Shown: positions 1 through 41,745 of the stretch, piece after piece
Layout: every line of letters starts with the position of its first letter
Position numbering within the stretch: the stretch's first letter is position 1
NCBI GenBank assembly: GCA_039933355.1
Contig: JBDTOH010000001.1
Location: 1-41,745, forward strand
Reading direction: 5' to 3'
Source: Gemmatimonadota bacterium
GTDB lineage: Bacteria; Gemmatimonadota; Gemmatimonadetes; Gemmatimonadales; GWC2-71-9
DNA: 41,745 nucleotides
Position numbers and translations under genes: made by a program
The notes under the pieces: generated by a model
Told to the model about the DNA's origin: nothing
What the model saw: the letters and a program-made list of their open reading frames with translations, nothing else
Databases searched by the model: none

Positions 1-156
1 GTCGGAAATCGGAAGTCGGAGGGATTGGCGCGACTGGGCAAGAGAGGCAGCGGAGGTGCCCGTGGCCTTGCCTCCCAAGCGGCCCCGATTCCGACTTCCG
101 ATTTCCGACTTCTGATCGCCAACTTCCTACTTCCCGCTTCCGATGCTACAATCCCC
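1..156. repeat. heptamer-periodic inverted repeat element, copy A (left arm cut by the window edge)
   Basis: Positions 1-20 (GTCGGAAATCGGAAGTCGGA) are the perfect reverse complement of 100-119. The right side continues as ~9 degenerate heptamers (CCGAYTT-like) over 94..156. It shares 13-nt and 17-nt identical blocks with the element at 13918..14000. Confidence 0.85.
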
Positions 157-195
157 GGTTCGGTAGCCTGTCGGTTCCTTTCACCTCCGTTACAA

Positions 196-1608
196 ATGGA
201 TTCTTCGTTCGTCTCTCGCAACCAGGACCGGATGCTCAAGGAGCTGACCGAGTTCCTGTCGATTCCGAGCATCAGCGCGCTGCCCAATCATGGGCGCGAT
301 TGCGCTCGCGCCGCTGCCTGGCTGGTTGATCACTTGAAACGGCTTGGGTGCCCGGTAGCCGAGGTGCTCGAAGACCGGGACCATCCTGTCGTGTGGGCCG
401 AAAGCCCGCGCGTCGATGGCGCGCCCACGCTGCTGATTTACGGCCACTACGACGTGCAGCCGGTCGATCCCGTCAGCGAGTGGGTCTCGCCCCCGTTCGA
501 GCCGACCCTCCGCGACGGCAAGCTCTACGCCCGCGGCGCCGCCGACGACAAGGGCCAAGTCTACTGCCTGCTCAAGGCGTACGAATCGGTGTTAGGCGCG
601 GACGGACTGCCGCCGGTGAACGTCAACTTTATCATCGAGGGCGAGGAAGAGAGCGGCGGCAGAGTCATCGAGGAGTTGCTGACCCGCGAGCCGGACCGGA
701 CCCGCGCCGACGCCGTCCTCGTCTGCGACATGGCCTACTTCGCGGAGGGAATACCGGCCGTCTACACCGCGCTCCGCGGGCTCTGCTACGCCGAGATCCA
801 TGTCCGCACCGCGGACCGCGATCTCCACTCGGGAACCTACGGCGGTGTCGCGCCGAACGCCCTCGAAACGCTGGTCCGCATCTTGGCCGGCCTCAAATCG
901 CGCTCCGGCGAGATCGAGATCCCCAAGCTCTACAAGTCGGTCAAGAAGCCGTCGAAACCCGAGGCGAAGGCGTGGAAGAAGCTCCCGTTCGACCAGAAGA
1001 AGTTCTTAGCGGAAGAGCTCACCGCGCGCGGTATGACCGGTATCAAAGACTACTCCGTTTTCGAGCGGACATGGGCCTTGCCTACCTTCGAGATCCACGG
1101 AATTCGGGGCGGCTTCGCCGGCGAGGGGGCGAAGACCGTGATCCCGGCCCAGGCTATGGCCAAGGTCAGCCTGCGACTCGTCCCGGGCCTGTCCTTCGAG
1201 AAGGTCGCCCGGTGGCTCACCCGCGCGATTGAAAAGCTGACGCCGAAGTTCGCCGAGGTGGAGGTCAAGATCCTCCATGGCGGTGATCCCGTGGAGGTCG
1301 ACGTGGGCGCTCCGGCGTTCGGCGTTCTCGACGACGCGTTCGAGGCGGTCGCGGGACGGCGAGCCGTGACGGTTCGCGCCGGCGGTTCGATCCCGGTGAT
1401 CCCGCTGCTCGCGATCTCCGGAGCACCGGTGATCCTGACCGGCATCGGGCTCCCGGACGATGGGCTCCACTCGCCTAACGAGAAGCTGAACCTGACCCAG
1501 TTGTGGGAAGGTGTGGACGTCTTTGGAAGGTTTCTCGAGGGGCTGCGGGCGGTTCGGGCCGACGAGGAGAAAGGGGAGAAGGAGGAGAAGCAGAAGGAGG
1601 AGTCTTAG
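196..1608 (+). CDS. M20 family metallopeptidase (dipeptidase; ArgE/DapE/ACY1/CPG2 family)
   Basis: The longest ORF (25..1608) begins at a TTG inside a repeat element. The homologous part starts at ATG 196 (MDSSFVSRNQ...). M20 hallmarks HYDVQP and ARGAADDKGQ are present. The C-terminal tail is Glu/Lys-rich. Confidence 0.85.
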   Translation: MDSSFVSRNQDRMLKELTEFLSIPSISALPNHGRDCARAAAWLVDHLKRLGCPVAEVLEDRDHPVVWAESPRVDGAPTLLIYGHYDVQPVDPVSEWVSPPFEPTLRDGKLYARGAADDKGQVYCLLKAYESVLGADGLPPVNVNFIIEGEEESGGRVIEELLTREPDRTRADAVLVCDMAYFAEGIPAVYTALRGLCYAEIHVRTADRDLHSGTYGGVAPNALETLVRILAGLKSRSGEIEIPKLYKSVKKPSKPEAKAWKKLPFDQKKFLAEELTARGMTGIKDYSVFERTWALPTFEIHGIRGGFAGEGAKTVIPAQAMAKVSLRLVPGLSFEKVARWLTRAIEKLTPKFAEVEVKILHGGDPVEVDVGAPAFGVLDDAFEAVAGRRAVTVRAGGSIPVIPLLAISGAPVILTGIGLPDDGLHSPNEKLNLTQLWEGVDVFGRFLEGLRAVRADEEKGEKEEKQKEES

Positions 1609-2147
1609 CTGTCCGCTCCCGGATTGGGCTTCTTGTACCCGCCCGAATAGCGCGCGTGCAGCTCGTCGACGCCGATCACCGCGCGGACCGAGGCGATGAT
1701 CCCCGCTACAACGTCGTCGGCCCAGTAGTCGTCGGGACGATCCTGGGCCGGGAGCTGCTTCGACTTCGTTTCCAGAAACCGGATGGCCGTGGCGATCCAG
1801 TCGTTCTGGGCCGTCTCGACCAATGACCATGATGCTGTCGCCCGAAGCTCGAGCTCCGACAGCTCCTCCAGCAGCTGACCGATTTCCTCCGTCACTTGCT
1901 GAGACCGCAGCCGCTCGGCGACGAGGGTGAGCGTCGTGCTGCGCTCGGTCTCTTGCGGCTCCGGCAATGGCGGCAGGTAGTGACGTTGGTCGGCCACCAT
2001 TTCGGCGAGCCGAACGCACACCGCCCGAATGGAGGGGGTCAGCGCCGCAGGGGCCTCCCTCGCCCAGCTGGCGGCGGCGCGGAGGATACTCCGGACCGTC
2101 TCGTCAGCCATTTCTACCAGCTTGCTGTGGTCCAGGGCGTTCGCCAT
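1605..2147 (-). CDS. hypothetical protein (180 aa, helical, no family recognised)
   Basis: The ORF is 1605..2264. The plausible start is ATG 2147 (MANALDHSKLVEM...). A TATATAC box ends 11 nt upstream and there is no Shine-Dalgarno. The stop overlaps the convergent peptidase stop by 4 nt. Confidence 0.55.
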   Translation of the reverse strand: MANALDHSKLVEMADETVRSILRAAASWAREAPAALTPSIRAVCVRLAEMVADQRHYLPPLPEPQETERSTTLTLVAERLRSQQVTEEIGQLLEELSELELRATASWSLVETAQNDWIATAIRFLETKSKQLPAQDRPDDYWADDVVAGIIASVRAVIGVDELHARYSGGYKKPNPGADS

Positions 2148-2150
2148 AAG

Positions 2151-2164
2151 GCGAGAAGTATATA
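2151..2164 (-). promoter_or_regulatory. TATATACTTCTCGC box (candidate -10 region; near-leaderless start of the 1605..2147 gene)
   Basis: The minus strand reads CCC-T-TATATACTTCTCGC-CTT-ATG, so the TATATA hexamer ends 11 nt before the ATG. No SD is present. The 14-mer is identical to the one at 16847..16860. Confidence 0.45.
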
Positions 2165-2200
2165 AGGGAGGAGGGACAGCGGAGGAGGGGGGGTAGGGCC

Positions 2201-2818
2201 TTATTTCCTTGGTCCCCGCCGCATTCGAACCGGATCGGCACGGCCGTACCGCTCTTCGGCCCATGGATCGCCCCTCATATGATAGCCGTTCTGCTCCCAG
2301 AAACCCGGCGTATCCTCCTCGATGAGCTCAAACCCGGTCAGCCATTTGGCGCTCTTCCAGAAATAGAGATGGGGGACCAGGAGTCGTACCGGGCCTCCAT
2401 GCTCGGGCGTGAGCGGCTCGCCGTTGTGCGCGAGCGCGACGAGGTTGGCGGGGCGGTCGAGATCCTCGATCGGCAGGTTGGTGGTGTAGTCGCCGGCACC
2501 GTGAACCAGGACGGTCGTAGCCTCCGGCTTGGGCTTCGCCCGCTCGATCAGCGACCGGACCGGGATTCCCTCGAACACGTTGTCGAAGCGGCTCCACCGG
2601 GTAACGCAATGGATGTCGCAGAGCGACTCCTGCTTGGGAAGCGCGTTCAGTTCCTCAAAGGATAGGGAGAAAGGGTTTTCGACCAGCCCATACACCTCAA
2701 AGCGCCACTGGGCCGGATCGATGATCGGAACGTGGCCATAGTGGAGCACCGGCCATTTCTGAGTTTGAATCTGACCCGGTGGTAAACGCCGGGTGGACGG
2801 ACGGGCATCGAGGCGCAT
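2201..2818 (-). CDS. molybdopterin-dependent oxidoreductase, sulfite-oxidase-like catalytic domain (YedY/MsrP-like fold)
   Basis: 205 aa with an ATG start. It carries the conserved Mo-ligand cysteine context IHCVTRWSR and the C-terminal WEQNGYH motif typical of the oxidoreductase molybdopterin-binding family. Confidence 0.8.
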   Translation of the reverse strand: MRLDARPSTRRLPPGQIQTQKWPVLHYGHVPIIDPAQWRFEVYGLVENPFSLSFEELNALPKQESLCDIHCVTRWSRFDNVFEGIPVRSLIERAKPKPEATTVLVHGAGDYTTNLPIEDLDRPANLVALAHNGEPLTPEHGGPVRLLVPHLYFWKSAKWLTGFELIEEDTPGFWEQNGYHMRGDPWAEERYGRADPVRMRRGPRK

Positions 2819-2823
2819 GGAGA

Positions 2824-2979
2824 AGGGCTAGGGTTTAGGGCTTAGGAGCTTAAGGTTTAGAGCCTGGCAAATAGCGATGAGCATCAGACAACAAAATAAC
2901 GCTCTCTCTCCGCTGCCGGTTCCCACGTGGGTCAAACCCTGAGCCCGAGGCCCTAAGCCCTGTGCCCTAAGTCCTTCTC
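2824..2979. repeat. heptamer-periodic inverted repeat (GGGYTTA-type arms around a ~70-nt lower-GC core)
   Basis: The left tract 2824..2865 has ~6 units (AGGGCTA GGGTTTA GGGCTTA GGAGCTT...). The right tract 2938..2979 has ~6 complementary units (CCTGAGC CCGAGGC CCTAAGC CCTGTGC CCTAAGT). The best perfect pairing is AGGGCTTAGG/CCTAAGCCCT. The core contains the palindrome CCCACGTGGG. Confidence 0.8.
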
Positions 2980-4212
2980 CGAAAACCGCGCTACGATCGC
3001 CGTCACCCCCATGTCCCCCGTGACGTTGAGCACCGTGGCGAACAGGTCCGGGATCGCGTCCACCGCGATCAGGATTCCGATCCCGGCAGGCGGCAGCCCG
3101 ATCTGGACGAACAGCGGGGTCAGCATCAGGAAGGCGCCTCGCGGCACGCCGGGGGTCGCGAAGCTCAGCACCACGGCCGCGAACGCGATCGTCGCGATTT
3201 GGGCCAGGCCCAGGTCGACGCCGTAGAACCACGCGATGAATGTCGATCCCACCATCCACGACACTGGCGCCGCGTACTTGAAGGTCGAGACGGCGAGCGG
3301 CAGAACGAACCGGGTCACCGGCTTCGGAAGAGCCAGCTCCCCCTCGGCACCTTCTGTGAGCGCCGGCAGCGAGGCGATCGAGGAGCTCGAGCTGAACGCG
3401 ATCAGTTGGGCCGGCAGGGTCGCCTTGGCGAAACGAGCCATCGGAACCCGACCAAGCAGCGCGACAATCGGGTAGGTCAGCAGCACGAAGACCAGCGAAG
3501 CCACCGAATACGCCAGGATGTAGCCGCCGAGCGCGCCGGCGACTGCGATCCCCGTCGTCGCCGTGATAGAGAACATGAGTGCGAACACGCCGATCGGCGC
3601 CAGCGCGATCACCCCTCGCACCAAGGTCAGCATCGTCTCGGAGAGCGCTCGAAAGAATCCTAGAAGAGTCGCCCGCGACTCCGGCGGGCTCTTCGCTACG
3701 GCAAGTGCGAACAGCACCACGAAGATGATGAGCGGCACCATGGCGCCGTCGGCGGCGGCACGAAACGGGTTGGTGGGGAGGAGGCCCGTGATCCACTCGG
3801 CGGCTGTCGGGACTTGGCTCACGCCGCTGGCAATCTGTCCGGCCGCCTCTGCCGCCCCGGGGGGGAGCGCGGCGGGTGCTTCTGCGCGATGAGGAAGCAG
3901 CTTGATCGCCTGGAGAGCGACCAGACCCATCAAGACGGCGTTCATCGTCCCGAGACCGATGAACGCGACCAGCGTTCGTCCGCCGAGCCGGCCGACATCC
4001 TTGAGATCGTTGGCCGACGCGACACCGGTCACCAGCAGCGAAATGACCAGTGGGATGACCGTCATCCGAATGGCATTGACCCAGAGGGCGCCGACGGGCG
4101 CAAGGCCTCCGGCCAGCTTTTGGCCGAAGCTGCTACCGGACCACGCCACTATCCCGCCCAGAACGAGGCCGAGGAGCAGCGCGAAGACCACGAGTCGAGT
4201 TCCCTTCATCAC
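2953..4212 (-). CDS. dicarboxylate/amino acid:cation symporter (DAACS family, GltP/DctA-like)
   Basis: 419 aa polytopic membrane protein with a sodium:dicarboxylate symporter family sequence pattern throughout. The last ~8 codons lie inside the heptamer repeat arm at 2938..2979. Confidence 0.85.
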   Translation of the reverse strand: MMKGTRLVVFALLLGLVLGGIVAWSGSSFGQKLAGGLAPVGALWVNAIRMTVIPLVISLLVTGVASANDLKDVGRLGGRTLVAFIGLGTMNAVLMGLVALQAIKLLPHRAEAPAALPPGAAEAAGQIASGVSQVPTAAEWITGLLPTNPFRAAADGAMVPLIIFVVLFALAVAKSPPESRATLLGFFRALSETMLTLVRGVIALAPIGVFALMFSITATTGIAVAGALGGYILAYSVASLVFVLLTYPIVALLGRVPMARFAKATLPAQLIAFSSSSSIASLPALTEGAEGELALPKPVTRFVLPLAVSTFKYAAPVSWMVGSTFIAWFYGVDLGLAQIATIAFAAVVLSFATPGVPRGAFLMLTPLFVQIGLPPAGIGILIAVDAIPDLFATVLNVTGDMGVTAIVARFSEKDLGHRA

Positions 4213-4239
4213 GCCCCTCTCTCGAGCTGAGCCGGCGAC

Positions 4240-4983
4240 CTACATCATGAGGTCGCCGCCGTTGATGTCGAATGAGGCGCCCGTGATGTATCCAGCGGCC
4301 TCCGACGCGATGAAGCAGACGAGGTCCGCCACCTCTACCGGTTGTCCGAGCCGCGGCACGGGATAGGCCGCGGCGAGTCGCTGGAGCAGGTCCGGGCTCG
4401 CGTGCTCACGAGTGAGCTCCGTGTCGATCATGCCCGGGCAGACCGCGTTCACCGTGATCCCGTAGCTGCCCAGCTCCTTGGCCGACGCCCGCGTGAGTCC
4501 GACCAGACCGGTCTTCGATGCCGTGTAGTGGGCTCCCCCGAGCGTGCTGACCTGACGGCCGGCGGTGGAGGAGATGTTGATGACCCGGCCGAACTGCTGG
4601 CGCCGCATGGATGGAACGACGGCCTGCGTCAGCAGAAACGGCGCCGTCATGTTCACCTCGAGCACCCGCCTCCACTCGTCGGCCGAGATCTTCTCGAACC
4701 GGGTGCCTAACGCGAGCGCCGCGTTGTTGACGAGGATGTCGATCTTGCCCGCTTCCTCGAGCACCTTGTCGACCATGGCCCTGAGCGCCGCCTGGTCCTC
4801 GAGATCGGCGGGAGCCGCGATCGCGCCCGGGCCCAGGCTGGCGGCGAGCGCGTCGGCCCGCGCAGGATCCCGTACGTTCACGGCGACCCGCGCCCCCCGG
4901 GCCAGCAGCCGCTCCGCCACGGCTCGGCCGAGGCCTCGCGCCGCTCCCGTGACGAGAGCGACGCGGCCGGAGAAGTCGTCCAT
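4240..4983 (-). CDS. SDR family oxidoreductase (3-oxoacyl-ACP reductase FabG-like)
   Basis: 247 aa. It has the TGAARGLG cofactor motif, NNAA, and the catalytic YTASK (YxxxK). Confidence 0.85.
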   Translation of the reverse strand: MDDFSGRVALVTGAARGLGRAVAERLLARGARVAVNVRDPARADALAASLGPGAIAAPADLEDQAALRAMVDKVLEEAGKIDILVNNAALALGTRFEKISADEWRRVLEVNMTAPFLLTQAVVPSMRRQQFGRVINISSTAGRQVSTLGGAHYTASKTGLVGLTRASAKELGSYGITVNAVCPGMIDTELTREHASPDLLQRLAAAYPVPRLGQPVEVADLVCFIASEAAGYITGASFDINGGDLMM

Positions 4984-4986
4984 CGG

Positions 4987-7900
4987 TTAGTGCTCGCCCG
5001 CGGCGGGCTTGGGAGTCTCGGTGAGACCGTATGGCGCGTCGGTCTTCTTCTGGCGCGGCCACAGCTCGTCCATCGTGTTGCCGTCGTAGAGCCGACCGTT
5101 TTTCATCACCCAGGTGATGGTGTTGGTGTTCTGGATGTTGTCGAGCGGGTTCTTGTCCATGACGATCAAGTCCGCGAGCTTGCCCGGCTCGAGCGAGCCG
5201 AGATCGCCGTCCAGGCCTAACGATTGGGCGCCGGCCAGCGTGGCCATCCGGAGCACGTCGTGGTTCGGCATTCCGCCCGACGCCACCGACCGAAGCTCCC
5301 AGTGGTATCCGAGCCCTTGGAACTCGCCGTGGCTCCCGATGCCGATCTTGCCGCCCATCTTCACGATGTCCGCCGCGACCTTCGCGGTCTGGGGGAAGAT
5401 CCACTCGTCGTCCATGAACCAGCCGCCGGGACCGGGGCCGACGCCCTGGCCGCGGCGGCGAGTCTTGGAGGCCAGCTCTTCGTACGGCATGAACCGGCGG
5501 ATCTTGGGATCGTTATAGGGCTTGTCGTGGATGAAGTAGTAGTCTTCGCCCCACGGCCCGCCATATTGCACGATGAGAGTCGGCGTGTACTCGATGCCGG
5601 ACTTCGCGTACATCGTCACGACATCCTTGTAGAGCGGGACGGTCGGAGTGGCGTGCTCCTGACCCGGATAGCCGTCGACCAGCATCGTCAGGTCGTACTT
5701 GGTATCGATCGATCCTTCGGTCGTCGGCATGATGTTGTTTTCACGGGCCGCCATGATCACCCATTGGCGCACCTGACGATTTCCCTTGACGTACATCTTG
5801 ATGTACTTGGTGTCCCAGTACTGGCTGTACTTCTTCATGACCTTACGAGCATGATCGAGATCGCGGATCTGCTCCTGCCAATAGCCGACACCCGTGCTGG
5901 TGGAGTAGATCCTCGGCCCGATCATCTGGCCGGCGTCCACCGCATCGCCGTATGAGACGACGTCGCTGGCTCCGGTCTGGGGATCCCGGGTCGTGGTCAC
6001 GCCGTACGCCAGGTTCGCCAGATACATCCAGGGCTGCTGTTTGTGGAGGCCCCAGGTGGGCCACATGTGCGAGTGGGTATCGATAAAGCCCGGCACGATG
6101 GTCTTCCCCGACACGTCCATGACCTTGGCGCCACTCGGCGCCTCTCCCCGCGGCCCCACGCTCACGATTCGGTTGTTGCGGACCACAAGGTCGGCATTCT
6201 CGACCACCTCCGAGCCGCGCATGGTGATCACCCGCGCTCCTCGAAGCACGACGGTGCCTTGTGGAATGTCGAGCGGGGCCCGAATCACGATCTTGGTTTC
6301 GACCGGCTCGAACGTCCGCTTCGAGAGTGAATCGGTCCGCGCCTTGCCCGCTGCGGTGGTGTCCCCCTCGAGCGCCTTCTTGTCCGCCTCGATCTTCCGA
6401 TCGAATGCCCGAGCCGAGTCGAGGTCATACGTGAAGAACGCGCTGCCTAAGCTCCAATGGATCTTCTTGCCGTCGGAGCTCCAGGTGGGGAACTCACCGC
6501 CGATATCCGTGAGGCGGCGGGCAGGGACGGTTGCCGCCTTTGGATCCTGAATCGAAACCGTCGGCGCCTCGCCTCCCACCTGCGGCACGGTCACGACATA
6601 GACGTCGAACCCGCTTTGGATCAGCGCTTGGTCGCCGGTCGGTCCCATTACGGCGACGTCGGCCGGACCGGGCTTCTCCTGGTTGAGGAGCATCGGCGCC
6701 GTCACCTTGAGATAGCGTTTTTGATCGGTTCCATCCCACCGAACCGAGACGAGCCCGCTGTCGCCGGCCCAGAGATAGATCCGGTTCGGGTCCCGCGTGA
6801 AGTGCGGGTTACCGCGGCCGAAGGTCGGCGTGATCAGCGTGGTCGCCCCGCCATTCGCCGGAACCGAGATGAGATCGACGTTGGTGCCGGGCGCGCCGGG
6901 CCCGTCTTCGAGCCGGCGCGGCTCCGCGGGGCCACGGATCACCGCGAGGCGGGTGCCGTCGGGTGCCCATGCGGGCTGCGTGTACGTCGCCTTCTCCGTC
7001 ACGAGCGCGACCGGCGCGCCGGTGCCGTCCGCGCGCGTCTTGTAGACGGTGCCGCCCTCCTTTTGCCAGCTCACGTACCCGACCCATTGACCGTCGGGAG
7101 ACCAGGTCGGCTCGGCCTCGATCATATCGAGCTTGGTGAGCCGCCGGGGCGTCCCGTTAGGCAGGTCCATGAGATAGAGCCGGTCGAGCCCGGTGAACAC
7201 GAGCTGCTTCCCGTCGGGCGACGGAACGGCGTCTCGAATCTGGTGAATCGAGAACTGAGCGCTGTCGCGGATCGGATACTTGAACGCGACCTCGGGCCCC
7301 AGGTCCATCTTCGTCTGGACCCGGAACGGCACCGCGCTCGGCGCGCCGCCGTCGATCGGCACCCGCCAGATCTTGCCGCCGTACGTCGTCACCAGCTCCT
7401 TCGAGTCCGGCGTGAACGACATCCCCGGGTAGGCGTCGCGGCTCGGAATCGCTTCCTGATCGTCGCGCTGGACCGGATAGGCCAGCCACTTCTCGTCGCC
7501 CGACTTCATGTCGCGGAGGACGAGGCCGGTCTTGGTCTCGAACCGAGTGGCGTACACCATCCACTTACCATCGGGCGAGAGCGTCGGCCGGATCGCGGAG
7601 CCGAACCGCGACGTCCGAGTCTCGCGGAGCCCGGTCTCGCGATCGTACACCGCGATCTGGTACTGAGGGAAGATTGCGTTGTACTGCCACGCTCCCTGGC
7701 GCTGCGCGTACCAGATATAGCGGCCGTCCGGACCGAAAGCCGCGCCGGTTGTCATCCCGTTCTCGGGCGTCTTGATGAGCTGAATTCCGGAGCCACCGTC
7801 GATGTGGAACATCCAGAGCTTCGCCGGCTTGAACACGATGTCGCCCACGCTCGCGACGATGTATTTCCCGTCCGGCGTCCACTCGGGCGACTGGATGATC

Positions 7901-8304
7901 TTGTCCCTGAGCTTCGTGATCTGGCGGGTCTCTTTGGTCTCGAGATTCATGACCCAGACGTTTTCCGCGCCATCCCGATCGGACGTGTAGACGATCCACT
8001 TGCCGTCGGGGCTCACCCGGGGCTGACCCTCGAACGCCATCCCGGTCGCGATGGCGGTCGCCGTGCCGCCCGTGAGCGGGATGCTATAGATGTCGCCGAG
8101 CAGGTCGAAGTAGACGGTCCTGCCGTCCGGGGAGACATCGACCGAGATCCACGATCCCTCGTCGGTATCGATGTCGACGGTTCGCGCTGCCGCCAGCGGA
8201 AGGTCTTTCTTCTTGGATGTGTCCGGTTTCGCGCCCTGCTGAGCTGCCGCAGACGTCGCGACGGCACCGAGCGTGACCAGACCCAGCACGACAGAGCGCT
8301 TCAT
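4987..8304 (-). CDS. secreted amidohydrolase family protein with N-terminal TolB-like (PD40/WD40-like) beta-propeller repeats
   Basis: The ORF extends to 8706, but the homologous protein starts at ATG 8304 (MKRSVVLGLVTLGAVATSAAAQ, a signal peptide) with an upstream GAGG. It has repeated SPDGK/TPDGK propeller motifs and a C-terminal metal-dependent hydrolase HxH motif (FIDTHSHMW). Confidence 0.8.
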   Translation of the reverse strand: MKRSVVLGLVTLGAVATSAAAQQGAKPDTSKKKDLPLAAARTVDIDTDEGSWISVDVSPDGRTVYFDLLGDIYSIPLTGGTATAIATGMAFEGQPRVSPDGKWIVYTSDRDGAENVWVMNLETKETRQITKLRDKIIQSPEWTPDGKYIVASVGDIVFKPAKLWMFHIDGGSGIQLIKTPENGMTTGAAFGPDGRYIWYAQRQGAWQYNAIFPQYQIAVYDRETGLRETRTSRFGSAIRPTLSPDGKWMVYATRFETKTGLVLRDMKSGDEKWLAYPVQRDDQEAIPSRDAYPGMSFTPDSKELVTTYGGKIWRVPIDGGAPSAVPFRVQTKMDLGPEVAFKYPIRDSAQFSIHQIRDAVPSPDGKQLVFTGLDRLYLMDLPNGTPRRLTKLDMIEAEPTWSPDGQWVGYVSWQKEGGTVYKTRADGTGAPVALVTEKATYTQPAWAPDGTRLAVIRGPAEPRRLEDGPGAPGTNVDLISVPANGGATTLITPTFGRGNPHFTRDPNRIYLWAGDSGLVSVRWDGTDQKRYLKVTAPMLLNQEKPGPADVAVMGPTGDQALIQSGFDVYVVTVPQVGGEAPTVSIQDPKAATVPARRLTDIGGEFPTWSSDGKKIHWSLGSAFFTYDLDSARAFDRKIEADKKALEGDTTAAGKARTDSLSKRTFEPVETKIVIRAPLDIPQGTVVLRGARVITMRGSEVVENADLVVRNNRIVSVGPRGEAPSGAKVMDVSGKTIVPGFIDTHSHMWPTWGLHKQQPWMYLANLAYGVTTTRDPQTGASDVVSYGDAVDAGQMIGPRIYSTSTGVGYWQEQIRDLDHARKVMKKYSQYWDTKYIKMYVKGNRQVRQWVIMAARENNIMPTTEGSIDTKYDLTMLVDGYPGQEHATPTVPLYKDVVTMYAKSGIEYTPTLIVQYGGPWGEDYYFIHDKPYNDPKIRRFMPYEELASKTRRRGQGVGPGPGGWFMDDEWIFPQTAKVAADIVKMGGKIGIGSHGEFQGLGYHWELRSVASGGMPNHDVLRMATLAGAQSLGLDGDLGSLEPGKLADLIVMDKNPLDNIQNTNTITWVMKNGRLYDGNTMDELWPRQKKTDAPYGLTETPKPAAGEH

Positions 8305-8456
8305 ACGTTCCCCGCCTCTTGGGCTTTGGATGGGTTGATCTGATGATGACGTTTTGACCGGGAGCGACGCGTCGGTTCCCGGCAATCCGACGCTGTACCG
8401 AACGAAATGGTTGCAGACAAGATACTCCAAAGCGGGATGGGACGCGGCCCGGTGCT

Positions 8457-9170
8457 TCAGCCGGTCTTCGCGTCGGGGGCGTACGACGGCACCTCGGGCT
8501 CGAACCGAACCTCTCGCTCGAAGACCACGCCGAACGCCCGCGCCGTCTCCGCCCGTACCCGCTCGGCGAGGTCGGGCCGGTTCTCCGAGGGGGCTTCCCG
8601 CGCGATGCTCGTCATCGTCACCCCGTGAATGCCGCACGGGACGATGAGGTCGAAGAGAGACAGGTCGGTCGTCACGTTGAGCGCGAATCCATGGAATGTC
8701 ACCCATTGCTTCACGTGGATGCCGATGCTCGCGATCTTCCGGTCCCGCGTCCAGACGCCCGTGAGCCCCGCCCTCCGCTCCGCCGGGATGCCAAAGGCTC
8801 CCACAGACTGAATCAGGGTCTCCTCGAGCTGCCGGAGGTACCAGTGGAGATCCTTGCGATGGTGCGCGAGATCGAGGATCGGATAGCCGACCAGTTGGCC
8901 CGGCGCATGAAGGGTGACGTCCCCTCCGCGCTCCACCTCGAACACTTCGACGCCGCGCCGGGTCAAGAGATCGGGTGCGAGCGGCAGGCTGGTGGCCTTC
9001 GTGCTTCGGCCCAGCGTGATGACGGGATCGTGCTCCACCATGAGCAGGACATCGCGGTCGAGCCGGCCGTCGATCCGTGCCCGGCAGAGCTCGCGCTGAA
9101 GCTCGAGCACCTCGCCATACCGGCGCCGGCCGAGGTCCACCGCGACGATGGCGGTCAGGCCGGTCTCCAC
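8457..9170 (-). CDS. lipB: lipoyl(octanoyl) transferase
   Basis: Motifs RGGDVTLHAPGQLVGYPI and the catalytic IVPCGIHG are present. The ORF runs to 9647, but homology starts near GTG 9170 (VETGLTAIVAVDLG), which overlaps the upstream gene stop by 16 nt. The start is uncertain by about 30 nt. Confidence 0.8.
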   Translation of the reverse strand: METGLTAIVAVDLGRRRYGEVLELQRELCRARIDGRLDRDVLLMVEHDPVITLGRSTKATSLPLAPDLLTRRGVEVFEVERGGDVTLHAPGQLVGYPILDLAHHRKDLHWYLRQLEETLIQSVGAFGIPAERRAGLTGVWTRDRKIASIGIHVKQWVTFHGFALNVTTDLSLFDLIVPCGIHGVTMTSIAREAPSENRPDLAERVRAETARAFGVVFEREVRFEPEVPSYAPDAKTG

Positions 9171-9610
9171 CGCGCGATTCGGCGCCCGAGCAGCGCGCAG
9201 CCTAACAGACAGATCACCGCCAGCCCGAGCAGCCCGCTTCGGCCGAGTGCCATGTCGACGGGTTTGGCGACCAACGAAAATACGACCGTCGCGAACCCGC
9301 ACACCATCGCGAGCATGCCCTGACGAAACGGGTTCTTGATCGGCGCGAGCACGATCCACGCGGCGATCCCCGCGGCGAGGATCGCGGCGCCCGTTCCTCC
9401 GAGCAGCACCAGCGCGGGCGCCGAGTTCATGTCGATAGTGGTGGCGGGTGGAGCACCGGCTTGGAGCGTGCGAACCACCCAAACCACCAGCGCGTTGAGC
9501 CCGGTTCCCAGGATCACCGCGAAGGGCAGGGCCAGGAACGCGAGCCCGACATAGTCTTGCTTCGGCGCATCGGCGCCGAACGGGTTCGGAGAAGGCGGGG
9601 GAGCGGTCAT
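9155..9610 (-). CDS. hypothetical integral membrane protein (about 4 TM helices)
   Basis: Starts at ATG 9610 (MTAPPPSPNPF...). Hydrophobic helices run throughout. It sits immediately upstream of lipB and overlaps it. Confidence 0.5.
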   Translation of the reverse strand: MTAPPPSPNPFGADAPKQDYVGLAFLALPFAVILGTGLNALVVWVVRTLQAGAPPATTIDMNSAPALVLLGGTGAAILAAGIAAWIVLAPIKNPFRQGMLAMVCGFATVVFSLVAKPVDMALGRSGLLGLAVICLLGCALLGRRIARWRPA

Positions 9611-9724
9611 CAGAGCAAAATAGCGGGGGTGGTGGGCTGCCTGACACTTACGAGGCCGATCTCCGTAGTAGCGGGGACGCTGCTCCCGGGCGGCTCCGAA
9701 CCCCTCATTCAATCTGGAGGTCGT

Positions 9725-9964
9725 GTGGGTCTACTCTGGACAATTCTCATCGGTTTCGTGATCGGTTCGCTGGCCAAATTCCTGCTCCCCGGCAAAGATC
9801 CCAGTGGCTTCTTGGTTACCACCCTCCTCGGCATCTGCGGCTCGTGGTTTGGCTCGTGGATCTTCGGGCTGGTAGGCTGGGGAGGCGGGGCCGGATTCAT
9901 CGGGTCGGTGATCGGAGCGGTGTTGCTGCTCGTGATCTATCGAGCGGTGAAGAACAAGAGCTAG
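9725..9964 (+). CDS. GlsB/YeaQ/YmgE family stress-response membrane protein (transglycosylase-associated)
   Basis: 79 aa (VGLLWTILIGFVIGSLAKFLLPGKDP...GSVIGAVLLLVIY), typical of the family. The start is GTG 9725, 4 nt after GGAGG. Confidence 0.75.
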   Translation: MGLLWTILIGFVIGSLAKFLLPGKDPSGFLVTTLLGICGSWFGSWIFGLVGWGGGAGFIGSVIGAVLLLVIYRAVKNKS

Positions 9965-9965
9965 T

Positions 9966-10064
9966 GGGAATAGGGAATGGGGAATCGGGAATCGAACACG
10001 CGAAGGGGCGCTCACCGTACCCCGATCCGTCGTCTCCATTCCCGATTCCCCATTTCCTATTGCC
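9966..10064. terminator. heptamer-periodic long hairpin filling a convergent intergenic gap (candidate bidirectional terminator)
   Basis: The left arm (9966-9993) is GGGAATA GGGAATG GGGAATC GGGAATC. The right arm (10037-10064) is CATTCCC GATTCCC CATTTCC TATTGCC. Complementarity is 25 of 28 positions, with a 43-nt loop. The element sits exactly between the glsB-like stop (9964) and the lpdA stop (10064). Confidence 0.75.
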
Positions 10065-11458
10065 TACGTATGAATCACCCTCCCCATCGAATCCAAACAA
10101 GCTTCAGCGATCGCCTCCGACAGCGTCGGGTGCGCGTGAATCGCGAGATCGATCTCCTCGACCGTGTACTCGTTCTCCCGCCCGACGACCAGCTCGTGGA
10201 TCATCTCCGAGGCGTGACTCGCGACGATGTGGGCGCCGAGAATCTCGCCGTACTTCTTGTCGCGGATGATCTTCACGAACCCCTCCGTCTCCATCGAAGC
10301 CCGGGCCCGGCCGTTCGCTGACATCGGAAAGCGGCCGACCTGGAAATCGAGCTTCTGCGCCTTACACTGATCCTCGGTGAGCCCGATGCTCGCGACCTCT
10401 GGATGGCAATACGTCACGCTCGGCACGTTGTCGTACATGATCCGGTGCGGCTTGTGCCCGGCGATCAGCTCCACGACGTAAGTGCCCTCCCGGCTTCCCT
10501 TGTGCGCCAGCATGGGGGGACCCGCCACGTCACCGATGCAATAGACCCCTTTCGCGGTCGTCTCGAGCGTCGCCAGGTCGACTTTGACGAAACCGCGATC
10601 GGTGAGCTCGACGCCCGCTTCCTTGAAGCCCATGTTCTCAGTATTGACCGCTCGGCCCGCCGCCATCAGGACTTTGTCGACGGTGATCGTTTCCTTCTGG
10701 CCGGCGGTTTCGATTTCCAGCGTGACACTCGCCGGGCCGACCGTTGCCTTGAGAACTTTGGCGCCCGCGAGCACCGTCATTCCGCGCTTCCTGAAGCTCT
10801 TGGCGATGACTTCCGACGACTCGGCATCCTCGATCGGGAGAATCCGGGGAAGCGCTTCGATCAGCGTCACCGCCGTGCCAAAGGCGTTGAAGATATCGGC
10901 GAACTCGGTGCCGACGGCCCCGGCGCCGATGATCGCGAGCGACGCCGGCGCCTTGTCGAGAAAGAGCGCCTCGTCGGAGCTGATCACCGTCGTCTTGTTG
11001 ATCTCGAGGCCGATCTGCGGGATGCCTTTCACGCGCGACCCGGTGGCGATGATGACCGCCTTGGTGGCGGTGTGCGTCTCGTCGCCGACCTTGACCTTCT
11101 TTCCGGGAAGAAGGGTGCCGGCGCCCTTGATGACCGTGACCTTGTTCTTCTTCATCAGGAACTCGACGCCTTTCGAGTTCTGCTCGGATACCTGGCGCGA
11201 CCGCTTCATCGCGACACCGTAATCGGTCGTGACCGCCCCGACTCCGATGCCGAGGGCTTTGGCATCGTGCCGGATCACGTTCGCCACGGACGCGCTCTGA
11301 AGCAGCGCCTTGGTCGGGATGCAACCGATGTTGACGCACACGCCGCCGAGCTTGTCCTTCTCCACCACCGCGGTGGAGAGCCCGAGCTGGGCGGCGCGGA
11401 TAGCGCACACGTAACCGGCGGGACCGCCGCCGAGGATGATGACGTCGAAGGTGGACAC
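10064..11458 (-). CDS. lpdA: dihydrolipoyl dehydrogenase (E3)
   Basis: 464 aa. It has the FAD motif GGGPAGY, the redox-active disulfide GGVCVNIGCIPTK, and the C-terminal HAHPTLSE. The start is GTG 11458 with GGAG 7 nt upstream. Confidence 0.92.
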   Translation of the reverse strand: MSTFDVIILGGGPAGYVCAIRAAQLGLSTAVVEKDKLGGVCVNIGCIPTKALLQSASVANVIRHDAKALGIGVGAVTTDYGVAMKRSRQVSEQNSKGVEFLMKKNKVTVIKGAGTLLPGKKVKVGDETHTATKAVIIATGSRVKGIPQIGLEINKTTVISSDEALFLDKAPASLAIIGAGAVGTEFADIFNAFGTAVTLIEALPRILPIEDAESSEVIAKSFRKRGMTVLAGAKVLKATVGPASVTLEIETAGQKETITVDKVLMAAGRAVNTENMGFKEAGVELTDRGFVKVDLATLETTAKGVYCIGDVAGPPMLAHKGSREGTYVVELIAGHKPHRIMYDNVPSVTYCHPEVASIGLTEDQCKAQKLDFQVGRFPMSANGRARASMETEGFVKIIRDKKYGEILGAHIVASHASEMIHELVVGRENEYTVEEIDLAIHAHPTLSEAIAEACLDSMGRVIHT

Positions 11459-11472
11459 GATTTACTCCACTA

Positions 11473-11539
11473 GGGTTCGGGGTTCGCGACCTGGGGACTG
11501 GGGACTGGGGACTGGGGACCGGGGTTCCGAGCTCCGAGC
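11473..11539. repeat. tandem heptamers in the E2-lpdA intercistronic spacer: (GGGTTCG)x2, (CTGGGGA)x4, (TCCGAGC)x2
   Basis: Read directly, and confirmed by the translation SPVPSPQSP of ORF 11462..11644. On the transcribed (minus) strand the central unit is CCCCAGT. The plus strand carries 5 GGGG runs with 3-nt spacers (11493..11524). Confidence 0.85.
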
Positions 11540-11550
11540 CGCGAACGGTT

Positions 11551-12894
11551 TCACCACACCAGCGCCAGGGGGTTCTCCAGCATCATCTTCACGGTCCTGA
11601 GGAATGCGGCGCCGGTCGCTCCGTCGATCACCCGGTGATCGCACGACATCGTCACCCGCATTCGCCGCTGCGGCATGATCTGCCCGCCGACCACCGTCGG
11701 CACCTCCGCGATCCGGCCGATGGCGAGAATGCCGGACTCCGGCGGGTTAATGACGGCGGTGAAGTGCTCAATGTCGAACATCCCGAGGTTCGAGATCGAG
11801 AACGTCGCGCCGGTGTACTCCTCGGGCTTGAGCTTGCGCTCGCGCGCCCGCCCGGCCAACTCCTTCGATTCCGCGCTGATCTCGCGGAGCGACTTCTGAT
11901 CGGCGTTCCGGATCACCGGCGTGATCAGGCCGTCCTCGACCGCGACCGCCATGCCGACGTGAACCTCGTTCCAGTACCGGATCTTGTCGTCTTGCCACCA
12001 CGCGTTGCAGGCGCGATGCTGCCGAAGCGCCGCGGCGACCGCCTTCACCACGATGTCGTTGAACGACACCTTGCCCGCGTCGCCGGCCTGCGCCTTGAGC
12101 GCCTCCCGCGCGTCCCACGCGCGTTCCATGTCGATCTCGGCGGTGAGATAGAACGTCGGGATCGGACCGATCGATTGGGCCAGGCGCTTGGCGATGGTCT
12201 TTCGGATCTGCGTGAGCGGGACATCCTCGAACGGTGCGCCGGACGTGCGAATCGGTGCGCGCGGTGCGGCCCCTGTCGCTGCAACGGGCGTGGGCGCTGT
12301 GGTTGGGACAGGGGTGGGCGTTGCTTTGTCGAGATCCCGCTTGATGATCCGTCCTTCTGGCCCCGACCCCGCCACTCCCGCGAGGTCGATCCCCTTGTCC
12401 GACGCGATCTTCTTGGCGAGGGGCGATGCCTTGATCCTGCCGTCGATAGCACCCGCCCCTCCGCCGGGCTGAGCCTTCGCGGATTGGGCCGGCGTGGCCG
12501 CATCCGCCGCCGCGGGAGCTTCACGCGCCGGAGGCGCTTCAGCAGCCGGCGCTGACTCGGCGGCCGGCGCCGCCGCGGTCTCACCTGCCGCCTTGCCGCC
12601 TTGCCGCCCTGCCGCCTGCCCTGCCGCCGCGGCCCCATCGTCCCCCACGGCTTCACCGGCAGCGCCAATCCACCCGACCAGTGAGGATACGGGAACCGTC
12701 GCCCCCGCAGCGACCACCTGCTTGAGCAGCTGGCCCGCAGCCCGCGCGACCAGCTCCATCACCGCCTTGTCCGTTTCCACCTCCGCGAGCACATCCCCGA
12801 CCGCGACCGCGTCGCCTTCCTTCTTCTTCCACTCGACGAGGCGTCCCTCCTCCATGGTCGGCGAAAGAGCCTCCATCACGATCTTCGTCGCCAT
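11551..12894 (-). CDS. pdhC: pyruvate dehydrogenase E2, dihydrolipoamide acetyltransferase (single lipoyl domain)
   Basis: 447 aa. It has a lipoyl-lysine motif (ETDKAVMEL), an Ala/Pro/Gly linker, a peripheral-subunit-binding domain (ASPLAKKIA), and the catalytic DHRVIDG. Confidence 0.9.
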   Translation of the reverse strand: MATKIVMEALSPTMEEGRLVEWKKKEGDAVAVGDVLAEVETDKAVMELVARAAGQLLKQVVAAGATVPVSSLVGWIGAAGEAVGDDGAAAAGQAAGRQGGKAAGETAAAPAAESAPAAEAPPAREAPAAADAATPAQSAKAQPGGGAGAIDGRIKASPLAKKIASDKGIDLAGVAGSGPEGRIIKRDLDKATPTPVPTTAPTPVAATGAAPRAPIRTSGAPFEDVPLTQIRKTIAKRLAQSIGPIPTFYLTAEIDMERAWDAREALKAQAGDAGKVSFNDIVVKAVAAALRQHRACNAWWQDDKIRYWNEVHVGMAVAVEDGLITPVIRNADQKSLREISAESKELAGRARERKLKPEEYTGATFSISNLGMFDIEHFTAVINPPESGILAIGRIAEVPTVVGGQIMPQRRMRVTMSCDHRVIDGATGAAFLRTVKMMLENPLALVW

Positions 12895-12928
12895 TCGTTA
12901 GGCTCCTCGGCCGTTCGTGCCCGCGCCG

Positions 12929-13906
12929 CTAGACATACAGCACCTGCTTCACCGCGGCGATCACTTTCGGCACGTCGACCTTGGAGGCCCGCTCCAGCGT
13001 CTTGTTGTACGGCATCGGAACATCCGCGCCCGTGACGCGAATGATCGGGGCGTCGAGCGAATCGAAGGCGTTGCGCTGGATCACGTCGACCACCTGCGCG
13101 CCGACCCCGGCAAACGGCCAGCCCTCTTCCGCGACGACGCACCGGTTGGTCTTGACGATCGATGCAAGAATCGCTTCGGTATCGAGTGGGCGGATCGTCC
13201 GGAGGTCGAGCACTTCGGCCTTGATCCCTTCTTCGGCGAGCTGATCGGCGGCTTTGAGCGCGATCGCCACGGTCTTCGAGTGACAGACGATCGTGACATC
13301 GGTGCCCGCCCGCTTGACCTCTGCTTCGCCGATCGGAGTCAAGTACTCCTGATCCGGCACGTCGCCCTTCTGATTGTAGAGCATCTCGCCTTCGATGAAG
13401 ACGACCGGATCGTCGTCGCGGATCGCGCTCTTCAAGAGGCCCTTGGCGTCCGCCGCGGTCGCCGGGGTCACGACCTTGAGCCCTGGGATGTGAGCGTACC
13501 AGCTCTCCCATGACTGACTGTGCTGCGCCGCGAGCTGGAGCGCCGAGCCGCCGGGCCCGCGGAACACGATCGGGATCGAGAACTGCCCGCCCGACATGTA
13601 GCGGATCTTGGCGGCGGAGTTGACGATCTCGTCGATCGCGAGGAGCGCGAAGTTCCAGGTCATCATCTCGATGACCGGCCGGAGCCCCACCATCGCCGCT
13701 CCCACGCCGATTCCCGTAAACCCCAGCTCGGCGATCGGCGTATCAACGACGCGCTTCGGTCCGAACTCCTTGAGAAGCCCGCGGCTCACTTTGTACGCCC
13801 CGTCGTACTCCGCGACTTCCTCGCCCATGAGGAAGACCCGGTCGTCCAGCTTCATCTCTTCACGGAGCGCCTGATTCAGCGCATCGCGGTAGGTGATGAC
13901 GGCCAT
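12929..13906 (-). CDS. pdhB: pyruvate dehydrogenase E1 beta subunit
   Basis: Homology starts at ATG 13906 (MAVITYRDALNQALREEM), preceded by GAGGAG. The upstream part of the ORF (to 14023) is translation of the repeat element. Confidence 0.9.
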   Translation of the reverse strand: MAVITYRDALNQALREEMKLDDRVFLMGEEVAEYDGAYKVSRGLLKEFGPKRVVDTPIAELGFTGIGVGAAMVGLRPVIEMMTWNFALLAIDEIVNSAAKIRYMSGGQFSIPIVFRGPGGSALQLAAQHSQSWESWYAHIPGLKVVTPATAADAKGLLKSAIRDDDPVVFIEGEMLYNQKGDVPDQEYLTPIGEAEVKRAGTDVTIVCHSKTVAIALKAADQLAEEGIKAEVLDLRTIRPLDTEAILASIVKTNRCVVAEEGWPFAGVGAQVVDVIQRNAFDSLDAPIIRVTGADVPMPYNKTLERASKVDVPKVIAAVKQVLYV

Positions 13907-13917
13907 CAGGATCTCCT

Positions 13918-14000
13918 CGGAAATCGGAAGGCGGAAATCGGAAGTGAGGACATCACGAGGTCCCCCCGGTTTCCGGTTTCCGATTTCCGACTTCCGTCGC
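13918..14000. repeat. heptamer-periodic inverted repeat element, copy B, at the pdhA-pdhB junction
   Basis: The left arm is CGGAAAT CGGAAGG CGGAAAT CGGAAGT (13918-13945). The right arm is CCGGTTT CCGGTTT CCGATTT CCGACTT (13966-13993). About 21 of 24 positions pair in the best register. The pdhA stop lies in the loop, and the pdhB SD directly follows the element on the mRNA. Confidence 0.85.
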
Positions 14001-14999
14001 ATAGACATCGCGGTGGAGCGCATCCAATTCCGGCTCGGGCGATTCGTCGGCGAACTTATACGCGTCCTCGACCTCCGCGAGCGCTTCCGCGTTGAGCTGC
14101 TCGTAACCCGGGTCGTCGAGGTATCCGCCGGCCCGCATAACGTCGGCGAGCACCTTGATCGGGTCGCGCCGCCGGTATTCTTCTACTTCGTCCTTGGTGC
14201 GGTAGGTGCCGTGGGCCGCGTCCGACATCGAGTGGCCGACGTATCGGTAGGTCCGCATCTCGAGCAGCGTCGGCTTCGATTCAGTCCGGGCTCGCTCGAC
14301 AGCCTTGTCCACGGCCGCGCGGACCGTGAGCACGTTCTGGCCATCTACCTGCTCGGCGGGCATGTCATAGGCCGAGCCGCGGACTGAGAGGCCGGTCACC
14401 GCGCTCGCGCGGGCGACCGCCGTGCCCATGCCGTAGCCGTTGTTCTCGCAGATGAAGACCGCCGGCAACTTCCACAGGCCGGCCATGTTGAGCGTCTCGT
14501 GGAACGCGCCGATGTTGACCGCGGCCTCGCCGAAGAAGCAGACCGAGACTTGGTCGCCCCCGCGGTACTTGATCGCGAACGCGGCCCCGGCCGCGAGCGG
14601 GATGTGGCTGCCGACGATTCCGTGCCCACCGAGAAAGCCTAACGACTTGTCGAAGATGTGCATCGAGCCGCCCTTGCCGTGCGAGCAGCCGGTTGCCTTG
14701 CCGAGGAGCTCCGCCATGACGGCCCGCGCCGCGATCCCGCGGGCCAGCGCATGGCCGTGCTCGCGATAGGCGGAGATGACGTAGTCGTCGGGACGAAGGG
14801 CGGCGAGCGCCCCGACCGCGACCGCTTCCTGGCCGATGTACAAATGACAGAACCCGCCGATTTTTCCGAGCGAGTACGCTTCGCCCGCCTTTTCCTCGAA
14901 CCGGCGGATCAGGAGCATCTGCCGGAGGTAGCGGCGGTGGAGCTCGGCCGTCGCGGCATCCACCTTGGTCGGCGGCTTGGGCGCCGCTGTTGTCGCCAT
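13953..14999 (-). CDS. pdhA: pyruvate dehydrogenase E1 alpha subunit
   Basis: Starts at ATG 14999 (MATTAAPKPP...), overlapping the lipA stop by 1 nt (TGATG). It has the alpha-proteobacterial/mitochondrial-type motif RRFEEKAGEAYSLGKIGGFCHLYIGQEA. The last ~15 codons (ATEVGNRKPETGGTS) are encoded by a heptamer repeat arm. Confidence 0.9.
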   Translation of the reverse strand: MATTAAPKPPTKVDAATAELHRRYLRQMLLIRRFEEKAGEAYSLGKIGGFCHLYIGQEAVAVGALAALRPDDYVISAYREHGHALARGIAARAVMAELLGKATGCSHGKGGSMHIFDKSLGFLGGHGIVGSHIPLAAGAAFAIKYRGGDQVSVCFFGEAAVNIGAFHETLNMAGLWKLPAVFICENNGYGMGTAVARASAVTGLSVRGSAYDMPAEQVDGQNVLTVRAAVDKAVERARTESKPTLLEMRTYRYVGHSMSDAAHGTYRTKDEVEEYRRRDPIKVLADVMRAGGYLDDPGYEQLNAEALAEVEDAYKFADESPEPELDALHRDVYATEVGNRKPETGGTS

Positions 15000-15961
15000 C
15001 AGGAGCTCCTCTTCGCCTTCGCCTGGTCCACTTGCTCCCAAGCGTGGTAGCTGGAGCGGGTCAGCGGGCTCGCCTCCACATGATCGAAGCCGAGCCGGAG
15101 CCCGATCGCCCGAAGCTCGGCGAACTCGCCGGGAGCGTAGAACCGGGCGACCGGAAGGTGGCTCGCCGTGGGACGGAGGTACTGCCCGATCGTGAGAATG
15201 TTGACATCGCTCCGCCGCAGGTCTTTCATCGCCTGGACCAGCTCGTCCCACTCCTCGCCCATTCCAACGATGATTCCCGACTTGGTCAGGGCATCGGGAT
15301 CGATCCGCCGCGCGTTCGCCAGGAGATCGAGCGCACGCTGGTAGCGTCCCCCCGGACGCGCCAGCCGATAGAGCCGGTCCACCGTCTCGAGATTGTGATT
15401 GAGGATGGCAGGCTTGGCGTCGAGCACCAGCCGGAGCGCAGTCTCGGAGCCCTTGAAGTCGGGAATCAGCACTTCGACCGAGCTGTCGGGGAGTCGTTTC
15501 CGAATCTCCGTGATGCAGCTCGCGAAGGCCTCCGCGCCGCCGTTAGGTAAGTCGTCCCGATCGACCGACGTGATCACAACGTGCTGGAGCCCCATCTCCG
15601 CGACCGCCTCGGCGAGCCGGACCGGCTCCACCGGGTCGAACGGCTTCGGGGTTCCATGCGCCACCGCGCAGTAGGCACAATTCCGGGTACACACATCGCC
15701 CAGAATCATGAACGTCGCCGCTTTGTGCTCCCAGCATTCGCCGATGTTGGGGCAACGGGCTTCCTCGCAGACCGTATGGAGGCCGAGGTCGCGCATCAGC
15801 GCTTTGATTCGAGCGTAGTTCGGCCCGCCGGGCGCCTTCACCTTGAGCCAGCTCGGCTTCCGCTCCAGCGGAACTGCGACTGAAACAGGGCGGTTGACCT
15901 CGGGAATGGCCGGGGCGCGGGTCAGTTGTACGAGAGGTAGCGCCACTCGGGATCTCCTCAT
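14999..15961 (-). CDS. lipA: lipoyl synthase (radical SAM)
   Basis: It has the CEEARCPNIGEC auxiliary cluster motif and the radical-SAM CTRNCAYC. The start is either ATG 15961 or TTG 15979, and neither has a good Shine-Dalgarno. Confidence 0.9.
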   Translation of the reverse strand: MRRSRVALPLVQLTRAPAIPEVNRPVSVAVPLERKPSWLKVKAPGGPNYARIKALMRDLGLHTVCEEARCPNIGECWEHKAATFMILGDVCTRNCAYCAVAHGTPKPFDPVEPVRLAEAVAEMGLQHVVITSVDRDDLPNGGAEAFASCITEIRKRLPDSSVEVLIPDFKGSETALRLVLDAKPAILNHNLETVDRLYRLARPGGRYQRALDLLANARRIDPDALTKSGIIVGMGEEWDELVQAMKDLRRSDVNILTIGQYLRPTASHLPVARFYAPGEFAELRAIGLRLGFDHVEASPLTRSSYHAWEQVDQAKAKRSS

Positions 15962-16046
15962 CCGAAATGTCGGTACCAACGTCGGTACCGAGCCACCTAG
16001 AATAGCAGCAGACGAGGTTGGACGGAAGCTGAGGCAGGGCTATGGG

Positions 16047-16547
16047 TTACGTTCTGGCGCGAGGCTCAGGTTTCGGCCCGCTCTTTCCCGTCGATTCAGC
16101 GCCCACCCGGTCGCCCGGCACGGGCTCGACAAGGAGGCCGGGAATCCGGTCGAACTCCTTACGATTCCCGGTCATGACTGCGAACCCGTTAGCATGGGCG
16201 GTGCTGGCGATGACGAGGTCTCGGTCCCCGACCGGTTGCTGTCGGAGCGCCAACCTCATCTCGGCGTGGCAGTTGGCGGCCTCCCGATCGAACGGAAGGA
16301 CTCCAATCCCGCTTTCCAGGATCGATTCCACATGCTCGAGGTTGCCGTCCGGATCCCGGCTCAACAGGGCGCCGTAGCGGAGCTCGGCGACGGTCATCGT
16401 TGCGACGGCGAGATCGGCGGGAGAGAGAGCGCGAAGCAGCGCGACGACTGCCGGCTTCTGCCGCAGCCAATCCACGCAGACGTCGGTGTCCAACAAATAC
16501 GGTCCGTGGCCCCGCACCCCCGAGGTGGTCTCAGTCCTCAGGGCCAT
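16047..16547 (-). CDS. vapC: type II toxin, PIN-domain ribonuclease VapC
   Basis: It has YLLDTDV at the N-terminus and conserved acidic residues, and ends with FDRIPGLLVE followed by a ~25-aa tail. The start is ATG 16547 (overlapping the vapB stop by 17 nt) or GTG 16517. Confidence 0.75.
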   Translation of the reverse strand: MALRTETTSGVRGHGPYLLDTDVCVDWLRQKPAVVALLRALSPADLAVATMTVAELRYGALLSRDPDGNLEHVESILESGIGVLPFDREAANCHAEMRLALRQQPVGDRDLVIASTAHANGFAVMTGNRKEFDRIPGLLVEPVPGDRVGAESTGKSGPKPEPRART

Positions 16548-16821
16548 CTGCGTCCATCCGACGGAGCGCCGCGTCCCGATGCGGCGCCGGTGGGAGGGGG
16601 GCGGGAGCGCTGAAATCGTCGGTCACCGGGCCGGCTCGATCGAACCAGCGCCAGAAGCCGGAAGGCCACTTGGGTTTGTCGATTGGCTCCAAGATCACAC
16701 GGTTACCCTCCCGTCGGGCACGCACGAATTTCCCCTCGAACCGAAACGCTGCCGGGAGCCGAACGGCTTGGCTTCCGCCGGTCGTAAACAGCGCCGCTCG
16801 ATATTCCTCGGGCACCGCCAT
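16531..16821 (-). CDS. vapB: type II antitoxin VapB (AbrB/SpoVT-like fold)
   Basis: Starts at ATG 16821 (MAVPEEYRAALFTTGGSQAVRLPAAFRFEG...). The swapped-hairpin motif GGSQAVRLP is present, and the gene sits directly upstream of the PIN gene. Confidence 0.7.
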   Translation of the reverse strand: MAVPEEYRAALFTTGGSQAVRLPAAFRFEGKFVRARREGNRVILEPIDKPKWPSGFWRWFDRAGPVTDDFSAPAPLPPAPHRDAALRRMDADGPED

Positions 16822-16836
16822 CCCCCCGCCTGAGAT

Positions 16837-16860
16837 GTAGCTACTATATATACTTCTCGC
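16837..16860 (+). promoter_or_regulatory. GTAGCTAC palindrome plus the TATATATACTTCTCGC box in the vapB / serine-hydrolase divergent region
   Basis: This is the only AT-rich patch in the 236-bp divergent spacer. An 8-bp perfect palindrome (16837-16844) abuts the TATATA box, which lies ~26 nt upstream of the vapB ATG on the other strand. The palindrome is a candidate VapB operator, and the box could act as a -10 in either direction. Confidence 0.4.
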
Positions 16861-17057
16861 AGTTTCCGCAAGGACCCTCGGCGATGGCGACAAAGTAGGC
16901 GTCTGCATGGCCTCAAAGTCGCATGCCAGAAACTCTCGCGCGTAACCCGAATCTCGCAGGGGCGGACCGACAAGACGCAGCGGCGCCGGGCGGATTTGCC
17001 GGCGACTCCCCGCTATGTTCCGCAGTCCAATCCAACGACTCCAAGGCGTGGCATCTC

Positions 17058-18470
17058 ATGAACACCTTCGCGCATCGGGCCGCTTCTCTCCTGCTGATCG
17101 GAGCCTTCGTTCCGCTCGGGCTTCGCGCCCAGTCGGTCACGGCGCGAGTCGACTCCATTGCCCAGCCGTGGAGCAACGGGCGGACACCCGGCTTTGCCGT
17201 CCTGGTCTGGCAGAACGGCGCGGTCGTGCTCGCGAAAGGCTACGGCCTGGCCAGCGTCGAGCACCGAGTGCCGATCACGCCTGACACGCCGTTCTTGCTC
17301 GGCTCAGTCTCGAAGCAGTTCACCGCCACCGCCATCATGATCCTGGCGGATCGCGGAAAGCTGTCGTATGACGACCGGCTCTCGAAGTTCTTCCCCGACT
17401 TCCCGCCGTACGCCGACTCGATCACGGTGCGTCACCTGCTCAATCATCTCGGTGGCCTGCCGGAATACGAAAACCTCTTCGTCGCCAAAGGCTTGGTCGA
17501 CAAGAATTGGCCCCGTTCCATCACGACCCCGCCGAGCCGCTTCGAGCCGACGGCTCATGACGCGCGGACGCTGCTCGAGAAAGTTTCCGCGCTCGAGTTC
17601 GCTCCCGGGTCTCGGTTTCGATACAGCAACTCGGGCTACATGGTGCTCGCGCAGATCGTCGAGAAGGTCTCGGGCCAGCCGTTTCGCGTCTTCGTCTCCG
17701 AGAACATCTTCGCGCCGCTCGGCATGTCCCACTCGGTGCTCTACGACGAGACCCGTCCTGTGATTCCCGGGCGGGCCTCCAGCTACAGCGGGGCGAAAGG
17801 CCGCTTCAATGAGATCGACTATACGCCGTTCAACAGCATCTACGGCGAGGACAACGTCGTTACCAACCTGACGGATCTCGCGAAGTGGATCGCGGCGCTG
17901 GACCGGCCTCAGCTGGTGCGGCCCGAGACGCAAGCTCTCGCGTTTACTCCCGGGCACTTGAACGACGGCTCCGAGACTCGCTATGGCTTCGGCTGGTTCA
18001 CGGCCGACTGGGGCGGGCTCCGGCTCATCCAGCACGGCGGCTCGTGGGTCGGTTTCCGGACGGCGATCGTGCGCTTCCCGGACTCGCTGACGGTTGCCGT
18101 GCTCGCCAACCAGGCCGAGACCGATGCCGAGGCGATCGCGGTGGCGGTCGGCGCGGTCTATCTCTCGCGCCCGATCGACCGGCCCGTGGCGCGGCCGATC
18201 ACCGCGGCGAGGTTAGGCAGGCTTGCGGGCCGCTACCTCGTCGCGCCCAGGACTGTCGCGACGATTACCGCTGCGGGCACCCGCGCCACCGCCGATCTTC
18301 CCCGCCTTGGACGGTTCGCGCTCGCGTTCGACTCGGACTCGACCGCATTCACGCCCGCGAATATCCTGCTCCGGTTCCGGTTTCGCGGGGGCGCGGGAGG
18401 AAAAGCCGAGCGGCTCGAGATTGATCGGATGGGCGTGACGATCGCGGCGGGGAGCCGTTCAGCGAAATAG
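17058..18470 (+). CDS. serine hydrolase (beta-lactamase / penicillin-binding-protein family), secreted
   Basis: Starts at ATG 17058 (MNTFAHRAASLLLIGAFVPLGLRAQS, a signal peptide). It has the SxxK motif SVSK and a YSN motif (RYSNSGY). Confidence 0.8.
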   Translation: MNTFAHRAASLLLIGAFVPLGLRAQSVTARVDSIAQPWSNGRTPGFAVLVWQNGAVVLAKGYGLASVEHRVPITPDTPFLLGSVSKQFTATAIMILADRGKLSYDDRLSKFFPDFPPYADSITVRHLLNHLGGLPEYENLFVAKGLVDKNWPRSITTPPSRFEPTAHDARTLLEKVSALEFAPGSRFRYSNSGYMVLAQIVEKVSGQPFRVFVSENIFAPLGMSHSVLYDETRPVIPGRASSYSGAKGRFNEIDYTPFNSIYGEDNVVTNLTDLAKWIAALDRPQLVRPETQALAFTPGHLNDGSETRYGFGWFTADWGGLRLIQHGGSWVGFRTAIVRFPDSLTVAVLANQAETDAEAIAVAVGAVYLSRPIDRPVARPITAARLGRLAGRYLVAPRTVATITAAGTRATADLPRLGRFALAFDSDSTAFTPANILLRFRFRGGAGGKAERLEIDRMGVTIAAGSRSAK

Positions 18471-19967
18471 GGCGAGTGCCTTGGTGATGGTGCTGGAGAC
18501 CCCCCAGGCGAGCGGAAGCCCTACCAGGAGCCAGGCGCCGGCGACCACGAAGGCCGGTGCGGTCGGCGCCGAGCTCGGCGCCTCCGGACTATGGGCCGGC
18601 CTGGGCGTTGTCGCGAGCGGCCCCCCATCGTCAGGTGGGAGATGATACTTGGGGTCGACCGGCCGGACCCGCGAGTTGAGCAGGAACCCGACGACCAAGA
18701 GCGCGGTCATCAGGTACATGGTGACGTCATATGCCTGCGCCTTTGGTATCCCCCGAGTGATCTGATAGTCCCTGATGTAGTTGACCAGCACGGGCCCGAG
18801 CACGCCGGCGGCGGACCACGCGGTGAGCAGCCGTCCATGGATCGCGCCGACGAACCGGGTCCCGAACAGGTCCGACAGATACGCCGGGATCGTCGCGAAG
18901 CCTCCGCCGTACATCGTGAGGATCAGCGCGAAGCAGCCGACGAACAGCGCGACGCTGCCTAATCGGTGTGTCGCCGGGACTGCGGCGTAGAGAACCGCAC
19001 CCAACAGAAAGAACGTCGCGTAAGTCTGCTTCCGGCCGATCCGGTCCGAGAGAGAGGACCAGAAGAACCGGCCCGCCATGTTGAACAGGCTCAGAAGTCC
19101 CACGAAGCCTGCCGCGGCGCCCGCGGCGATCGACCCTTTGAACACCTCCTGGATCATCGCGCTCGCCTGACCGAGAACTCCGATGCCGGCGGTGACGTTG
19201 AGGCAGAGGACTCCCCAGAGGAGCCAGAACTGCGGCGTTCGGGTCGCGGTGGTGGGATGGACGTCGGAGCGGGAGACGAGCTTCTTGGGCTCGTCCGGCT
19301 CCTGGAAGCCCGCCGGTTTCCATCCCGGCGGCGGGAGCCGAAAGCTGAACGCACCTACCATCATCGCGGTCGCGTACAGCAGGCCGAGCACGGCGAACGC
19401 CTCGGCGGCGCCGACCGACGTCGGGGATGCGAACCGGCGCATCAGGGCGGCCGAGAGCGGTGCTGCGATCATGGCGCCGCCGCCAAAGCCCATGATCGCC
19501 ATGCCGGTCGCCATGCCGCGCCGGTCGGGAAACCATTTGATCAGCGTAGAGACCGGGGTGATGTATCCGAGCCCGAGGCCGCACCCGCCGAGCCCGCCGT
19601 AGCCGAGGAGGAGCAGCCAGAGCTGGTGGGTGCGGATGCCTAACGCGCCCAGGAGAAAGCCGCTGCCCCAGCAGGCCGCGGCGACGAGGCCGCTCACCCG
19701 GGGCCCGACCCGCTCGAGCCATCGGCCGAACACCGCGGCCGACAGCCCGAGAAAGACGATCGCCAGCGTGAACACCCACCCCAGCTCGGTCAGCTTCCAG
19801 TCGTTCGGACCGGGCGCGGTCACCCCAACCGCCTGGCTCAGCGGCAGGTTGAAGACGCTGAACGCGTACGCCTGGCCGATCGAGAGATGGATCGCGAGCG
19901 CCGCCGGTGGAATCAGCCACCGGTTGAACCCGGGGCCCGCGACGATCGACTCGCGGGCGAGCCTCAC
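18459..19967 (-). CDS. MFS transporter, oxalate/formate antiporter (OFA) family-like
   Basis: 12-TM pattern (IHLSIGQAYAFSVFNLPL..., FPDRRGMATGMAIMGFGGG). The GTG start at 19967 overlaps the upstream stop as GTGA. Confidence 0.8.
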   Translation of the reverse strand: MRLARESIVAGPGFNRWLIPPAALAIHLSIGQAYAFSVFNLPLSQAVGVTAPGPNDWKLTELGWVFTLAIVFLGLSAAVFGRWLERVGPRVSGLVAAACWGSGFLLGALGIRTHQLWLLLLGYGGLGGCGLGLGYITPVSTLIKWFPDRRGMATGMAIMGFGGGAMIAAPLSAALMRRFASPTSVGAAEAFAVLGLLYATAMMVGAFSFRLPPPGWKPAGFQEPDEPKKLVSRSDVHPTTATRTPQFWLLWGVLCLNVTAGIGVLGQASAMIQEVFKGSIAAGAAAGFVGLLSLFNMAGRFFWSSLSDRIGRKQTYATFFLLGAVLYAAVPATHRLGSVALFVGCFALILTMYGGGFATIPAYLSDLFGTRFVGAIHGRLLTAWSAAGVLGPVLVNYIRDYQITRGIPKAQAYDVTMYLMTALLVVGFLLNSRVRPVDPKYHLPPDDGGPLATTPRPAHSPEAPSSAPTAPAFVVAGAWLLVGLPLAWGVSSTITKALALFR

Positions 19968-21163
19968 TGCGCGAGCAGCCGCTTCACGGTCTCCCGCATC
20001 TCGGCGATCTGCCGCTCGTACTGCGCGCCGGTCGCCGGCCCGCGAAACCCGGCGTACACCTGCTTGACCCGCCCGTCGCGCCCAATGAAGATCGAGGTGG
20101 GGTAGGCCGTGAAGCCGGTGAGCTGCGGCAGCGTGGCCGCCGTCGCCTCCACGTCGTTGAGGCCGCCGCGGAGCAGCAGGTACGGGATCTTGAATTTGTC
20201 GCGGAAGCGCCGGATCATCCGGTTGTCCGTCGCGCTGTCGCCGCTCACCTCGTACGCGAGGCCGATCACTTCGAGCCCCTTCGCGTGGAACTCCCGATGG
20301 AGATCGACCAAGGTCGGCGCCGCGTCGTGGCAGGTCGGGCACCAGGTGCCGAAGACGTCGATCAGCACCACCTTGCCCCGAAATCGCGGGTCGCCGTTGC
20401 TCACCATCGCGCCGGCCAGGTCGGGAAACGAGAACCGGAACGGGTTGACCGTGTCCGCGCGGGTTAGCTCGGTCGGCGCGATCAGATGGGACCGGCCCGT
20501 GCTCCGCACCGCGGTGAACGGCGTCCGGGTCCGCACCCCCGCGTTGAAGACACCTCGGAGGGTATCGCCGTCGAGCCGTCCGGCCGCCAGATAGACGAAG
20601 CTCCCGTCGAAATGCGCGACGACAAAGCTGTCGGCCGACGCCCGGCCGGAGAAGAGGCCGTAGTCGCCGCTGTTTGCCTGGAAGGAAGCCTCGAGCCCTT
20701 GGGGCCCGTTTCTGAACTCGAAGACCCGCGGGCTCTTCCGCCCGTCGGTGACGAAGGTCGCGTCCCAGCTGCCTAACAATGTCGCCGGCGCCTTGGAGAT
20801 CGGCCAGCTCCCGCGCGAGGCCCGGAACGGAATCGCCCGCGGGCCCCGATTCCCTACGTTCCGGTACATGCCGACGAGCGAATCGCCCCGCTGGCCCACC
20901 GTGATGGTCGCGGCATAGTCGGCCATGTCGAAGACGACCGAGTCACCCTGTGCCACGACGCCGCTCAGATCCGTGCAGCTCAGTCCGTTGCAGATCCGGC
21001 CGGTGAGCCCGGGGCGCCCACGGGTTAGGGTGAGCGAGAACGGGAGCGCGCCGCCGGCGAGGTCGAGCACCGCGCGCCAGGAGCCCGGAAGCGAATCGGC
21101 GGCCGGGCCGGGCCCGACGCCGATCAGGCTCGCGACGACCGCCGCCGGCCACAGCAAGGTCAT
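19964..21163 (-). CDS. TlpA-like thiol:disulfide oxidoreductase (thioredoxin fold) with a ~230-aa N-terminal beta-rich domain
   Basis: Starts at ATG 21163 (MTLLWPAAVV...), overlapping the upstream stop as ATGA. The C-terminal thioredoxin domain has the active site WCPTC. Confidence 0.8.
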   Translation of the reverse strand: MTLLWPAAVVASLIGVGPGPAADSLPGSWRAVLDLAGGALPFSLTLTRGRPGLTGRICNGLSCTDLSGVVAQGDSVVFDMADYAATITVGQRGDSLVGMYRNVGNRGPRAIPFRASRGSWPISKAPATLLGSWDATFVTDGRKSPRVFEFRNGPQGLEASFQANSGDYGLFSGRASADSFVVAHFDGSFVYLAAGRLDGDTLRGVFNAGVRTRTPFTAVRSTGRSHLIAPTELTRADTVNPFRFSFPDLAGAMVSNGDPRFRGKVVLIDVFGTWCPTCHDAAPTLVDLHREFHAKGLEVIGLAYEVSGDSATDNRMIRRFRDKFKIPYLLLRGGLNDVEATAATLPQLTGFTAYPTSIFIGRDGRVKQVYAGFRGPATGAQYERQIAEMRETVKRLLAQ

Positions 21164-22002
21164 ATCGGCGGCGCCGACTGACCGCCGCCCGCATAACGCT
21201 CGCCCGCGTCCACCGCGGCCGGCACCGTGTTGCCACGCCACGGCGCGGGGCAGGGGTAGACCGTGCTGTAGGCGCAGAACGGGTTCCGTGCCCGGTTGAA
21301 GTCGAGCACATAGCGGCCGTCGCCGGTGGGAACCAGCGACACGAACCGGCCCGCCGGATAGCTCCCGGACCCGTTGGTCCCGTCGCGAAAGTAGATCTCG
21401 AGCTCCGATTCCTCGGCTCCCGTCGGAAACCGGAACACGCGGAGCCGGACAGTCTGGGCGCCTACGGTCACTTGAACCCGGCCGGCCTCGGTCGCCTGGG
21501 CCTCGACGCCGTCCGACCCGAGCAGCGGGACCGCGCTCGGCACCGTAACCGGATCGAGCGTCACGATCTGGCGCCACGCCGGCCGATAGTCGAAGTGGGT
21601 CGGCAGCTTGACGCTCTTCGGAGTCCGCCCGTAAAAAGTCGCCACTTGGCGCCCGGGAAGGCCCGCGACGACGAGCTGATAGTCGCCCAACGCGACGGCG
21701 CGGTTTCCCGGAACCGGCCGGCGATTTCCGCCGCCGACCAGCACGACGGGGCCGCTCCTGTCTTGGAGCAGTTGGGTCGCGCCGACCCCTTCGAGCGGGA
21801 TGTCGCTCCCCGGCGGGCCCACCGTCAGCCCGGGGCCGATCGCTTGCTGGGTGAGGGCGCGGAGCGGCGAAACCCCCGCGGTCCTGAGCCACGTTGCGAA
21901 GTCGGAGCGCTCCCGTGCGAGGTCGCTCGGCACTTGCGCGGCGAGCGGCCCGCTCCCGGCGGCGACCGCGACGAGCAGAGCCAGAAGTCGGCGGCGATTC
22001 AC
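21160..22002 (-). CDS. DUF1684 domain-containing protein, secreted
   Basis: GTG start at 22002, with signal peptide MNRRRLLALLVAVAAGSGPLAAQ. The C-terminal signature YPAGRF...DFNRARNPFCAYSTVYPCPAP...AGE is typical of DUF1684. Confidence 0.75.
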   Translation of the reverse strand: MNRRRLLALLVAVAAGSGPLAAQVPSDLARERSDFATWLRTAGVSPLRALTQQAIGPGLTVGPPGSDIPLEGVGATQLLQDRSGPVVLVGGGNRRPVPGNRAVALGDYQLVVAGLPGRQVATFYGRTPKSVKLPTHFDYRPAWRQIVTLDPVTVPSAVPLLGSDGVEAQATEAGRVQVTVGAQTVRLRVFRFPTGAEESELEIYFRDGTNGSGSYPAGRFVSLVPTGDGRYVLDFNRARNPFCAYSTVYPCPAPWRGNTVPAAVDAGERYAGGGQSAPPI

Positions 22003-22006
22003 AGCG

Positions 22007-22798
22007 TTAGGGCCCCGCGACGGAACCGAACATGATCACCGGTGTGGTCGGCTGGAGCGACCCACCGGTCGGTTCCACCGTGACCGCGGCCGCGTTGAAC
22101 CCTCCGCCGGGCGGAAGCTCGAAAGAAGTGACGAGCGCGTGACCGTCCGGACTGGAATTGAACGTGACCGATGGGATCGGCTTCCCGTCTCGCATCAGCC
22201 AGAGCTGGTAGACCTTCCCCGCCGGCGCGGGCGTGAGCCGGAAGGCGTGGACGATCGCTTCGTTCGACCGTTTGTTCCAGAAGAACTGAATGCCGGGCGC
22301 CTGTGCCCCGACCGCCGCCAGCCGGACCAGGCTCAAGTCGTGCTCGGCCATGAGCACGGTATTCAACGTCCGCTCCCTCGCGGTGAGCTTGGCGTCGCTC
22401 GCGGCGAGCGCGCGGCGGAGATCCGCGATCGCCGTCTCCCGCTCACTGACCCCCTGTCTGAGCGACCAGGCCCAACCGGCCAGGCCCGCGGCCAGCAGCA
22501 GGCTCGCCGCCAGACCGATCTTGAGCGGCAGGCCGCTCGACGGTCGCGGAGCCGGGAGCACGACCACCTTCTCATCCCGGACCGAAGCCATCAATCGCTG
22601 CTTGAGCGCCGGGCTCGGCTTGGGCCCGGAGCGGAGGTTGAGGAGCGCGTTGACCTCGCGAAGCTCGGCCACCTCCCGCCCGAGCTCCGGCGACTGACCC
22701 AGCGCCGCTTCGAACGCGCGGGTCTCCTCCGGAGTGAGCGCGCCTAACGCGTATCCGGGGGCCAGCTCGCGCAGACTGTCGAGTTCGGCGGGTGTCAT
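22007..22798 (-). CDS. anti-sigma factor, RskA (anti-sigma-K) family
   Basis: It has an N-terminal anti-sigma domain (LAPGYALGALTPEE), one TM helix (LKIGLAASLLLAAGLAGWAW), and a C-terminal RskA-like domain (VYQLWLMRDGKPIPS). The ATG overlaps the sigma gene stop as ATGA. Confidence 0.75.
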   Translation of the reverse strand: MTPAELDSLRELAPGYALGALTPEETRAFEAALGQSPELGREVAELREVNALLNLRSGPKPSPALKQRLMASVRDEKVVVLPAPRPSSGLPLKIGLAASLLLAAGLAGWAWSLRQGVSERETAIADLRRALAASDAKLTARERTLNTVLMAEHDLSLVRLAAVGAQAPGIQFFWNKRSNEAIVHAFRLTPAPAGKVYQLWLMRDGKPIPSVTFNSSPDGHALVTSFELPPGGGFNAAAVTVEPTGGSLQPTTPVIMFGSVAGP

Positions 22799-23466
22799 AG
22801 TCGGGTCGCGAAGTAATAGGGGCGAAGCGTGTCCCGGAGCTTCTGCATGCCGAGCCGCACCCGGGTCTTGATCGTGCCGAGCGGCTCCCCCAGCCGTTCC
22901 GCGATCTCGGACTGGGACAACCCCTCGTAGAACGCCAGCTCGATCGCCTGTCGCTGCGGCCCGCTCAGCTCGGTGAGGGCCGTGGCCACGTGTCTCCTCC
23001 GCTCCTCCTCATCGACAGTCATCGGTTGTTCGGCTTCCCATCCCCCCATGCCGGGCGCCGCCTCCGGCTCGGCCGCCTGCGCATTCTCCACCAGACGAGC
23101 GCGCCGGCCTCGGGCCCGCACCAGATCGAGAGAGCGGCTCCGGCACATCATCGTGAGCCAGGCGGCGACCGAGCCGCGCTCGGAGCGGAACCGCACGGCC
23201 TCGCGCCAGGCTTGCGAAAACGCCTCGAGCACCGTCGCCTCGGCGTCGGCCTGCTCGCCGGTGATCCGGTAGGCGACGGCATAGAGCGCACTTCCATAAC
23301 GGTCGTAGAGCGCACTCAGCCCGGCCTCGTCGCCGCGCGCCATTCGTTCGAGCAGCGACCGGTCGTAGTCCGCCCCAGGCGTAGCTGGGGCAGTCACCGT
23401 GGTCCGGCGACGGGTCGCATCCATAGGGGAAAGATCGGACGCCGGCGTGATAGCATGGATCACCAT
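22795..23466 (-). CDS. ECF-type RNA polymerase sigma factor (SigK-like)
   Basis: Sigma-70 region 2 is present (YDRYGSALYAVAYRITG..AEATVLEAFSQAW), and region 4 has an HTH (LSQSEIAERLGEPLGTIKTRVRLGMQKLR). The start is ATG 23466 or ATG 23424. Confidence 0.85.
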   Translation of the reverse strand: MVIHAITPASDLSPMDATRRRTTVTAPATPGADYDRSLLERMARGDEAGLSALYDRYGSALYAVAYRITGEQADAEATVLEAFSQAWREAVRFRSERGSVAAWLTMMCRSRSLDLVRARGRRARLVENAQAAEPEAAPGMGGWEAEQPMTVDEEERRRHVATALTELSGPQRQAIELAFYEGLSQSEIAERLGEPLGTIKTRVRLGMQKLRDTLRPYYFATRL

Positions 23467-23570
23467 TGTATCGCCTTCCCATGCCGGGCGTCTACCCCTT
23501 GGACTCCGCGGATCACCCTTCTTGTCTAACTACGGTGCGGTGGCGGAGTTGGATGCATTGGCCGCGGGGC

Positions 23571-23669
23571 CTGGAACCGGGACCGGGACCGTCCCGCGAA
23601 GCTCCGAGTACCAGTGGCCGACCAGGTTGGTTCCTGGTTCCTGGTTCCTGGTTCCTGTTCCTGGTTCCG
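23571..23669. repeat. tandem heptamer tract (GGTTCCT x4, then GTTCCT and GGTTCCG) with a partially complementary GGAACC/GGGACC tract upstream
   Basis: The tract at 23629..23669 is confirmed by the ORF translations (LVPGSWFLVPVPGS and WFLVPGSWFLFLVP). The left tract CTGGAACCGGGACCGGGACC is at 23571..23590. A C-run-rich segment follows to ~23700. Confidence 0.8.
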
Positions 23670-23704
23670 CGTCCCCCGGTCCGCCGTCCCCATCCCCCCT
23701 TCCA

Positions 23705-24139
23705 CTAGGGAATCTCTTTGGCCCCGTCGGACGAGAGGAAGAGCAGCGTTGTCGCCCGGCCGCCCGATTGGACCTTGACCACGTTCAGCTGGTCGGCGAA
23801 CCGCTCGACGACGAGCCGGTTGGTGATCCGGACTCCGCGAAGGCTAGCGGGAGCCTGAAGCTCCGCTTGGAGCAGGAGCACCGACCCTTCGCTCCGCTGG
23901 GCGGTGAACGTGAGCGCGAGCCGGCGGCCGGCTTCGGTCGTGAAGATCAAGGCGCGGTCCAGGTAGGCACCGATCGCGGCGCTATCGCGCCCCGGAGGAA
24001 AGTCGTCGAGGAAAACCCGAACGGAGACGTCGGCACGGGTGCTGCCGGCGGTCTGCGTCACCGTGGTGACGCTCGTGTGGAGAGGGTGAGATGCGGCCGC
24101 GACCGACACGGCGACGCCGAGGAGCCAAAGCCGGCTCAT
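23705..24139 (-). CDS. hypothetical secreted protein (possibly DUF6702-like; mature N-terminus SHPLHTS)
   Basis: 144 aa with signal peptide MSRLWLLGVAVSVAAA. The ATG overlaps the TPR gene stop as ATGA. The family assignment is from memory of the HxxHxS N-terminal motif only. Confidence 0.5.
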   Translation of the reverse strand: MSRLWLLGVAVSVAAASHPLHTSVTTVTQTAGSTRADVSVRVFLDDFPPGRDSAAIGAYLDRALIFTTEAGRRLALTFTAQRSEGSVLLLQAELQAPASLRGVRITNRLVVERFADQLNVVKVQSGGRATTLLFLSSDGAKEIP

Positions 24140-25338
24140 CCGCCGTCGATCGCCTTCTGGATCGCCGCCGCGTGACGGCGGATCGCCGGATCCTCAGCGT
24201 TCCACCGAAGCGCTTTCGCAATCGCACCCCGCGCGTCCTGATAGCGGCCCGCCCGGTAGTAGCTCCACGCCAGGAGATCGTAGCCGTAGATATCGGGCCG
24301 GGTCTGAATGTCGCGCGTGACAGCGCCGAGAATCTGAGCGACGTTCCCGCCGTGATCGAGCAGGTAGAGGGCCCAGACCCGATGGAAGCCGCCGAGCTGG
24401 AGGCCGGCTGCTGCCTCCATGGCCCGGCGGTATCCGGCGGCTTCGGCCGGGCTGCCTAACGCCTCCTCCGCGTCGGCGATCAGGCCGAGCGTCGCCGGGT
24501 CGAGCCGGGCAGTGATGGCGGAATCGCCGAGCTCGACGGCGTCGTGAAACCGCCCCTGGGCGAGCGCAATCTTTGCCGCGAGCCCGATCAGCCTGGCATC
24601 CTCCGGCGCCACCGCGAGCCCGCGATCGACCCATTGCGAGGCCTCGCTCACGGCATCCGACTTGAGGGCGAGATCGGCGATCCGGAAGGCATACCACGCT
24701 CGTTGTTCCCGGGTGGTGTTCGCCTCCTTCTCGACCCGGTCGCGAGCACTCCTCAAGATGTCCCGCGCGGCGAACGAGCGACCCCGGACCTCGGCCCAGC
24801 GGGCGACCCGTGCCGCGAGCTCGGGCTCGTATCGCCGGAGCCAGAGCGGCTGAAACGCTGCGTCCGCCTCCGGATACCGGCCCAGCTCGAGCAGGATCTC
24901 ACCCCGCTGCGCTCGCGCTGACAGGTTGTCCGACTGGAGCGCGACGAGCGAATCCGCCGCCTCGAGCGCATCGTTGAACCGGTGTTGCGCCACCAAGCTG
25001 GCGGCGAGCAGCTGCCAGCCCGTCGTGTTCCTCTCCCGGCGATTGGCCAGCGAGCGGCGCGCCGCCGCCTCGGCGCGGAGAATGTCCGCGCTCGATCCGC
25101 TCTCGCGGGCCCGCACGAGATACAGCGCGCCGAGCCTCGCCAGGTCGAGCGCACCTTGGGGATCGCGTTCGACCCGAGCGGTGAAGAACTCGATGTCGAG
25201 GTCGCGGACCCGGCGCTGGTCCGAGATCTCGGTGAGGGCGGTCGCGCGGTCCCTGGCGGCCGCTTTGACCGAGCGGAGATGAGCGGTGGTGGTGACCACC
25301 GCCGAGAGCGCCAGCACCGAGATCGTGATGCGGAACAT
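24136..25338 (-). CDS. tetratricopeptide-repeat (TPR) protein, secreted
   Basis: 400 aa with an N-terminal signal/anchor (MFRITISVLALSAVVTTTA). Repeated helical TPR-like units run throughout. It is a paralog of the remnant at 27032..27652. Confidence 0.7.
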   Translation of the reverse strand: MFRITISVLALSAVVTTTAHLRSVKAAARDRATALTEISDQRRVRDLDIEFFTARVERDPQGALDLARLGALYLVRARESGSSADILRAEAAARRSLANRRERNTTGWQLLAASLVAQHRFNDALEAADSLVALQSDNLSARAQRGEILLELGRYPEADAAFQPLWLRRYEPELAARVARWAEVRGRSFAARDILRSARDRVEKEANTTREQRAWYAFRIADLALKSDAVSEASQWVDRGLAVAPEDARLIGLAAKIALAQGRFHDAVELGDSAITARLDPATLGLIADAEEALGSPAEAAGYRRAMEAAAGLQLGGFHRVWALYLLDHGGNVAQILGAVTRDIQTRPDIYGYDLLAWSYYRAGRYQDARGAIAKALRWNAEDPAIRRHAAAIQKAIDGG

Positions 25339-25379
25339 GGTGTCGGCGCCCCCGTTAGTGTGGCCGTCGCGTCTGGGCG

Positions 25380-25916
25380 TCAGTTGGCGTTGGCGACGTA
25401 TGGGAAGGTGGCCAGGAATTGGCTGTCGCTGCCCACGTTGTCGGTCGCTAGGCCGGGTGACACGTTATTCGGATCGAGCAACGCGCCGAAGATGGCGGAC
25501 AGGCCGGCATCCACGACGTCGTCGGAGAGCTTCCGGCCGCCCCAGCCGTTCGCGAGCGCCCAGCTGAGCCAGCCGGCCGTCGAGGTGGCCTTGTCCGTCT
25601 GGACGATGAGCATGTCCGGCAAAAGCACGGTCGCGAGCGTGTTCGCGACGTTGTCGTTCCGGCCGGCGACCGTCTTGACGAAGTTCTTGAGCTCCGCGCC
25701 GATCATCGCGGCGTCGTCGGCCGGACCGATCACCGCGTGCTGCGGGTGGCTCCGCTTGGCGAGGAACACCTCGCTCACCAGTGGATTACCGAGGCGCTGG
25801 ACCTGGTTGTACATCCGGGTCCCGTTCGGGCCGGTGGTGTTGTCGTCGTTGGTGCAGCCGGCGAGCACGGCGCTCGCCACCAAGACGGCTGCGGCGAAAG
25901 TGGTGGTGCGGTTCAT
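25380..25916 (-). CDS. DUF4331 family protein, C-terminal-half homolog, lipoprotein
   Basis: 178 aa with a lipobox (VLAGC). It has RLGNPLVSEVF, LLPDML, GGRKLSDDVVD, and a terminal FPYVA, matching the C-terminal part of full-length DUF4331 proteins. It has its own SD (GAGGAA). Confidence 0.7.
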   Translation of the reverse strand: MNRTTTFAAAVLVASAVLAGCTNDDNTTGPNGTRMYNQVQRLGNPLVSEVFLAKRSHPQHAVIGPADDAAMIGAELKNFVKTVAGRNDNVANTLATVLLPDMLIVQTDKATSTAGWLSWALANGWGGRKLSDDVVDAGLSAIFGALLDPNNVSPGLATDNVGSDSQFLATFPYVANAN

Positions 25917-25970
25917 GATGCCGTTCCTCTATTTCTCAGTGTCGAAGTTGGTCGATTTCAATGGAGCCAC

Positions 25971-26705
25971 TTAGCGGCTGATCGTTCCCCAAATTCCCAG
26001 CTTCGCCGTCCCGCCGGCGGTGAGATCGGCGATCGGCAGCTCGATCACGATCGACATCAGATTGAAGCCGGTGACGTAGTTCACCGCCTGGCCTGCGGGC
26101 CGGAACGCGCTGGCGCTTGCAGTGCTCGGCAGCTGCGACAGCGGGCCGCTGACCGGCTTTCGATCCGGAATGATGCGAAAGAACTGCTCGAGATCGATGA
26201 AGAACGGATCATCGCGCGGGCCCGCGAACACCTGCATTCCCGACCCGGTCCCCAGATTGGTCTTGATGGCGCCCGTCATCGTCGCGTTGCCGCTCGCAAC
26301 CTCGTTATTCATCGCGCCCTTGACCGGTGGCGCGATCGGGCCCCGAACCTCGACCTGCTGGTCGGCCCCGGTGCCGGTGAACGTGACCTGGATCACTTTG
26401 TCCTCGACGGCGTCGCCATCGTTATCGATCTTGAACTGATAGAGCAGGTTCTTGTCGAACGAGGCGCCCGCCGTCGCGGCCGGCGTGAGGAACGGCCGGC
26501 TGTTGAGCACCAGAACGATGCGGCCGGCTGTAGGGCTCGGAAACGCATAGACGTCAGTCATATCCTGGGACGGATTGAGCTCCGCGTCCGGGGAATCCTG
26601 GTGATCCGATGCAATCGCGATACCGGTGATGGCCGCGGTGGAGATCCCAAGGAGACTCAGGGCGATCCATCGAGAGCGGTTGGAGCGAAAAAGCGACATG
26701 AACAA
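25971..26705 (-). CDS. DUF4331 family protein, N-terminal-half homolog, secreted
   Basis: 244 aa with a signal peptide, followed by the family signature SDHQDSP...DMTDVYAF. GGAGG lies 7 nt upstream of ATG 26705. Confidence 0.75.
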   Translation of the reverse strand: MFMSLFRSNRSRWIALSLLGISTAAITGIAIASDHQDSPDAELNPSQDMTDVYAFPSPTAGRIVLVLNSRPFLTPAATAGASFDKNLLYQFKIDNDGDAVEDKVIQVTFTGTGADQQVEVRGPIAPPVKGAMNNEVASGNATMTGAIKTNLGTGSGMQVFAGPRDDPFFIDLEQFFRIIPDRKPVSGPLSQLPSTASASAFRPAGQAVNYVTGFNLMSIVIELPIADLTAGGTAKLGIWGTISR

Positions 26706-26860
26706 TCCTCCGGCGGGTGATAGACGAGTGGTCCCGTCGATCTACGCCGCGCGGTCCCGATCGGATTGATTGGCTCGAGTGGCGCGAATTCAGGACTTCC
26801 CGGGAGAGCACCCATTGTTATCCCGAGGTCGCCGGACGGACGGCGCCACCGTCATCCCGA

Positions 26861-26941
26861 GTGAGCAACGGGACCGACGGATCCGGGCCGCCGATTCCGG
26901 AGGCCTTGCCGAGTAGATCCCTCACTCTCGCTCGGGATGAC
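26861..26941. repeat. long imperfect hairpin (GTCATCCCGAGTGAG ... CTCACT-CTCGC-TCGGGATGAC), REP/MITE-like
   Basis: The arms at ~26861-26875 and ~26921-26941 are reverse complements, apart from a 5-nt insertion. The element lies in a 326-bp non-coding gap upstream of the DUF4331 operon. Confidence 0.6.
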
Positions 26942-27040
26942 AGCCCGATTGGCGACGCTCGGCGTGACAGCCTGACTGGCGACGCTTGGTACGACAACCT
27001 GATCGACGATCACTTCGGACGACAGCCCCGACTAAGCCCC
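26931..27040. repeat. tandem repeat, ~27-28 nt unit, 4 copies with decaying identity
   Basis: The four units are CTCGGGATGACAGCCCGATTGGCGACG / CTCGGCGTGACAGCCTGACTGGCGACG / CTTGGTACGACAACCTGATCGACGATCA / CTTCGGACGACAGCCCCGACTAAGCCCC. The first unit overlaps the right arm of the hairpin. Confidence 0.75.
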
Positions 27041-27652
27041 AATCCGCGCAAGCGGCGCGAGCAGCGTTGGTATCGCGCGGGCTCGGTCCATCAGGGACCG
27101 TGATGCGCCCGGTTGCCCGTTGGCCTCCAAGATCCGAGCCCGGTGATACATCATGGTCGGCGTTGGGCTGCCCCACCGGCCGCCTCGATCCGAGGCCCCT
27201 AACGCTTCGCCGATCTCCCCCCGGCGATACAACACCCAGCTCAGCAGATCGTCCGACTCGATCGTCCGCCGGCGGGCGACCTCGCGGTGCGCCAGCGCCA
27301 GCGCGGAGTCGAGCGATGCCCGGTCACCGCGCTCGGCGAGGTAGAGAGCGAGCGGGGTTGCCGAACAGCGCCTCGCGCCGGGGCGTGGCCGCGATGGCGA
27401 CGAACTTGGCCTCGGCCCGCTTCGCGTCGGCAACCGCGCCGACGACCCGCTCGACTTCGGCGAAACGGAGGTAGAGGTCGGGGTGCGCGTCCGAGAGGAT
27501 CTGGCGGTAGAGATTCTCGGCTCGCGGCTGCGGCCGCGCGCGAGCGCAATATTGGCAAGCTGCTCCACGGCGCCGCGGTATCCGGGCTGCACCGCGACCG
27601 CGTGCCGTAAGGTCGCTTCGGCATCGTCCGGTCCGCGGAGCGAATGATCCAT
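27032..27652 (-). pseudogene. frameshifted, N-terminally truncated paralog of the TPR protein at 24136..25338
   Basis: Protein-like sequence switches frame near 27536 (in a GCGCGCGG run) and back near 27356 (in a CCCC run). The reconstructed sequence ...LANIALAR/RPQPRAENLYRQILSDAHPDLYLRFAEVERVV...EALFGN/PLALYLAERGD...DDLLSWVLYRRGE aligns in order with the C-terminal ~190 aa of the 400-aa TPR protein. Confidence 0.5.
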
Positions 27653-27835
27653 GGTGATACGGAGCCGTGCCGCTTTGGACCCGACATCTCGCTACGTCGG
27701 CTGGATGAAATCGGATGTAGAAGGGATGTACCACGAAGACCCGCAAGCAGACCCGCCGCCCACCATACTACCAAAACCTAACGGTCCCGATCAAACGAGG
27801 AGCAAACTTGCCGCCTTGCCGCCTTCCCGCCGTTC

Positions 27836-28939
27836 CTACCAGCTCCAAAACCGCTCCGGTCGCATCACTTCGATGTCCTCGAAGGTCGCTTCGCCGGCCA
27901 TGAGATGCCCGAGCACGATGCCGGTGATCCCCGCGAGCAGTATCCCGTTCCGGCCGTGGCCGGTCGCATACCATAGCCCCCGCACGCTCGGCTCCCGACC
28001 TACGATCGGCAGGCCGTCGGGCGTGCCGGGCCGGAGCCCGGCCCAGCTGCGGGTTACGGCGAGCGACCCGAGCCCCGGGAGGAGCGAGCGGCCGCAGGCC
28101 ACCAGGCCGGTGGTCGCCTCATCCGAGACGGCGATCGAGAACCCCGCATGCTCCTTCGTCGCACCGACCAGCGCCTCCCCGCGGCGATGGAGCACGTACA
28201 CGCCGGTGCCGTACACCACGACCGGTGGAACGTTCGTCGGCCAAGGCAGCGCCGCCATCTGTCCCTTCACCGGCTCGACCGAAACCGGGCGGGGAAGCCC
28301 CGCCAGGCGTCCGCTCCACGCGCCGGCCGCGAGCACGAACTCGGCGCCTTTATGCCGGGATGCTCCTACCGCCGCGACCACCCGGCCGTCCACGGTCTCG
28401 ATCCGGTTCACCGTATCCGAAACGAAACGCGCCCCGAGGCGCTCCGCATCAGCGCGGAGCGCCTCGACCAGCCGGGTCGGATCCACCGAGCCGTCGTGGG
28501 GCGCGAACAGCGCGCCATCGGCGGGGGCAAGCCAGGGCCACTCACTCTTGAGCTCAGCCGGATCGAGCCACTCGGTGCGGTGGCCCTGCTGGCGCTGCCA
28601 CGCCAGGCTCTCTTTGAGACGGTCCACTTCCGTCTCCCCATGGGCAAGCCGGGTCACGCCGCGATCGTACAGCTCGACGTCGATTCGTGTCGTGTCGAGA
28701 AGCTCCGGCGCCGCACCGCGAAAATATTCCCGCCCCGCAACGCTCAGCTCGAATAGCGGATCGCCCTCGCTGGCATCGATCTGGGGGGCAAGAAGCCCGG
28801 CCGACGCGCGCCACCCCTCGCCGACCCTGTCGCCCCGGTCGACGACCAGGACCGACCGGCCGGCGCGGCTGAGCTCCCGGGCGCACGCAGCGCCGACGGC
28901 ACCCCCACCGACGATGACGACTTCCGGAGTTGCGGTCAC
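27836..28939 (-). CDS. FAD-dependent oxidoreductase, DAO family (glycine oxidase ThiO-like)
   Basis: 367 aa with the Rossmann motif VVIVGGGAVGAA and a DAO-family pattern through to YATGHGRNGILL. No TPP riboswitch or thi genes are adjacent, so a ThiO function is not asserted. Confidence 0.75.
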   Translation of the reverse strand: MTATPEVVIVGGGAVGAACARELSRAGRSVLVVDRGDRVGEGWRASAGLLAPQIDASEGDPLFELSVAGREYFRGAAPELLDTTRIDVELYDRGVTRLAHGETEVDRLKESLAWQRQQGHRTEWLDPAELKSEWPWLAPADGALFAPHDGSVDPTRLVEALRADAERLGARFVSDTVNRIETVDGRVVAAVGASRHKGAEFVLAAGAWSGRLAGLPRPVSVEPVKGQMAALPWPTNVPPVVVYGTGVYVLHRRGEALVGATKEHAGFSIAVSDEATTGLVACGRSLLPGLGSLAVTRSWAGLRPGTPDGLPIVGREPSVRGLWYATGHGRNGILLAGITGIVLGHLMAGEATFEDIEVMRPERFWSW

Positions 28940-29020
28940 TTGGGCTCGGACGAAACTTTTTGAAACGTCGGGCGTATGATAGATTGCTTCATCGGTACCC
29001 CCGTTTCGGAGGAACTTATC

Positions 29021-29239
29021 ATGGTCCGGAGTGTCGTGGGCTTCGCAGGATTCGCCGTCATTTTCCTACTCGGCCTCAAGCTGGTAGGGTTTCTTCTCGG
29101 CGGATTGCTGAGCATCGTTGGTTCGCTGCTCTGGTTCGCATTCCTCGGCTGGATTTTCTACATCATTCTGCGCGTGCTCAGCCCCTCGACCGCGGATCGG
29201 GTCCGCGAGGCCGTTCGGGGTAAGCCGAGCGAAGCCTAA
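29021..29239 (+). CDS. small hypothetical membrane protein (2 TM helices)
   Basis: ATG 29021 lies 8 nt after GGAGG. The 72-aa product has two hydrophobic helices. Confidence 0.5.
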   Translation: MVRSVVGFAGFAVIFLLGLKLVGFLLGGLLSIVGSLLWFAFLGWIFYIILRVLSPSTADRVREAVRGKPSEA

Positions 29240-29277
29240 GCGCCCCAACGACGTCCACGACGGCTTCCGCCGGCCGC

Positions 29278-30012
29278 CTACGCGGCCGGCATCGTCATTT
29301 TCTCCAGTCGAAGGGTCACCGTTCCCCACGGATATTTGGTCCGGATCTGCACCGGGATCCGGCGGGCGTCATCGGTGAGCCATAGCCGAGCCTCGGATCG
29401 GTCGGCAAACATCCCGCGGTCGTCGATGACCGGATTGAGCACGAGGCAGGTCACCTTGCTTCCGTCCGGCAGCTCCATCTCCTCCCGTTTGAGCACCCGG
29501 ATGATCAGCGGGTTCTTGGCCTGGCGGAAGTACTTGTCGAACTGATAAGTCTTCCCCACCTCGAGCGGCGTCGACCGGACGAAATAGATGAAGGCGGCGT
29601 CGTCCAACGGGTGGGTCGGCGTCGGCTCCGTCGTGGTTCGCCCCCGCTGCCGGAAGAAACCCGAGTCCGGATAGATGTCGAAGTCGTGCGTCCGAACGGT
29701 GTTGTTCTCGTGGTTGTCGTTGCGGAACCGGAGCGACTTGAAGTCGGAGACCGTGGTCCACGACTCGAGCGTATTGCTCACCTTGAAGAACATGTTGCCG
29801 CCGTCGAGCTTGAATCGAAAGAGGTAGGCAGCCTGACCGCGCACCGTGTCGATCCCCGCGACCTCCATTGAGGCGGATCCGAGCGATAGGATCCCGAGCT
29901 TGGCCGAATAGTCGAAGCGCTCCCCGACCTTGAAGGAGGCCGCCGGCGGACCGATCGGCGCGACTGCCCCTTGTCCCAGCTGGATTGCCAGCCACACCGC
30001 GAAAATGCCCAT
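29278..30012 (-). CDS. DUF3108 domain-containing protein
   Basis: 244 aa with an N-terminal hydrophobic segment. The pattern FKVGERFDYSAKLGILSLGSASMEV...RIPVQIR resembles the DUF3108 beta-barrel-like family. Confidence 0.6.
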   Translation of the reverse strand: MGIFAVWLAIQLGQGAVAPIGPPAASFKVGERFDYSAKLGILSLGSASMEVAGIDTVRGQAAYLFRFKLDGGNMFFKVSNTLESWTTVSDFKSLRFRNDNHENNTVRTHDFDIYPDSGFFRQRGRTTTEPTPTHPLDDAAFIYFVRSTPLEVGKTYQFDKYFRQAKNPLIIRVLKREEMELPDGSKVTCLVLNPVIDDRGMFADRSEARLWLTDDARRIPVQIRTKYPWGTVTLRLEKMTMPAA

Positions 30013-30014
30013 TA

Positions 30015-30761
30015 CTACCGAATCGCTCCTTCTTCAGATTCTTGTCTCTGCGCCGGCCCCGCATGCCAGAGGGCCTTCGCCATCGTCCAGGGGTCGACCC
30101 GACTCGGTCTCTGCTTGAGATCGTGCCGTTCGACTATCTCCACCGTTTCGACCCGCCTCGCCTGACCGGCTGCCCGGGCCAGAAGCTCGGCATTGGCGGC
30201 CCATCCGTCGTTTTTGAGCGCGGGTGACCCGCTGCCCTTGAAGATGTTGCGCAGCGTGATGAGCCTGAATGCCGCAAATCCCGAGACCGGATCGCGCACC
30301 CCGGCGACCCGATTGCCTTTCCCGAGCAGCCACGAGGCCCAGCGGCGAACCATGCGATATCCGCGGGGCATCTCTTTGGACGGCGGGGCCTGACCGACCA
30401 CCACATCGGCCCCGCTTTCGATACGCCGGATGAAGTCGGGAATGAACTCCGGCCCATGCGCGAAATCGGCGTGGATCAAGACCGCGCAATCGCGCTTGGG
30501 TCGGTCGCTCCGGGCCAGCGCCTCGGTCAGGAGCACTTCGACCGACCGCGCATAGCCCTGGCGCTCCCGCTGCTCGATCACAGTGAGGGGAAGGACCTTG
30601 TTATAAGGCTCGAGAACTTCAGTCGTGAGGTCGGTAGACCCGTCGTTGACGACGAGGATCTGATACTCGCGGCCGAGGCCCTCGAAAACCTTCCGGATTT
30701 TCCACAGGACGAGCCCGACCGTCGCGGCTTCGTTGTGGCTGGGTATACAGATGTAAATCAT
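30015..30761 (-). CDS. glycosyltransferase family 2
   Basis: The N-terminus ICIPSHNEA...ILVVNDGSTD is the typical GT-A DxD-type fold start. Confidence 0.8.
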   Translation of the reverse strand: MIYICIPSHNEAATVGLVLWKIRKVFEGLGREYQILVVNDGSTDLTTEVLEPYNKVLPLTVIEQRERQGYARSVEVLLTEALARSDRPKRDCAVLIHADFAHGPEFIPDFIRRIESGADVVVGQAPPSKEMPRGYRMVRRWASWLLGKGNRVAGVRDPVSGFAAFRLITLRNIFKGSGSPALKNDGWAANAELLARAAGQARRVETVEIVERHDLKQRPSRVDPWTMAKALWHAGPAQRQESEEGAIR

Positions 30762-30767
30762 TCTCCA

Positions 30768-31850
30768 TCAACGTTCTGCGTTGAGCGAACGATACAGCAG
30801 CGCGACCGTATCTGCCATGGCTCCGGCGTCGAATTTGAGGGCGGCGATCCGGGCAGCTTTGACGGTCCGCTGCCGCAGGTCACCATCCTCGAGGAACCGC
30901 AAAACCGCGTCTCCGAGCTCGGCGGAGTTGCCTGCAGGGACGAGGAGCCCAGCTCCACCCCCCAACAGCTCCGGCACCCCGCCGACATTGGTCGCGACGA
31001 CCGGCGTCCCGAGCCCCATCGCTTCCAGAATTCCGGTCCCCAGTCCCTCGTGGGTCGACGCCGAGACGAACACCGTTGCCGCGGCCACGAGCGGCAAGGG
31101 GTCGGAGAGATGACCGACGAAGTGCACGATTGGCGTCACGGCGAGGTCGCGAGCTTGTTGCTGCAACCCGGCGCTGAGTGGCCCGGTTCCCGCGAAAACC
31201 CAGTGCAAGTCGCGGGCTCGATCTCGAAGTCTGGCAGCGGTTTGGAGGATGACCCCATGACCCTTCTCCGGAGTGAGTGCGCCCACCACGGCTGCGATAG
31301 GACCGGTGTCCGGTAGCCCAAGGTCACGACGAACTGTTCCTGGAATCGCCGCCTGCGTCCGTGAGGTATCGATGCCCGAATGGATCACGGCGACGTGCCT
31401 CGGATCGAGGCCGCCGGCGATCAAGAGCTTCTCGACCGCCGCCGAGACCGCGATGACCTTGGCGGCTCGACGCCAGAAAAACGGGCGGCGGAGTGGAACG
31501 GCGGTGCGCTTGGTTGCGACGAAGGGTCTGCCCGCGAACCGGCTCGCGAGCGCAGCGATCGTAACGGCATGCCCGTCATGAGCGTGCAAGATGGCTCGGC
31601 TGTTCCGGGCCTCGCTGACTGTCGCTCGGAGCGCGGCAAAGGAAAGACCGGTCCGCCAATTGACGCCGCGCGTTGCCACGCCCGCGTCCATCGCGGCGCG
31701 CTCGAGCTCGCTTCCTGCTGTTGTGATGACGATCTGATCGAAGGTGCCGAGCCGGGCCAGCTCGCGGGCGAGGAGCGCGACCTGGCGCTGGCCGCCCCGC
31801 CACTCCCGTCCGGATGCGACGTGAATGATCCGTGCCCGCGCTTCGGTCAC
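30768..31850 (-). CDS. glycosyltransferase family 4 (GT-B, group 1)
   Basis: It has the C-terminal motif HEGLGTGILEAMGLGTPVVATNVGGVPELL. The GTG start at 31850 overlaps the upstream stop as GTGA. Confidence 0.8.
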   Translation of the reverse strand: MTEARARIIHVASGREWRGGQRQVALLARELARLGTFDQIVITTAGSELERAAMDAGVATRGVNWRTGLSFAALRATVSEARNSRAILHAHDGHAVTIAALASRFAGRPFVATKRTAVPLRRPFFWRRAAKVIAVSAAVEKLLIAGGLDPRHVAVIHSGIDTSRTQAAIPGTVRRDLGLPDTGPIAAVVGALTPEKGHGVILQTAARLRDRARDLHWVFAGTGPLSAGLQQQARDLAVTPIVHFVGHLSDPLPLVAAATVFVSASTHEGLGTGILEAMGLGTPVVATNVGGVPELLGGGAGLLVPAGNSAELGDAVLRFLEDGDLRQRTVKAARIAALKFDAGAMADTVALLYRSLNAER

Positions 31851-32344
31851 CGCCGCCGGAGAGAATCGGGGAAGAGCTCGCAGGCCGGCTCCTCGAACAT
31901 GGCGACCGACGCGCGAACCCCGATGAGCGGAACATTGACCGCGCCGGCGTTGATCGTGCCCAGAACCGGTGCGCCCGGGACCGGCACGCCTTCGAAGAGA
32001 ATGACGCCGGCCGGACCCGAGGTCGGGTCGTCAACCAAGACTCCGTAGCCGACCTTCGGTTTCTCAGGGAGCGGGCTGTCCACGCCGATCACCCAGTTCG
32101 CTTCCGTCTTCCCGACGACCTGTCCTACAATGCCCCGATATCCGGGACCGGCTGCCATCCGGACGGGAATGACTTCAGGCATCTTTTCGGGAACGGCAGC
32201 CAAGGTTCGGCCCGGCTTGGTGAACTCTTCGATGAGGAGGCTTGGACCGGCGAGCGCTGCGATGCCGCACGAAGTGCGTCCTTTGGATCCGGCGCAAGCG
32301 GCCGCGAGAACGAGTGAGATGAGGCCGAGACGATGGCGTGTCAT
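31847..32344 (-). CDS. hypothetical lipoprotein
   Basis: Starts at ATG 32344 (MTRHRLGLISLVLAAACAGS, a probable lipobox). It is the first gene of a compact four-gene envelope operon. Confidence 0.5.
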   Translation of the reverse strand: MTRHRLGLISLVLAAACAGSKGRTSCGIAALAGPSLLIEEFTKPGRTLAAVPEKMPEVIPVRMAAGPGYRGIVGQVVGKTEANWVIGVDSPLPEKPKVGYGVLVDDPTSGPAGVILFEGVPVPGAPVLGTINAGAVNVPLIGVRASVAMFEEPACELFPDSLRRR

Positions 32345-32426
32345 GATCGAGCCGATCCCAATGTGGTTCCCAAAGATACACCGCCGGAGTAACATTCGAC
32401 CGCCCCTCCAACGACCGACGCATCGC

Positions 32427-32957
32427 ATGGCGCTCGACGATCTCAAGGCACGACTCGAGAGCTTGTTCGCGGACTATCGCAAGCGACCCGACCAGCGCGC
32501 GTACACCTCCGGACTGCAGGACGCCCTCGTGGACCTCAAGCTCGGGCTCGATGATCTCCGAAAGGCCCTCGGCGGCTCGGAGCAGGAGCTGATGGCCGAG
32601 CGCGGCCGGCTCGACGACGCGGAGCGCCGGGGCCGCCTGGCCGAGGGGATTCGAGATCAGGACACGGTCGCGATCGCCAAAGAGTTCGCCGACAAGCACC
32701 GGGTCCGGATCGAGCTGCTCGAGCGCAAAGTGGCCGTACAGCGGGACGAGGTCCGGCTCGCCGAGGTCGAGTACGAGGACCTGTCGAACCGGTTTCGGTC
32801 GGCTCGTCAGGGGGTCCCGCCCACCGAAACCGAGCCGCCCGCCGGGCCGCCCGCCGAGGATTCCGACCTGCTCAAGAGCCGGATCGACACCAAGGCCCGG
32901 CAGGCGGCCGTCGAGGCCCAGCTCGAGATGCTCAAGCGAAAGATGGGCAGAGGCTGA
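32427..32957 (+). CDS. hypothetical coiled-coil protein
   Basis: Starts at ATG 32427 (MALDDLKARLESLF...). The 176-aa product is charged and helical and has a Pro-rich linker. Confidence 0.5.
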   Translation: MALDDLKARLESLFADYRKRPDQRAYTSGLQDALVDLKLGLDDLRKALGGSEQELMAERGRLDDAERRGRLAEGIRDQDTVAIAKEFADKHRVRIELLERKVAVQRDEVRLAEVEYEDLSNRFRSARQGVPPTETEPPAGPPAEDSDLLKSRIDTKARQAAVEAQLEMLKRKMGRG

Positions 32958-33018
32958 GGCCCGACGTTAGGCGCTGCCGGCGCCCGCCGCTACCCGAGCG
33001 ACCATCAGGAGCCCCCGT

Positions 33019-34542
33019 TTGAAATCCCAAGACACCGCGTTCTTCGGTCACCCCGCGGGCCTGTCCACGCTCTTCTTCACCGAGATGTGGGAGCGGTTCA
33101 GCTACTACGGCATGCGGGCGATCCTGATCCTCTTCCTGACGGCCCCGCTGGCCGTGGGAGGCTTGGCGCTTCCGGTGCCGCAGGCGGGCGCGATCTACGG
33201 AACGTACGTGGCGTCGGTTTACCTGATGACCATGGCCGGCGGATGGATGGCCGACAAGATCCTCGGCTTGCGAAGAGCGGTCTTCGCTGGCGGTGTGCTG
33301 ATCATGCTCGGGCACGTCTCCCTGGCGTTCCGCGGCACGGGGACCTTCTACGGCGGGCTCCTCCTCGTCGTGCTGGGCACGGGGCTCCTCAAGGGAAACA
33401 TCAGCGCGATCGTCGGCCAGCTGTACGGGCCTAACGACGTTCGCCGGGACGCCGGGTTCTCCCTCTACTACATGGGCGTCAACTTGGGCGGGATGCTGGG
33501 CCCGATCTTCGTCGGGTGGTTCGCCCAGAAGGAATGGTTTCGGGCCAAGCTCGCCGAGTGGGGAATGGACCCCAACATGGCATGGCACTTCGGCTTCGCG
33601 GCGGCGGCGGTCGGGATGTTCTTCGGGTTGGTGCAGTACTGGTTCGGCCAGCGGCGCCTCCCTGCGCAGGCGCTCGAGCCGGCCGGTGCCAAGACCGACC
33701 TCGACCGCACCCGGGCCCGCCGCATGCTCGGGCTCGCGGCCGGGATTGTGCTCGCGATCACGGCGCTCGTCTACTGGATGAGCCGGTCCGGTATCATCAC
33801 CCTCACACCCACGCTCATCTCGGGTTCGGTCGATCTCCTCATCTTCGGCGGCGCCACCGCGTTTTTCGTGTGGCTCTTCAAGGCGAGCGCGTGGACCCCG
33901 GAGGAGCGGAAGCGTCTCGTCGTCGTCTTCGTCCTCTTCCTCGGCGCGACGGTCTTCTGGTCCGCCTTTGAACAGGCCGGCTCGACTCTCAATCTGTTCG
34001 CCCAGCGCAACACGAACACCACCATCGTCGGTTGGGCGTATCCGCCGAGCTGGCTCCAATCGGTCAACTCGTTCTTCATCGTGGTCTTCGCGCCGGTGGT
34101 CGGCGCGGTCTGGTTCCGTCTCGGCGCCCGGAATCCGTCGAGCCCGGCCAAATTCTCGTTAGGCCTGTTCCTGCTCGCCGGGGCCTTCAGCCTCATGGTG
34201 ATCGCGTCGGTGCTGGCGGGGAACGGCGGTCGGGTGAGCCCGATGTGGCTGATCGGCTGCTACTTCTTCCAGACGATCGGAGAGCTCTGTTTGAGCCCGG
34301 TGGGGCTGAGCGCGATGTCGAAGCTGGCGCCGGCCCGGGTTACCGGCCTGATGATGGGCGTCTGGTTCCTCGCCTCGGCGATCGGTAACAAGATTGCGGG
34401 GCGGGTCGGCGGGCTCTACGAATCGCTCTCGCTCCCGACGTTGTTCGGGATGAACGCGCTGTTCGTGCTCGGCTTCGCCGTGCTGATGGCCCTCCTCGTC
34501 AAGCCGATCAAACGAATGCTCGGCGAGGGTGTGAAGGCGTAG
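33019..34542 (+). CDS. proton-dependent oligopeptide transporter (POT/PTR2 family, DtpT-like)
   Basis: It has the signature FFGHPAGLSTLFFTEMWERFSYYGMRAIL. TTG start at 33019, 7 nt after AGGAG. Confidence 0.85.
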   Translation: MKSQDTAFFGHPAGLSTLFFTEMWERFSYYGMRAILILFLTAPLAVGGLALPVPQAGAIYGTYVASVYLMTMAGGWMADKILGLRRAVFAGGVLIMLGHVSLAFRGTGTFYGGLLLVVLGTGLLKGNISAIVGQLYGPNDVRRDAGFSLYYMGVNLGGMLGPIFVGWFAQKEWFRAKLAEWGMDPNMAWHFGFAAAAVGMFFGLVQYWFGQRRLPAQALEPAGAKTDLDRTRARRMLGLAAGIVLAITALVYWMSRSGIITLTPTLISGSVDLLIFGGATAFFVWLFKASAWTPEERKRLVVVFVLFLGATVFWSAFEQAGSTLNLFAQRNTNTTIVGWAYPPSWLQSVNSFFIVVFAPVVGAVWFRLGARNPSSPAKFSLGLFLLAGAFSLMVIASVLAGNGGRVSPMWLIGCYFFQTIGELCLSPVGLSAMSKLAPARVTGLMMGVWFLASAIGNKIAGRVGGLYESLSLPTLFGMNALFVLGFAVLMALLVKPIKRMLGEGVKA

Positions 34543-35084
34543 GACCGAGCTGGTTTCTCCGCTCTTCGGATCACCGCGCACGGGAGCCGCTTGCCCGCGT
34601 TTCCGGCCGGATCGGTATACTCGTCGTCGGTGCGCTCGTGGATCACCAGAGCCGAGGTGCCGTCGGCGCCGCGGAGTGAGCGCGGGCCCGGAAGCAGCGT
34701 CGCGCCGGTGACGAAGAAGACCGTATCGACGCGGCCCCGAGTGTCCACCGCGAGGTTGCCGAGGTCGCCGAGGTGCGGTCCCATCGGGTTGTGATGCCCG
34801 TGGTGCTTGAGAAACGGGTTGAGGTGCGGGCCGGCGGACTCGAAGCCAGGCGACTCGCAGCGGCCCAGACTATGGATATGCATTCCGATCAGCCCCGGCG
34901 GCAGCGTGCCGGCCACAATCCGGAACCGGATCGTGCCCCCGCTCTCCGTCAGCTCGAGGGATCCGATCGAATCGTCGGTGCCATTCTTGATCGCGGCGCG
35001 AATCGGCCCCTGCGCGTGGACCGGGCGCAGCGTTCCGGCCGGCAGGGTGAGCACCAGCAGCGAAACGAGCGCCTGAATCTTCAT
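34416..35084 (-). CDS. sodC: Cu/Zn superoxide dismutase, periplasmic, with an atypical ~50-aa C-terminal tail
   Basis: Starts at ATG 35084 with a signal peptide. Motifs GMHIHSLGRCE, HLGDLGNL and DPAGNAGKRLPCAVI are present. The reading frame continues 127 nt into the convergent POT gene before the first stop. Confidence 0.85.
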   Translation of the reverse strand: MKIQALVSLLVLTLPAGTLRPVHAQGPIRAAIKNGTDDSIGSLELTESGGTIRFRIVAGTLPPGLIGMHIHSLGRCESPGFESAGPHLNPFLKHHGHHNPMGPHLGDLGNLAVDTRGRVDTVFFVTGATLLPGPRSLRGADGTSALVIHERTDDEYTDPAGNAGKRLPCAVIRRAEKPARSYAFTPSPSIRLIGLTRRAISTAKPSTNSAFIPNNVGSESDS

Positions 35085-35129
35085 CCGGCCCCCCGGGTTA
35101 CAGCGGCACCTCCACGCTACATTGGGTTC

Positions 35130-38100
35130 ATGCGAAAGACCATCCCTGAAGTTCTCGGCGCCGTGCTGCTCCTCGCCGCGTGCTCCCGGCCGAGCGTCAC
35201 GGGGCGGTGGCACGACGAAGCGGGGTATCGCTGGCGCGAGCTGGCGGCTGCGCGCACCGACCGGGCCGGCTTCACTTCGCTCGCCGCGTCGGCCACCGGG
35301 CTCGCTTTCCAGAACGTGGTATCCGAAGCGAAGGCGGCCGCCAACCGGCACCTGATGCAGGGCGCCGGCGTCGCGATCGCGGATGTCGACGGCGATGGGC
35401 GCCCCGATGTCTACCTCACCCGCGCCGACGGGCCGAACGCGCTCTTCCTCAACCAGGGCGACTGGAAGTTCACGGAGGTCGCGGCCGAGCGGGGCGTCGC
35501 GTTAGGCGACCGGGCCTCGACCGGCGCGGTCTTCGCGGACGTGGACGGCGACGGAGACCAGGACCTGATCGTCGGCGCGATGAACGGGCGGAACGCGCTC
35601 TTTCTCAACGACGGCAAAGGCCATTTCACCGACGCGACGGCCGGGTCCGGCTTTGTGCCGGAGGCTCGCGGCACCACCTCGCTCGCGCTCGCGGACGTGG
35701 ACGGGGACGGGGACCTCGACCTCTATGTGGTGAACTACAAGGGCCGCACGATGTTGGACTCGCTCTCGCCGCAGGAGCGGGCCTTCGACCAGCTCGTCAA
35801 GAAGATCGGTGATCGGTACGAGATCATCCCGAGCCGCCAGGCCGACTATCGAGTCGTCCTCCGGCCCGACATCCGGGGCGTGAGCGTCGTGCAGCGCGCC
35901 GATCCGGACTGGTTCTATCTCAACGACGGTCACGGACACTTCACCCTCGAGCCGATCGCCCATAACCCGCGCTTCCTGGACGAAGACGGCAAGCCCCTCG
36001 AGGCCGAGCCCGAGGATTTCGGCCTCGCGGCCCGGTTCTTCGACGCCAACAACGACGGCGCCCCGGACCTCTACGTCGCCAACGATTTCGAGGACCCCGA
36101 TCAGTTCTGGCTCAACGACGGCTTCGGACGGTTCCGGCTGATCCGGCGGGAAGCGCTCCGGTCCACCAGCAACTCGACCATGGCGGTGGACGTCTCCGAC
36201 TTGAACGGCGACGGCTTCTTCGATCTGTTCACGGTGGACATGATGGGCCGCGACTCGCGCCGCCGGAAGATGGAGACGCCGACCCATACGCCGCTCCCGA
36301 AGAAGGCGGGCGATTATAGCGACCGGACCCAATGGCAGCGCAACGCGCTCCAGGTCAGCCGGGGCGACGGCACCTACGCGAACGTCGCGAACCTGGCGGG
36401 CGTCGAGGCGTCCGGATGGTCGTGGTCGGCGCTGTTCCTCGACGTCGATCTCGACGGCTACGAGGACCTGCTGATTGGAGCGGGTCACACCTGGGATCTC
36501 ATGGACTCCGACACCCAGGAACGCCTCAAGAGCACGCTGTTGGAAGTGGACTGGCGTCAGGAGCGGAGGCTCTATCCCAAGCTGCTCCTCGACAACGTGG
36601 CCTTCCGGAATCGCGGTGACCTCACCTTTGAGGACGCGACGACCGAGTGGGCCTTCTCCCCGGAGCCCGGCATCTCCCACGGCATGGCGCTCGGCGACCT
36701 CGACGGCGACGGCGACCTCGACGTCGTAGTGAACCGGCTCAACGCCCCGGCGCTCCTCCTCAGGAACGAGGCCGGCGCCGGCCGGATCGCCGTCCGGCTC
36801 GTCGGCCGAGCGCCTAACGTCCAAGCGGTGGGGAGCCGGATCGAGGTCCGCGGCGGCGCGGTCCCGGTCGAGATCAAGGAAGTATCGCTCGGCGGGCTCT
36901 ACCTCTCGAGCTCGGAGACCCTCTACAGCTTCGCGACCGGCCGGGCCGACTCCGTGACCGTGGCCGTCCGGTGGCGGAGCGGTGGGACGACCACGCTCCG
37001 GCTCAAGGCAGATCGCGAATACGAGATCAAGGACGCGGGCACCTCCAGGGCGCCGGGAGCGAAGCCCGAGGCGGCAGCTTCGCCCCTGTTCGAAGATGTC
37101 TCCAGCCTGCTCGACCATCGCGACGGTGAGACGGCGTTCGACGACTTCGCTCGCCAGCCGCTGCTCCCGTGGCAACTGAGCCAGCTCGGGCCGGGAGTGG
37201 GCTGGATCGACCTCGACGGCGACGGCGACGACGATCTGGTGATCGGCGCGGCCGGCGGAGAGCCGTTAGGCGTGTTCCGGAACGACGGCGGCCGGTTCAC
37301 CCGCGTGCCGGTGACGCTCGATCACGGCCGGTTCGACTTGACCGGCGTCGTCGGTCTGCCCGAGGGCCGAGGAGCGCGGGTTCTGGTGGGTCAGTCGAGC
37401 TATCGAGCCGAATCGCCGGCTGAAGCGGTCGGGGTGGCGGGCGTGCTCGCCGCCGACCTGAGTGGCGGGCGCGACCACGGAACCCGCCCCGCCGTGGGCG
37501 GCGATACCACGAGCGTTGGACCGCTCGCGCTCGCCGACTACGACGGGGACGGCCGGCTCGATCTGTTCGTCGGGGGCAGGGTCGCGCCGGGCGCCTATCC
37601 GCTGCCGGCGAACAGCCGGCTGTACCGGAACACCGCCGGTGGCTTCGTGCTTGACTCCGCGAACACGGCGGTGCTGCGAGGCGTCGGGCTCGTCTCCAGC
37701 GCCGTGTTCACGGATCTCGACGGCGACGGCGACGTCGATCTCTGTCTCGCGGTCGAGTGGGGACCGGTCAAGGTGCTGATCAACGATCACGGCCGGTTCA
37801 CCGATCAGACGGCGGCATGGGGACTCGCTGGGCTGACGGGGCGGTGGAATGGCCTTGCCGCGGGCGACTTCAACGGGGACGGCGCGATGGATCTCGTCGC
37901 CACCTCCTGGGGCCGCAACACCGGCATCAGCGCCGACTCGGCGGCGCCCCTCTATATGTATTACGGCAACTACGGCGGTGGGGGCACCGTCCAGATGCTC
38001 CTCGCCCAGGCCGATCCCCGCCTCGGCGGCCGGATCGCGCCGTTAGGCACTCTCTCCCGCCTCGCCAGCGTGCTCGCCGACGTGCGGGTCCGAACTCCGA

Positions 38101-38813
38101 CCTTCGCCGTCTACGCGGATGCCCCGATCGAACAGGTCCTCGGCCCGGCGATCCGCCAGGGCGGACGAGCCGAGGCGAGGACCCTCGACCACGTGGTGCT
38201 CATCAATCGGGCCGGCCGCTTCGAGCCGCATCCGCTCCCGCTGATGGCCCAGATCGCACCGGCCTTCGGCGTTGTGGTCGCCGACTTCGACGGCGACGGC
38301 CGCGAAGATCTGTTCCTGGCCCAGAACTTCTCGCAAACCGACATCGCCACGCCGCGGTTCGACGCCGGCGTCGGCGTCGAGCTCCTCGGCGACGGCGCCG
38401 GCGCCTTCAAAGCTGCGAGTGTCAAGGAGTCCGGTATCGAGATGTTCGGCGACCAGCGCGGCGCCGCGGTCGCCGACTTCGACGGCGACGGCCGCCCCGA
38501 CCTCGTGGTCGGTCAGAACGGCGCCGAAACCAAGCTTTACAAGAACCGGGCCGGCAAGCCCGGGCTCCACGTTAGGCTCCGCGGGCCGGAAGAAAACCCG
38601 AGCGGCATCGGCGCCCAGGTCCGGCTCCGGTACGGCACGGCATGGGGTCCGGCGCGGGAGATCCACGCCGGGGCGGGCTACTGGTCGGAGGACGGCTCGT
38701 CGCCGCTGTTAGGCGCGGCGGAAGCGGTGACGGGGGTGTGGGTGCGGTGGCCGGGCGGGCGAGTCGCGGAAGTCGCGGTGCCGGCGGAAGCCCATGAAGT
38801 GGAGGTGCGTTAG
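35130..38813 (+). CDS. FG-GAP/VCBS-repeat lipoprotein with two ASPIC/UnbV-like domains (CRTAC1 family, duplicated module)
   Basis: Starts at ATG 35130 (MRKTIPEVLGAVLLLAAC, a lipobox). It has many D(V/L)DGDGxxDL repeats. UnbV/ASPIC-like segments occur mid-protein (RIAVRLVGRAPNVQAVGSRIEV) and at the C-terminus (LHVRLRGPEENPSGIGAQVRL). Confidence 0.85.
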   Translation: MRKTIPEVLGAVLLLAACSRPSVTGRWHDEAGYRWRELAAARTDRAGFTSLAASATGLAFQNVVSEAKAAANRHLMQGAGVAIADVDGDGRPDVYLTRADGPNALFLNQGDWKFTEVAAERGVALGDRASTGAVFADVDGDGDQDLIVGAMNGRNALFLNDGKGHFTDATAGSGFVPEARGTTSLALADVDGDGDLDLYVVNYKGRTMLDSLSPQERAFDQLVKKIGDRYEIIPSRQADYRVVLRPDIRGVSVVQRADPDWFYLNDGHGHFTLEPIAHNPRFLDEDGKPLEAEPEDFGLAARFFDANNDGAPDLYVANDFEDPDQFWLNDGFGRFRLIRREALRSTSNSTMAVDVSDLNGDGFFDLFTVDMMGRDSRRRKMETPTHTPLPKKAGDYSDRTQWQRNALQVSRGDGTYANVANLAGVEASGWSWSALFLDVDLDGYEDLLIGAGHTWDLMDSDTQERLKSTLLEVDWRQERRLYPKLLLDNVAFRNRGDLTFEDATTEWAFSPEPGISHGMALGDLDGDGDLDVVVNRLNAPALLLRNEAGAGRIAVRLVGRAPNVQAVGSRIEVRGGAVPVEIKEVSLGGLYLSSSETLYSFATGRADSVTVAVRWRSGGTTTLRLKADREYEIKDAGTSRAPGAKPEAAASPLFEDVSSLLDHRDGETAFDDFARQPLLPWQLSQLGPGVGWIDLDGDGDDDLVIGAAGGEPLGVFRNDGGRFTRVPVTLDHGRFDLTGVVGLPEGRGARVLVGQSSYRAESPAEAVGVAGVLAADLSGGRDHGTRPAVGGDTTSVGPLALADYDGDGRLDLFVGGRVAPGAYPLPANSRLYRNTAGGFVLDSANTAVLRGVGLVSSAVFTDLDGDGDVDLCLAVEWGPVKVLINDHGRFTDQTAAWGLAGLTGRWNGLAAGDFNGDGAMDLVATSWGRNTGISADSAAPLYMYYGNYGGGGTVQMLLAQADPRLGGRIAPLGTLSRLASVLADVRVRTPTFAVYADAPIEQVLGPAIRQGGRAEARTLDHVVLINRAGRFEPHPLPLMAQIAPAFGVVVADFDGDGREDLFLAQNFSQTDIATPRFDAGVGVELLGDGAGAFKAASVKESGIEMFGDQRGAAVADFDGDGRPDLVVGQNGAETKLYKNRAGKPGLHVRLRGPEENPSGIGAQVRLRYGTAWGPAREIHAGAGYWSEDGSSPLLGAAEAVTGVWVRWPGGRVAEVAVPAEAHEVEVR

Positions 38814-38842
38814 GAGCAGGCCACGGTTGAACCGCCGCCCAG

Positions 38843-39217
38843 TCAACGGGCGGGATGGCCCCGGATAGTGAACGCTCCGGTCTCGACCCATTGCGCGCTG
38901 CTGTCCGCGTTCTCGAGCCAAAGTCGCACCTGGTCTGAGGACGCGAGCCCGAAGCCGGTCACAAAGCCGACCGGAGCTGTCCAAACAAGGGAATCAGGCG
39001 ACGAGGGAGCCGCCGTCAGCAGGTAGCCTTTGTCCTTGCCACCCATCACAGCGCCGAGGGCTCGTCGCTTGTAAGCACTGGCTATGTCGCACTCGCACCC
39101 GTCACTCGTCGCTGCGAAGTGAGCTATAAAGCGATCGCGGCGCTGACGAGGCACGCTGTCCACGGTAGCCAGCCAGCACCTCCCCAGTCGCTGATCGATC
39201 CGGATTCCCACGAACAC
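38843..39217 (-). CDS. hypothetical protein (weak call)
   Basis: 124-codon ORF with a GTG start in a lower-GC spacer. The sequence is protein-like, but no family was recognised and no clear RBS is present. Confidence 0.35.
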   Translation of the reverse strand: MFVGIRIDQRLGRCWLATVDSVPRQRRDRFIAHFAATSDGCECDIASAYKRRALGAVMGGKDKGYLLTAAPSSPDSLVWTAPVGFVTGFGLASSDQVRLWLENADSSAQWVETGAFTIRGHPAR

Positions 39218-39293
39218 GGACCTGCATCCGCTCCGTTAAATCCGCTTCCACATTGGGCGGCGCGCCCCGGGCGAGGGAACCGTCGTTCCGTCC

Positions 39294-41240
39294 TCAGCCT
39301 GCACTGGTTTCAGCAACTACGTTCGGATTGTGTGTTCTGGCTGAGTATCCGGTCCACTCAGGGCAGTCGTCGACGAACTGCCGCAACCAGATCTCGAGGC
39401 TCACCAAGTTGAAAATCTCCACCGAGTGGTCAGCTTGGCCGGCCAGCTGGGAGTTCAGCATGGTCTCGACGAGTGACTGGTCGATCAGTTGCCGCGCTCC
39501 GGTTTGCCCGTTCAGGAGAAGGTCACGGACGGCCTTGCCAAGCCCGCCCTGAAGCCAAGCCGCGAACGGGGTCGGAAAACCCTTCTTCTCACGCCGCCAT
39601 AAGACATCCGGGGGTAGTCGACCATCCATCGCGCGCCGCAGCACCGCCTTGGTGTATCCTTTGGAGAATCGCTGGTCCGCCGACAGGGCCAGGCAGTACT
39701 CGACCAAGGGCCGATCGAGAAATGGGACTCGGGATTCAACCGAGAATGCCATGCTGATCCGATCCTCGAACAGGAGCAGCGATGGTAGGAGCCCTCGGCT
39801 CAGTGTGTTCCACTGGGCTCGCGTAAGCCCATCTTCGATACCTGGCGGTTCGACGATCGGATTGTGCTCGTCGAGAACCGCGGCCTCGATCGCCCCCACC
39901 GAGAGCAGCCCCCGTTCAGTCGCTGGCCGAAACAATCGCTTGAGCCGCCCTAGATCGGACTGGGACTCACGCAGGCCGACCCGATGGTTGAAACCAAGGC
40001 TCTCCCGGAGCACGCTTCTCCCGAAATTGCCCGGCGCCACCGAACGGTACGCCCTGAACTCCCGGAGACCTCGTATGAGTTTGCCCCTGCGCAGCAAGTC
40101 GGCGAGGAATGCCTTGACGAGAAACGGATAGCCGCCGAGCATCTCGTCGGCGCCTTGCCCATCGAGGAGGACGGTCACGTGGGCGGCAGCCAGTTCAATG
40201 ACCTTCCATTGCGAGTACACCCCAATGCCCTGATCCGGCTCGCCGCTGGCCGCGATCATCCGTTGGAGGGTTACCAGATAATCGACGGCCCCGTCCGGAG
40301 AAAACTCGGTCTGTTGCGTCCCGAATCGCTCCGCAACCTGACGGAAATAGCGGGACTCGGACGATGACGTACCCGGGTAGTCGACCGAAAAGGTCCGCAG
40401 CGGATCGCCGTTAGGCGATAGGGCGACCAGCGAGCTCGAGTCGAGCCCCCCGCTGAGACAGATCCCGACCGGCACGTCGCTTCGAAAATGGAGCCGAATG
40501 GAATCGGTGAGGAGGGTTCGAAAGCCCTCCTCGGGCGGCGTGCCCCGATGGTCGCGCCGGACCGCCTCCAAGTCGGGCATCCAATATCGCGTGAGCGTCA
40601 GCCGACCGTTCTGCAGGGTGAGGTTGGTGGCGGGTGGCAGGGCGACGATTCCGTCGAATGACGTCTCATCGTAGCGCTCGAACCGGCGATCTGAAAGTTG
40701 TCGAATCAGGAAGGCCCAATTCGGCGCATGGCTGTCGGCGGTCAAAAGCGCCCGAATGTCCGATGCGAAATGGAAGGCCTCGCCCGAGTGCCGGTAAAAG
40801 AACGGCTTGATCCCAAACGGGTCTCTGCTGCAGAACAACTCGCGGTTGCGGCTGTCCCAAATGGCAAATGCCCACATGCCGCGCAACCGGTGGACGCACT
40901 CCGCGCCCCAAGTTTGGTAGGCGGCGAGAAGGACCTCGGTATCAGTGGCGGTCTGGAACGAGTATCCGAGCCGATGGAGCTCATGACGGAGCTCGATGTA
41001 GTTGTAGATCTCGCCGTTATACGTGAGCGTCAACGACTCGTCCGCGGTCTTCATCGGCTGGGCGCCTGCATCGGAAAGATCGATGATTGCCAGCCGCCGA
41101 TGACCTAACCCGACGGAGCCGTCGACCCAGATCCCGGCACCGTCGGGACCGCGATGGGCTTGCGAGTCTGTCATCCACTGGAGGTGGTGCTGGTCGACCG
41201 GCCGGCCACGAAGCTCGAGAATTCCTGCGATACCGCACAT
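39294..41240 (-). CDS. asnB: asparagine synthase (glutamine-hydrolysing), AsnB family
   Basis: It has the N-terminal nucleophile MCGIAG, a class-II glutamine amidotransferase domain, and the PP-loop LSGGLDSS. Confidence 0.85.
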   Translation of the reverse strand: MCGIAGILELRGRPVDQHHLQWMTDSQAHRGPDGAGIWVDGSVGLGHRRLAIIDLSDAGAQPMKTADESLTLTYNGEIYNYIELRHELHRLGYSFQTATDTEVLLAAYQTWGAECVHRLRGMWAFAIWDSRNRELFCSRDPFGIKPFFYRHSGEAFHFASDIRALLTADSHAPNWAFLIRQLSDRRFERYDETSFDGIVALPPATNLTLQNGRLTLTRYWMPDLEAVRRDHRGTPPEEGFRTLLTDSIRLHFRSDVPVGICLSGGLDSSSLVALSPNGDPLRTFSVDYPGTSSSESRYFRQVAERFGTQQTEFSPDGAVDYLVTLQRMIAASGEPDQGIGVYSQWKVIELAAAHVTVLLDGQGADEMLGGYPFLVKAFLADLLRRGKLIRGLREFRAYRSVAPGNFGRSVLRESLGFNHRVGLRESQSDLGRLKRLFRPATERGLLSVGAIEAAVLDEHNPIVEPPGIEDGLTRAQWNTLSRGLLPSLLLFEDRISMAFSVESRVPFLDRPLVEYCLALSADQRFSKGYTKAVLRRAMDGRLPPDVLWRREKKGFPTPFAAWLQGGLGKAVRDLLLNGQTGARQLIDQSLVETMLNSQLAGQADHSVEIFNLVSLEIWLRQFVDDCPEWTGYSARTHNPNVVAETSAG

Positions 41241-41426
41241 TGAACCCTGCTTTCAACGCAACGAGATAGTGACCGGGAGGCTCCGCCGAAACATGCCGAG
41301 GCGGGTACGGACGTCTTGCCAGCCCCGCGAGTACGCAATGCCCCCACGGCACTAGGATTCCGCTAAGAAATCTCATCGCTGGGAGTTGCAGCAGGCTGTT
41401 GCCGCCGGCGTCCGGTTTAGGCTCCC

Positions 41427-41745
41427 TTACTTGGAGGGACTGAGTCCGTCGCCATTGAGGTCAAGTCGGGAGATCAACTGGAAGAAACGGCGTGCCTGGA
41501 CCGATCGTCCCAAGTCGGGGTTCGACGTCGCGAGGGGCTGTGGCCTTCCGGTCTCCTGGAACTGCTGAAGACGATGGTCGAGGGCCCGTTCAATGCCGTC
41601 GACGTCGGTCGGTGCCACCACGTCTGCGCCCGCCTGGTGAAGAACCTGCCCGGTGGCGCTCGACCGGTCTGCCAGCGCCAAAAGCCAGGCTGGTGAGGTC
41701 ATGTATTCGAATACTTTCGACGGGATCGACAGGTCCGCCGACTGC
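41427..41745 (-). CDS. glycosyltransferase, C-terminal fragment (5' end outside the window)
   Basis: The frame is open to the window edge (...QSADLSIPSKVFEYMTSPAWLLALAD...). The PSKxFEY motif is typical of GT-B sugar transferases. Confidence 0.55.
   Translation of the reverse strand, partial: QSADLSIPSKVFEYMTSPAWLLALADRSSATGQVLHQAGADVVAPTDVDGIERALDHRLQQFQETGRPQPLATSNPDLGRSVQARRFFQLISRLDLNGDGLSPSK

Follow-up and report, generated by a model that had tools for sequence, protein, structure and literature searches.

Heptanucleotide arrays at gene borders of Gemmatimonadales, mostly paired into palindromes and built from a different unit at each site

Tandem heptanucleotide repeats occur in Xanthomonas, whose genomes have a GC content of about 65%, and in cyanobacteria such as Calothrix and Nostoc. 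In most genomes heptanucleotides outnumber all other long simple repeats, and the richest genomes include those of high-GC Burkholderia, Actinobacteria and Xanthomonas (Mrazek, Guo & Shah, 2007, as summarised in PMC4679880 and PMC4692102). To explain the excess, that study proposed that the polymerase slips in a 7-nt register (as cited in PMC4679880). Moreover, each Xanthomonas genome contains 70-75 pairs of convergent inverted GGGAATC arrays that adjoin or overlap stop codons, and the formation of stem-loops by these pairs was noted (Rehm et al., 2015; PMC4692102). In view of these two studies, the statement of an earlier note on the DNA analysed here, that tandem heptamers are known only from heterocystous cyanobacteria and that hairpin-forming arrays are undescribed in high-GC bacteria, is wrong as it stands.

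The window, i.e. the whole stretch of 41,745 nucleotides analysed here, comes from a Gemmatimonadales soil bacterium. TRF found period-7 arrays at all six non-coding loci for which the earlier note had claimed a 7-nt periodicity, and a separate self-match scan likewise yielded six period-7 tracts, as compared to 0-4 for each other period, the period-6 tracts all being located in coding DNA at 33.9-37.2 kb. In 100 dinucleotide-preserving shuffles the mean was 0.38 period-7 tracts and the maximum 3. Since, in addition, the heptamer-hairpin architecture recurs in genomes and metagenome contigs of different projects, well over 40 of them and assembled independently, and the reading frames that contain arrays remain open, the probability of chance or an assembly artefact is negligible. 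Complementary heptamer arms had been claimed for five of the loci; four form strong hairpins of this kind, whereas locus 6 is weak, and locus 4 is a single array nested within a stem of different heptamers. The loops are long (24-105 nt). Folding of both transcripts gave strong z-scores for loci 1, 3 and 5 (-3.2 to -8.8 on both strands) and weaker ones for loci 4 and 6.

At locus 1, the left arm of which is clipped by the window edge, the G-rich arm GTCGGAAATCGGAAGTCGGA (1-20; units CGGAAAT/CGGAAGT; TRF array 2-20) is 100% complementary to 90-109 in an inverted-repeat search, and the C-rich array (85-143, CCGACTT/CCGATTT, ~8.6 units; TRF) exceeds its partner in length. Downstream an M20 peptidase gene starts near 196 (Pfam), and the locus folds with -68 to -69 kcal/mol (z -3.5 and -3.8). 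Locus 2 consists of a degenerate G-rich array (2824-2860, AGGGCTT/AGGGTTT, ~5 units; TRF), adjoined by the start codon of a molybdopterin oxidoreductase gene (2201-2818, minus strand; Pfam), and a C-rich array (2937-2975, CCCTAAG, ~5.6 units; TRF) in which an SDF symporter gene (2953-4212, minus strand) ends, the array supplying its last ~7 codons and its stop codon (2953-2955). Its arms (2829-2846/2952-2969) are 83% complementary, and it folds with -66.3 kcal/mol and z -5.1 on the plus strand and z -2.2 on the other. Locus 3 is a complete hairpin (9966-10064) with 90% complementary arms at 9966-9995 (GGGAATN x4) and 10035-10064, a loop of 39 nt and TRF arrays at 9966-9994 and 10036-10054; it folds with -64.6 and -61.8 kcal/mol (z -8.8 and -7.4) and spans precisely the gap between the convergent stop codons of a Transgly_assoc gene (plus strand, 9962-9964) and lpd/E3 (minus strand, 10064-10066). 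Locus 6 (23560-23674) has a right array of TGGTTCC x6 (23628-23668, 6 copies at 94%; TRF) and, on the left, a weak partner with period 6 in part (23570-23592), the left arm being in fact a period-6 ACCGGG run. Its arms (23562-23588/23653-23679) are only 74% complementary and its z-scores are -2.9 and -0.6. It separates two minus-strand genes, a DUF6702 gene (stop at 23705) and an ECF sigma factor gene (22795-23466), and is located upstream of an ECF sigma/anti-sigma pair.

The remaining two loci are situated in a 2-oxoacid dehydrogenase operon. Locus 4 (11474-11546), at the E2-E3 junction, contains a (CTGGGGA)x4.9 array (11491-11524, 96%; TRF), whose unit is the complement of Calothrix STRR1, inside the loop of an outer stem that is formed by (GGGTTCG)2 at 11474-11491 and a (CGAGCTC)2-like sequence at 11523-11540. 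An inverted-repeat search of the locus found no arm complementary to CTGGGGA. The stem pairs well on the plus strand only, via G.U pairs, with z -2.8 there and -1.1 on the mRNA strand. Locus 5 (13917-13996; CGGAAAT/CGGAAGG), at the E1alpha-E1beta junction, has arms at 13917-13943 and 13966-13996 that can pair in several registers (13917-13941/13966-13990 at 88%, slipped alternatives at 85% and 95%), as had been proposed for these stems. E1beta starts with the codon at 13910-13912, and the loop contains the E1alpha stop codon (13953-13955), so that the 5' arm in the mRNA encodes the last ~12 residues of E1alpha, ...TEVGNRKPETGGTS. The proposed placement at gene borders, with two loci (2 and 5) supplying last codons, is thus borne out. 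In ~40 relatives the E1alpha-E1beta junction measures 0-4 nt and the stop codon overlaps the start codon, which is the ancestral state as read from these sequences. The window, L003, L011, L013, L018 and L047 have an array or hairpin inserted there, with a different unit in each, which encodes additional C-terminal residues and often provides the stop codon as well. L003 has a G-rich array without partner, which fits an array arising first and its partner arm later.

How widespread are such elements? A search of ~0.9 Mb from relatives yielded 87 paired elements; their units are of at least 43 kinds, 43 being the number of different consensus units among 64 clean arms. Period 7 prevails over all other periods: 552 kb of Gemmatimonadota DNA hold 70 period-7 tracts versus at most 18 for any other non-multiple period, and 873 kb from other phyla hold 23, about half of them from one Chloroflexi genome. 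A period-7 hairpin with one of many different units occupies the E2-lpd junction in 23 of 76 genomes, and at gene junctions common to several species the units differ between the species. The structural reading of the earlier note, i.e. tandem heptamers with a different unit per locus and mostly complementary arms at gene borders, extends to dozens of related genomes. Close relatives have the unit at the E2-lpd junction in common, and copy number and order of unit variants differ; all comparisons are between species, the closest relative found having 86% Lpd identity, and slippage and conversion between arms are therefore deduced at this distance. Period-8 variants are also present at heptamer sites, and the two arms often differ in length, with 13 and 5 units in L021, at least 3 and ~8 at locus 1, and 3 and 6 at locus 6.

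That one period with many units would not be produced by REP elements or ordinary terminators, as the earlier note argued, is a fair point: there was no match to any Rfam family, and terminators with hairpin and U-tract are not enriched in the window (8 found, 10.3 expected). A transposase could have spread the elements as miniature mobile DNA of the MITE, REP or REPIN type, as they are palindromic and intergenic and occur in many copies, and loci 1 and 5 have the CGGAAAT/CGGAAGT unit in common. However, no sequence, loop or terminal motif is common to the loci, copy number varies per arm, arms in E2 flank an ancestral coding domain, and the Xanthomonas repeats are not associated with mobile elements (Rehm 2015, PMC4692102), which makes this origin extremely improbable. 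Improbable as well, if somewhat less so, are arrays of DNA or RNA sites for a protein reading in 7-nt steps, such as a cold-shock-domain, S1 or HutP-like protein or an iteron-binding protein. Such a protein could impose a strict register on variable sequence, the G-rich arms follow a loose pattern (GG at positions 1-2, few C), and binders have been proposed for the TAACTGA repeats and are suspected in Nostoc. Yet there are 43 different units, several per genome, with no conserved position left apart from the chosen rotation, the arms are sequestered in long duplexes, arrays are tolerated in coding linkers, and period-8 variants are present at heptamer sites. Regulatory G-quadruplexes, as proposed for the heptamers of Xanthomonas and Nostoc, would suit loci 2, 3 and 4, which have at least four G3-4 tracts at 7-nt spacing, and the units GGGAATC and GGGGACT were published as G4-forming in vitro. 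But a canonical motif is present in only 19 of 87 G-rich arms, 25 of the 87 have no G3 tract, loci 1, 5 and 6 are incapable of G3 quadruplexes, and a paired G-rich arm has a fully complementary partner. As a general principle quadruplexes are largely refuted by these counts and very improbable; they could still apply to a subset.

The elements of the dehydrogenase operon, for which alone the intergenic or coding assignment is secure given the crude gene calling in the relatives, allow a closer look. Thirty of 74 lie inside the coding sequence of the E2 acyltransferase. Linker 1 then contains a G-rich array, encoding e.g. GMRDAGS or GSGERGA repeats, and linker 2 the complementary C-rich array (e.g. 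HPASPIPHP or PLPAPRSP), 137-270 nt apart on both sides of the E3-binding domain, and the ORFs are intact. These arms co-vary across genomes: the mean pairing score is 23.6 with the own partner and 10.2 with partner arms of other genomes. Ungapped stems of 49-63 nt in L107, L110 and L113 and of 32 nt in L030 include non-repeat sequence, and in this look like inverted duplications. Furthermore, the paired elements are handed, the G-rich arm being the 5' arm in 81 of 86 (37/39 in a first set, p ~3e-9; 44/47 in an independent set, p ~2e-10). Among stem mismatches in operon sense orientation 77 are of the G.U type and 93 of the A.C type, i.e. the sense strand carries no wobble signature of RNA pairing, albeit such near-equal counts could just reflect young, almost perfect stems.

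Alternatively, the hairpin itself could be selected as an intercistronic or 3'-UTR RNA that stabilises the upstream mRNA, attenuates read-through as a terminator without U-tract, or is cleaved by RNase III, the heptamers being merely this lineage's way to build stems. The predicted folds are strong (z down to -8.8), stems of 20-30 bp have the length that double-strand-specific RNases need, the distance from a stop codon to the element is at most ~10 nt and that from the element to the next start codon 15-40 nt, locus 3 occupies the exact space between two convergent stop codons, and classical terminators are not enriched in the window. In addition, the E2-lpd junction is bimodal, being either at most 47 nt and unstructured or a hairpin of -23 to -91 kcal/mol, and relatives free of heptamers often have a plain GC hairpin there (-51 kcal/mol in L006, -30 in L102, -24 in L015), suggesting selection of a hairpin at this place in its own right and counting against an origin at the DNA level. 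On the other hand, the arms in E2 lie within the reading frame, and translation would keep their loops of 137-270 nt open, G.U mismatches are not in excess over A.C, arms are often very unequal, single arrays exist, many relatives have no hairpin at equivalent junctions, and the stem of locus 4 is better paired on the antisense strand. This explanation is rather unlikely, if by no means negligible.

Somewhat favoured is that the elements are lineage-typical simple-sequence palindromes that are formed and maintained at the DNA level by slippage and inverted copying of arms. This reading is based on the dominance of period 7, the many units, the insertion into the tight E1alpha-E1beta junction, the coding arms in E2, arm co-variation, the missing wobble signature, unequal arms and handedness, and on the fact that slippage favoured at 7 nt was already proposed for the heptamer excess. 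Anatomy, spread in the lineage, turnover of units, handedness and presence in coding linkers can be read directly from the genomes. Presumably, replication slippage multiplies a 7-nt unit into an array of 3-13 units, and an inverted copy is written 3 to ~270 nt downstream, with the G-rich arm as 5' arm of the product. The copy would stay complementary because the arms undergo template switching or inverted duplication with each other. Each site would homogenise its own unit, hence the constant period and the units that differ between sites and species. A test of whether arrays are seeded by the end of the adjacent gene fell short of significance (p = 0.09). As such a process would be blind to function, arrays would settle where sequence constraint is low, and they are found at such sites: directly after stop codons, before the ribosome-binding site of the next gene, in C-terminal tails and in flexible interdomain linkers. 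The transcripts would fold into stem-loops of 20-30 bp at cistron borders. A role in RNA would be secondary and probably that of generic stem-loops, possibly 3'-end protection, partial termination or processing by double-strand RNases, as for REP/BIME in E. coli.

How do these elements compare with described repeats? REP/BIME and REPIN of enterobacteria and pseudomonads are intergenic palindromes too, located at junctions within operons or where genes converge and transcribed as part of mRNAs, and they offer a plausible model for an effect at the RNA level such as protection of mRNA 3'-ends. But each genome has a single conserved sequence family of them, to which a RAYT transposase belongs, and they lack internal tandem periodicity and have shorter, imperfect stems. 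The TAACTGA repeats of marine Beggiatoaceae are also intergenic heptamer arrays of 2-6 units near gene borders; in contrast, they have one fixed unit, lie in AT-rich sequence just upstream of start codons and are nearly all direct, with only one indirect (MacGregor, 2015; PMC4679880). In the survey of repeats of 5-11 nt, heptamers were commonest in non-pathogens with large high-GC genomes, whereas hairpin arrangement, handedness and coding linkers are absent from the summaries of that survey (Mrazek et al., 2007). The cyanobacterial STRR and GGGGA(C/T)T repeats of Calothrix and Nostoc resemble the Gemmatimonadales elements as non-coding tandem heptamers with several units per genome, and GGGGACT of Nostoc equals the locus 4 unit CTGGGGA; however, Nostoc has few inverted pairs (PMC4692102), its arrays can be much longer, with up to 26 units, and the genome context is of low to medium GC content. 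Closest are the Xanthomonas repeats, with a high-GC host, G-rich arrays of ~4 units that are overwhelmingly intergenic, pairs that are always convergent (i.e. with the G-rich arm 5'), lengths differing among related species, no link to mobile elements (PMC4692102) and a unit, GGGAATC, nearly identical to GGGAATN of locus 3. Xanthomonas belongs to another phylum and has essentially one genome-wide unit (GGGANTN), read as a G4 motif, as opposed to dozens of mostly G4-incapable ones in Gemmatimonadales, where arms are also present inside a coding gene. New with respect to the literature searched are the phylum, the coexistence of many units in one genome, the statistics on handedness and the extension of arrays to coding linkers. 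The Gemmatimonadales elements thus extend a little-studied class of repeats, already known from Xanthomonas and cyanobacteria, and in them each site has its own unit.

Tandem arrays called with TRF (Tandem Repeats Finder) across the window include period-7 arrays at all six intergenic sites for which the earlier note had proposed them, here called loci 1-6. They lie at 2-20 and 85-143 (locus 1, whose left side ends at the window edge), 2824-2860 and 2937-2975 (locus 2), 9966-9994 and 10036-10054 (locus 3), 11491-11524 (locus 4, 4.9 copies, 96% identity), 13917-13943 and 13966-13996 (locus 5) and 23628-23668 (locus 6, 6 copies, 94%). TRF called no period-7 tract beyond position 23668 of the window, and within 14-41.7 kb no long intergenic palindrome comparable to these was found except locus 6. 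A self-match scan, in which 21-nt windows had to be at least 80% identical to the sequence p bases ahead, yielded six period-7 tracts and 0-4 tracts for each of the other non-multiple periods, while 100 dinucleotide-preserving shuffles gave a mean of 0.38 and a maximum of 3 period-7 tracts. The period-7 observation is confirmed and far beyond chance, and with head-to-tail units above chance expectation the arrays correspond in this respect to the heptameric long simple sequence repeats in the sense of Mrazek 2007. All four period-6 tracts of the self-match scan are coding and fall into a single large region spanning 33.9-37.2 kb. Several tandem repeats of period 6, 9 and 12 occur at 33900-38410 (e.g. 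GGACGG, CGACGG, CGCCGGCCGGAT), mostly within a 1346-aa ORF (34773-38813), the first (33916-33939) in the upstream ORF 33019-34542; these repeats are coding and in frame, and have no relation to the heptamer elements.

An element consists of a G-rich heptamer array, or arm, and a complementary C-rich arm nearby. Such arms had been claimed for five loci and are clear in four: locus 1 (1-20 / 90-109, 100% complementary), locus 2 (2829-2846 / 2952-2969, 83%), locus 3 (9966-9995 / 10035-10064, 90%) and locus 5 (13917-13941 / 13966-13990, 88%, with two slipped registers at 85% and 95%). Pairing is weak at locus 6 (74%), the left arm of which is actually a period-6 run, and the (CTGGGGA)5 array of locus 4 has no complementary partner and occupies the loop of a short stem formed by two other heptamers, (GGGTTCG)2 and (CGAGCTC)2, that is predicted to pair well on the plus strand only, via G.U pairs. 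Relative to shuffles, predicted RNA folds of both transcripts are markedly stable for loci 1, 3 and 5 (z of -3.2 to -8.8 on both strands), followed by locus 2 (-5.1 and -2.2), and weak for locus 6 (-2.9 and -0.6). The loops measure 24-105 nt and no T-run follows the arms. There are five unit types over the six loci, loci 1 and 5 having one in common.

The window has a GC content of 66%, and its genes were assigned by Pfam, for which 20 ORFs (1-25916) were scanned. A minus-strand 2-oxoacid dehydrogenase operon, bordered by loci 3, 4 and 5, encodes E1alpha, E1beta (12929-13912), the acyltransferase E2 (11551-12894) and E3 (lpd, 10064-11458). The stop codon of lpd and that of a convergent Transgly_assoc gene are separated by 99 nt, which locus 3 occupies exactly; locus 4 forms the E2-E3 junction and locus 5 the E1alpha-E1beta junction. 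Locus 6 has a DUF6702 gene on one side and an ECF sigma/anti-sigma pair on the other, and an M20 peptidase gene is found downstream of locus 1. The suggested placement at operon junctions (loci 4 and 5), at convergent gene ends (locus 3) and upstream of regulators (locus 6) is thereby borne out, as is the suggestion that two elements supply the last codons of genes: the E1alpha stop codon lies within the hairpin loop of locus 5, so that the arm encodes the last ~12 residues of E1alpha (TEVGNRKPETGGTS), and the right arm of locus 2 contains the stop codon of an SDF symporter gene.

Two further intergenic repeats of the window have other periods. At 27806-27833 there are three units of a period-8 array (CTTGCCGC), which reads GGCGGCAA-like and G-rich on the minus strand. 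It starts directly behind the stop codon that ends the minus-strand ORF 27836-28939, a placement like that of the heptamer arms. At 26851-27002 an inverted repeat (GTCATCCCGAGTGAG / CTCGCTCGGGATGAC, 93% complementary, 61-nt loop) is followed at 26929-27002 by 2.7 copies of a 27-nt tandem repeat; a similar motif (...CTCGCTCGGGATGAG...) occurs in the E1alpha-E1beta insertion of L136 and a related one (...CGCTGCTCGGGATGAC...) at the E2-lpd junction of L009 (L-numbers denote related loci or contigs fetched via the Lpd protein of the window).

How widespread is the 7-nt period in the lineage? Lpd orthologues were found in about 30 Gemmatimonadales/Gemmatimonadota genomes, with 68-84% identity, and in about 55 further metagenome contigs, all comparative DNA being centred on one operon. 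In 552 kb of Gemmatimonadota genome loci, period 7 exceeds every other period with 70 tracts, followed by period 8 (18), period 9 (14) and period 6 (8), others being fewer. The same query yielded 23 period-7 tracts in 873 kb from other phyla, about half of them from one Chloroflexi genome. Some Gemmatimonadales loci contain no period-7 tract, so the trait varies within the order (zero tracts in L004, L005, L007, L008, L012, L014-L016, L019, L028 and L029; the window, L013, L018 and L022 are among the heptamer-rich cases). When a complementary partner was sought within ~260 nt of each tract, 40 paired elements were found in the window plus Gemmatimonadota genome loci (594 kb), 47 in Gemmatimonadota metagenome loci (314 kb) and nine in other phyla (1.04 Mb). 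The 87 paired elements of the first two sets, among them window loci 1, 2, 3, 5 and weakly 6, are pairs of close, mostly convergent arrays on opposite strands as in Xanthomonas. By crude GC3-based gene calls, which make convergent, divergent and tandem statistics unreliable outside the dehydrogenase operon, the 5' arm begins about -17 to +9 nt from the end of the upstream ORF in most classified cases; this is the placement reported by Rehm 2015, and window loci 2, 3 and 5 fit it likewise. Heptamer arrays outside Gemmatimonadota were seen in L046, L080:6121-6195, L038 and L040. L046, a Chloroflexi MAG locus, has 11 tracts over its whole 21 kb with AT-rich units (GAATTAC, GATTTCA, GTTGGAA) and some short hairpins, and in a Chlorobiota contig CCTAAAT/CCCAAAT is repeated about ten times.

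At orthologous sites the period is kept and the unit changes. The E2-lpd junction is at most 47 nt long and unstructured in about half of the 76 cases examined, and carries a period-7 hairpin of -23 to -91 kcal/mol in 23 of them, a period-8 hairpin instead in four (L020, L027, L115, L135) and an ordinary GC hairpin in a few (L006, L015, L102). The heptamer units at this single junction include GGATTGA, GGGAGAT, GGTGAGC, GGGGAAT, GGTAAGA, GAGAACA, GCGGAAC, GCGGATT, GGAGAGA, GCGGAAT, GGTCAGA, GGTGCGA and others. Close relatives have the unit at one junction in common, but the number of copies varies among them, as does the order in which unit variants follow one another; this is a comparison between species, the best metagenome relative having 86% Lpd identity. 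The E1alpha-E1beta junction is tight, stop and start codons overlapping or lying 0-4 nt apart in about 40 relatives, and an array or hairpin with its own unit in each case is inserted there in the window, L003, L011, L013, L018 and L047, adding C-terminal codons and often also the stop codon to E1alpha; in L003 the G-rich array stands alone and its partner is absent. Among 64 arms with clean periodicity there are 43 consensus units, the common ground of which is a loose pattern: a GG start, many purines and scarce C. Some cases look as if the unit might be seeded locally, such as GGTRAGN units following ...TGGTGA or ...TGGTAG, but a formal test that set the array consensus against the 7-mer in phase at the end of the gene was not significant (p = 0.09).

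The elements even enter coding sequence. Of the 74 elements of the dehydrogenase operon, 30 lie inside the E2 reading frame. Here the G-rich array falls into the flexible linker that precedes the E3-binding domain and its C-rich complement into the one that follows; the two are 137-270 nt apart, and the ORFs are intact. Examples are L022:8941-9205 (...GGGMRDARGGMRDAGSGMRDAGG... and ...SHPASPIPHPAPS...), L098:3487-3783 (...DGQGAGSGEQGAA... and ...IPAPRSPLPAPS...) and L113:3424-3658 (...SGERGAVLNPGSGERGAV... and ...REVPLPAPRSPE...), and such linker arrays were found in L020, L022, L023, L030, L013, L095-L100, L105-L115 and L131-L135. One linker then contains encoded repeats such as GMRDAGS or GSGERGA, and its counterpart repeats such as HPASPIPHP or PLPAPRSP; the E2 linkers of the window (~12580-12630) contain period-8 and period-12 repeats instead. 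Although the units inside E2 differ by genome, the best match to an arm is its own partner (mean pairing score 23.6 versus 10.2 for partner arms of other genomes), at most two foreign arms outscoring the own partner in any case. The ungapped stem extends over 49-63 nt in L107, L110 and L113 and over 32 nt in L030, in all four including non-repeat sequence.

Is the hairpin itself the primary, selected unit? Heptamer-free relatives with an ordinary GC hairpin at the E2-lpd junction speak for this explanation, as they suggest that a stem at this site can be useful. Selection for RNA pairing would be expected to leave a G.U bias on the sense strand, yet the stem mismatches, read in the sense orientation of the operon, comprise 77 of G.U type and 93 of A.C type, and an earlier, smaller count of 20 versus 17 had likewise no G.U bias. 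The arms co-vary between genomes, with both mismatch types about equally common, as DNA-level copying would also give. We regard the hairpin as primary, selected unit as rather improbable. However they arose, the elements must endow the operon transcripts with stems of 20-30 bp directly behind stop codons, and in view of the ordinary hairpins of heptamer-free relatives a secondary, REP-like role is plausible.

The two arms are not interchangeable. Among 39 paired elements, 37 have more G than C in the 5' arm and more C than G in the 3' arm (p = 3e-9), the same holds for 44 of 47 in an independent set (p = 2e-10), and for 81 of 86 in both sets together. This handedness stays the same whichever strand is read, and so does not depend on gene orientation. 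The nine pairs from other phyla are without such a bias (3 versus 4). The one clear heptamer hairpin of reversed handedness was seen at L002:4897-4959, with CGCTATT in the 5' arm, AATAGCG in the 3' arm and an 11-nt loop. Complementary arrays 3 kb apart, at L001:2574-2620 (CCGAGCG/CCGAGTG) and L001:5686-5717 (GCTCGGC), also have the C-rich array first, and may be partners or two independent single arrays. As a speculation on the cause of the handedness, the polymerase might stall where the second arm presents a G-rich template, and then switch to the nascent first arm; equally speculatively, the opposite polarity might expose C-rich, Rho-attracting RNA before its partner is made.

Taken together, we consider a mutational, DNA-level process the somewhat better fit than site-by-site selection for RNA structure. 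This preference is founded on the one period combined with many units, the insertion into ancestrally tight junctions, unequal arms and occasional single arrays, the colonisation of C-terminal tails and flexible linkers, the reach of complementarity into unique sequence, and co-variation of the arms without wobble intermediates. Slippage in a 7-nt register would multiply a unit, an inverted copy would be made downstream, template switching from arm to arm, as known from quasipalindrome correction, would thereafter keep the two matched, and purifying selection would restrict the result to tolerant sequence. As each site would homogenise independently, units would become locus-specific. Slippage by 7 nt has already been suggested for the general heptamer excess (Mrazek et al., 2007, as related in PMC4692102 and PMC4679880). 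The handedness and the pairs in coding linkers point to a directional DNA-level mechanism. Going further, Gemmatimonadales and by extension Xanthomonas might possess an undescribed, directional "palindrome writer" linked to replication or repair, distinct from plain neutral slippage and from RNA-hairpin selection; we put this forward tentatively and think it the less probable outcome. Such an activity would make and keep updating the reverse complement of a 7-nt array, from a few to ~270 nt downstream and in one fixed polarity with the G-rich arm 5', would have the strength to act in the linkers of an essential gene and to replace overlapping stop/start junctions, and might be tied to a particular repertoire of polymerases or helicases.

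Xanthomonas and Nostoc, the two best-studied cases of the bacterial heptamer excess described in 2007, offer essentially one or two units each, so that sequence-specific explanations (a G-quadruplex, a binding protein) and mechanism-based ones are inseparable there. Dozens of units at orthologous sites, the strong handedness and the natural "experiments" in a coding gene lead to three testable questions: whether the 7-nt register is a property of the replication machinery, whether inverted arms are copied from each other, and whether the stems matter for operon expression. The old question of why seven becomes testable in this lineage. Moreover, real proteins acquire C-terminal extensions and repetitive linkers through the elements, which are also likely to mislead gene calling, terminator prediction and short-read assembly of soil metagenomes.

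Which known class comes closest? Intrinsic terminators, with their short GC-rich stems, have loops of 3-8 nt as compared to 24-105 nt here, the T-run is absent, and none was called at the five loci within 1-20000, where hairpin-plus-U-tract terminators are not enriched (8 versus 10.3 expected from shuffles). Sigma-70-like promoters are not enriched in the same interval (1 versus 1.9), and apparently the genome does not rely on classical terminator and promoter signals. REP or REPIN elements do not fit either, there being no sequence common to the loci and no Rfam match at gathering score in the whole window, in agreement with the earlier note's view that neither ordinary terminators nor REPs would produce one period with differing units; nor did Pfam find a transposase domain, as a RAYT would have, among the 20 ORFs of 1-25916. 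Against MITEs and other mobile elements, ends and loops are not shared between loci, and the "loop" in E2 is an ancestral protein domain that the arms flank. A G-quadruplex as general principle is contradicted by the motif occurring in only 19 of 87 arms and by 25 arms without any G3 tract.

The earlier note, the interpretation of which is partly supported, had considered heptamers to be known only from heterocystous cyanobacteria and hairpins of them never described in high-GC bacteria. This is incorrect, since convergent pairs had already been published for Xanthomonas (Rehm 2015). In the literature searched, no paper dealt with such repeats in Gemmatimonadota or with many-unit genomes, nor with handedness as a statistic or pairs in coding linkers, and Huang & Mrazek 2014 mention neither heptamers nor Gemmatimonadetes. 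Experiments on heptamer function are thin and inconclusive (Nostoc recF/recO preprint). The closest description is that of the GGGAATC-type arrays of Xanthomonas, 183-186 per genome and 89-93% intergenic, with 70-75 convergent inverted pairs capable of forming stem-loops, length variation between species, no link to mobile elements and unknown function, the pairs being "always" convergent (Rehm et al., 2015; PMC4692102). In contrast to Xanthomonas, the Gemmatimonadales elements lack a single genome-wide unit (GGGANTN) and a general G-quadruplex potential. All the listed features of the Xanthomonas pairs are nevertheless in common with the elements described here, locus 3 has the same unit as Xanthomonas, and the unit of locus 4 is GGGGACT, as in Nostoc.

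Follow-up and report, generated by a model that had tools for sequence, protein, structure and literature searches.

The window, i.e., the complete stretch of 41,745 nucleotides analyzed, represents one whole contig of a MAG of a soil bacterium belonging to the Gemmatimonadales (Gemmatimonadota). It encodes, among others, an M20 peptidase, a PD40/amidohydrolase protein, an E2 acyltransferase, an E1-alpha dehydrogenase, a lipoyl synthase, MFS and POT transporters, an anti-sigma RskA protein and an FG-GAP/ASPIC protein (Table 1). Within these genes and the gaps between them, the 7-mer GTTAGGC was counted 23 times (12 on the plus and 11 on the minus strand), and its core GTTAGG 30 times (16+/14-). 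A cytosine directly precedes the 7-mer in 18 of the 23 cases, yielding the octamer CGTTAGGC. This recount agreed exactly with the 23 positions and the 18 preceding cytosines listed in a preliminary description of this DNA, and all eleven one-mismatch variants named there were found within at most 1 nt of the reported positions.

Table 1. Exact copies of the word and variants of its core in the window, with the corresponding state in orthologues where compared.
Sequence	Position	Strand	Context	Orthologues
GTTAGGC (T before)	591..597	+	sense GTG|TTA|GGC, M20 peptidase gene (1-1608 +)	
CGTTAGGC	1473..1480	-	antisense TCG|CCT|AAC|GAG (Pro-Asn), M20 peptidase gene	
CGTTAGGC	4705..4712	-	sense GCG|TTA|GGC, SDR gene (4240-4983 -)	
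CGTTAGGC	5215..5222	-	sense TCG|TTA|GGC, PD40/amidohydrolase gene (4987-8304 -)	TTA-GG retained in 6/8; decayed to TTG in word-poor L214
CGTTAGGC	7155..7162	+	antisense CTG|CCT|AAC|GGG, PD40/amidohydrolase gene	common to L087; P-G, P-A or A-S in others
GTTAGGC (T before)	9200..9206	-	sense CTG|TTA|GGC, ORF 9155-9712 (-)	
CGTTAGGC	12896..12903	+	intergenic, opposite strand, between GGAGG and ATG (12894) of E2 acyltransferase gene	
CGTTAGGC	14637..14644	-	sense TCG|TTA|GGC, E1-alpha dehydrogenase gene	
CGTTAGGt	15541..15547	+	antisense CCT|AAC, lipoyl synthase gene	
GTTAGGC (G before)	18212..18218	+	sense AGG|TTA|GGC, beta-lactamase-family gene (16923-18470 +)	
CGTTAGGC	19638..19645	-	sense GCG|TTA|GGC, MFS transporter gene	
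GTTAGGC (T before)	20771..20777	-	in-frame TTG|TTA|GGC, long redoxin ORF (19964-21892 -), upstream of Pfam domain	
CGGGTTAGGg	21021..21029	+	between called genes	matches L011 dialect
CGTTAGGg	22005..22011	+	complement provides TAA stop codon (22009-22007) of RskA gene	
CGTTAGGC	22742..22749	-	sense GCG|TTA|GGC, anti-sigma RskA gene (22007-22798 -)	
CGTTAGGC	24454..24461	-	sense GCG|TTA|GGC, TPR gene (24136-25338 -)	
CGTTAGGg	27198..27204	-	intergenic	
CGTTAGGt	27777..27783	-	intergenic	
CGTTAGGC	32965..32972	+	intergenic, gap between ORF 32130-32957 and POT transporter gene; no terminator-like hairpin	
CGTTAGGC	33429..33436	-	antisense GGG|CCT|AAC|GAC, POT transporter gene (33019-34542 +)	
CGTTAGGC	34157..34164	+	sense TCG|TTA|GGC, POT transporter gene	
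CGTTAGGC	35500..35507	+	sense GCG|TTA|GGC, FG-GAP/ASPIC gene (34773-38813 +)	CTG/CTC-GGC, hence synonymous change
CGTTAGGC	36812..36819	-	antisense GCG|CCT|AAC|GTC, FG-GAP gene	CCG/CCC-AAC
CGTTAGGC	37264..37271	+	sense CCG|TTA|GGC, FG-GAP gene	Leu-Ala, hence amino acid altered to create word
CGTTAGGC	38041..38048	+	sense CCG|TTA|GGC, FG-GAP gene	L-I, I-T, L-A or I-A, hence non-synonymous change
CGTTAGGC	38570..38577	+	sense CAC|GTT|AGG|CTC (Val-Arg), FG-GAP gene; sole window copy in GTT|AGG frame	same alignment column as L011 CGG|GTT|AGG copy
GTTAGGC (T before)	38708..38714	+	sense CTG|TTA|GGC, FG-GAP gene	TTA-GGC common to L005
CGTTAGGa	38808..38814	+	includes TAG stop codon (38811-38813) of FG-GAP gene	
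CGTTAGGC	40409..40416	+	antisense TCG|CCT|AAC|GGC, ORF 39294-41240 (-)	
CGGGTTAGGt (dialect-like)	41104..41112	-	sense GGG|TTA|GGT, ORF 39294-41240 (-)	

Base composition (order 0) predicts 4.8 copies of the 7-mer and 1.6 of the octamer in the window, in line with the approximately five copies expected previously, and an order-2 (trinucleotide) Markov model predicts 1.2 and 0.44, respectively. In 500 shuffles in which synonymous codons were permuted within each gene, preserving protein sequence and codon usage, 4.2±1.1 copies were obtained (including three intergenic copies left in place), and no shuffle reached the observed 23. Moreover, 18 other or related Gemmatimonadota loci comprising 267 kb in total contained a single copy. 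The true background is therefore lower than the compositional estimate, and the five-fold enrichment reported initially understates an excess of about 100-fold over relatives. An earlier description of CGTTAGGC as a hyper-abundant word was not found in the literature.

The motif carries about 14 bits of information limited to 8 bp, and comparison of the copies revealed no flanking signal beyond these positions. Strand skew was detected neither for GTTAGGC in the window nor for the core in L087, the densest genome (23+/27-). Even spacing was marginal in L087 (P about 0.03–0.07) and absent in the window. Terminator-type inverted pairs do not occur in the window, where the only pairs less than 200 bp apart are direct.

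The frame placement proposed for the 23 copies was reproduced, namely 15 as G|TTA|GGC, five as CCT|AAC, one as GTT|AGG and two intergenic. Based on the curated gene list, 25 in-frame TTA codons were counted (approximately 24 had been claimed), followed by GGC in 17 cases and by GGG and GGT in one case each. Outside TTAGG, TTA accounts for 6 of 12,232 codons here and 29 of 76,565 in relatives, a similar rarity in both; the TTA excess is thus entirely a by-product of the word. Nearly all TTA codons lie within the word since TTA-GGC (Leu-Gly) is the most frequent peptide context able to carry it. The frames used do avoid stop codons as described, but four frames are stop-free and the window essentially uses two of them. 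Across the clade pool, occupied synonymous opportunities amounted to 16/88 for xCG|TTA|GGC, 11/23 for G|CCT|AAC|G, 1/57 for C|GTT|AGG|C and 0/40 for xGC|CTA|ACG. The corresponding values for L087 were 11/23, 8/8, 5/15 and 7/12, i.e., all four frames are filled to 33–100%, so that the two-frame restriction of the window is a matter of degree. The antisense frame being the fuller one and L087 containing 16 sense and 15 antisense copies, the target is double-stranded DNA and not RNA or a codon pair. Of the 21 leftover one-off sites of L087, 10 carry their mismatch at the second codon position, as compared to 11 of 123 in the background, which indicates that convertible sites have already been converted.

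The same octamer was found in a clade of eight genomes sharing 70–81% amino-acid identity, at graded densities of 0.04–1.63 copies per kb, and genome L011 carries the dialect CGGGTTAGG (11 copies, 0.11 expected). Codon alignments of orthologues revealed multi-step synonymous changes (CTG/CTC-GGC to TTA-GGC) as well as non-synonymous ones (L-A to L-G; P-T, P-D or P-A to P-N; E to L), along with parallel gains, conserved sites and, in a word-poor genome, decay to TTG. Regarding the question raised previously of whether TTA-GGC is kept or replaced by CTS-GGC in relatives, both outcomes were encountered (sites 5215 and 35500, Table 1). Furthermore, true phage contigs bear the word at host-like density. 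One contig encoding a terminase, a head protease and a major head protein contains 12 copies in 21.4 kb, six of which fall in the half not selected for the word, and two further phage loci (L127 and L120) are likewise enriched, as compared to three copies in 322 kb for 32 other high-GC phage loci. One word-rich phage codes for its own DNA polymerase.

These results characterize CGTTAGGC, with its core GTTAGG, as a hyper-abundant word of double-stranded DNA that is independent of orientation and specific to one lineage, a clade of uncultured Gemmatimonadales. A directional force favours the whole octamer wherever coding permits, that is, in stop-free frames, on both strands, in intergenic regions and across stop codons. 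The assumption that this force acts on the nucleotide word and not on the protein was upheld. Copies entered genes through silent as well as through tolerated amino-acid substitutions.

By analogy, it is tentatively proposed, with a confidence just short of even, that the word is maintained by drive and acts like the DUS/USS uptake signals or HIP1, uptake being the presumed route. The transformation machinery would preferentially bind, import or recombine word-bearing fragments, alleles gaining a copy would be over-transmitted among conspecifics (molecular drive), copies would build up to saturation in chromosomes and co-evolving phages, and lineages would drift into word dialects. Such "self" words are so far known from only few other bacterial groups. 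In the approximately 20–40 kb read per genome, neither a competence gene nor a receptor was observed; this, the short length of the word, the lack of inverted terminator pairs and the marginal or absent even spacing speak against the uptake reading. Of the analogies offered initially, the uptake-signal type fits, whereas Chi and KOPS are excluded by the missing skew: these oriented 8-mers (KOPS/AIMS; RecBCD/AddAB, FtsK) are likewise frequent, G-containing and chromosome-wide, but strongly skewed to one strand per replichore, in contrast to the balanced counts on the single contigs examined here.

Similar to DUS of Neisseriaceae and USS of Pasteurellaceae, CGTTAGGC is a short non-palindromic word with roughly 0.4–1.6 copies per kb, equally frequent in both orientations, genic and intergenic, accommodated in coding frames through rare codons and, where positions are variable, altered amino acids, with dialects in related lineages and build-up in the host's phages (PMC6776037; PMC2817400); temperate Pasteurellaceae phages accumulate USS to host-like density (PMC6776037). 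Unlike these signals, it occurs in a different phylum, is unrelated in sequence, comprises 8 bp (DUS 10–12 bp; USS 9 bp plus flanks), and lacks flanking AT tracts and the terminator-type pairing of DUS; its peak density (1.63 per kb) and frame saturation are above the roughly 750 per Mb at which USS saturates (PMC6776037). HIP1 (GCGATCGC) of cyanobacteria is also a hyper-abundant octamer, present about once per gene at the high end, over-represented tens- to hundreds-fold (15- to 300-fold; PMC5861425) independently of codon usage, conserved at some orthologous sites and variable between lineages, some of which use alternative words. Recent work connects it with transformation (bioRxiv 10.1101/2024.09.10.611283; 10.64898/2026.06.24.733823); repair drive, selection and transformation are all under discussion as its function (PMC4390886; PMC5861425; bioRxiv 10.64898/2026.06.24.733823). 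HIP1 is a palindrome with methyltransferase sites (GATC, CGATCG), whereas CGTTAGGC is asymmetric and has no palindromic core. We know of no cognate methyltransferase for the latter.

The footprint that uptake drive leaves in the sequence would be equally expected from an intracellular repair or gene-conversion drive or from direct selection. In the repair model, an unlikely explanation that nevertheless deserves serious attention, a sequence-specific enzyme pair, for example an orphan methyltransferase and a Vsr-like mismatch-specific nuclease, would resolve near-cognate mismatches toward the word, steadily rewriting all DNA replicating in the cell, phages included. The saturation of convertible sites, with leftover one-offs mismatching at constrained codon positions, the host-like density in phage structural genes, and the variation among close relatives, including TTG decay in L214 as if enzyme activity were gained and lost, are consistent with this model, which was published by Elhai for HIP1 (PMC4390886). 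However, the word is non-palindromic and lacks a known methyltransferase core, both G/C and A/T positions are driven, requiring more than T:G to C:G Vsr activity, and neither enzyme gene was seen in the DNA read (about 20–40 kb per genome). Moreover, in the case of HIP1, an analysis of site conservation spoke against biased repair constantly replenishing the word (PMC5861425).

Less probable still is a directly selected cis-acting site that is bound by a host protein, benefits every replicon and is copied by phages through mimicry. Examples would be a "self" signal that attenuates a nuclease (an unskewed Chi analogue), a site organising the nucleoid, or a mark for defence discrimination. Conservation of some sites across 70–80% amino-acid identity, the sharing of the word with phages and the selection inferred for HIP1 (PMC5861425) point in this direction. 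Against it, most sites are not conserved at about 60–65% identity, the strand skew of Chi and KOPS is absent, and, as 0.4–1.6 per kb extrapolates to thousands of copies in each genome, every additional one should bring only a tiny benefit, yet one frame shows 8/8 occupancy.

A single hypermutable position that would make the word a mutational sink, for example through deamination of methylated C converting GCCCAAC to GCCTAAC (TTG to TTA, CCC to CCT), is very improbable. The window uses only the two frames in which this change is silent, and G|CCC|AAC is rarer than in relatives (3 copies, about 10 expected); but no depletion is seen for G|TTG|GGC (3 versus about 2.2), GTTGGGC tends rather toward enrichment in non-synonymous frames, and the explanation is largely refuted by the filling of all four frames in L087, including non-synonymous ones, and by sites that arose via several substitutions and amino-acid changes. 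Selection of the rare-codon pair TTA-GGC for pausing or for bldA-like regulation that depends on tRNA-Leu(UAA) would account for the frequent GGC after TTA, but is hardly credible: the reverse complement is more enriched per opportunity, the genes concerned are ordinary housekeeping genes, and a codon-level effect is refuted by antisense, intergenic and stop-spanning copies.

Integron core sites deserve equally little credence, as does the idea that a methylated motif was misread or misassembled. GTTAGGC literally fits the core-site consensus (GTTRRRY/RYYYAAC; attI/attC R-box), and the one relevant publication retrieved with this string deals with integrons, but the agreement with the consensus is most likely coincidental, given that inverse-core/core pairs at attC spacing, attC-like imperfect palindromes, cassette arrays and an integrase are absent, sites lie inside housekeeping ORFs, and G instead of Y is the last base in half of the L011 dialect copies. 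Nanopore consensus errors do occur at methylated motifs; here, the word is also present in MAGs (L005, L006) whose k141 contig names suggest short-read assemblers. In addition, an NCBI MAG and three independent Logan assemblies show 100% identity over a 12–17 kb stretch with 19–29 copies. For practical purposes, both ideas are refuted.

All 23 copies of the 7-mer reported in the preliminary description were recovered at their exact positions (12 as GTTAGGC and 11 as GCCTAAC on the plus strand), and 18 of them carry the claimed preceding C, representing the 8-mer CGTTAGGC. Furthermore, the 11 one-mismatch variants were all found in the window, the core GTTAGG occurs 30 times, and the most over-represented 6- to 9-mers are the word and its sub-words. 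At 66.4% G+C, 4.8 copies of the 7-mer are expected from base composition alone, in agreement with the approximately five copies computed before, and 1.6 copies of the 8-mer; the corresponding expectations of a trinucleotide-based Markov model are 1.2 and 0.44. In the codon-preserving null model that had been proposed, synonymous codons were permuted within each gene, leaving proteins and per-gene codon usage intact. It yielded 4.2 ± 1.1 copies versus 23 (3 of the 4.2 being intergenic copies that were not shuffled), and none of 500 shuffles came near 23. Genes were called by means of a simple GC3-based caller with manual corrections in places. The previously reported five-fold excess, however, was far too low: a single copy of the 7-mer was present in 18 Gemmatimonadota loci comprising 267 kb in total, so that the true background lies far below the composition-based estimate and the enrichment against relatives is of the order of 100-fold.

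The window spans an entire contig (41,745 bp) of a Gemmatimonadota MAG deposited at NCBI. Its genes are ordinary chromosomal ones, among them those for an M20 peptidase, an SDF symporter, an SDR protein, a PD40/amidohydrolase protein, a 2-oxoacid dehydrogenase operon with lipoyl synthase, an ECF sigma/anti-sigma pair, glycosyltransferases, a POT transporter and an FG-GAP/ASPIC protein. Positions of individual features are compiled in the table. The longest gap between exact 7-mers (P about 0.1 for such a gap) harbors genes for DUF4331, DAO and DUF3108 proteins and two glycosyltransferases, shows lower GC3 and contains just two core variants.

Coordinates of word-related and further features in the window and in compared sequences
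Feature	Sequence	Position (strand)	Remark
PD40/amidohydrolase gene	window	4987-8304 (-)	
POT transporter gene	window	33019-34542 (+)	
FG-GAP/ASPIC gene	window	34773-38813 (+)	
Intergenic word copies	window	12896-12903; 32965-32972	
Core copy providing a stop codon	window	stop at 38811-38813	TAG
Core copy providing a stop codon	window	stop at 22009-22007	TAA
Longest gap without exact 7-mer	window	24462-32964	8.5 kb
Core variants within this gap	window	27198; 27777	
Dialect form CGGGTTAGG	window	21021-21029; 41104-41112	two copies
Word-creating replacement	window	37264; 38041	Leu-Ala to Leu-Gly
Word sites common to window and L087	window	5215; 7155	
Tandem or overlapping copies	L087	14660-14685; 22593-22607	
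Tandem or overlapping copies	L095	2156-2170	
Tandem or overlapping copies	L127	6605-6628	12-bp tandem duplication within tape-measure gene
Tandem GGTTAGG/GGTTAGC heptamers	L192 (IMG/VR 3300031672_000057)	6283-6500	telomere-like
Inverted heptamer-array pairs	window	2824-2860/2937-2975; 9966-9994/10036-10054; 13917-13943/13966-13996	
Further heptamer arrays	window	85-143; 11491-11524; 23628-23668	
Heptamer arrays	L011	760-860; 5069-5142; 8605-8728; 11516-11621	(GCTATTG)n
Heptamer arrays	L012	9816-9850; 13061-13201	(CAGGGAA)n
tRNA-Ile(GAT) call, 100 nt	window	6469-6568 (+)	ARAGORN
DUF4331, C-terminal part	window	25380-25916 (-)	profile 250-420
DUF4331, N-terminal part	window	25971-26705 (-)	profile 1-96
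PIN-domain gene	window	16047-16547 (-)	VapC-like toxin

Eighty loci of other species were collected around the POT gene, and the same word was found in the nearest relatives (L001, L002, L005, L006 and L015). Orthologues of the PD40/amidohydrolase gene (70–81% identity) provided seven more genome samples with differing flanking genes, of which 20–40 kb were read per genome. The density of CGTTAGGC per kb amounts to 1.63 in L087 (GCA_044224185.1; 38 copies in 23.3 kb and 50 copies of GTTAGG), 0.43 in both the window and L086 (GCA_046327745.1), 0.34 in L217, 0.21 in L215, 0.13 in L091, and 0.04 in L214 and L216. The word-poor genome L214 is nested among word-bearing genomes in the protein-identity tree. 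Moreover, the dialect form CGGGTTAGG, which shares the core with CGTTAGGC, occurs 11 times versus 0.11 expected in the more distant Gemmatimonadales MAG L011. The pressure on the word is lineage-specific in both strength and dialect. No other dispersed hyper-abundant 7-mer was detected outside the GTTAGG clade in about 85 loci of at least 12 kb each. In the Acidobacteria MAG L077, CTACTTC is 12-fold over-represented, with all 13 sites on the sense strand and read as x-TAC-TTC (Tyr-Phe); it was rejected as a comparable word, since a sense-only codon pair represents a protein or codon effect, and offers a useful contrast to the strand-symmetric GTTAGGC.

Among the PD40 loci, genomes of 63–64% G+C contain 0.34–1.63 copies per kb and those of 68–72% G+C 0.04 copies per kb; a decrease of word density with rising G+C is only a hint, based on eight genomes with phylogeny uncontrolled. 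A metagenome scan with the beta-lactamase-family protein retrieved distant relatives only, and L087 to L090 are identical and hence carry no strain-level polymorphism information at word sites. An artefact of assembly or Nanopore methylation was rejected, since the word is also present in MAGs with k141 contig names, which suggest short-read assemblers, and since a 12–17 kb stretch of L087 is 100% identical in the NCBI MAG and three independent Logan assemblies.

The word is under strong directional pressure that acts on double-stranded DNA, on the word as a whole and symmetrically with respect to the strands. Occupancy was determined for each frame as the number of silent peptide contexts able to encode the 8-mer versus those actually encoding it. 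In the clade pool (118 kb), 16 of 88 contexts were filled for xCG-TTA-GGC, 11 of 23 for antisense G-CCT-AAC-G, 1 of 57 for C-GTT-AGG-C and 0 of 40 for antisense xGC-CTA-ACG; the respective values in L087 were 11/23, 8/8, 5/15 and 7/12. In background genomes, one of 524 opportunities was filled, all frames taken together. The Pro-Asn antisense frame is filled more intensively than Leu-Gly, which leads the raw counts because this dipeptide is common. As L087 fills the frames more fully and in a balanced manner (16 sense versus 15 antisense copies), the near-confinement of the window to two frames reflects a weaker net pressure there and no mechanistic rule. The earlier proposal that the force acts on the nucleotide word rather than on the protein was borne out by antisense, intergenic and stop-codon copies.

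Likewise, TTA codons do mostly precede GGC: 25 are in frame in the curated genes, 17 of them followed by GGC and two by GGG or GGT. Outside the TTAGG context, TTA is about as rare as in relatives, in line with the earlier remark that it is otherwise nearly unused, and the TTA excess therefore follows from the word. Codon-usage and rare-codon analyses should take this as a warning, the whole excess being a DNA-word artefact that carries no translational signal. In bldA-type regulation, TTA codons are restricted to a regulon and act through tRNA-Leu(UAA), on the sense strand only; this explanation was rejected, since antisense and intergenic positions are also enriched in the word and the genes concerned have housekeeping functions.

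To follow the origin of word sites, codons were aligned for the FG-GAP protein (five genomes) and the PD40/amidohydrolase (eight genomes). Sites arose by two-step silent recoding (CTG/CTC-GGC to TTA-GGC) and also by amino acid replacement, namely Leu-Ala to Leu-Gly at two sites of the window, Pro-Thr/Asp/Ala to Pro-Asn in L087, Glu to Leu in L217, and an upstream Val to Ala supplying the flanking CG in L005. Non-sister genomes also gained the word in parallel at a shared alignment column. Most sites are lineage-specific at 60–65% identity; two are shared with L087, and the PD40 site at 5215 is kept as TTA-GG in six of eight genomes, having decayed to TTG in the word-poor L214, while L216 has CTC. 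Of the one-off sites in L087, 10 of 21 have their mismatch at codon position 2, compared with 11 of 123 in background genomes, indicating that all convertible sites in L087 have already been converted. These observations require a force favoring the whole 8-mer. A single hypermutable position (GTTGGGC to GTTAGGC) was favored at first, being attractive because the window uses just the two frames in which this change is silent; it is ruled out by the use of all four frames in L087, by sites that arose through several substitutions or through amino acid changes, and by the precursor G-TTG-GGC not being depleted.

Regarding geometry, GTTAGG is distributed over the plus and minus strands as 16/14 in the window, 23/27 in L087 and 11/8 in L086, and no consistent strand skew was found in other loci either (stretches of 20–40 kb). 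Pooling of 185 sites gave an information content of about 14 bits confined to 8 bp, and an extended motif or AT tract was rejected, since these sites show nothing past weak flank preferences at -2 (G/T) and +7 (G/A). Copies in the window show no departure from random spacing (CV 0.97, P 0.64), and those in L087 are marginally regular (CV 0.76, P 0.03–0.07). CGTTAGGC and its complement GCCTAACG differ, with no internal palindrome as read directly from the sequence. The window contains no inverted pairs, none within 200 bp, and no terminator-like hairpins at its intergenic copies. Tandem or overlapping copies are occasional, e.g., CGTTAGGCGTTAGGC and copies 12 nt apart.

Phage genomes are under the same pressure. 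IMG/VR was scanned for two word copies within 30 bp, which retrieved mostly chance or tandem-repeat matches plus several high-GC contigs with dispersed copies; the high-GC viral contig L192 was retrieved only because its repeat includes the core GTTAGG. Searches against PHROG identified these dispersed-copy contigs as true phages: the genes assigned encode tape-measure and minor tail proteins on L127, terminase and DNA polymerase on L120, and terminase, head maturation protease, major head protein and minor tail protein on L095/L218. The latter, a larger piece of the L095 phage (21.4 kb), harbors 12 word copies, six of which lie within structural genes in the 10 kb not selected for the word. 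A terminase search for relatives of the word-rich phage gave best matches of at most 40% identity, which served as negative controls: three copies were counted in 322 kb of 32 other high-GC phage loci. The host-like density of L218, L127 and L120 versus these controls indicates that some phages mirror the host word, in a set partly ascertained through the word, to which the unselected half of L218 and the terminase controls answer only in part.

Uptake sequences are words whose presence causes DNA to be taken up preferentially by competent cells; the receptor of DUS is a ComP-type minor pilin, and a minor pilin has been proposed for USS. Their spacing is more even than random, and DUS form inverted pairs in terminators. 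By its abundance, orientation independence, dialect and accumulation in phages, CGTTAGGC would qualify as such a word, and in this respect the earlier analogy with uptake signals held. Like DUS and USS, it is short, asymmetric and present in both orientations at about one copy per kb, above composition and codon nulls (0.43 in the window, up to 1.63 in L087), and it has a dialect in a related lineage (CGGGTTAGG in L011 versus CGTTAGGC elsewhere). USS fill temperate host phages, and host-like density was likewise found on the phage contigs L218, L127 and L120. Inverted terminator pairs, in contrast, are a feature of DUS that the window lacks. As does CGTTAGGC, uptake sequences occupy coding frames at a cost to the encoded proteins (PMC2817400). 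They also accumulate in the host's temperate phages until saturation is reached (PMC6776037). HIP1, a cyanobacterial octamer occurring up to about once per gene (PMC5861425), is comparable as a hyper-abundant octamer independent of codon usage, but it is palindromic with an orphan methyltransferase target, whereas CGTTAGGC is asymmetric. Site conservation among orthologues beyond background is a further trait of HIP1-type words.

Based on this feature-by-feature match with DUS/USS and the resemblance to HIP1, a molecular drive of the uptake or transformation type is ranked first as the nature of the pressure, with a likelihood falling somewhat short of even. Soil Gemmatimonadetes populations recombine, and competence genes are reported to be common in soil genomes (PMC7305173), which is circumstantial only; no competence genes were found among the genes of the window or the flanks of relatives (20–40 kb per genome). 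An intracellular repair or gene-conversion drive ranks second and appears rather unlikely; for HIP1, a repair drive was proposed (PMC4390886), and newer work proposes an involvement in transformation (bioRxiv 10.1101/2024.09.10.611283; 10.64898/2026.06.24.733823). Direct selection for a protein-binding 'self' site is ranked third and seems improbable; given the thousands of copies to be expected in a genome, the near-saturation of L087 would favor a drive acting site by site over selection of every copy. The origin of self words is still debated in general, with uptake drive, repair drive and selection all under discussion.

Several known word types were rejected. Integron attC sites combine GTTRRRY and RYYYAAC in an imperfect palindrome of about 60–140 bp, in cassette arrays beside intI; GTTRRRY is matched, yet there are no inverted pairs within 200 bp and no cassettes, and the sites lie in housekeeping genes. 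Full-text searches matched the string to this integron core only and found no earlier description of the word or of uptake sequences in Gemmatimonadetes. A HIP-type palindrome is incompatible with the asymmetry of the word. Chi and KOPS are strongly strand-skewed and co-oriented with replication, and the earlier analogy with such oriented octamers was dropped for want of any skew in the stretches of 20–40 kb.

Taken as a whole, Gemmatimonadales probably possess a hitherto unknown system of sequence-specific DNA self-recognition (an uptake/transformation bias or a word-writing repair drive), with the 8-bp tag CGTTAGGC, the dialect CGGGTTAGG and the highest reported density (about 1.6 per kb, up to 100% of silent opportunities), mirrored in their phages. 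Systems of this kind would thereby be extended for the first time beyond Neisseriaceae, Pasteurellaceae and cyanobacteria, to a major, uncultured phylum of soil bacteria. To our knowledge, hyper-abundant self words occur in very few bacterial groups, and the present case stands out through the phylum concerned, the dialect, the natural density gradient and an asymmetric word that reaches HIP1-like density. It adds an independent example from a globally abundant, barely cultured soil phylum. The gradient, which spans about 0 to 1.6 per kb in closely related genomes, together with the dialect, permits comparative tests of mechanism and could be set against competence, pilin, methyltransferase and repair genes. 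In metagenomes, moreover, the word is a simple marker by which phages and mobile DNA can be assigned to these hosts, and its insertion into transforming DNA suggests a route to genetic tools.

Further features were observed in the window and its relatives. Short tandem heptamer arrays occur as inverted pairs between genes, e.g., (TCGGAAA)x4 and (CCGATTT)x4 separated by about 22 nt, with a different heptamer at each site and in each genome; they resemble a class of long hairpin-forming elements that extends across the family and is unrelated to GTTAGGC. The tRNA-Ile(GAT) call lies within the PD40/amidohydrolase ORF, on the opposite strand, and is almost certainly spurious. The two adjacent DUF4331 ORFs, which match parts of one Pfam family, are the pieces of a split gene or else form a two-gene arrangement, and an identical split was seen in tblastn matches of L003, L005 and L006. 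Finally, the PIN-domain gene is located between the lipoyl synthase and beta-lactamase-family genes.

Follow-up and report, generated by a model that had tools for sequence, protein, structure and literature searches.

A heptamer-repeat hairpin between pdhA and pdhB in a Gemmatimonadales genome, most likely a tolerated repeat of a known kind

Introduction

In the PDH operon of the window (the whole stretch of DNA analysed here, 41,745 nucleotides), two inverted arrays of tandem heptamers meet at the junction of pdhA and pdhB, which raises the question of whether this hairpin controls the operon or is simply carried by it. An earlier note on this DNA had suggested that the hairpin could set the E1-alpha:E1-beta stoichiometry, or act as a processing or stability element, and had seen in it one copy of a dispersed family. 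The window belongs to the metagenome-assembled genome of a soil bacterium (5.9 Mb in 771 contigs, 66% G+C, 88% complete), and a reference-genome scan places it in Gemmatimonadales. The likeliest reading, we argue, is that of a tolerated repeat, of a kind already known but poorly understood, and not that of a conserved control element of the PDH operon, since the hairpin is one of at least 157 genome-wide and is missing from all the close relatives examined.

Results

Anatomy of the junction

The genes of the operon and the parts of the junction lie as follows.

14999..15979, minus strand: lipA (lipoyl synthase by Pfam)
13953..14999, minus strand: pdhA (E1 alpha, 348 aa), with Pfam E1_dh at residues 27-324 (E = 1.8e-93)
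13966..13996, minus strand: G-rich arm, the 5' arm on the mRNA, within pdhA and coding for residues 335-345 (TEVGNRKPETG)
13945..13965, minus strand: core (loop) of 21 nt, with the final pdhA codons GGG ACC TCG and the TGA
13955..13953, minus strand: pdhA stop codon TGA, within the core
13917..13944, minus strand: C-rich arm, the 3' arm on the mRNA, four units CTTCCGATTTCCGCCTTCCGATTTCCGA, occupying the pdhA-pdhB spacer
13913..13918, minus strand: pdhB Shine-Dalgarno GAGGAG, read from the sequence, 6 nt upstream of the ATG
13906..13904, minus strand: pdhB start codon ATG, opening an N-terminus (MAVITYRDAL) that can be aligned with orthologues
12929..13906, minus strand: pdhB (E1 beta, 325 aa), with Pfam Transket_pyr (E = 1.4e-43) and Transketolase_C (3.6e-40)
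11551..12894, minus strand: E2 (2-oxoacid dehydrogenase E2 domains by Pfam)

The G-rich arm is made of about four CGGAART-type heptamers (CGGAAGT CGGAAAT CGGAAAC CGGAAAC CGG). Read as mRNA, pdhA ends GAT GTC TAT GCG ACG GAA GTC GGA AAT CGG AAA CCG GAA ACC GGG GGG ACC TCG TGA, and the stop codon is followed by tgtcctcacttccgatttccgccttccgatttccGAGGAGatcctgATG. Tandem Repeats Finder and a repeat search describe the two arrays as TCGGAAA x3.9 at 13917-13943 and CCGATTT x4.4 at 13966-13996. Complementarity between the inverted arms, 25-26 nt each, is 85-88%, and 95% over a stretch of 19 nt; the core between them measures 21-24 nt. These searches and the RNA fold described below confirm a heptamer hairpin at the pdhA-pdhB junction, with the pdhA stop codon in its loop as the earlier note had it.

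Two details of that first reading had to be revised. The right arm does encode the C-terminus of pdhA, yet not its last ~15 residues as stated: it covers residues 335-345, about 10 codons, and A334 belongs to the conserved DVYA and lies outside the arm-encoded residues. The left arm was placed 1 nt short of GAGGAG, whereas the array overlaps that motif (13918..13913), sharing its last 2 nt with it.

We further note that the lipA stop and the pdhA ATG overlap as TGATG (window 14995-14999), and that a tight junction of this type is what several same-genus genomes have between pdhA and pdhB.

The E1-alpha tail and its junction in orthologues

In a comparison of 80 orthologous loci, E1 alpha is conserved as far as ...DVYA, after which come 0-19 unrelated residues; the Pfam E1_dh domain itself ends at residue 324. 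An alignment of pdhA orthologues thus places the end of homology at DVYA, which bears out the suspicion that the tail in the window does not resemble the usual E1-alpha C-terminus, and the arm-encoded residues are absent from the orthologous tails. Among 73 parsed orthologous junctions, a median of 20 nt lies between the conserved end and the pdhB start; at its own junction the window has 94 nt.

The closest relatives are uniform in this respect. None of 23 same-genus or same-family genomes has an array at the pdhA-pdhB junction, which is 5-55 nt long in them; the stop codon usually adjoins or overlaps the pdhB start, and the pdhB ribosome-binding site falls within the final pdhA codons. The PDH operons of G011 and G003, for example, are syntenic with that of the window and have short, array-free junctions throughout. 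Because the conserved part of the orthologues stops at DVYA and the 23 close junctions are free of arrays, the array-bearing E1-alpha tail is, on these alignments, lineage-specific. For strain variants of the same species, no exact pdhB product was on record and two metagenome scans found none.

Two arms around a probably native core

Alignment of the junction with the three nearest genomes (G003, G011 and G018, with 71-73% DNA identity over 600 nt) indicates that the context of the stop codon is shared: CCGGGGGGACCTCGTGA in the window compares with CCGGAGG-CCTCGTGA in G003 and G011. The window exceeds its nearest relatives by 18 nt upstream of this shared stop context and by about 23 nt downstream of it. 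Shuffles scored as well as the core alignment in 2-2.4% of cases (p about 0.02). The pdh core is probably native sequence, judging from this one short alignment of 17 nt. Since the extra bases fall at two separate places around the core, the alignment suggests two arms flanking native sequence, unlike a single inserted block.

A large family of polar repeat pairs

The 13-mer GGAAATCGGAAGT of the hairpin occurs 32 times in the 5.9-Mb assembly, on many contigs, where our own composition estimate gives a chance expectation of about 0.06, and the 17-mer of the family occurs 9 times. Both are present in a second element of the same family, which lies at the very start of the contig.

1..144, no strand assigned: second CGGAART-family element, with a G-rich arm cut by the contig end, an unrelated core of 64 nt and a long C-rich arm

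The claim of a dispersed family with a second copy at the contig start, as opposed to a local duplication, thus stands. The pattern CGGAARTCGGAARTCGG (CGGAART) has 66 matches in this genome, whereas 40 relatives, of which 21 belong to the same genus, gave no match, and neither did the reversed control.

Pairing of arrays is largely a property of two repeat periods. An inverted partner within 300 nt was found for 135 of 487 period-7 arrays and 116 of 406 period-8 arrays, compared with 7/703, 12/595, 0/209 and 6/263 at other periods. At least 157 inverted pairs are left after removal of duplicates (91 heptamer and 66 octamer), and the G-rich arm comes first in 157 out of 157; the octamer pairs, built of the units GGCGGCAA and GACGGTAA, have the same G-first polarity as the heptamer pairs. 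The commonest arm length is four units (119 of 314 arms). A comparison of arms with those of other elements favoured their own partners, but it is biased, the pairs having been chosen by complementarity, and was given no weight.

The pairs also keep a regular position relative to genes, as placed by our own crude gene caller. From the neighbouring stop codon to the beginning of the G-rich arm the median distance is 1 nt, and 42% of pairs overlap the 3' end of a gene; the stop codon falls within the G-rich arm of 44 pairs and, as at pdhA, within the core of 17. Towards the start codon, pairs leave a median gap of 37 nt. Similarly, solitary arrays direct their G-rich strand away from the nearest gene in 129 of 158 cases. 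The pairs in gene gaps (83 tandem, 23 convergent and 20 divergent) can be set against a baseline of 2933, 548 and 546, and this near-baseline mix of gene orientations argues against a dedicated role as terminators.

The cores of the 157 pairs, with a median length of 66 nt, show no relation from one element to the next, except that a few octamer elements have cores in common. These cores bear on the possibility that a miniature element of the MITE or REPIN type was transposed into the junction as one unit. Such an origin would suit a family that is private to the species and present in many copies, as well as the nesting of elements 17 and 36 within the cores of other elements and the few shared octamer cores. 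Heptamer-element cores, however, are mutually unrelated, and at pdh the core looks native, the extra sequence sits at two separate places and no target-site duplication is evident in the flanks. Nor does the 88%-complete assembly contain a Y1 (RAYT) transposase gene (PF01797), which was matched in control genomes. We therefore rejected the MITE and RAYT/REPIN models as they stand and give insertion as a single transposed unit only a slim chance.

Arrays lie within 60 nt of 67 of the 1542 contig ends, against about 21 expected, and the window itself begins inside an array. This threefold enrichment implies that arrays break the assembly, so that array counts are lower bounds. It is also what could make one suspect an artefact of a fragmented metagenome-assembled genome, in which unit counts may be misassembled. 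The pdh element is nevertheless internal to a 41.7-kb contig, both reading frames are intact, the operon is syntenic with those of relatives, and the same architecture is found in long-contig genomes of other lineages; an assembly artefact is very improbable.

Distribution among relatives and at orthologous junctions

Congeners of the window differ sharply from it in array content. Samples of 80-160 kb from G011, G006 and G007 hold almost no arrays of 7- or 8-nt units, against 18 in 172 kb here. Sampling was widened to 22 genomes, of which G025, G026, G032, G034 and this genome have 3-13 paired arms per 100 kb, and G004 has one paired arm in a 13-kb sample; the others, including every other sampled congener of the window, show paired-arm densities of 0-0.7.

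Eight other orthologous loci carry arrays of other units at the pdhA-pdhB junction. These are solitary in L001, L002 and L003 and form G-first hairpins in L005, L012, L036, L037 and L064, of which L036 and L037 are two closely similar Gemmatimonadota loci. The layout of L005 is independently like that of the window, with a coding G-rich arm, the stop codon in the core, a C-rich arm and then the Shine-Dalgarno, and this shared order could hint at a preferred functional arrangement. One of the eight lies outside the phylum: in a Pyrinomonadaceae metagenome-assembled genome (OY970389.1, Acidobacteria), a G-first hairpin of GAGTCAG/GAGTCTG x5 and its complement fills the pdhA-pdhB junction (L064:2469-2590), so the repeat class reaches beyond Gemmatimonadota. 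The idea that this junction is a hotspot for arrays was considered and dropped, as 8 of 73 junctions is close to the overall density in this genome, where about 8% of junctions have arrays, and no hotspot is needed to explain it.

Other arrays in the window

The window contains further arrays within and around the same operon. A four-unit octamer array (GGCAGGGC/GGCAAGGC, 12586-12617, minus strand) falls at about residues 93-103 of E2, in frame in the linker between the lipoyl and E3-binding domains, and encodes AGQAAGRQGGKAAG; no C-rich partner is evident for it, and the linker differs at this place in G011 and G003. The E2-lpdA spacer (11459-11550) is 92 nt long, compared with about 36 nt, array-free, in the same two genomes. 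It holds CCCCAGT x4 at 11491-11524, C-rich on the mRNA and upstream of the lpdA start, the unit of the cyanobacterial STRR1 repeats. Past lpdA, at 9611-10064, a GGGAATN hairpin (9966-10064) is accompanied by about 350 nt of further sequence. G011 and G003 lack both; in them the stop codon of lpdA overlaps the following gene (GTGA).

Predicted folding and the question of regulation

The 111-nt junction RNA has a predicted fold of -47.8 kcal/mol (z = -2.67), equalled in stability by 2 of 200 shuffles. The Shine-Dalgarno and AUG of pdhB are mostly paired in silico, with P(unpaired) of 0.19 and 0.11, and both become more accessible (0.49 and 0.35) if the 5' arm is kept single-stranded, as a terminating ribosome would keep it; this pairing is a single-sequence fold prediction and is treated as weak evidence. 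In a 23S rRNA intervening sequence, RNase III cuts a stem of 28 bp (PMC4990558), and the 25-bp pdh stem is, by analogy, a plausible substrate of this enzyme. A side effect of the hairpin on the mRNA is conceivable. Scans found no intrinsic terminator (a GC-rich stem with a T run) in 13600-14300 and no promoter-like site in the junction region, and a search of the element against the Rfam 15 covariance models gave no match at E up to 1.

A stronger proposal is that the hairpin is a selected intercistronic regulator, likened to the malE-malF REP element of E. coli, which would determine the E1-alpha:E1-beta ratio, tie the initiation of pdhB to translation of pdhA, or provide a site for RNase III or a block to exonucleases. 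The stable stem directly adjoining the Shine-Dalgarno speaks for it, as do the predicted relaxation of pairing once the 5' arm is held open, the resemblance to the 28-bp substrate of RNase III and the like layout of L005. Against these points, the hairpin is absent in 23 of 23 close relatives, its family occupies every type of gene gap, neither an Rfam match nor a terminator-like site was found, and the fold comes from a single sequence. We consider a selected regulator of this kind improbable, and see no evidence that any regulatory role has been conserved.

E1 is an alpha2beta2 tetramer, and both subunits are needed in equal amounts. Given this and the absence of the hairpin from close relatives, a selected role in E1-alpha:E1-beta stoichiometry is unlikely. 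Neither function suggested at the outset, in setting the subunit ratio or as a processing or stability element, gains support: the hairpin is not seen at any of the 23 same-genus or same-family junctions examined, like hairpins occur in all types of gene gap, and the Rfam search was blank.

Arrays around PF05635 genes

Both PF05635 genes of this genome lie between G-first inverted arrays about 485 nt apart.

C394:2892-3500 of G000: PF05635 locus L116
C570:1329-1868 of G000: PF05635 locus L117

The surrounding arrays are GACGGTAA x7.6 with TACCGCCC x7.9, and GGGAATG x4.1 with CCATTCC x5.4. More broadly, 10 of 13 PF05635 genes, from 12 genomes of the order, are bracketed by G-first arrays, each with its own unit. 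Twelve PF05635-positive genomes yielded 44 paired arms in 1.17 Mb, against 2 in 0.56 Mb from ten negative ones, in a comparison that is not phylogenetically independent. PF05635 copy number did not predict paired-array density (Spearman 0.32-0.33, p 0.14-0.15). The link between PF05635 and the arrays is real as an association. That gene-less cores might be remnants of PF05635 cassettes was also considered, and no resemblance was found.

Discussion

How the hairpin may have arisen

We consider it likely that the pdh hairpin is one member of this repeat class, its arrays laid around the native pdhA stop, and that it is a tolerated by-product rather than a selected regulator. Two four-unit CGGAART arrays would have been added so as to flank the stop codon. 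Of these, the G-rich one may have overwritten a dispensable pdhA tail past DVYA, giving about 10 new translated residues, and could be absorbed into the pdhA frame because none of the frames of its unit contains a stop codon. The C-rich array would in the same way have overwritten the short spacer before pdhB. A tight junction would thereby have become a 46-nt spacer able to pair with the end of pdhA in an imperfect stem of roughly 25 bp. Before reaching the stop codon, which sits in the loop, a ribosome completing pdhA would presumably have to unwind the 5' arm, so that the stem should form only on messages untranslated at that point, and pdhB would start from its own strong GAGGAG just outside the stem.

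As to the origin of the arrays, our best guess is that replication slippage acted together with a hairpin-templated (template-switch) step in which one arm is copied into the other. A species-private unit at 60 or more sites and the strict polarity are both left unexplained by plain slippage. The CGGAART unit, private to the species at no fewer than 60 sites, is hard to obtain by local slippage alone, so a sequence-specific spreading process must exist. Addition templated by a reverse transcriptase was considered and rejected, as the 88%-complete assembly has no PF00078 gene.

One bolder reading is that the pairs are written by a lineage-restricted, sequence-specific process other than ordinary slippage, which might be linked to the PF05635 (S23p-type pentamer) cassettes, bracketed as these are by such arrays in 10 of 13 loci. 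It is prompted by the species-private unit (66 matches against 0 in 40 relatives), by sampled congeners almost free of pairs, by the G-rich strand pointing away from the flanking gene and by the pdh arrays lying around native-looking sequence; we regard it as doubtful. If true, such a process would continually rewrite gene ends and spacers and, at pdh, would have exchanged a tight cistron junction for a hairpin that ribosomes must open.

On the tolerated-repeat reading that we favour, an essential enzyme subunit of the PDH operon can have its C-terminus recoded by a fast-spreading repeat, and two cistrons that all close relatives keep in a tight junction can be separated, apparently without damage. 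Any mechanism has to account for several features of the class. The G-first order is strict; arms run to about four units and begin at stop codons; each core is unique and, at the single junction set against relatives, looks native; the units are confined to one species; and congeners have almost no pairs. These family features argue against plain slippage and ordinary transposition alike.

Comparison with known systems

REP/BIME palindromes within operons, such as that of malE-malF in E. coli, can stabilise the upstream cistron. The pdh hairpin is functionally analogous to REP/BIME/REPIN sequences as an intergenic palindrome inside an operon, but its arms are tandem arrays with variable strings of units, there is no conserved palindrome or spacer, and the cores of the family are not conserved. 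Cyanobacterial STRR arrays are known to lengthen helix P12 of RNase P RNA, leaving the native loop between paired arrays. The arrays described here resemble STRR heptamers as intergenic tandem heptamers and differ from them in phylum and base composition. A long inverted-repeat stem that encloses cargo is shared with the 23S rRNA intervening sequences that carry an S23p (PF05635) gene (PMC4990558), although the pdh element has no gene and lies outside rRNA.

The closest likeness is to the heptamer repeats of Xanthomonas. Rehm et al. (2015; PMC4692102) described GGGAATC heptamers in Xanthomonas campestris and X. axonopodis and GGGGAYT in Nostoc. Two Xanthomonas genomes were reported to hold 186 and 183 heptamer arrays, genome-wide and mostly non-coding, with four units the commonest length and with 70-75 cases of two arrays convergent on opposite strands; paired arrays were reported to be rare in Nostoc (PMC4692102). 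The excess of heptamers in bacteria generally has also been discussed elsewhere, and slippage, or the binding of cold-shock proteins to stretches of seven nucleotides, was considered as a possible connection (PMC4679880).

The pdh hairpin agrees with the Xanthomonas repeats (PMC4692102) in several respects. Its arms are tandem heptamers that join a G run to an A/T-rich part, with about four units in each, and its two arrays, alike in architecture and polarity to those repeats, converge on opposite strands. The G-rich arm overlaps the 3' end of pdhA, in keeping with the genome-wide median of 1 nt, and GGGAATC and GGGGACT, the Xanthomonas and Nostoc units, are themselves among the unit families of this genome. 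In contrast to Xanthomonas, there are many unit families here, including some of 8-nt units, 42% of pairs extend into coding tails, and units are private to one species within the genus. The authors of that work emphasise the formation of G-quadruplexes (PMC4692102). This rationale does not fit the CGGAART and octamer families, which have only GG runs; four tracts of three or more G are absent from the CGGAART units, whereas the GGGAATN and GGGGACY families of this genome do have the G tracts of the G-quadruplex type. The pdh hairpin thus belongs to a known, mechanistically unexplained class of repeats, the convergent heptamers of the Xanthomonas type.
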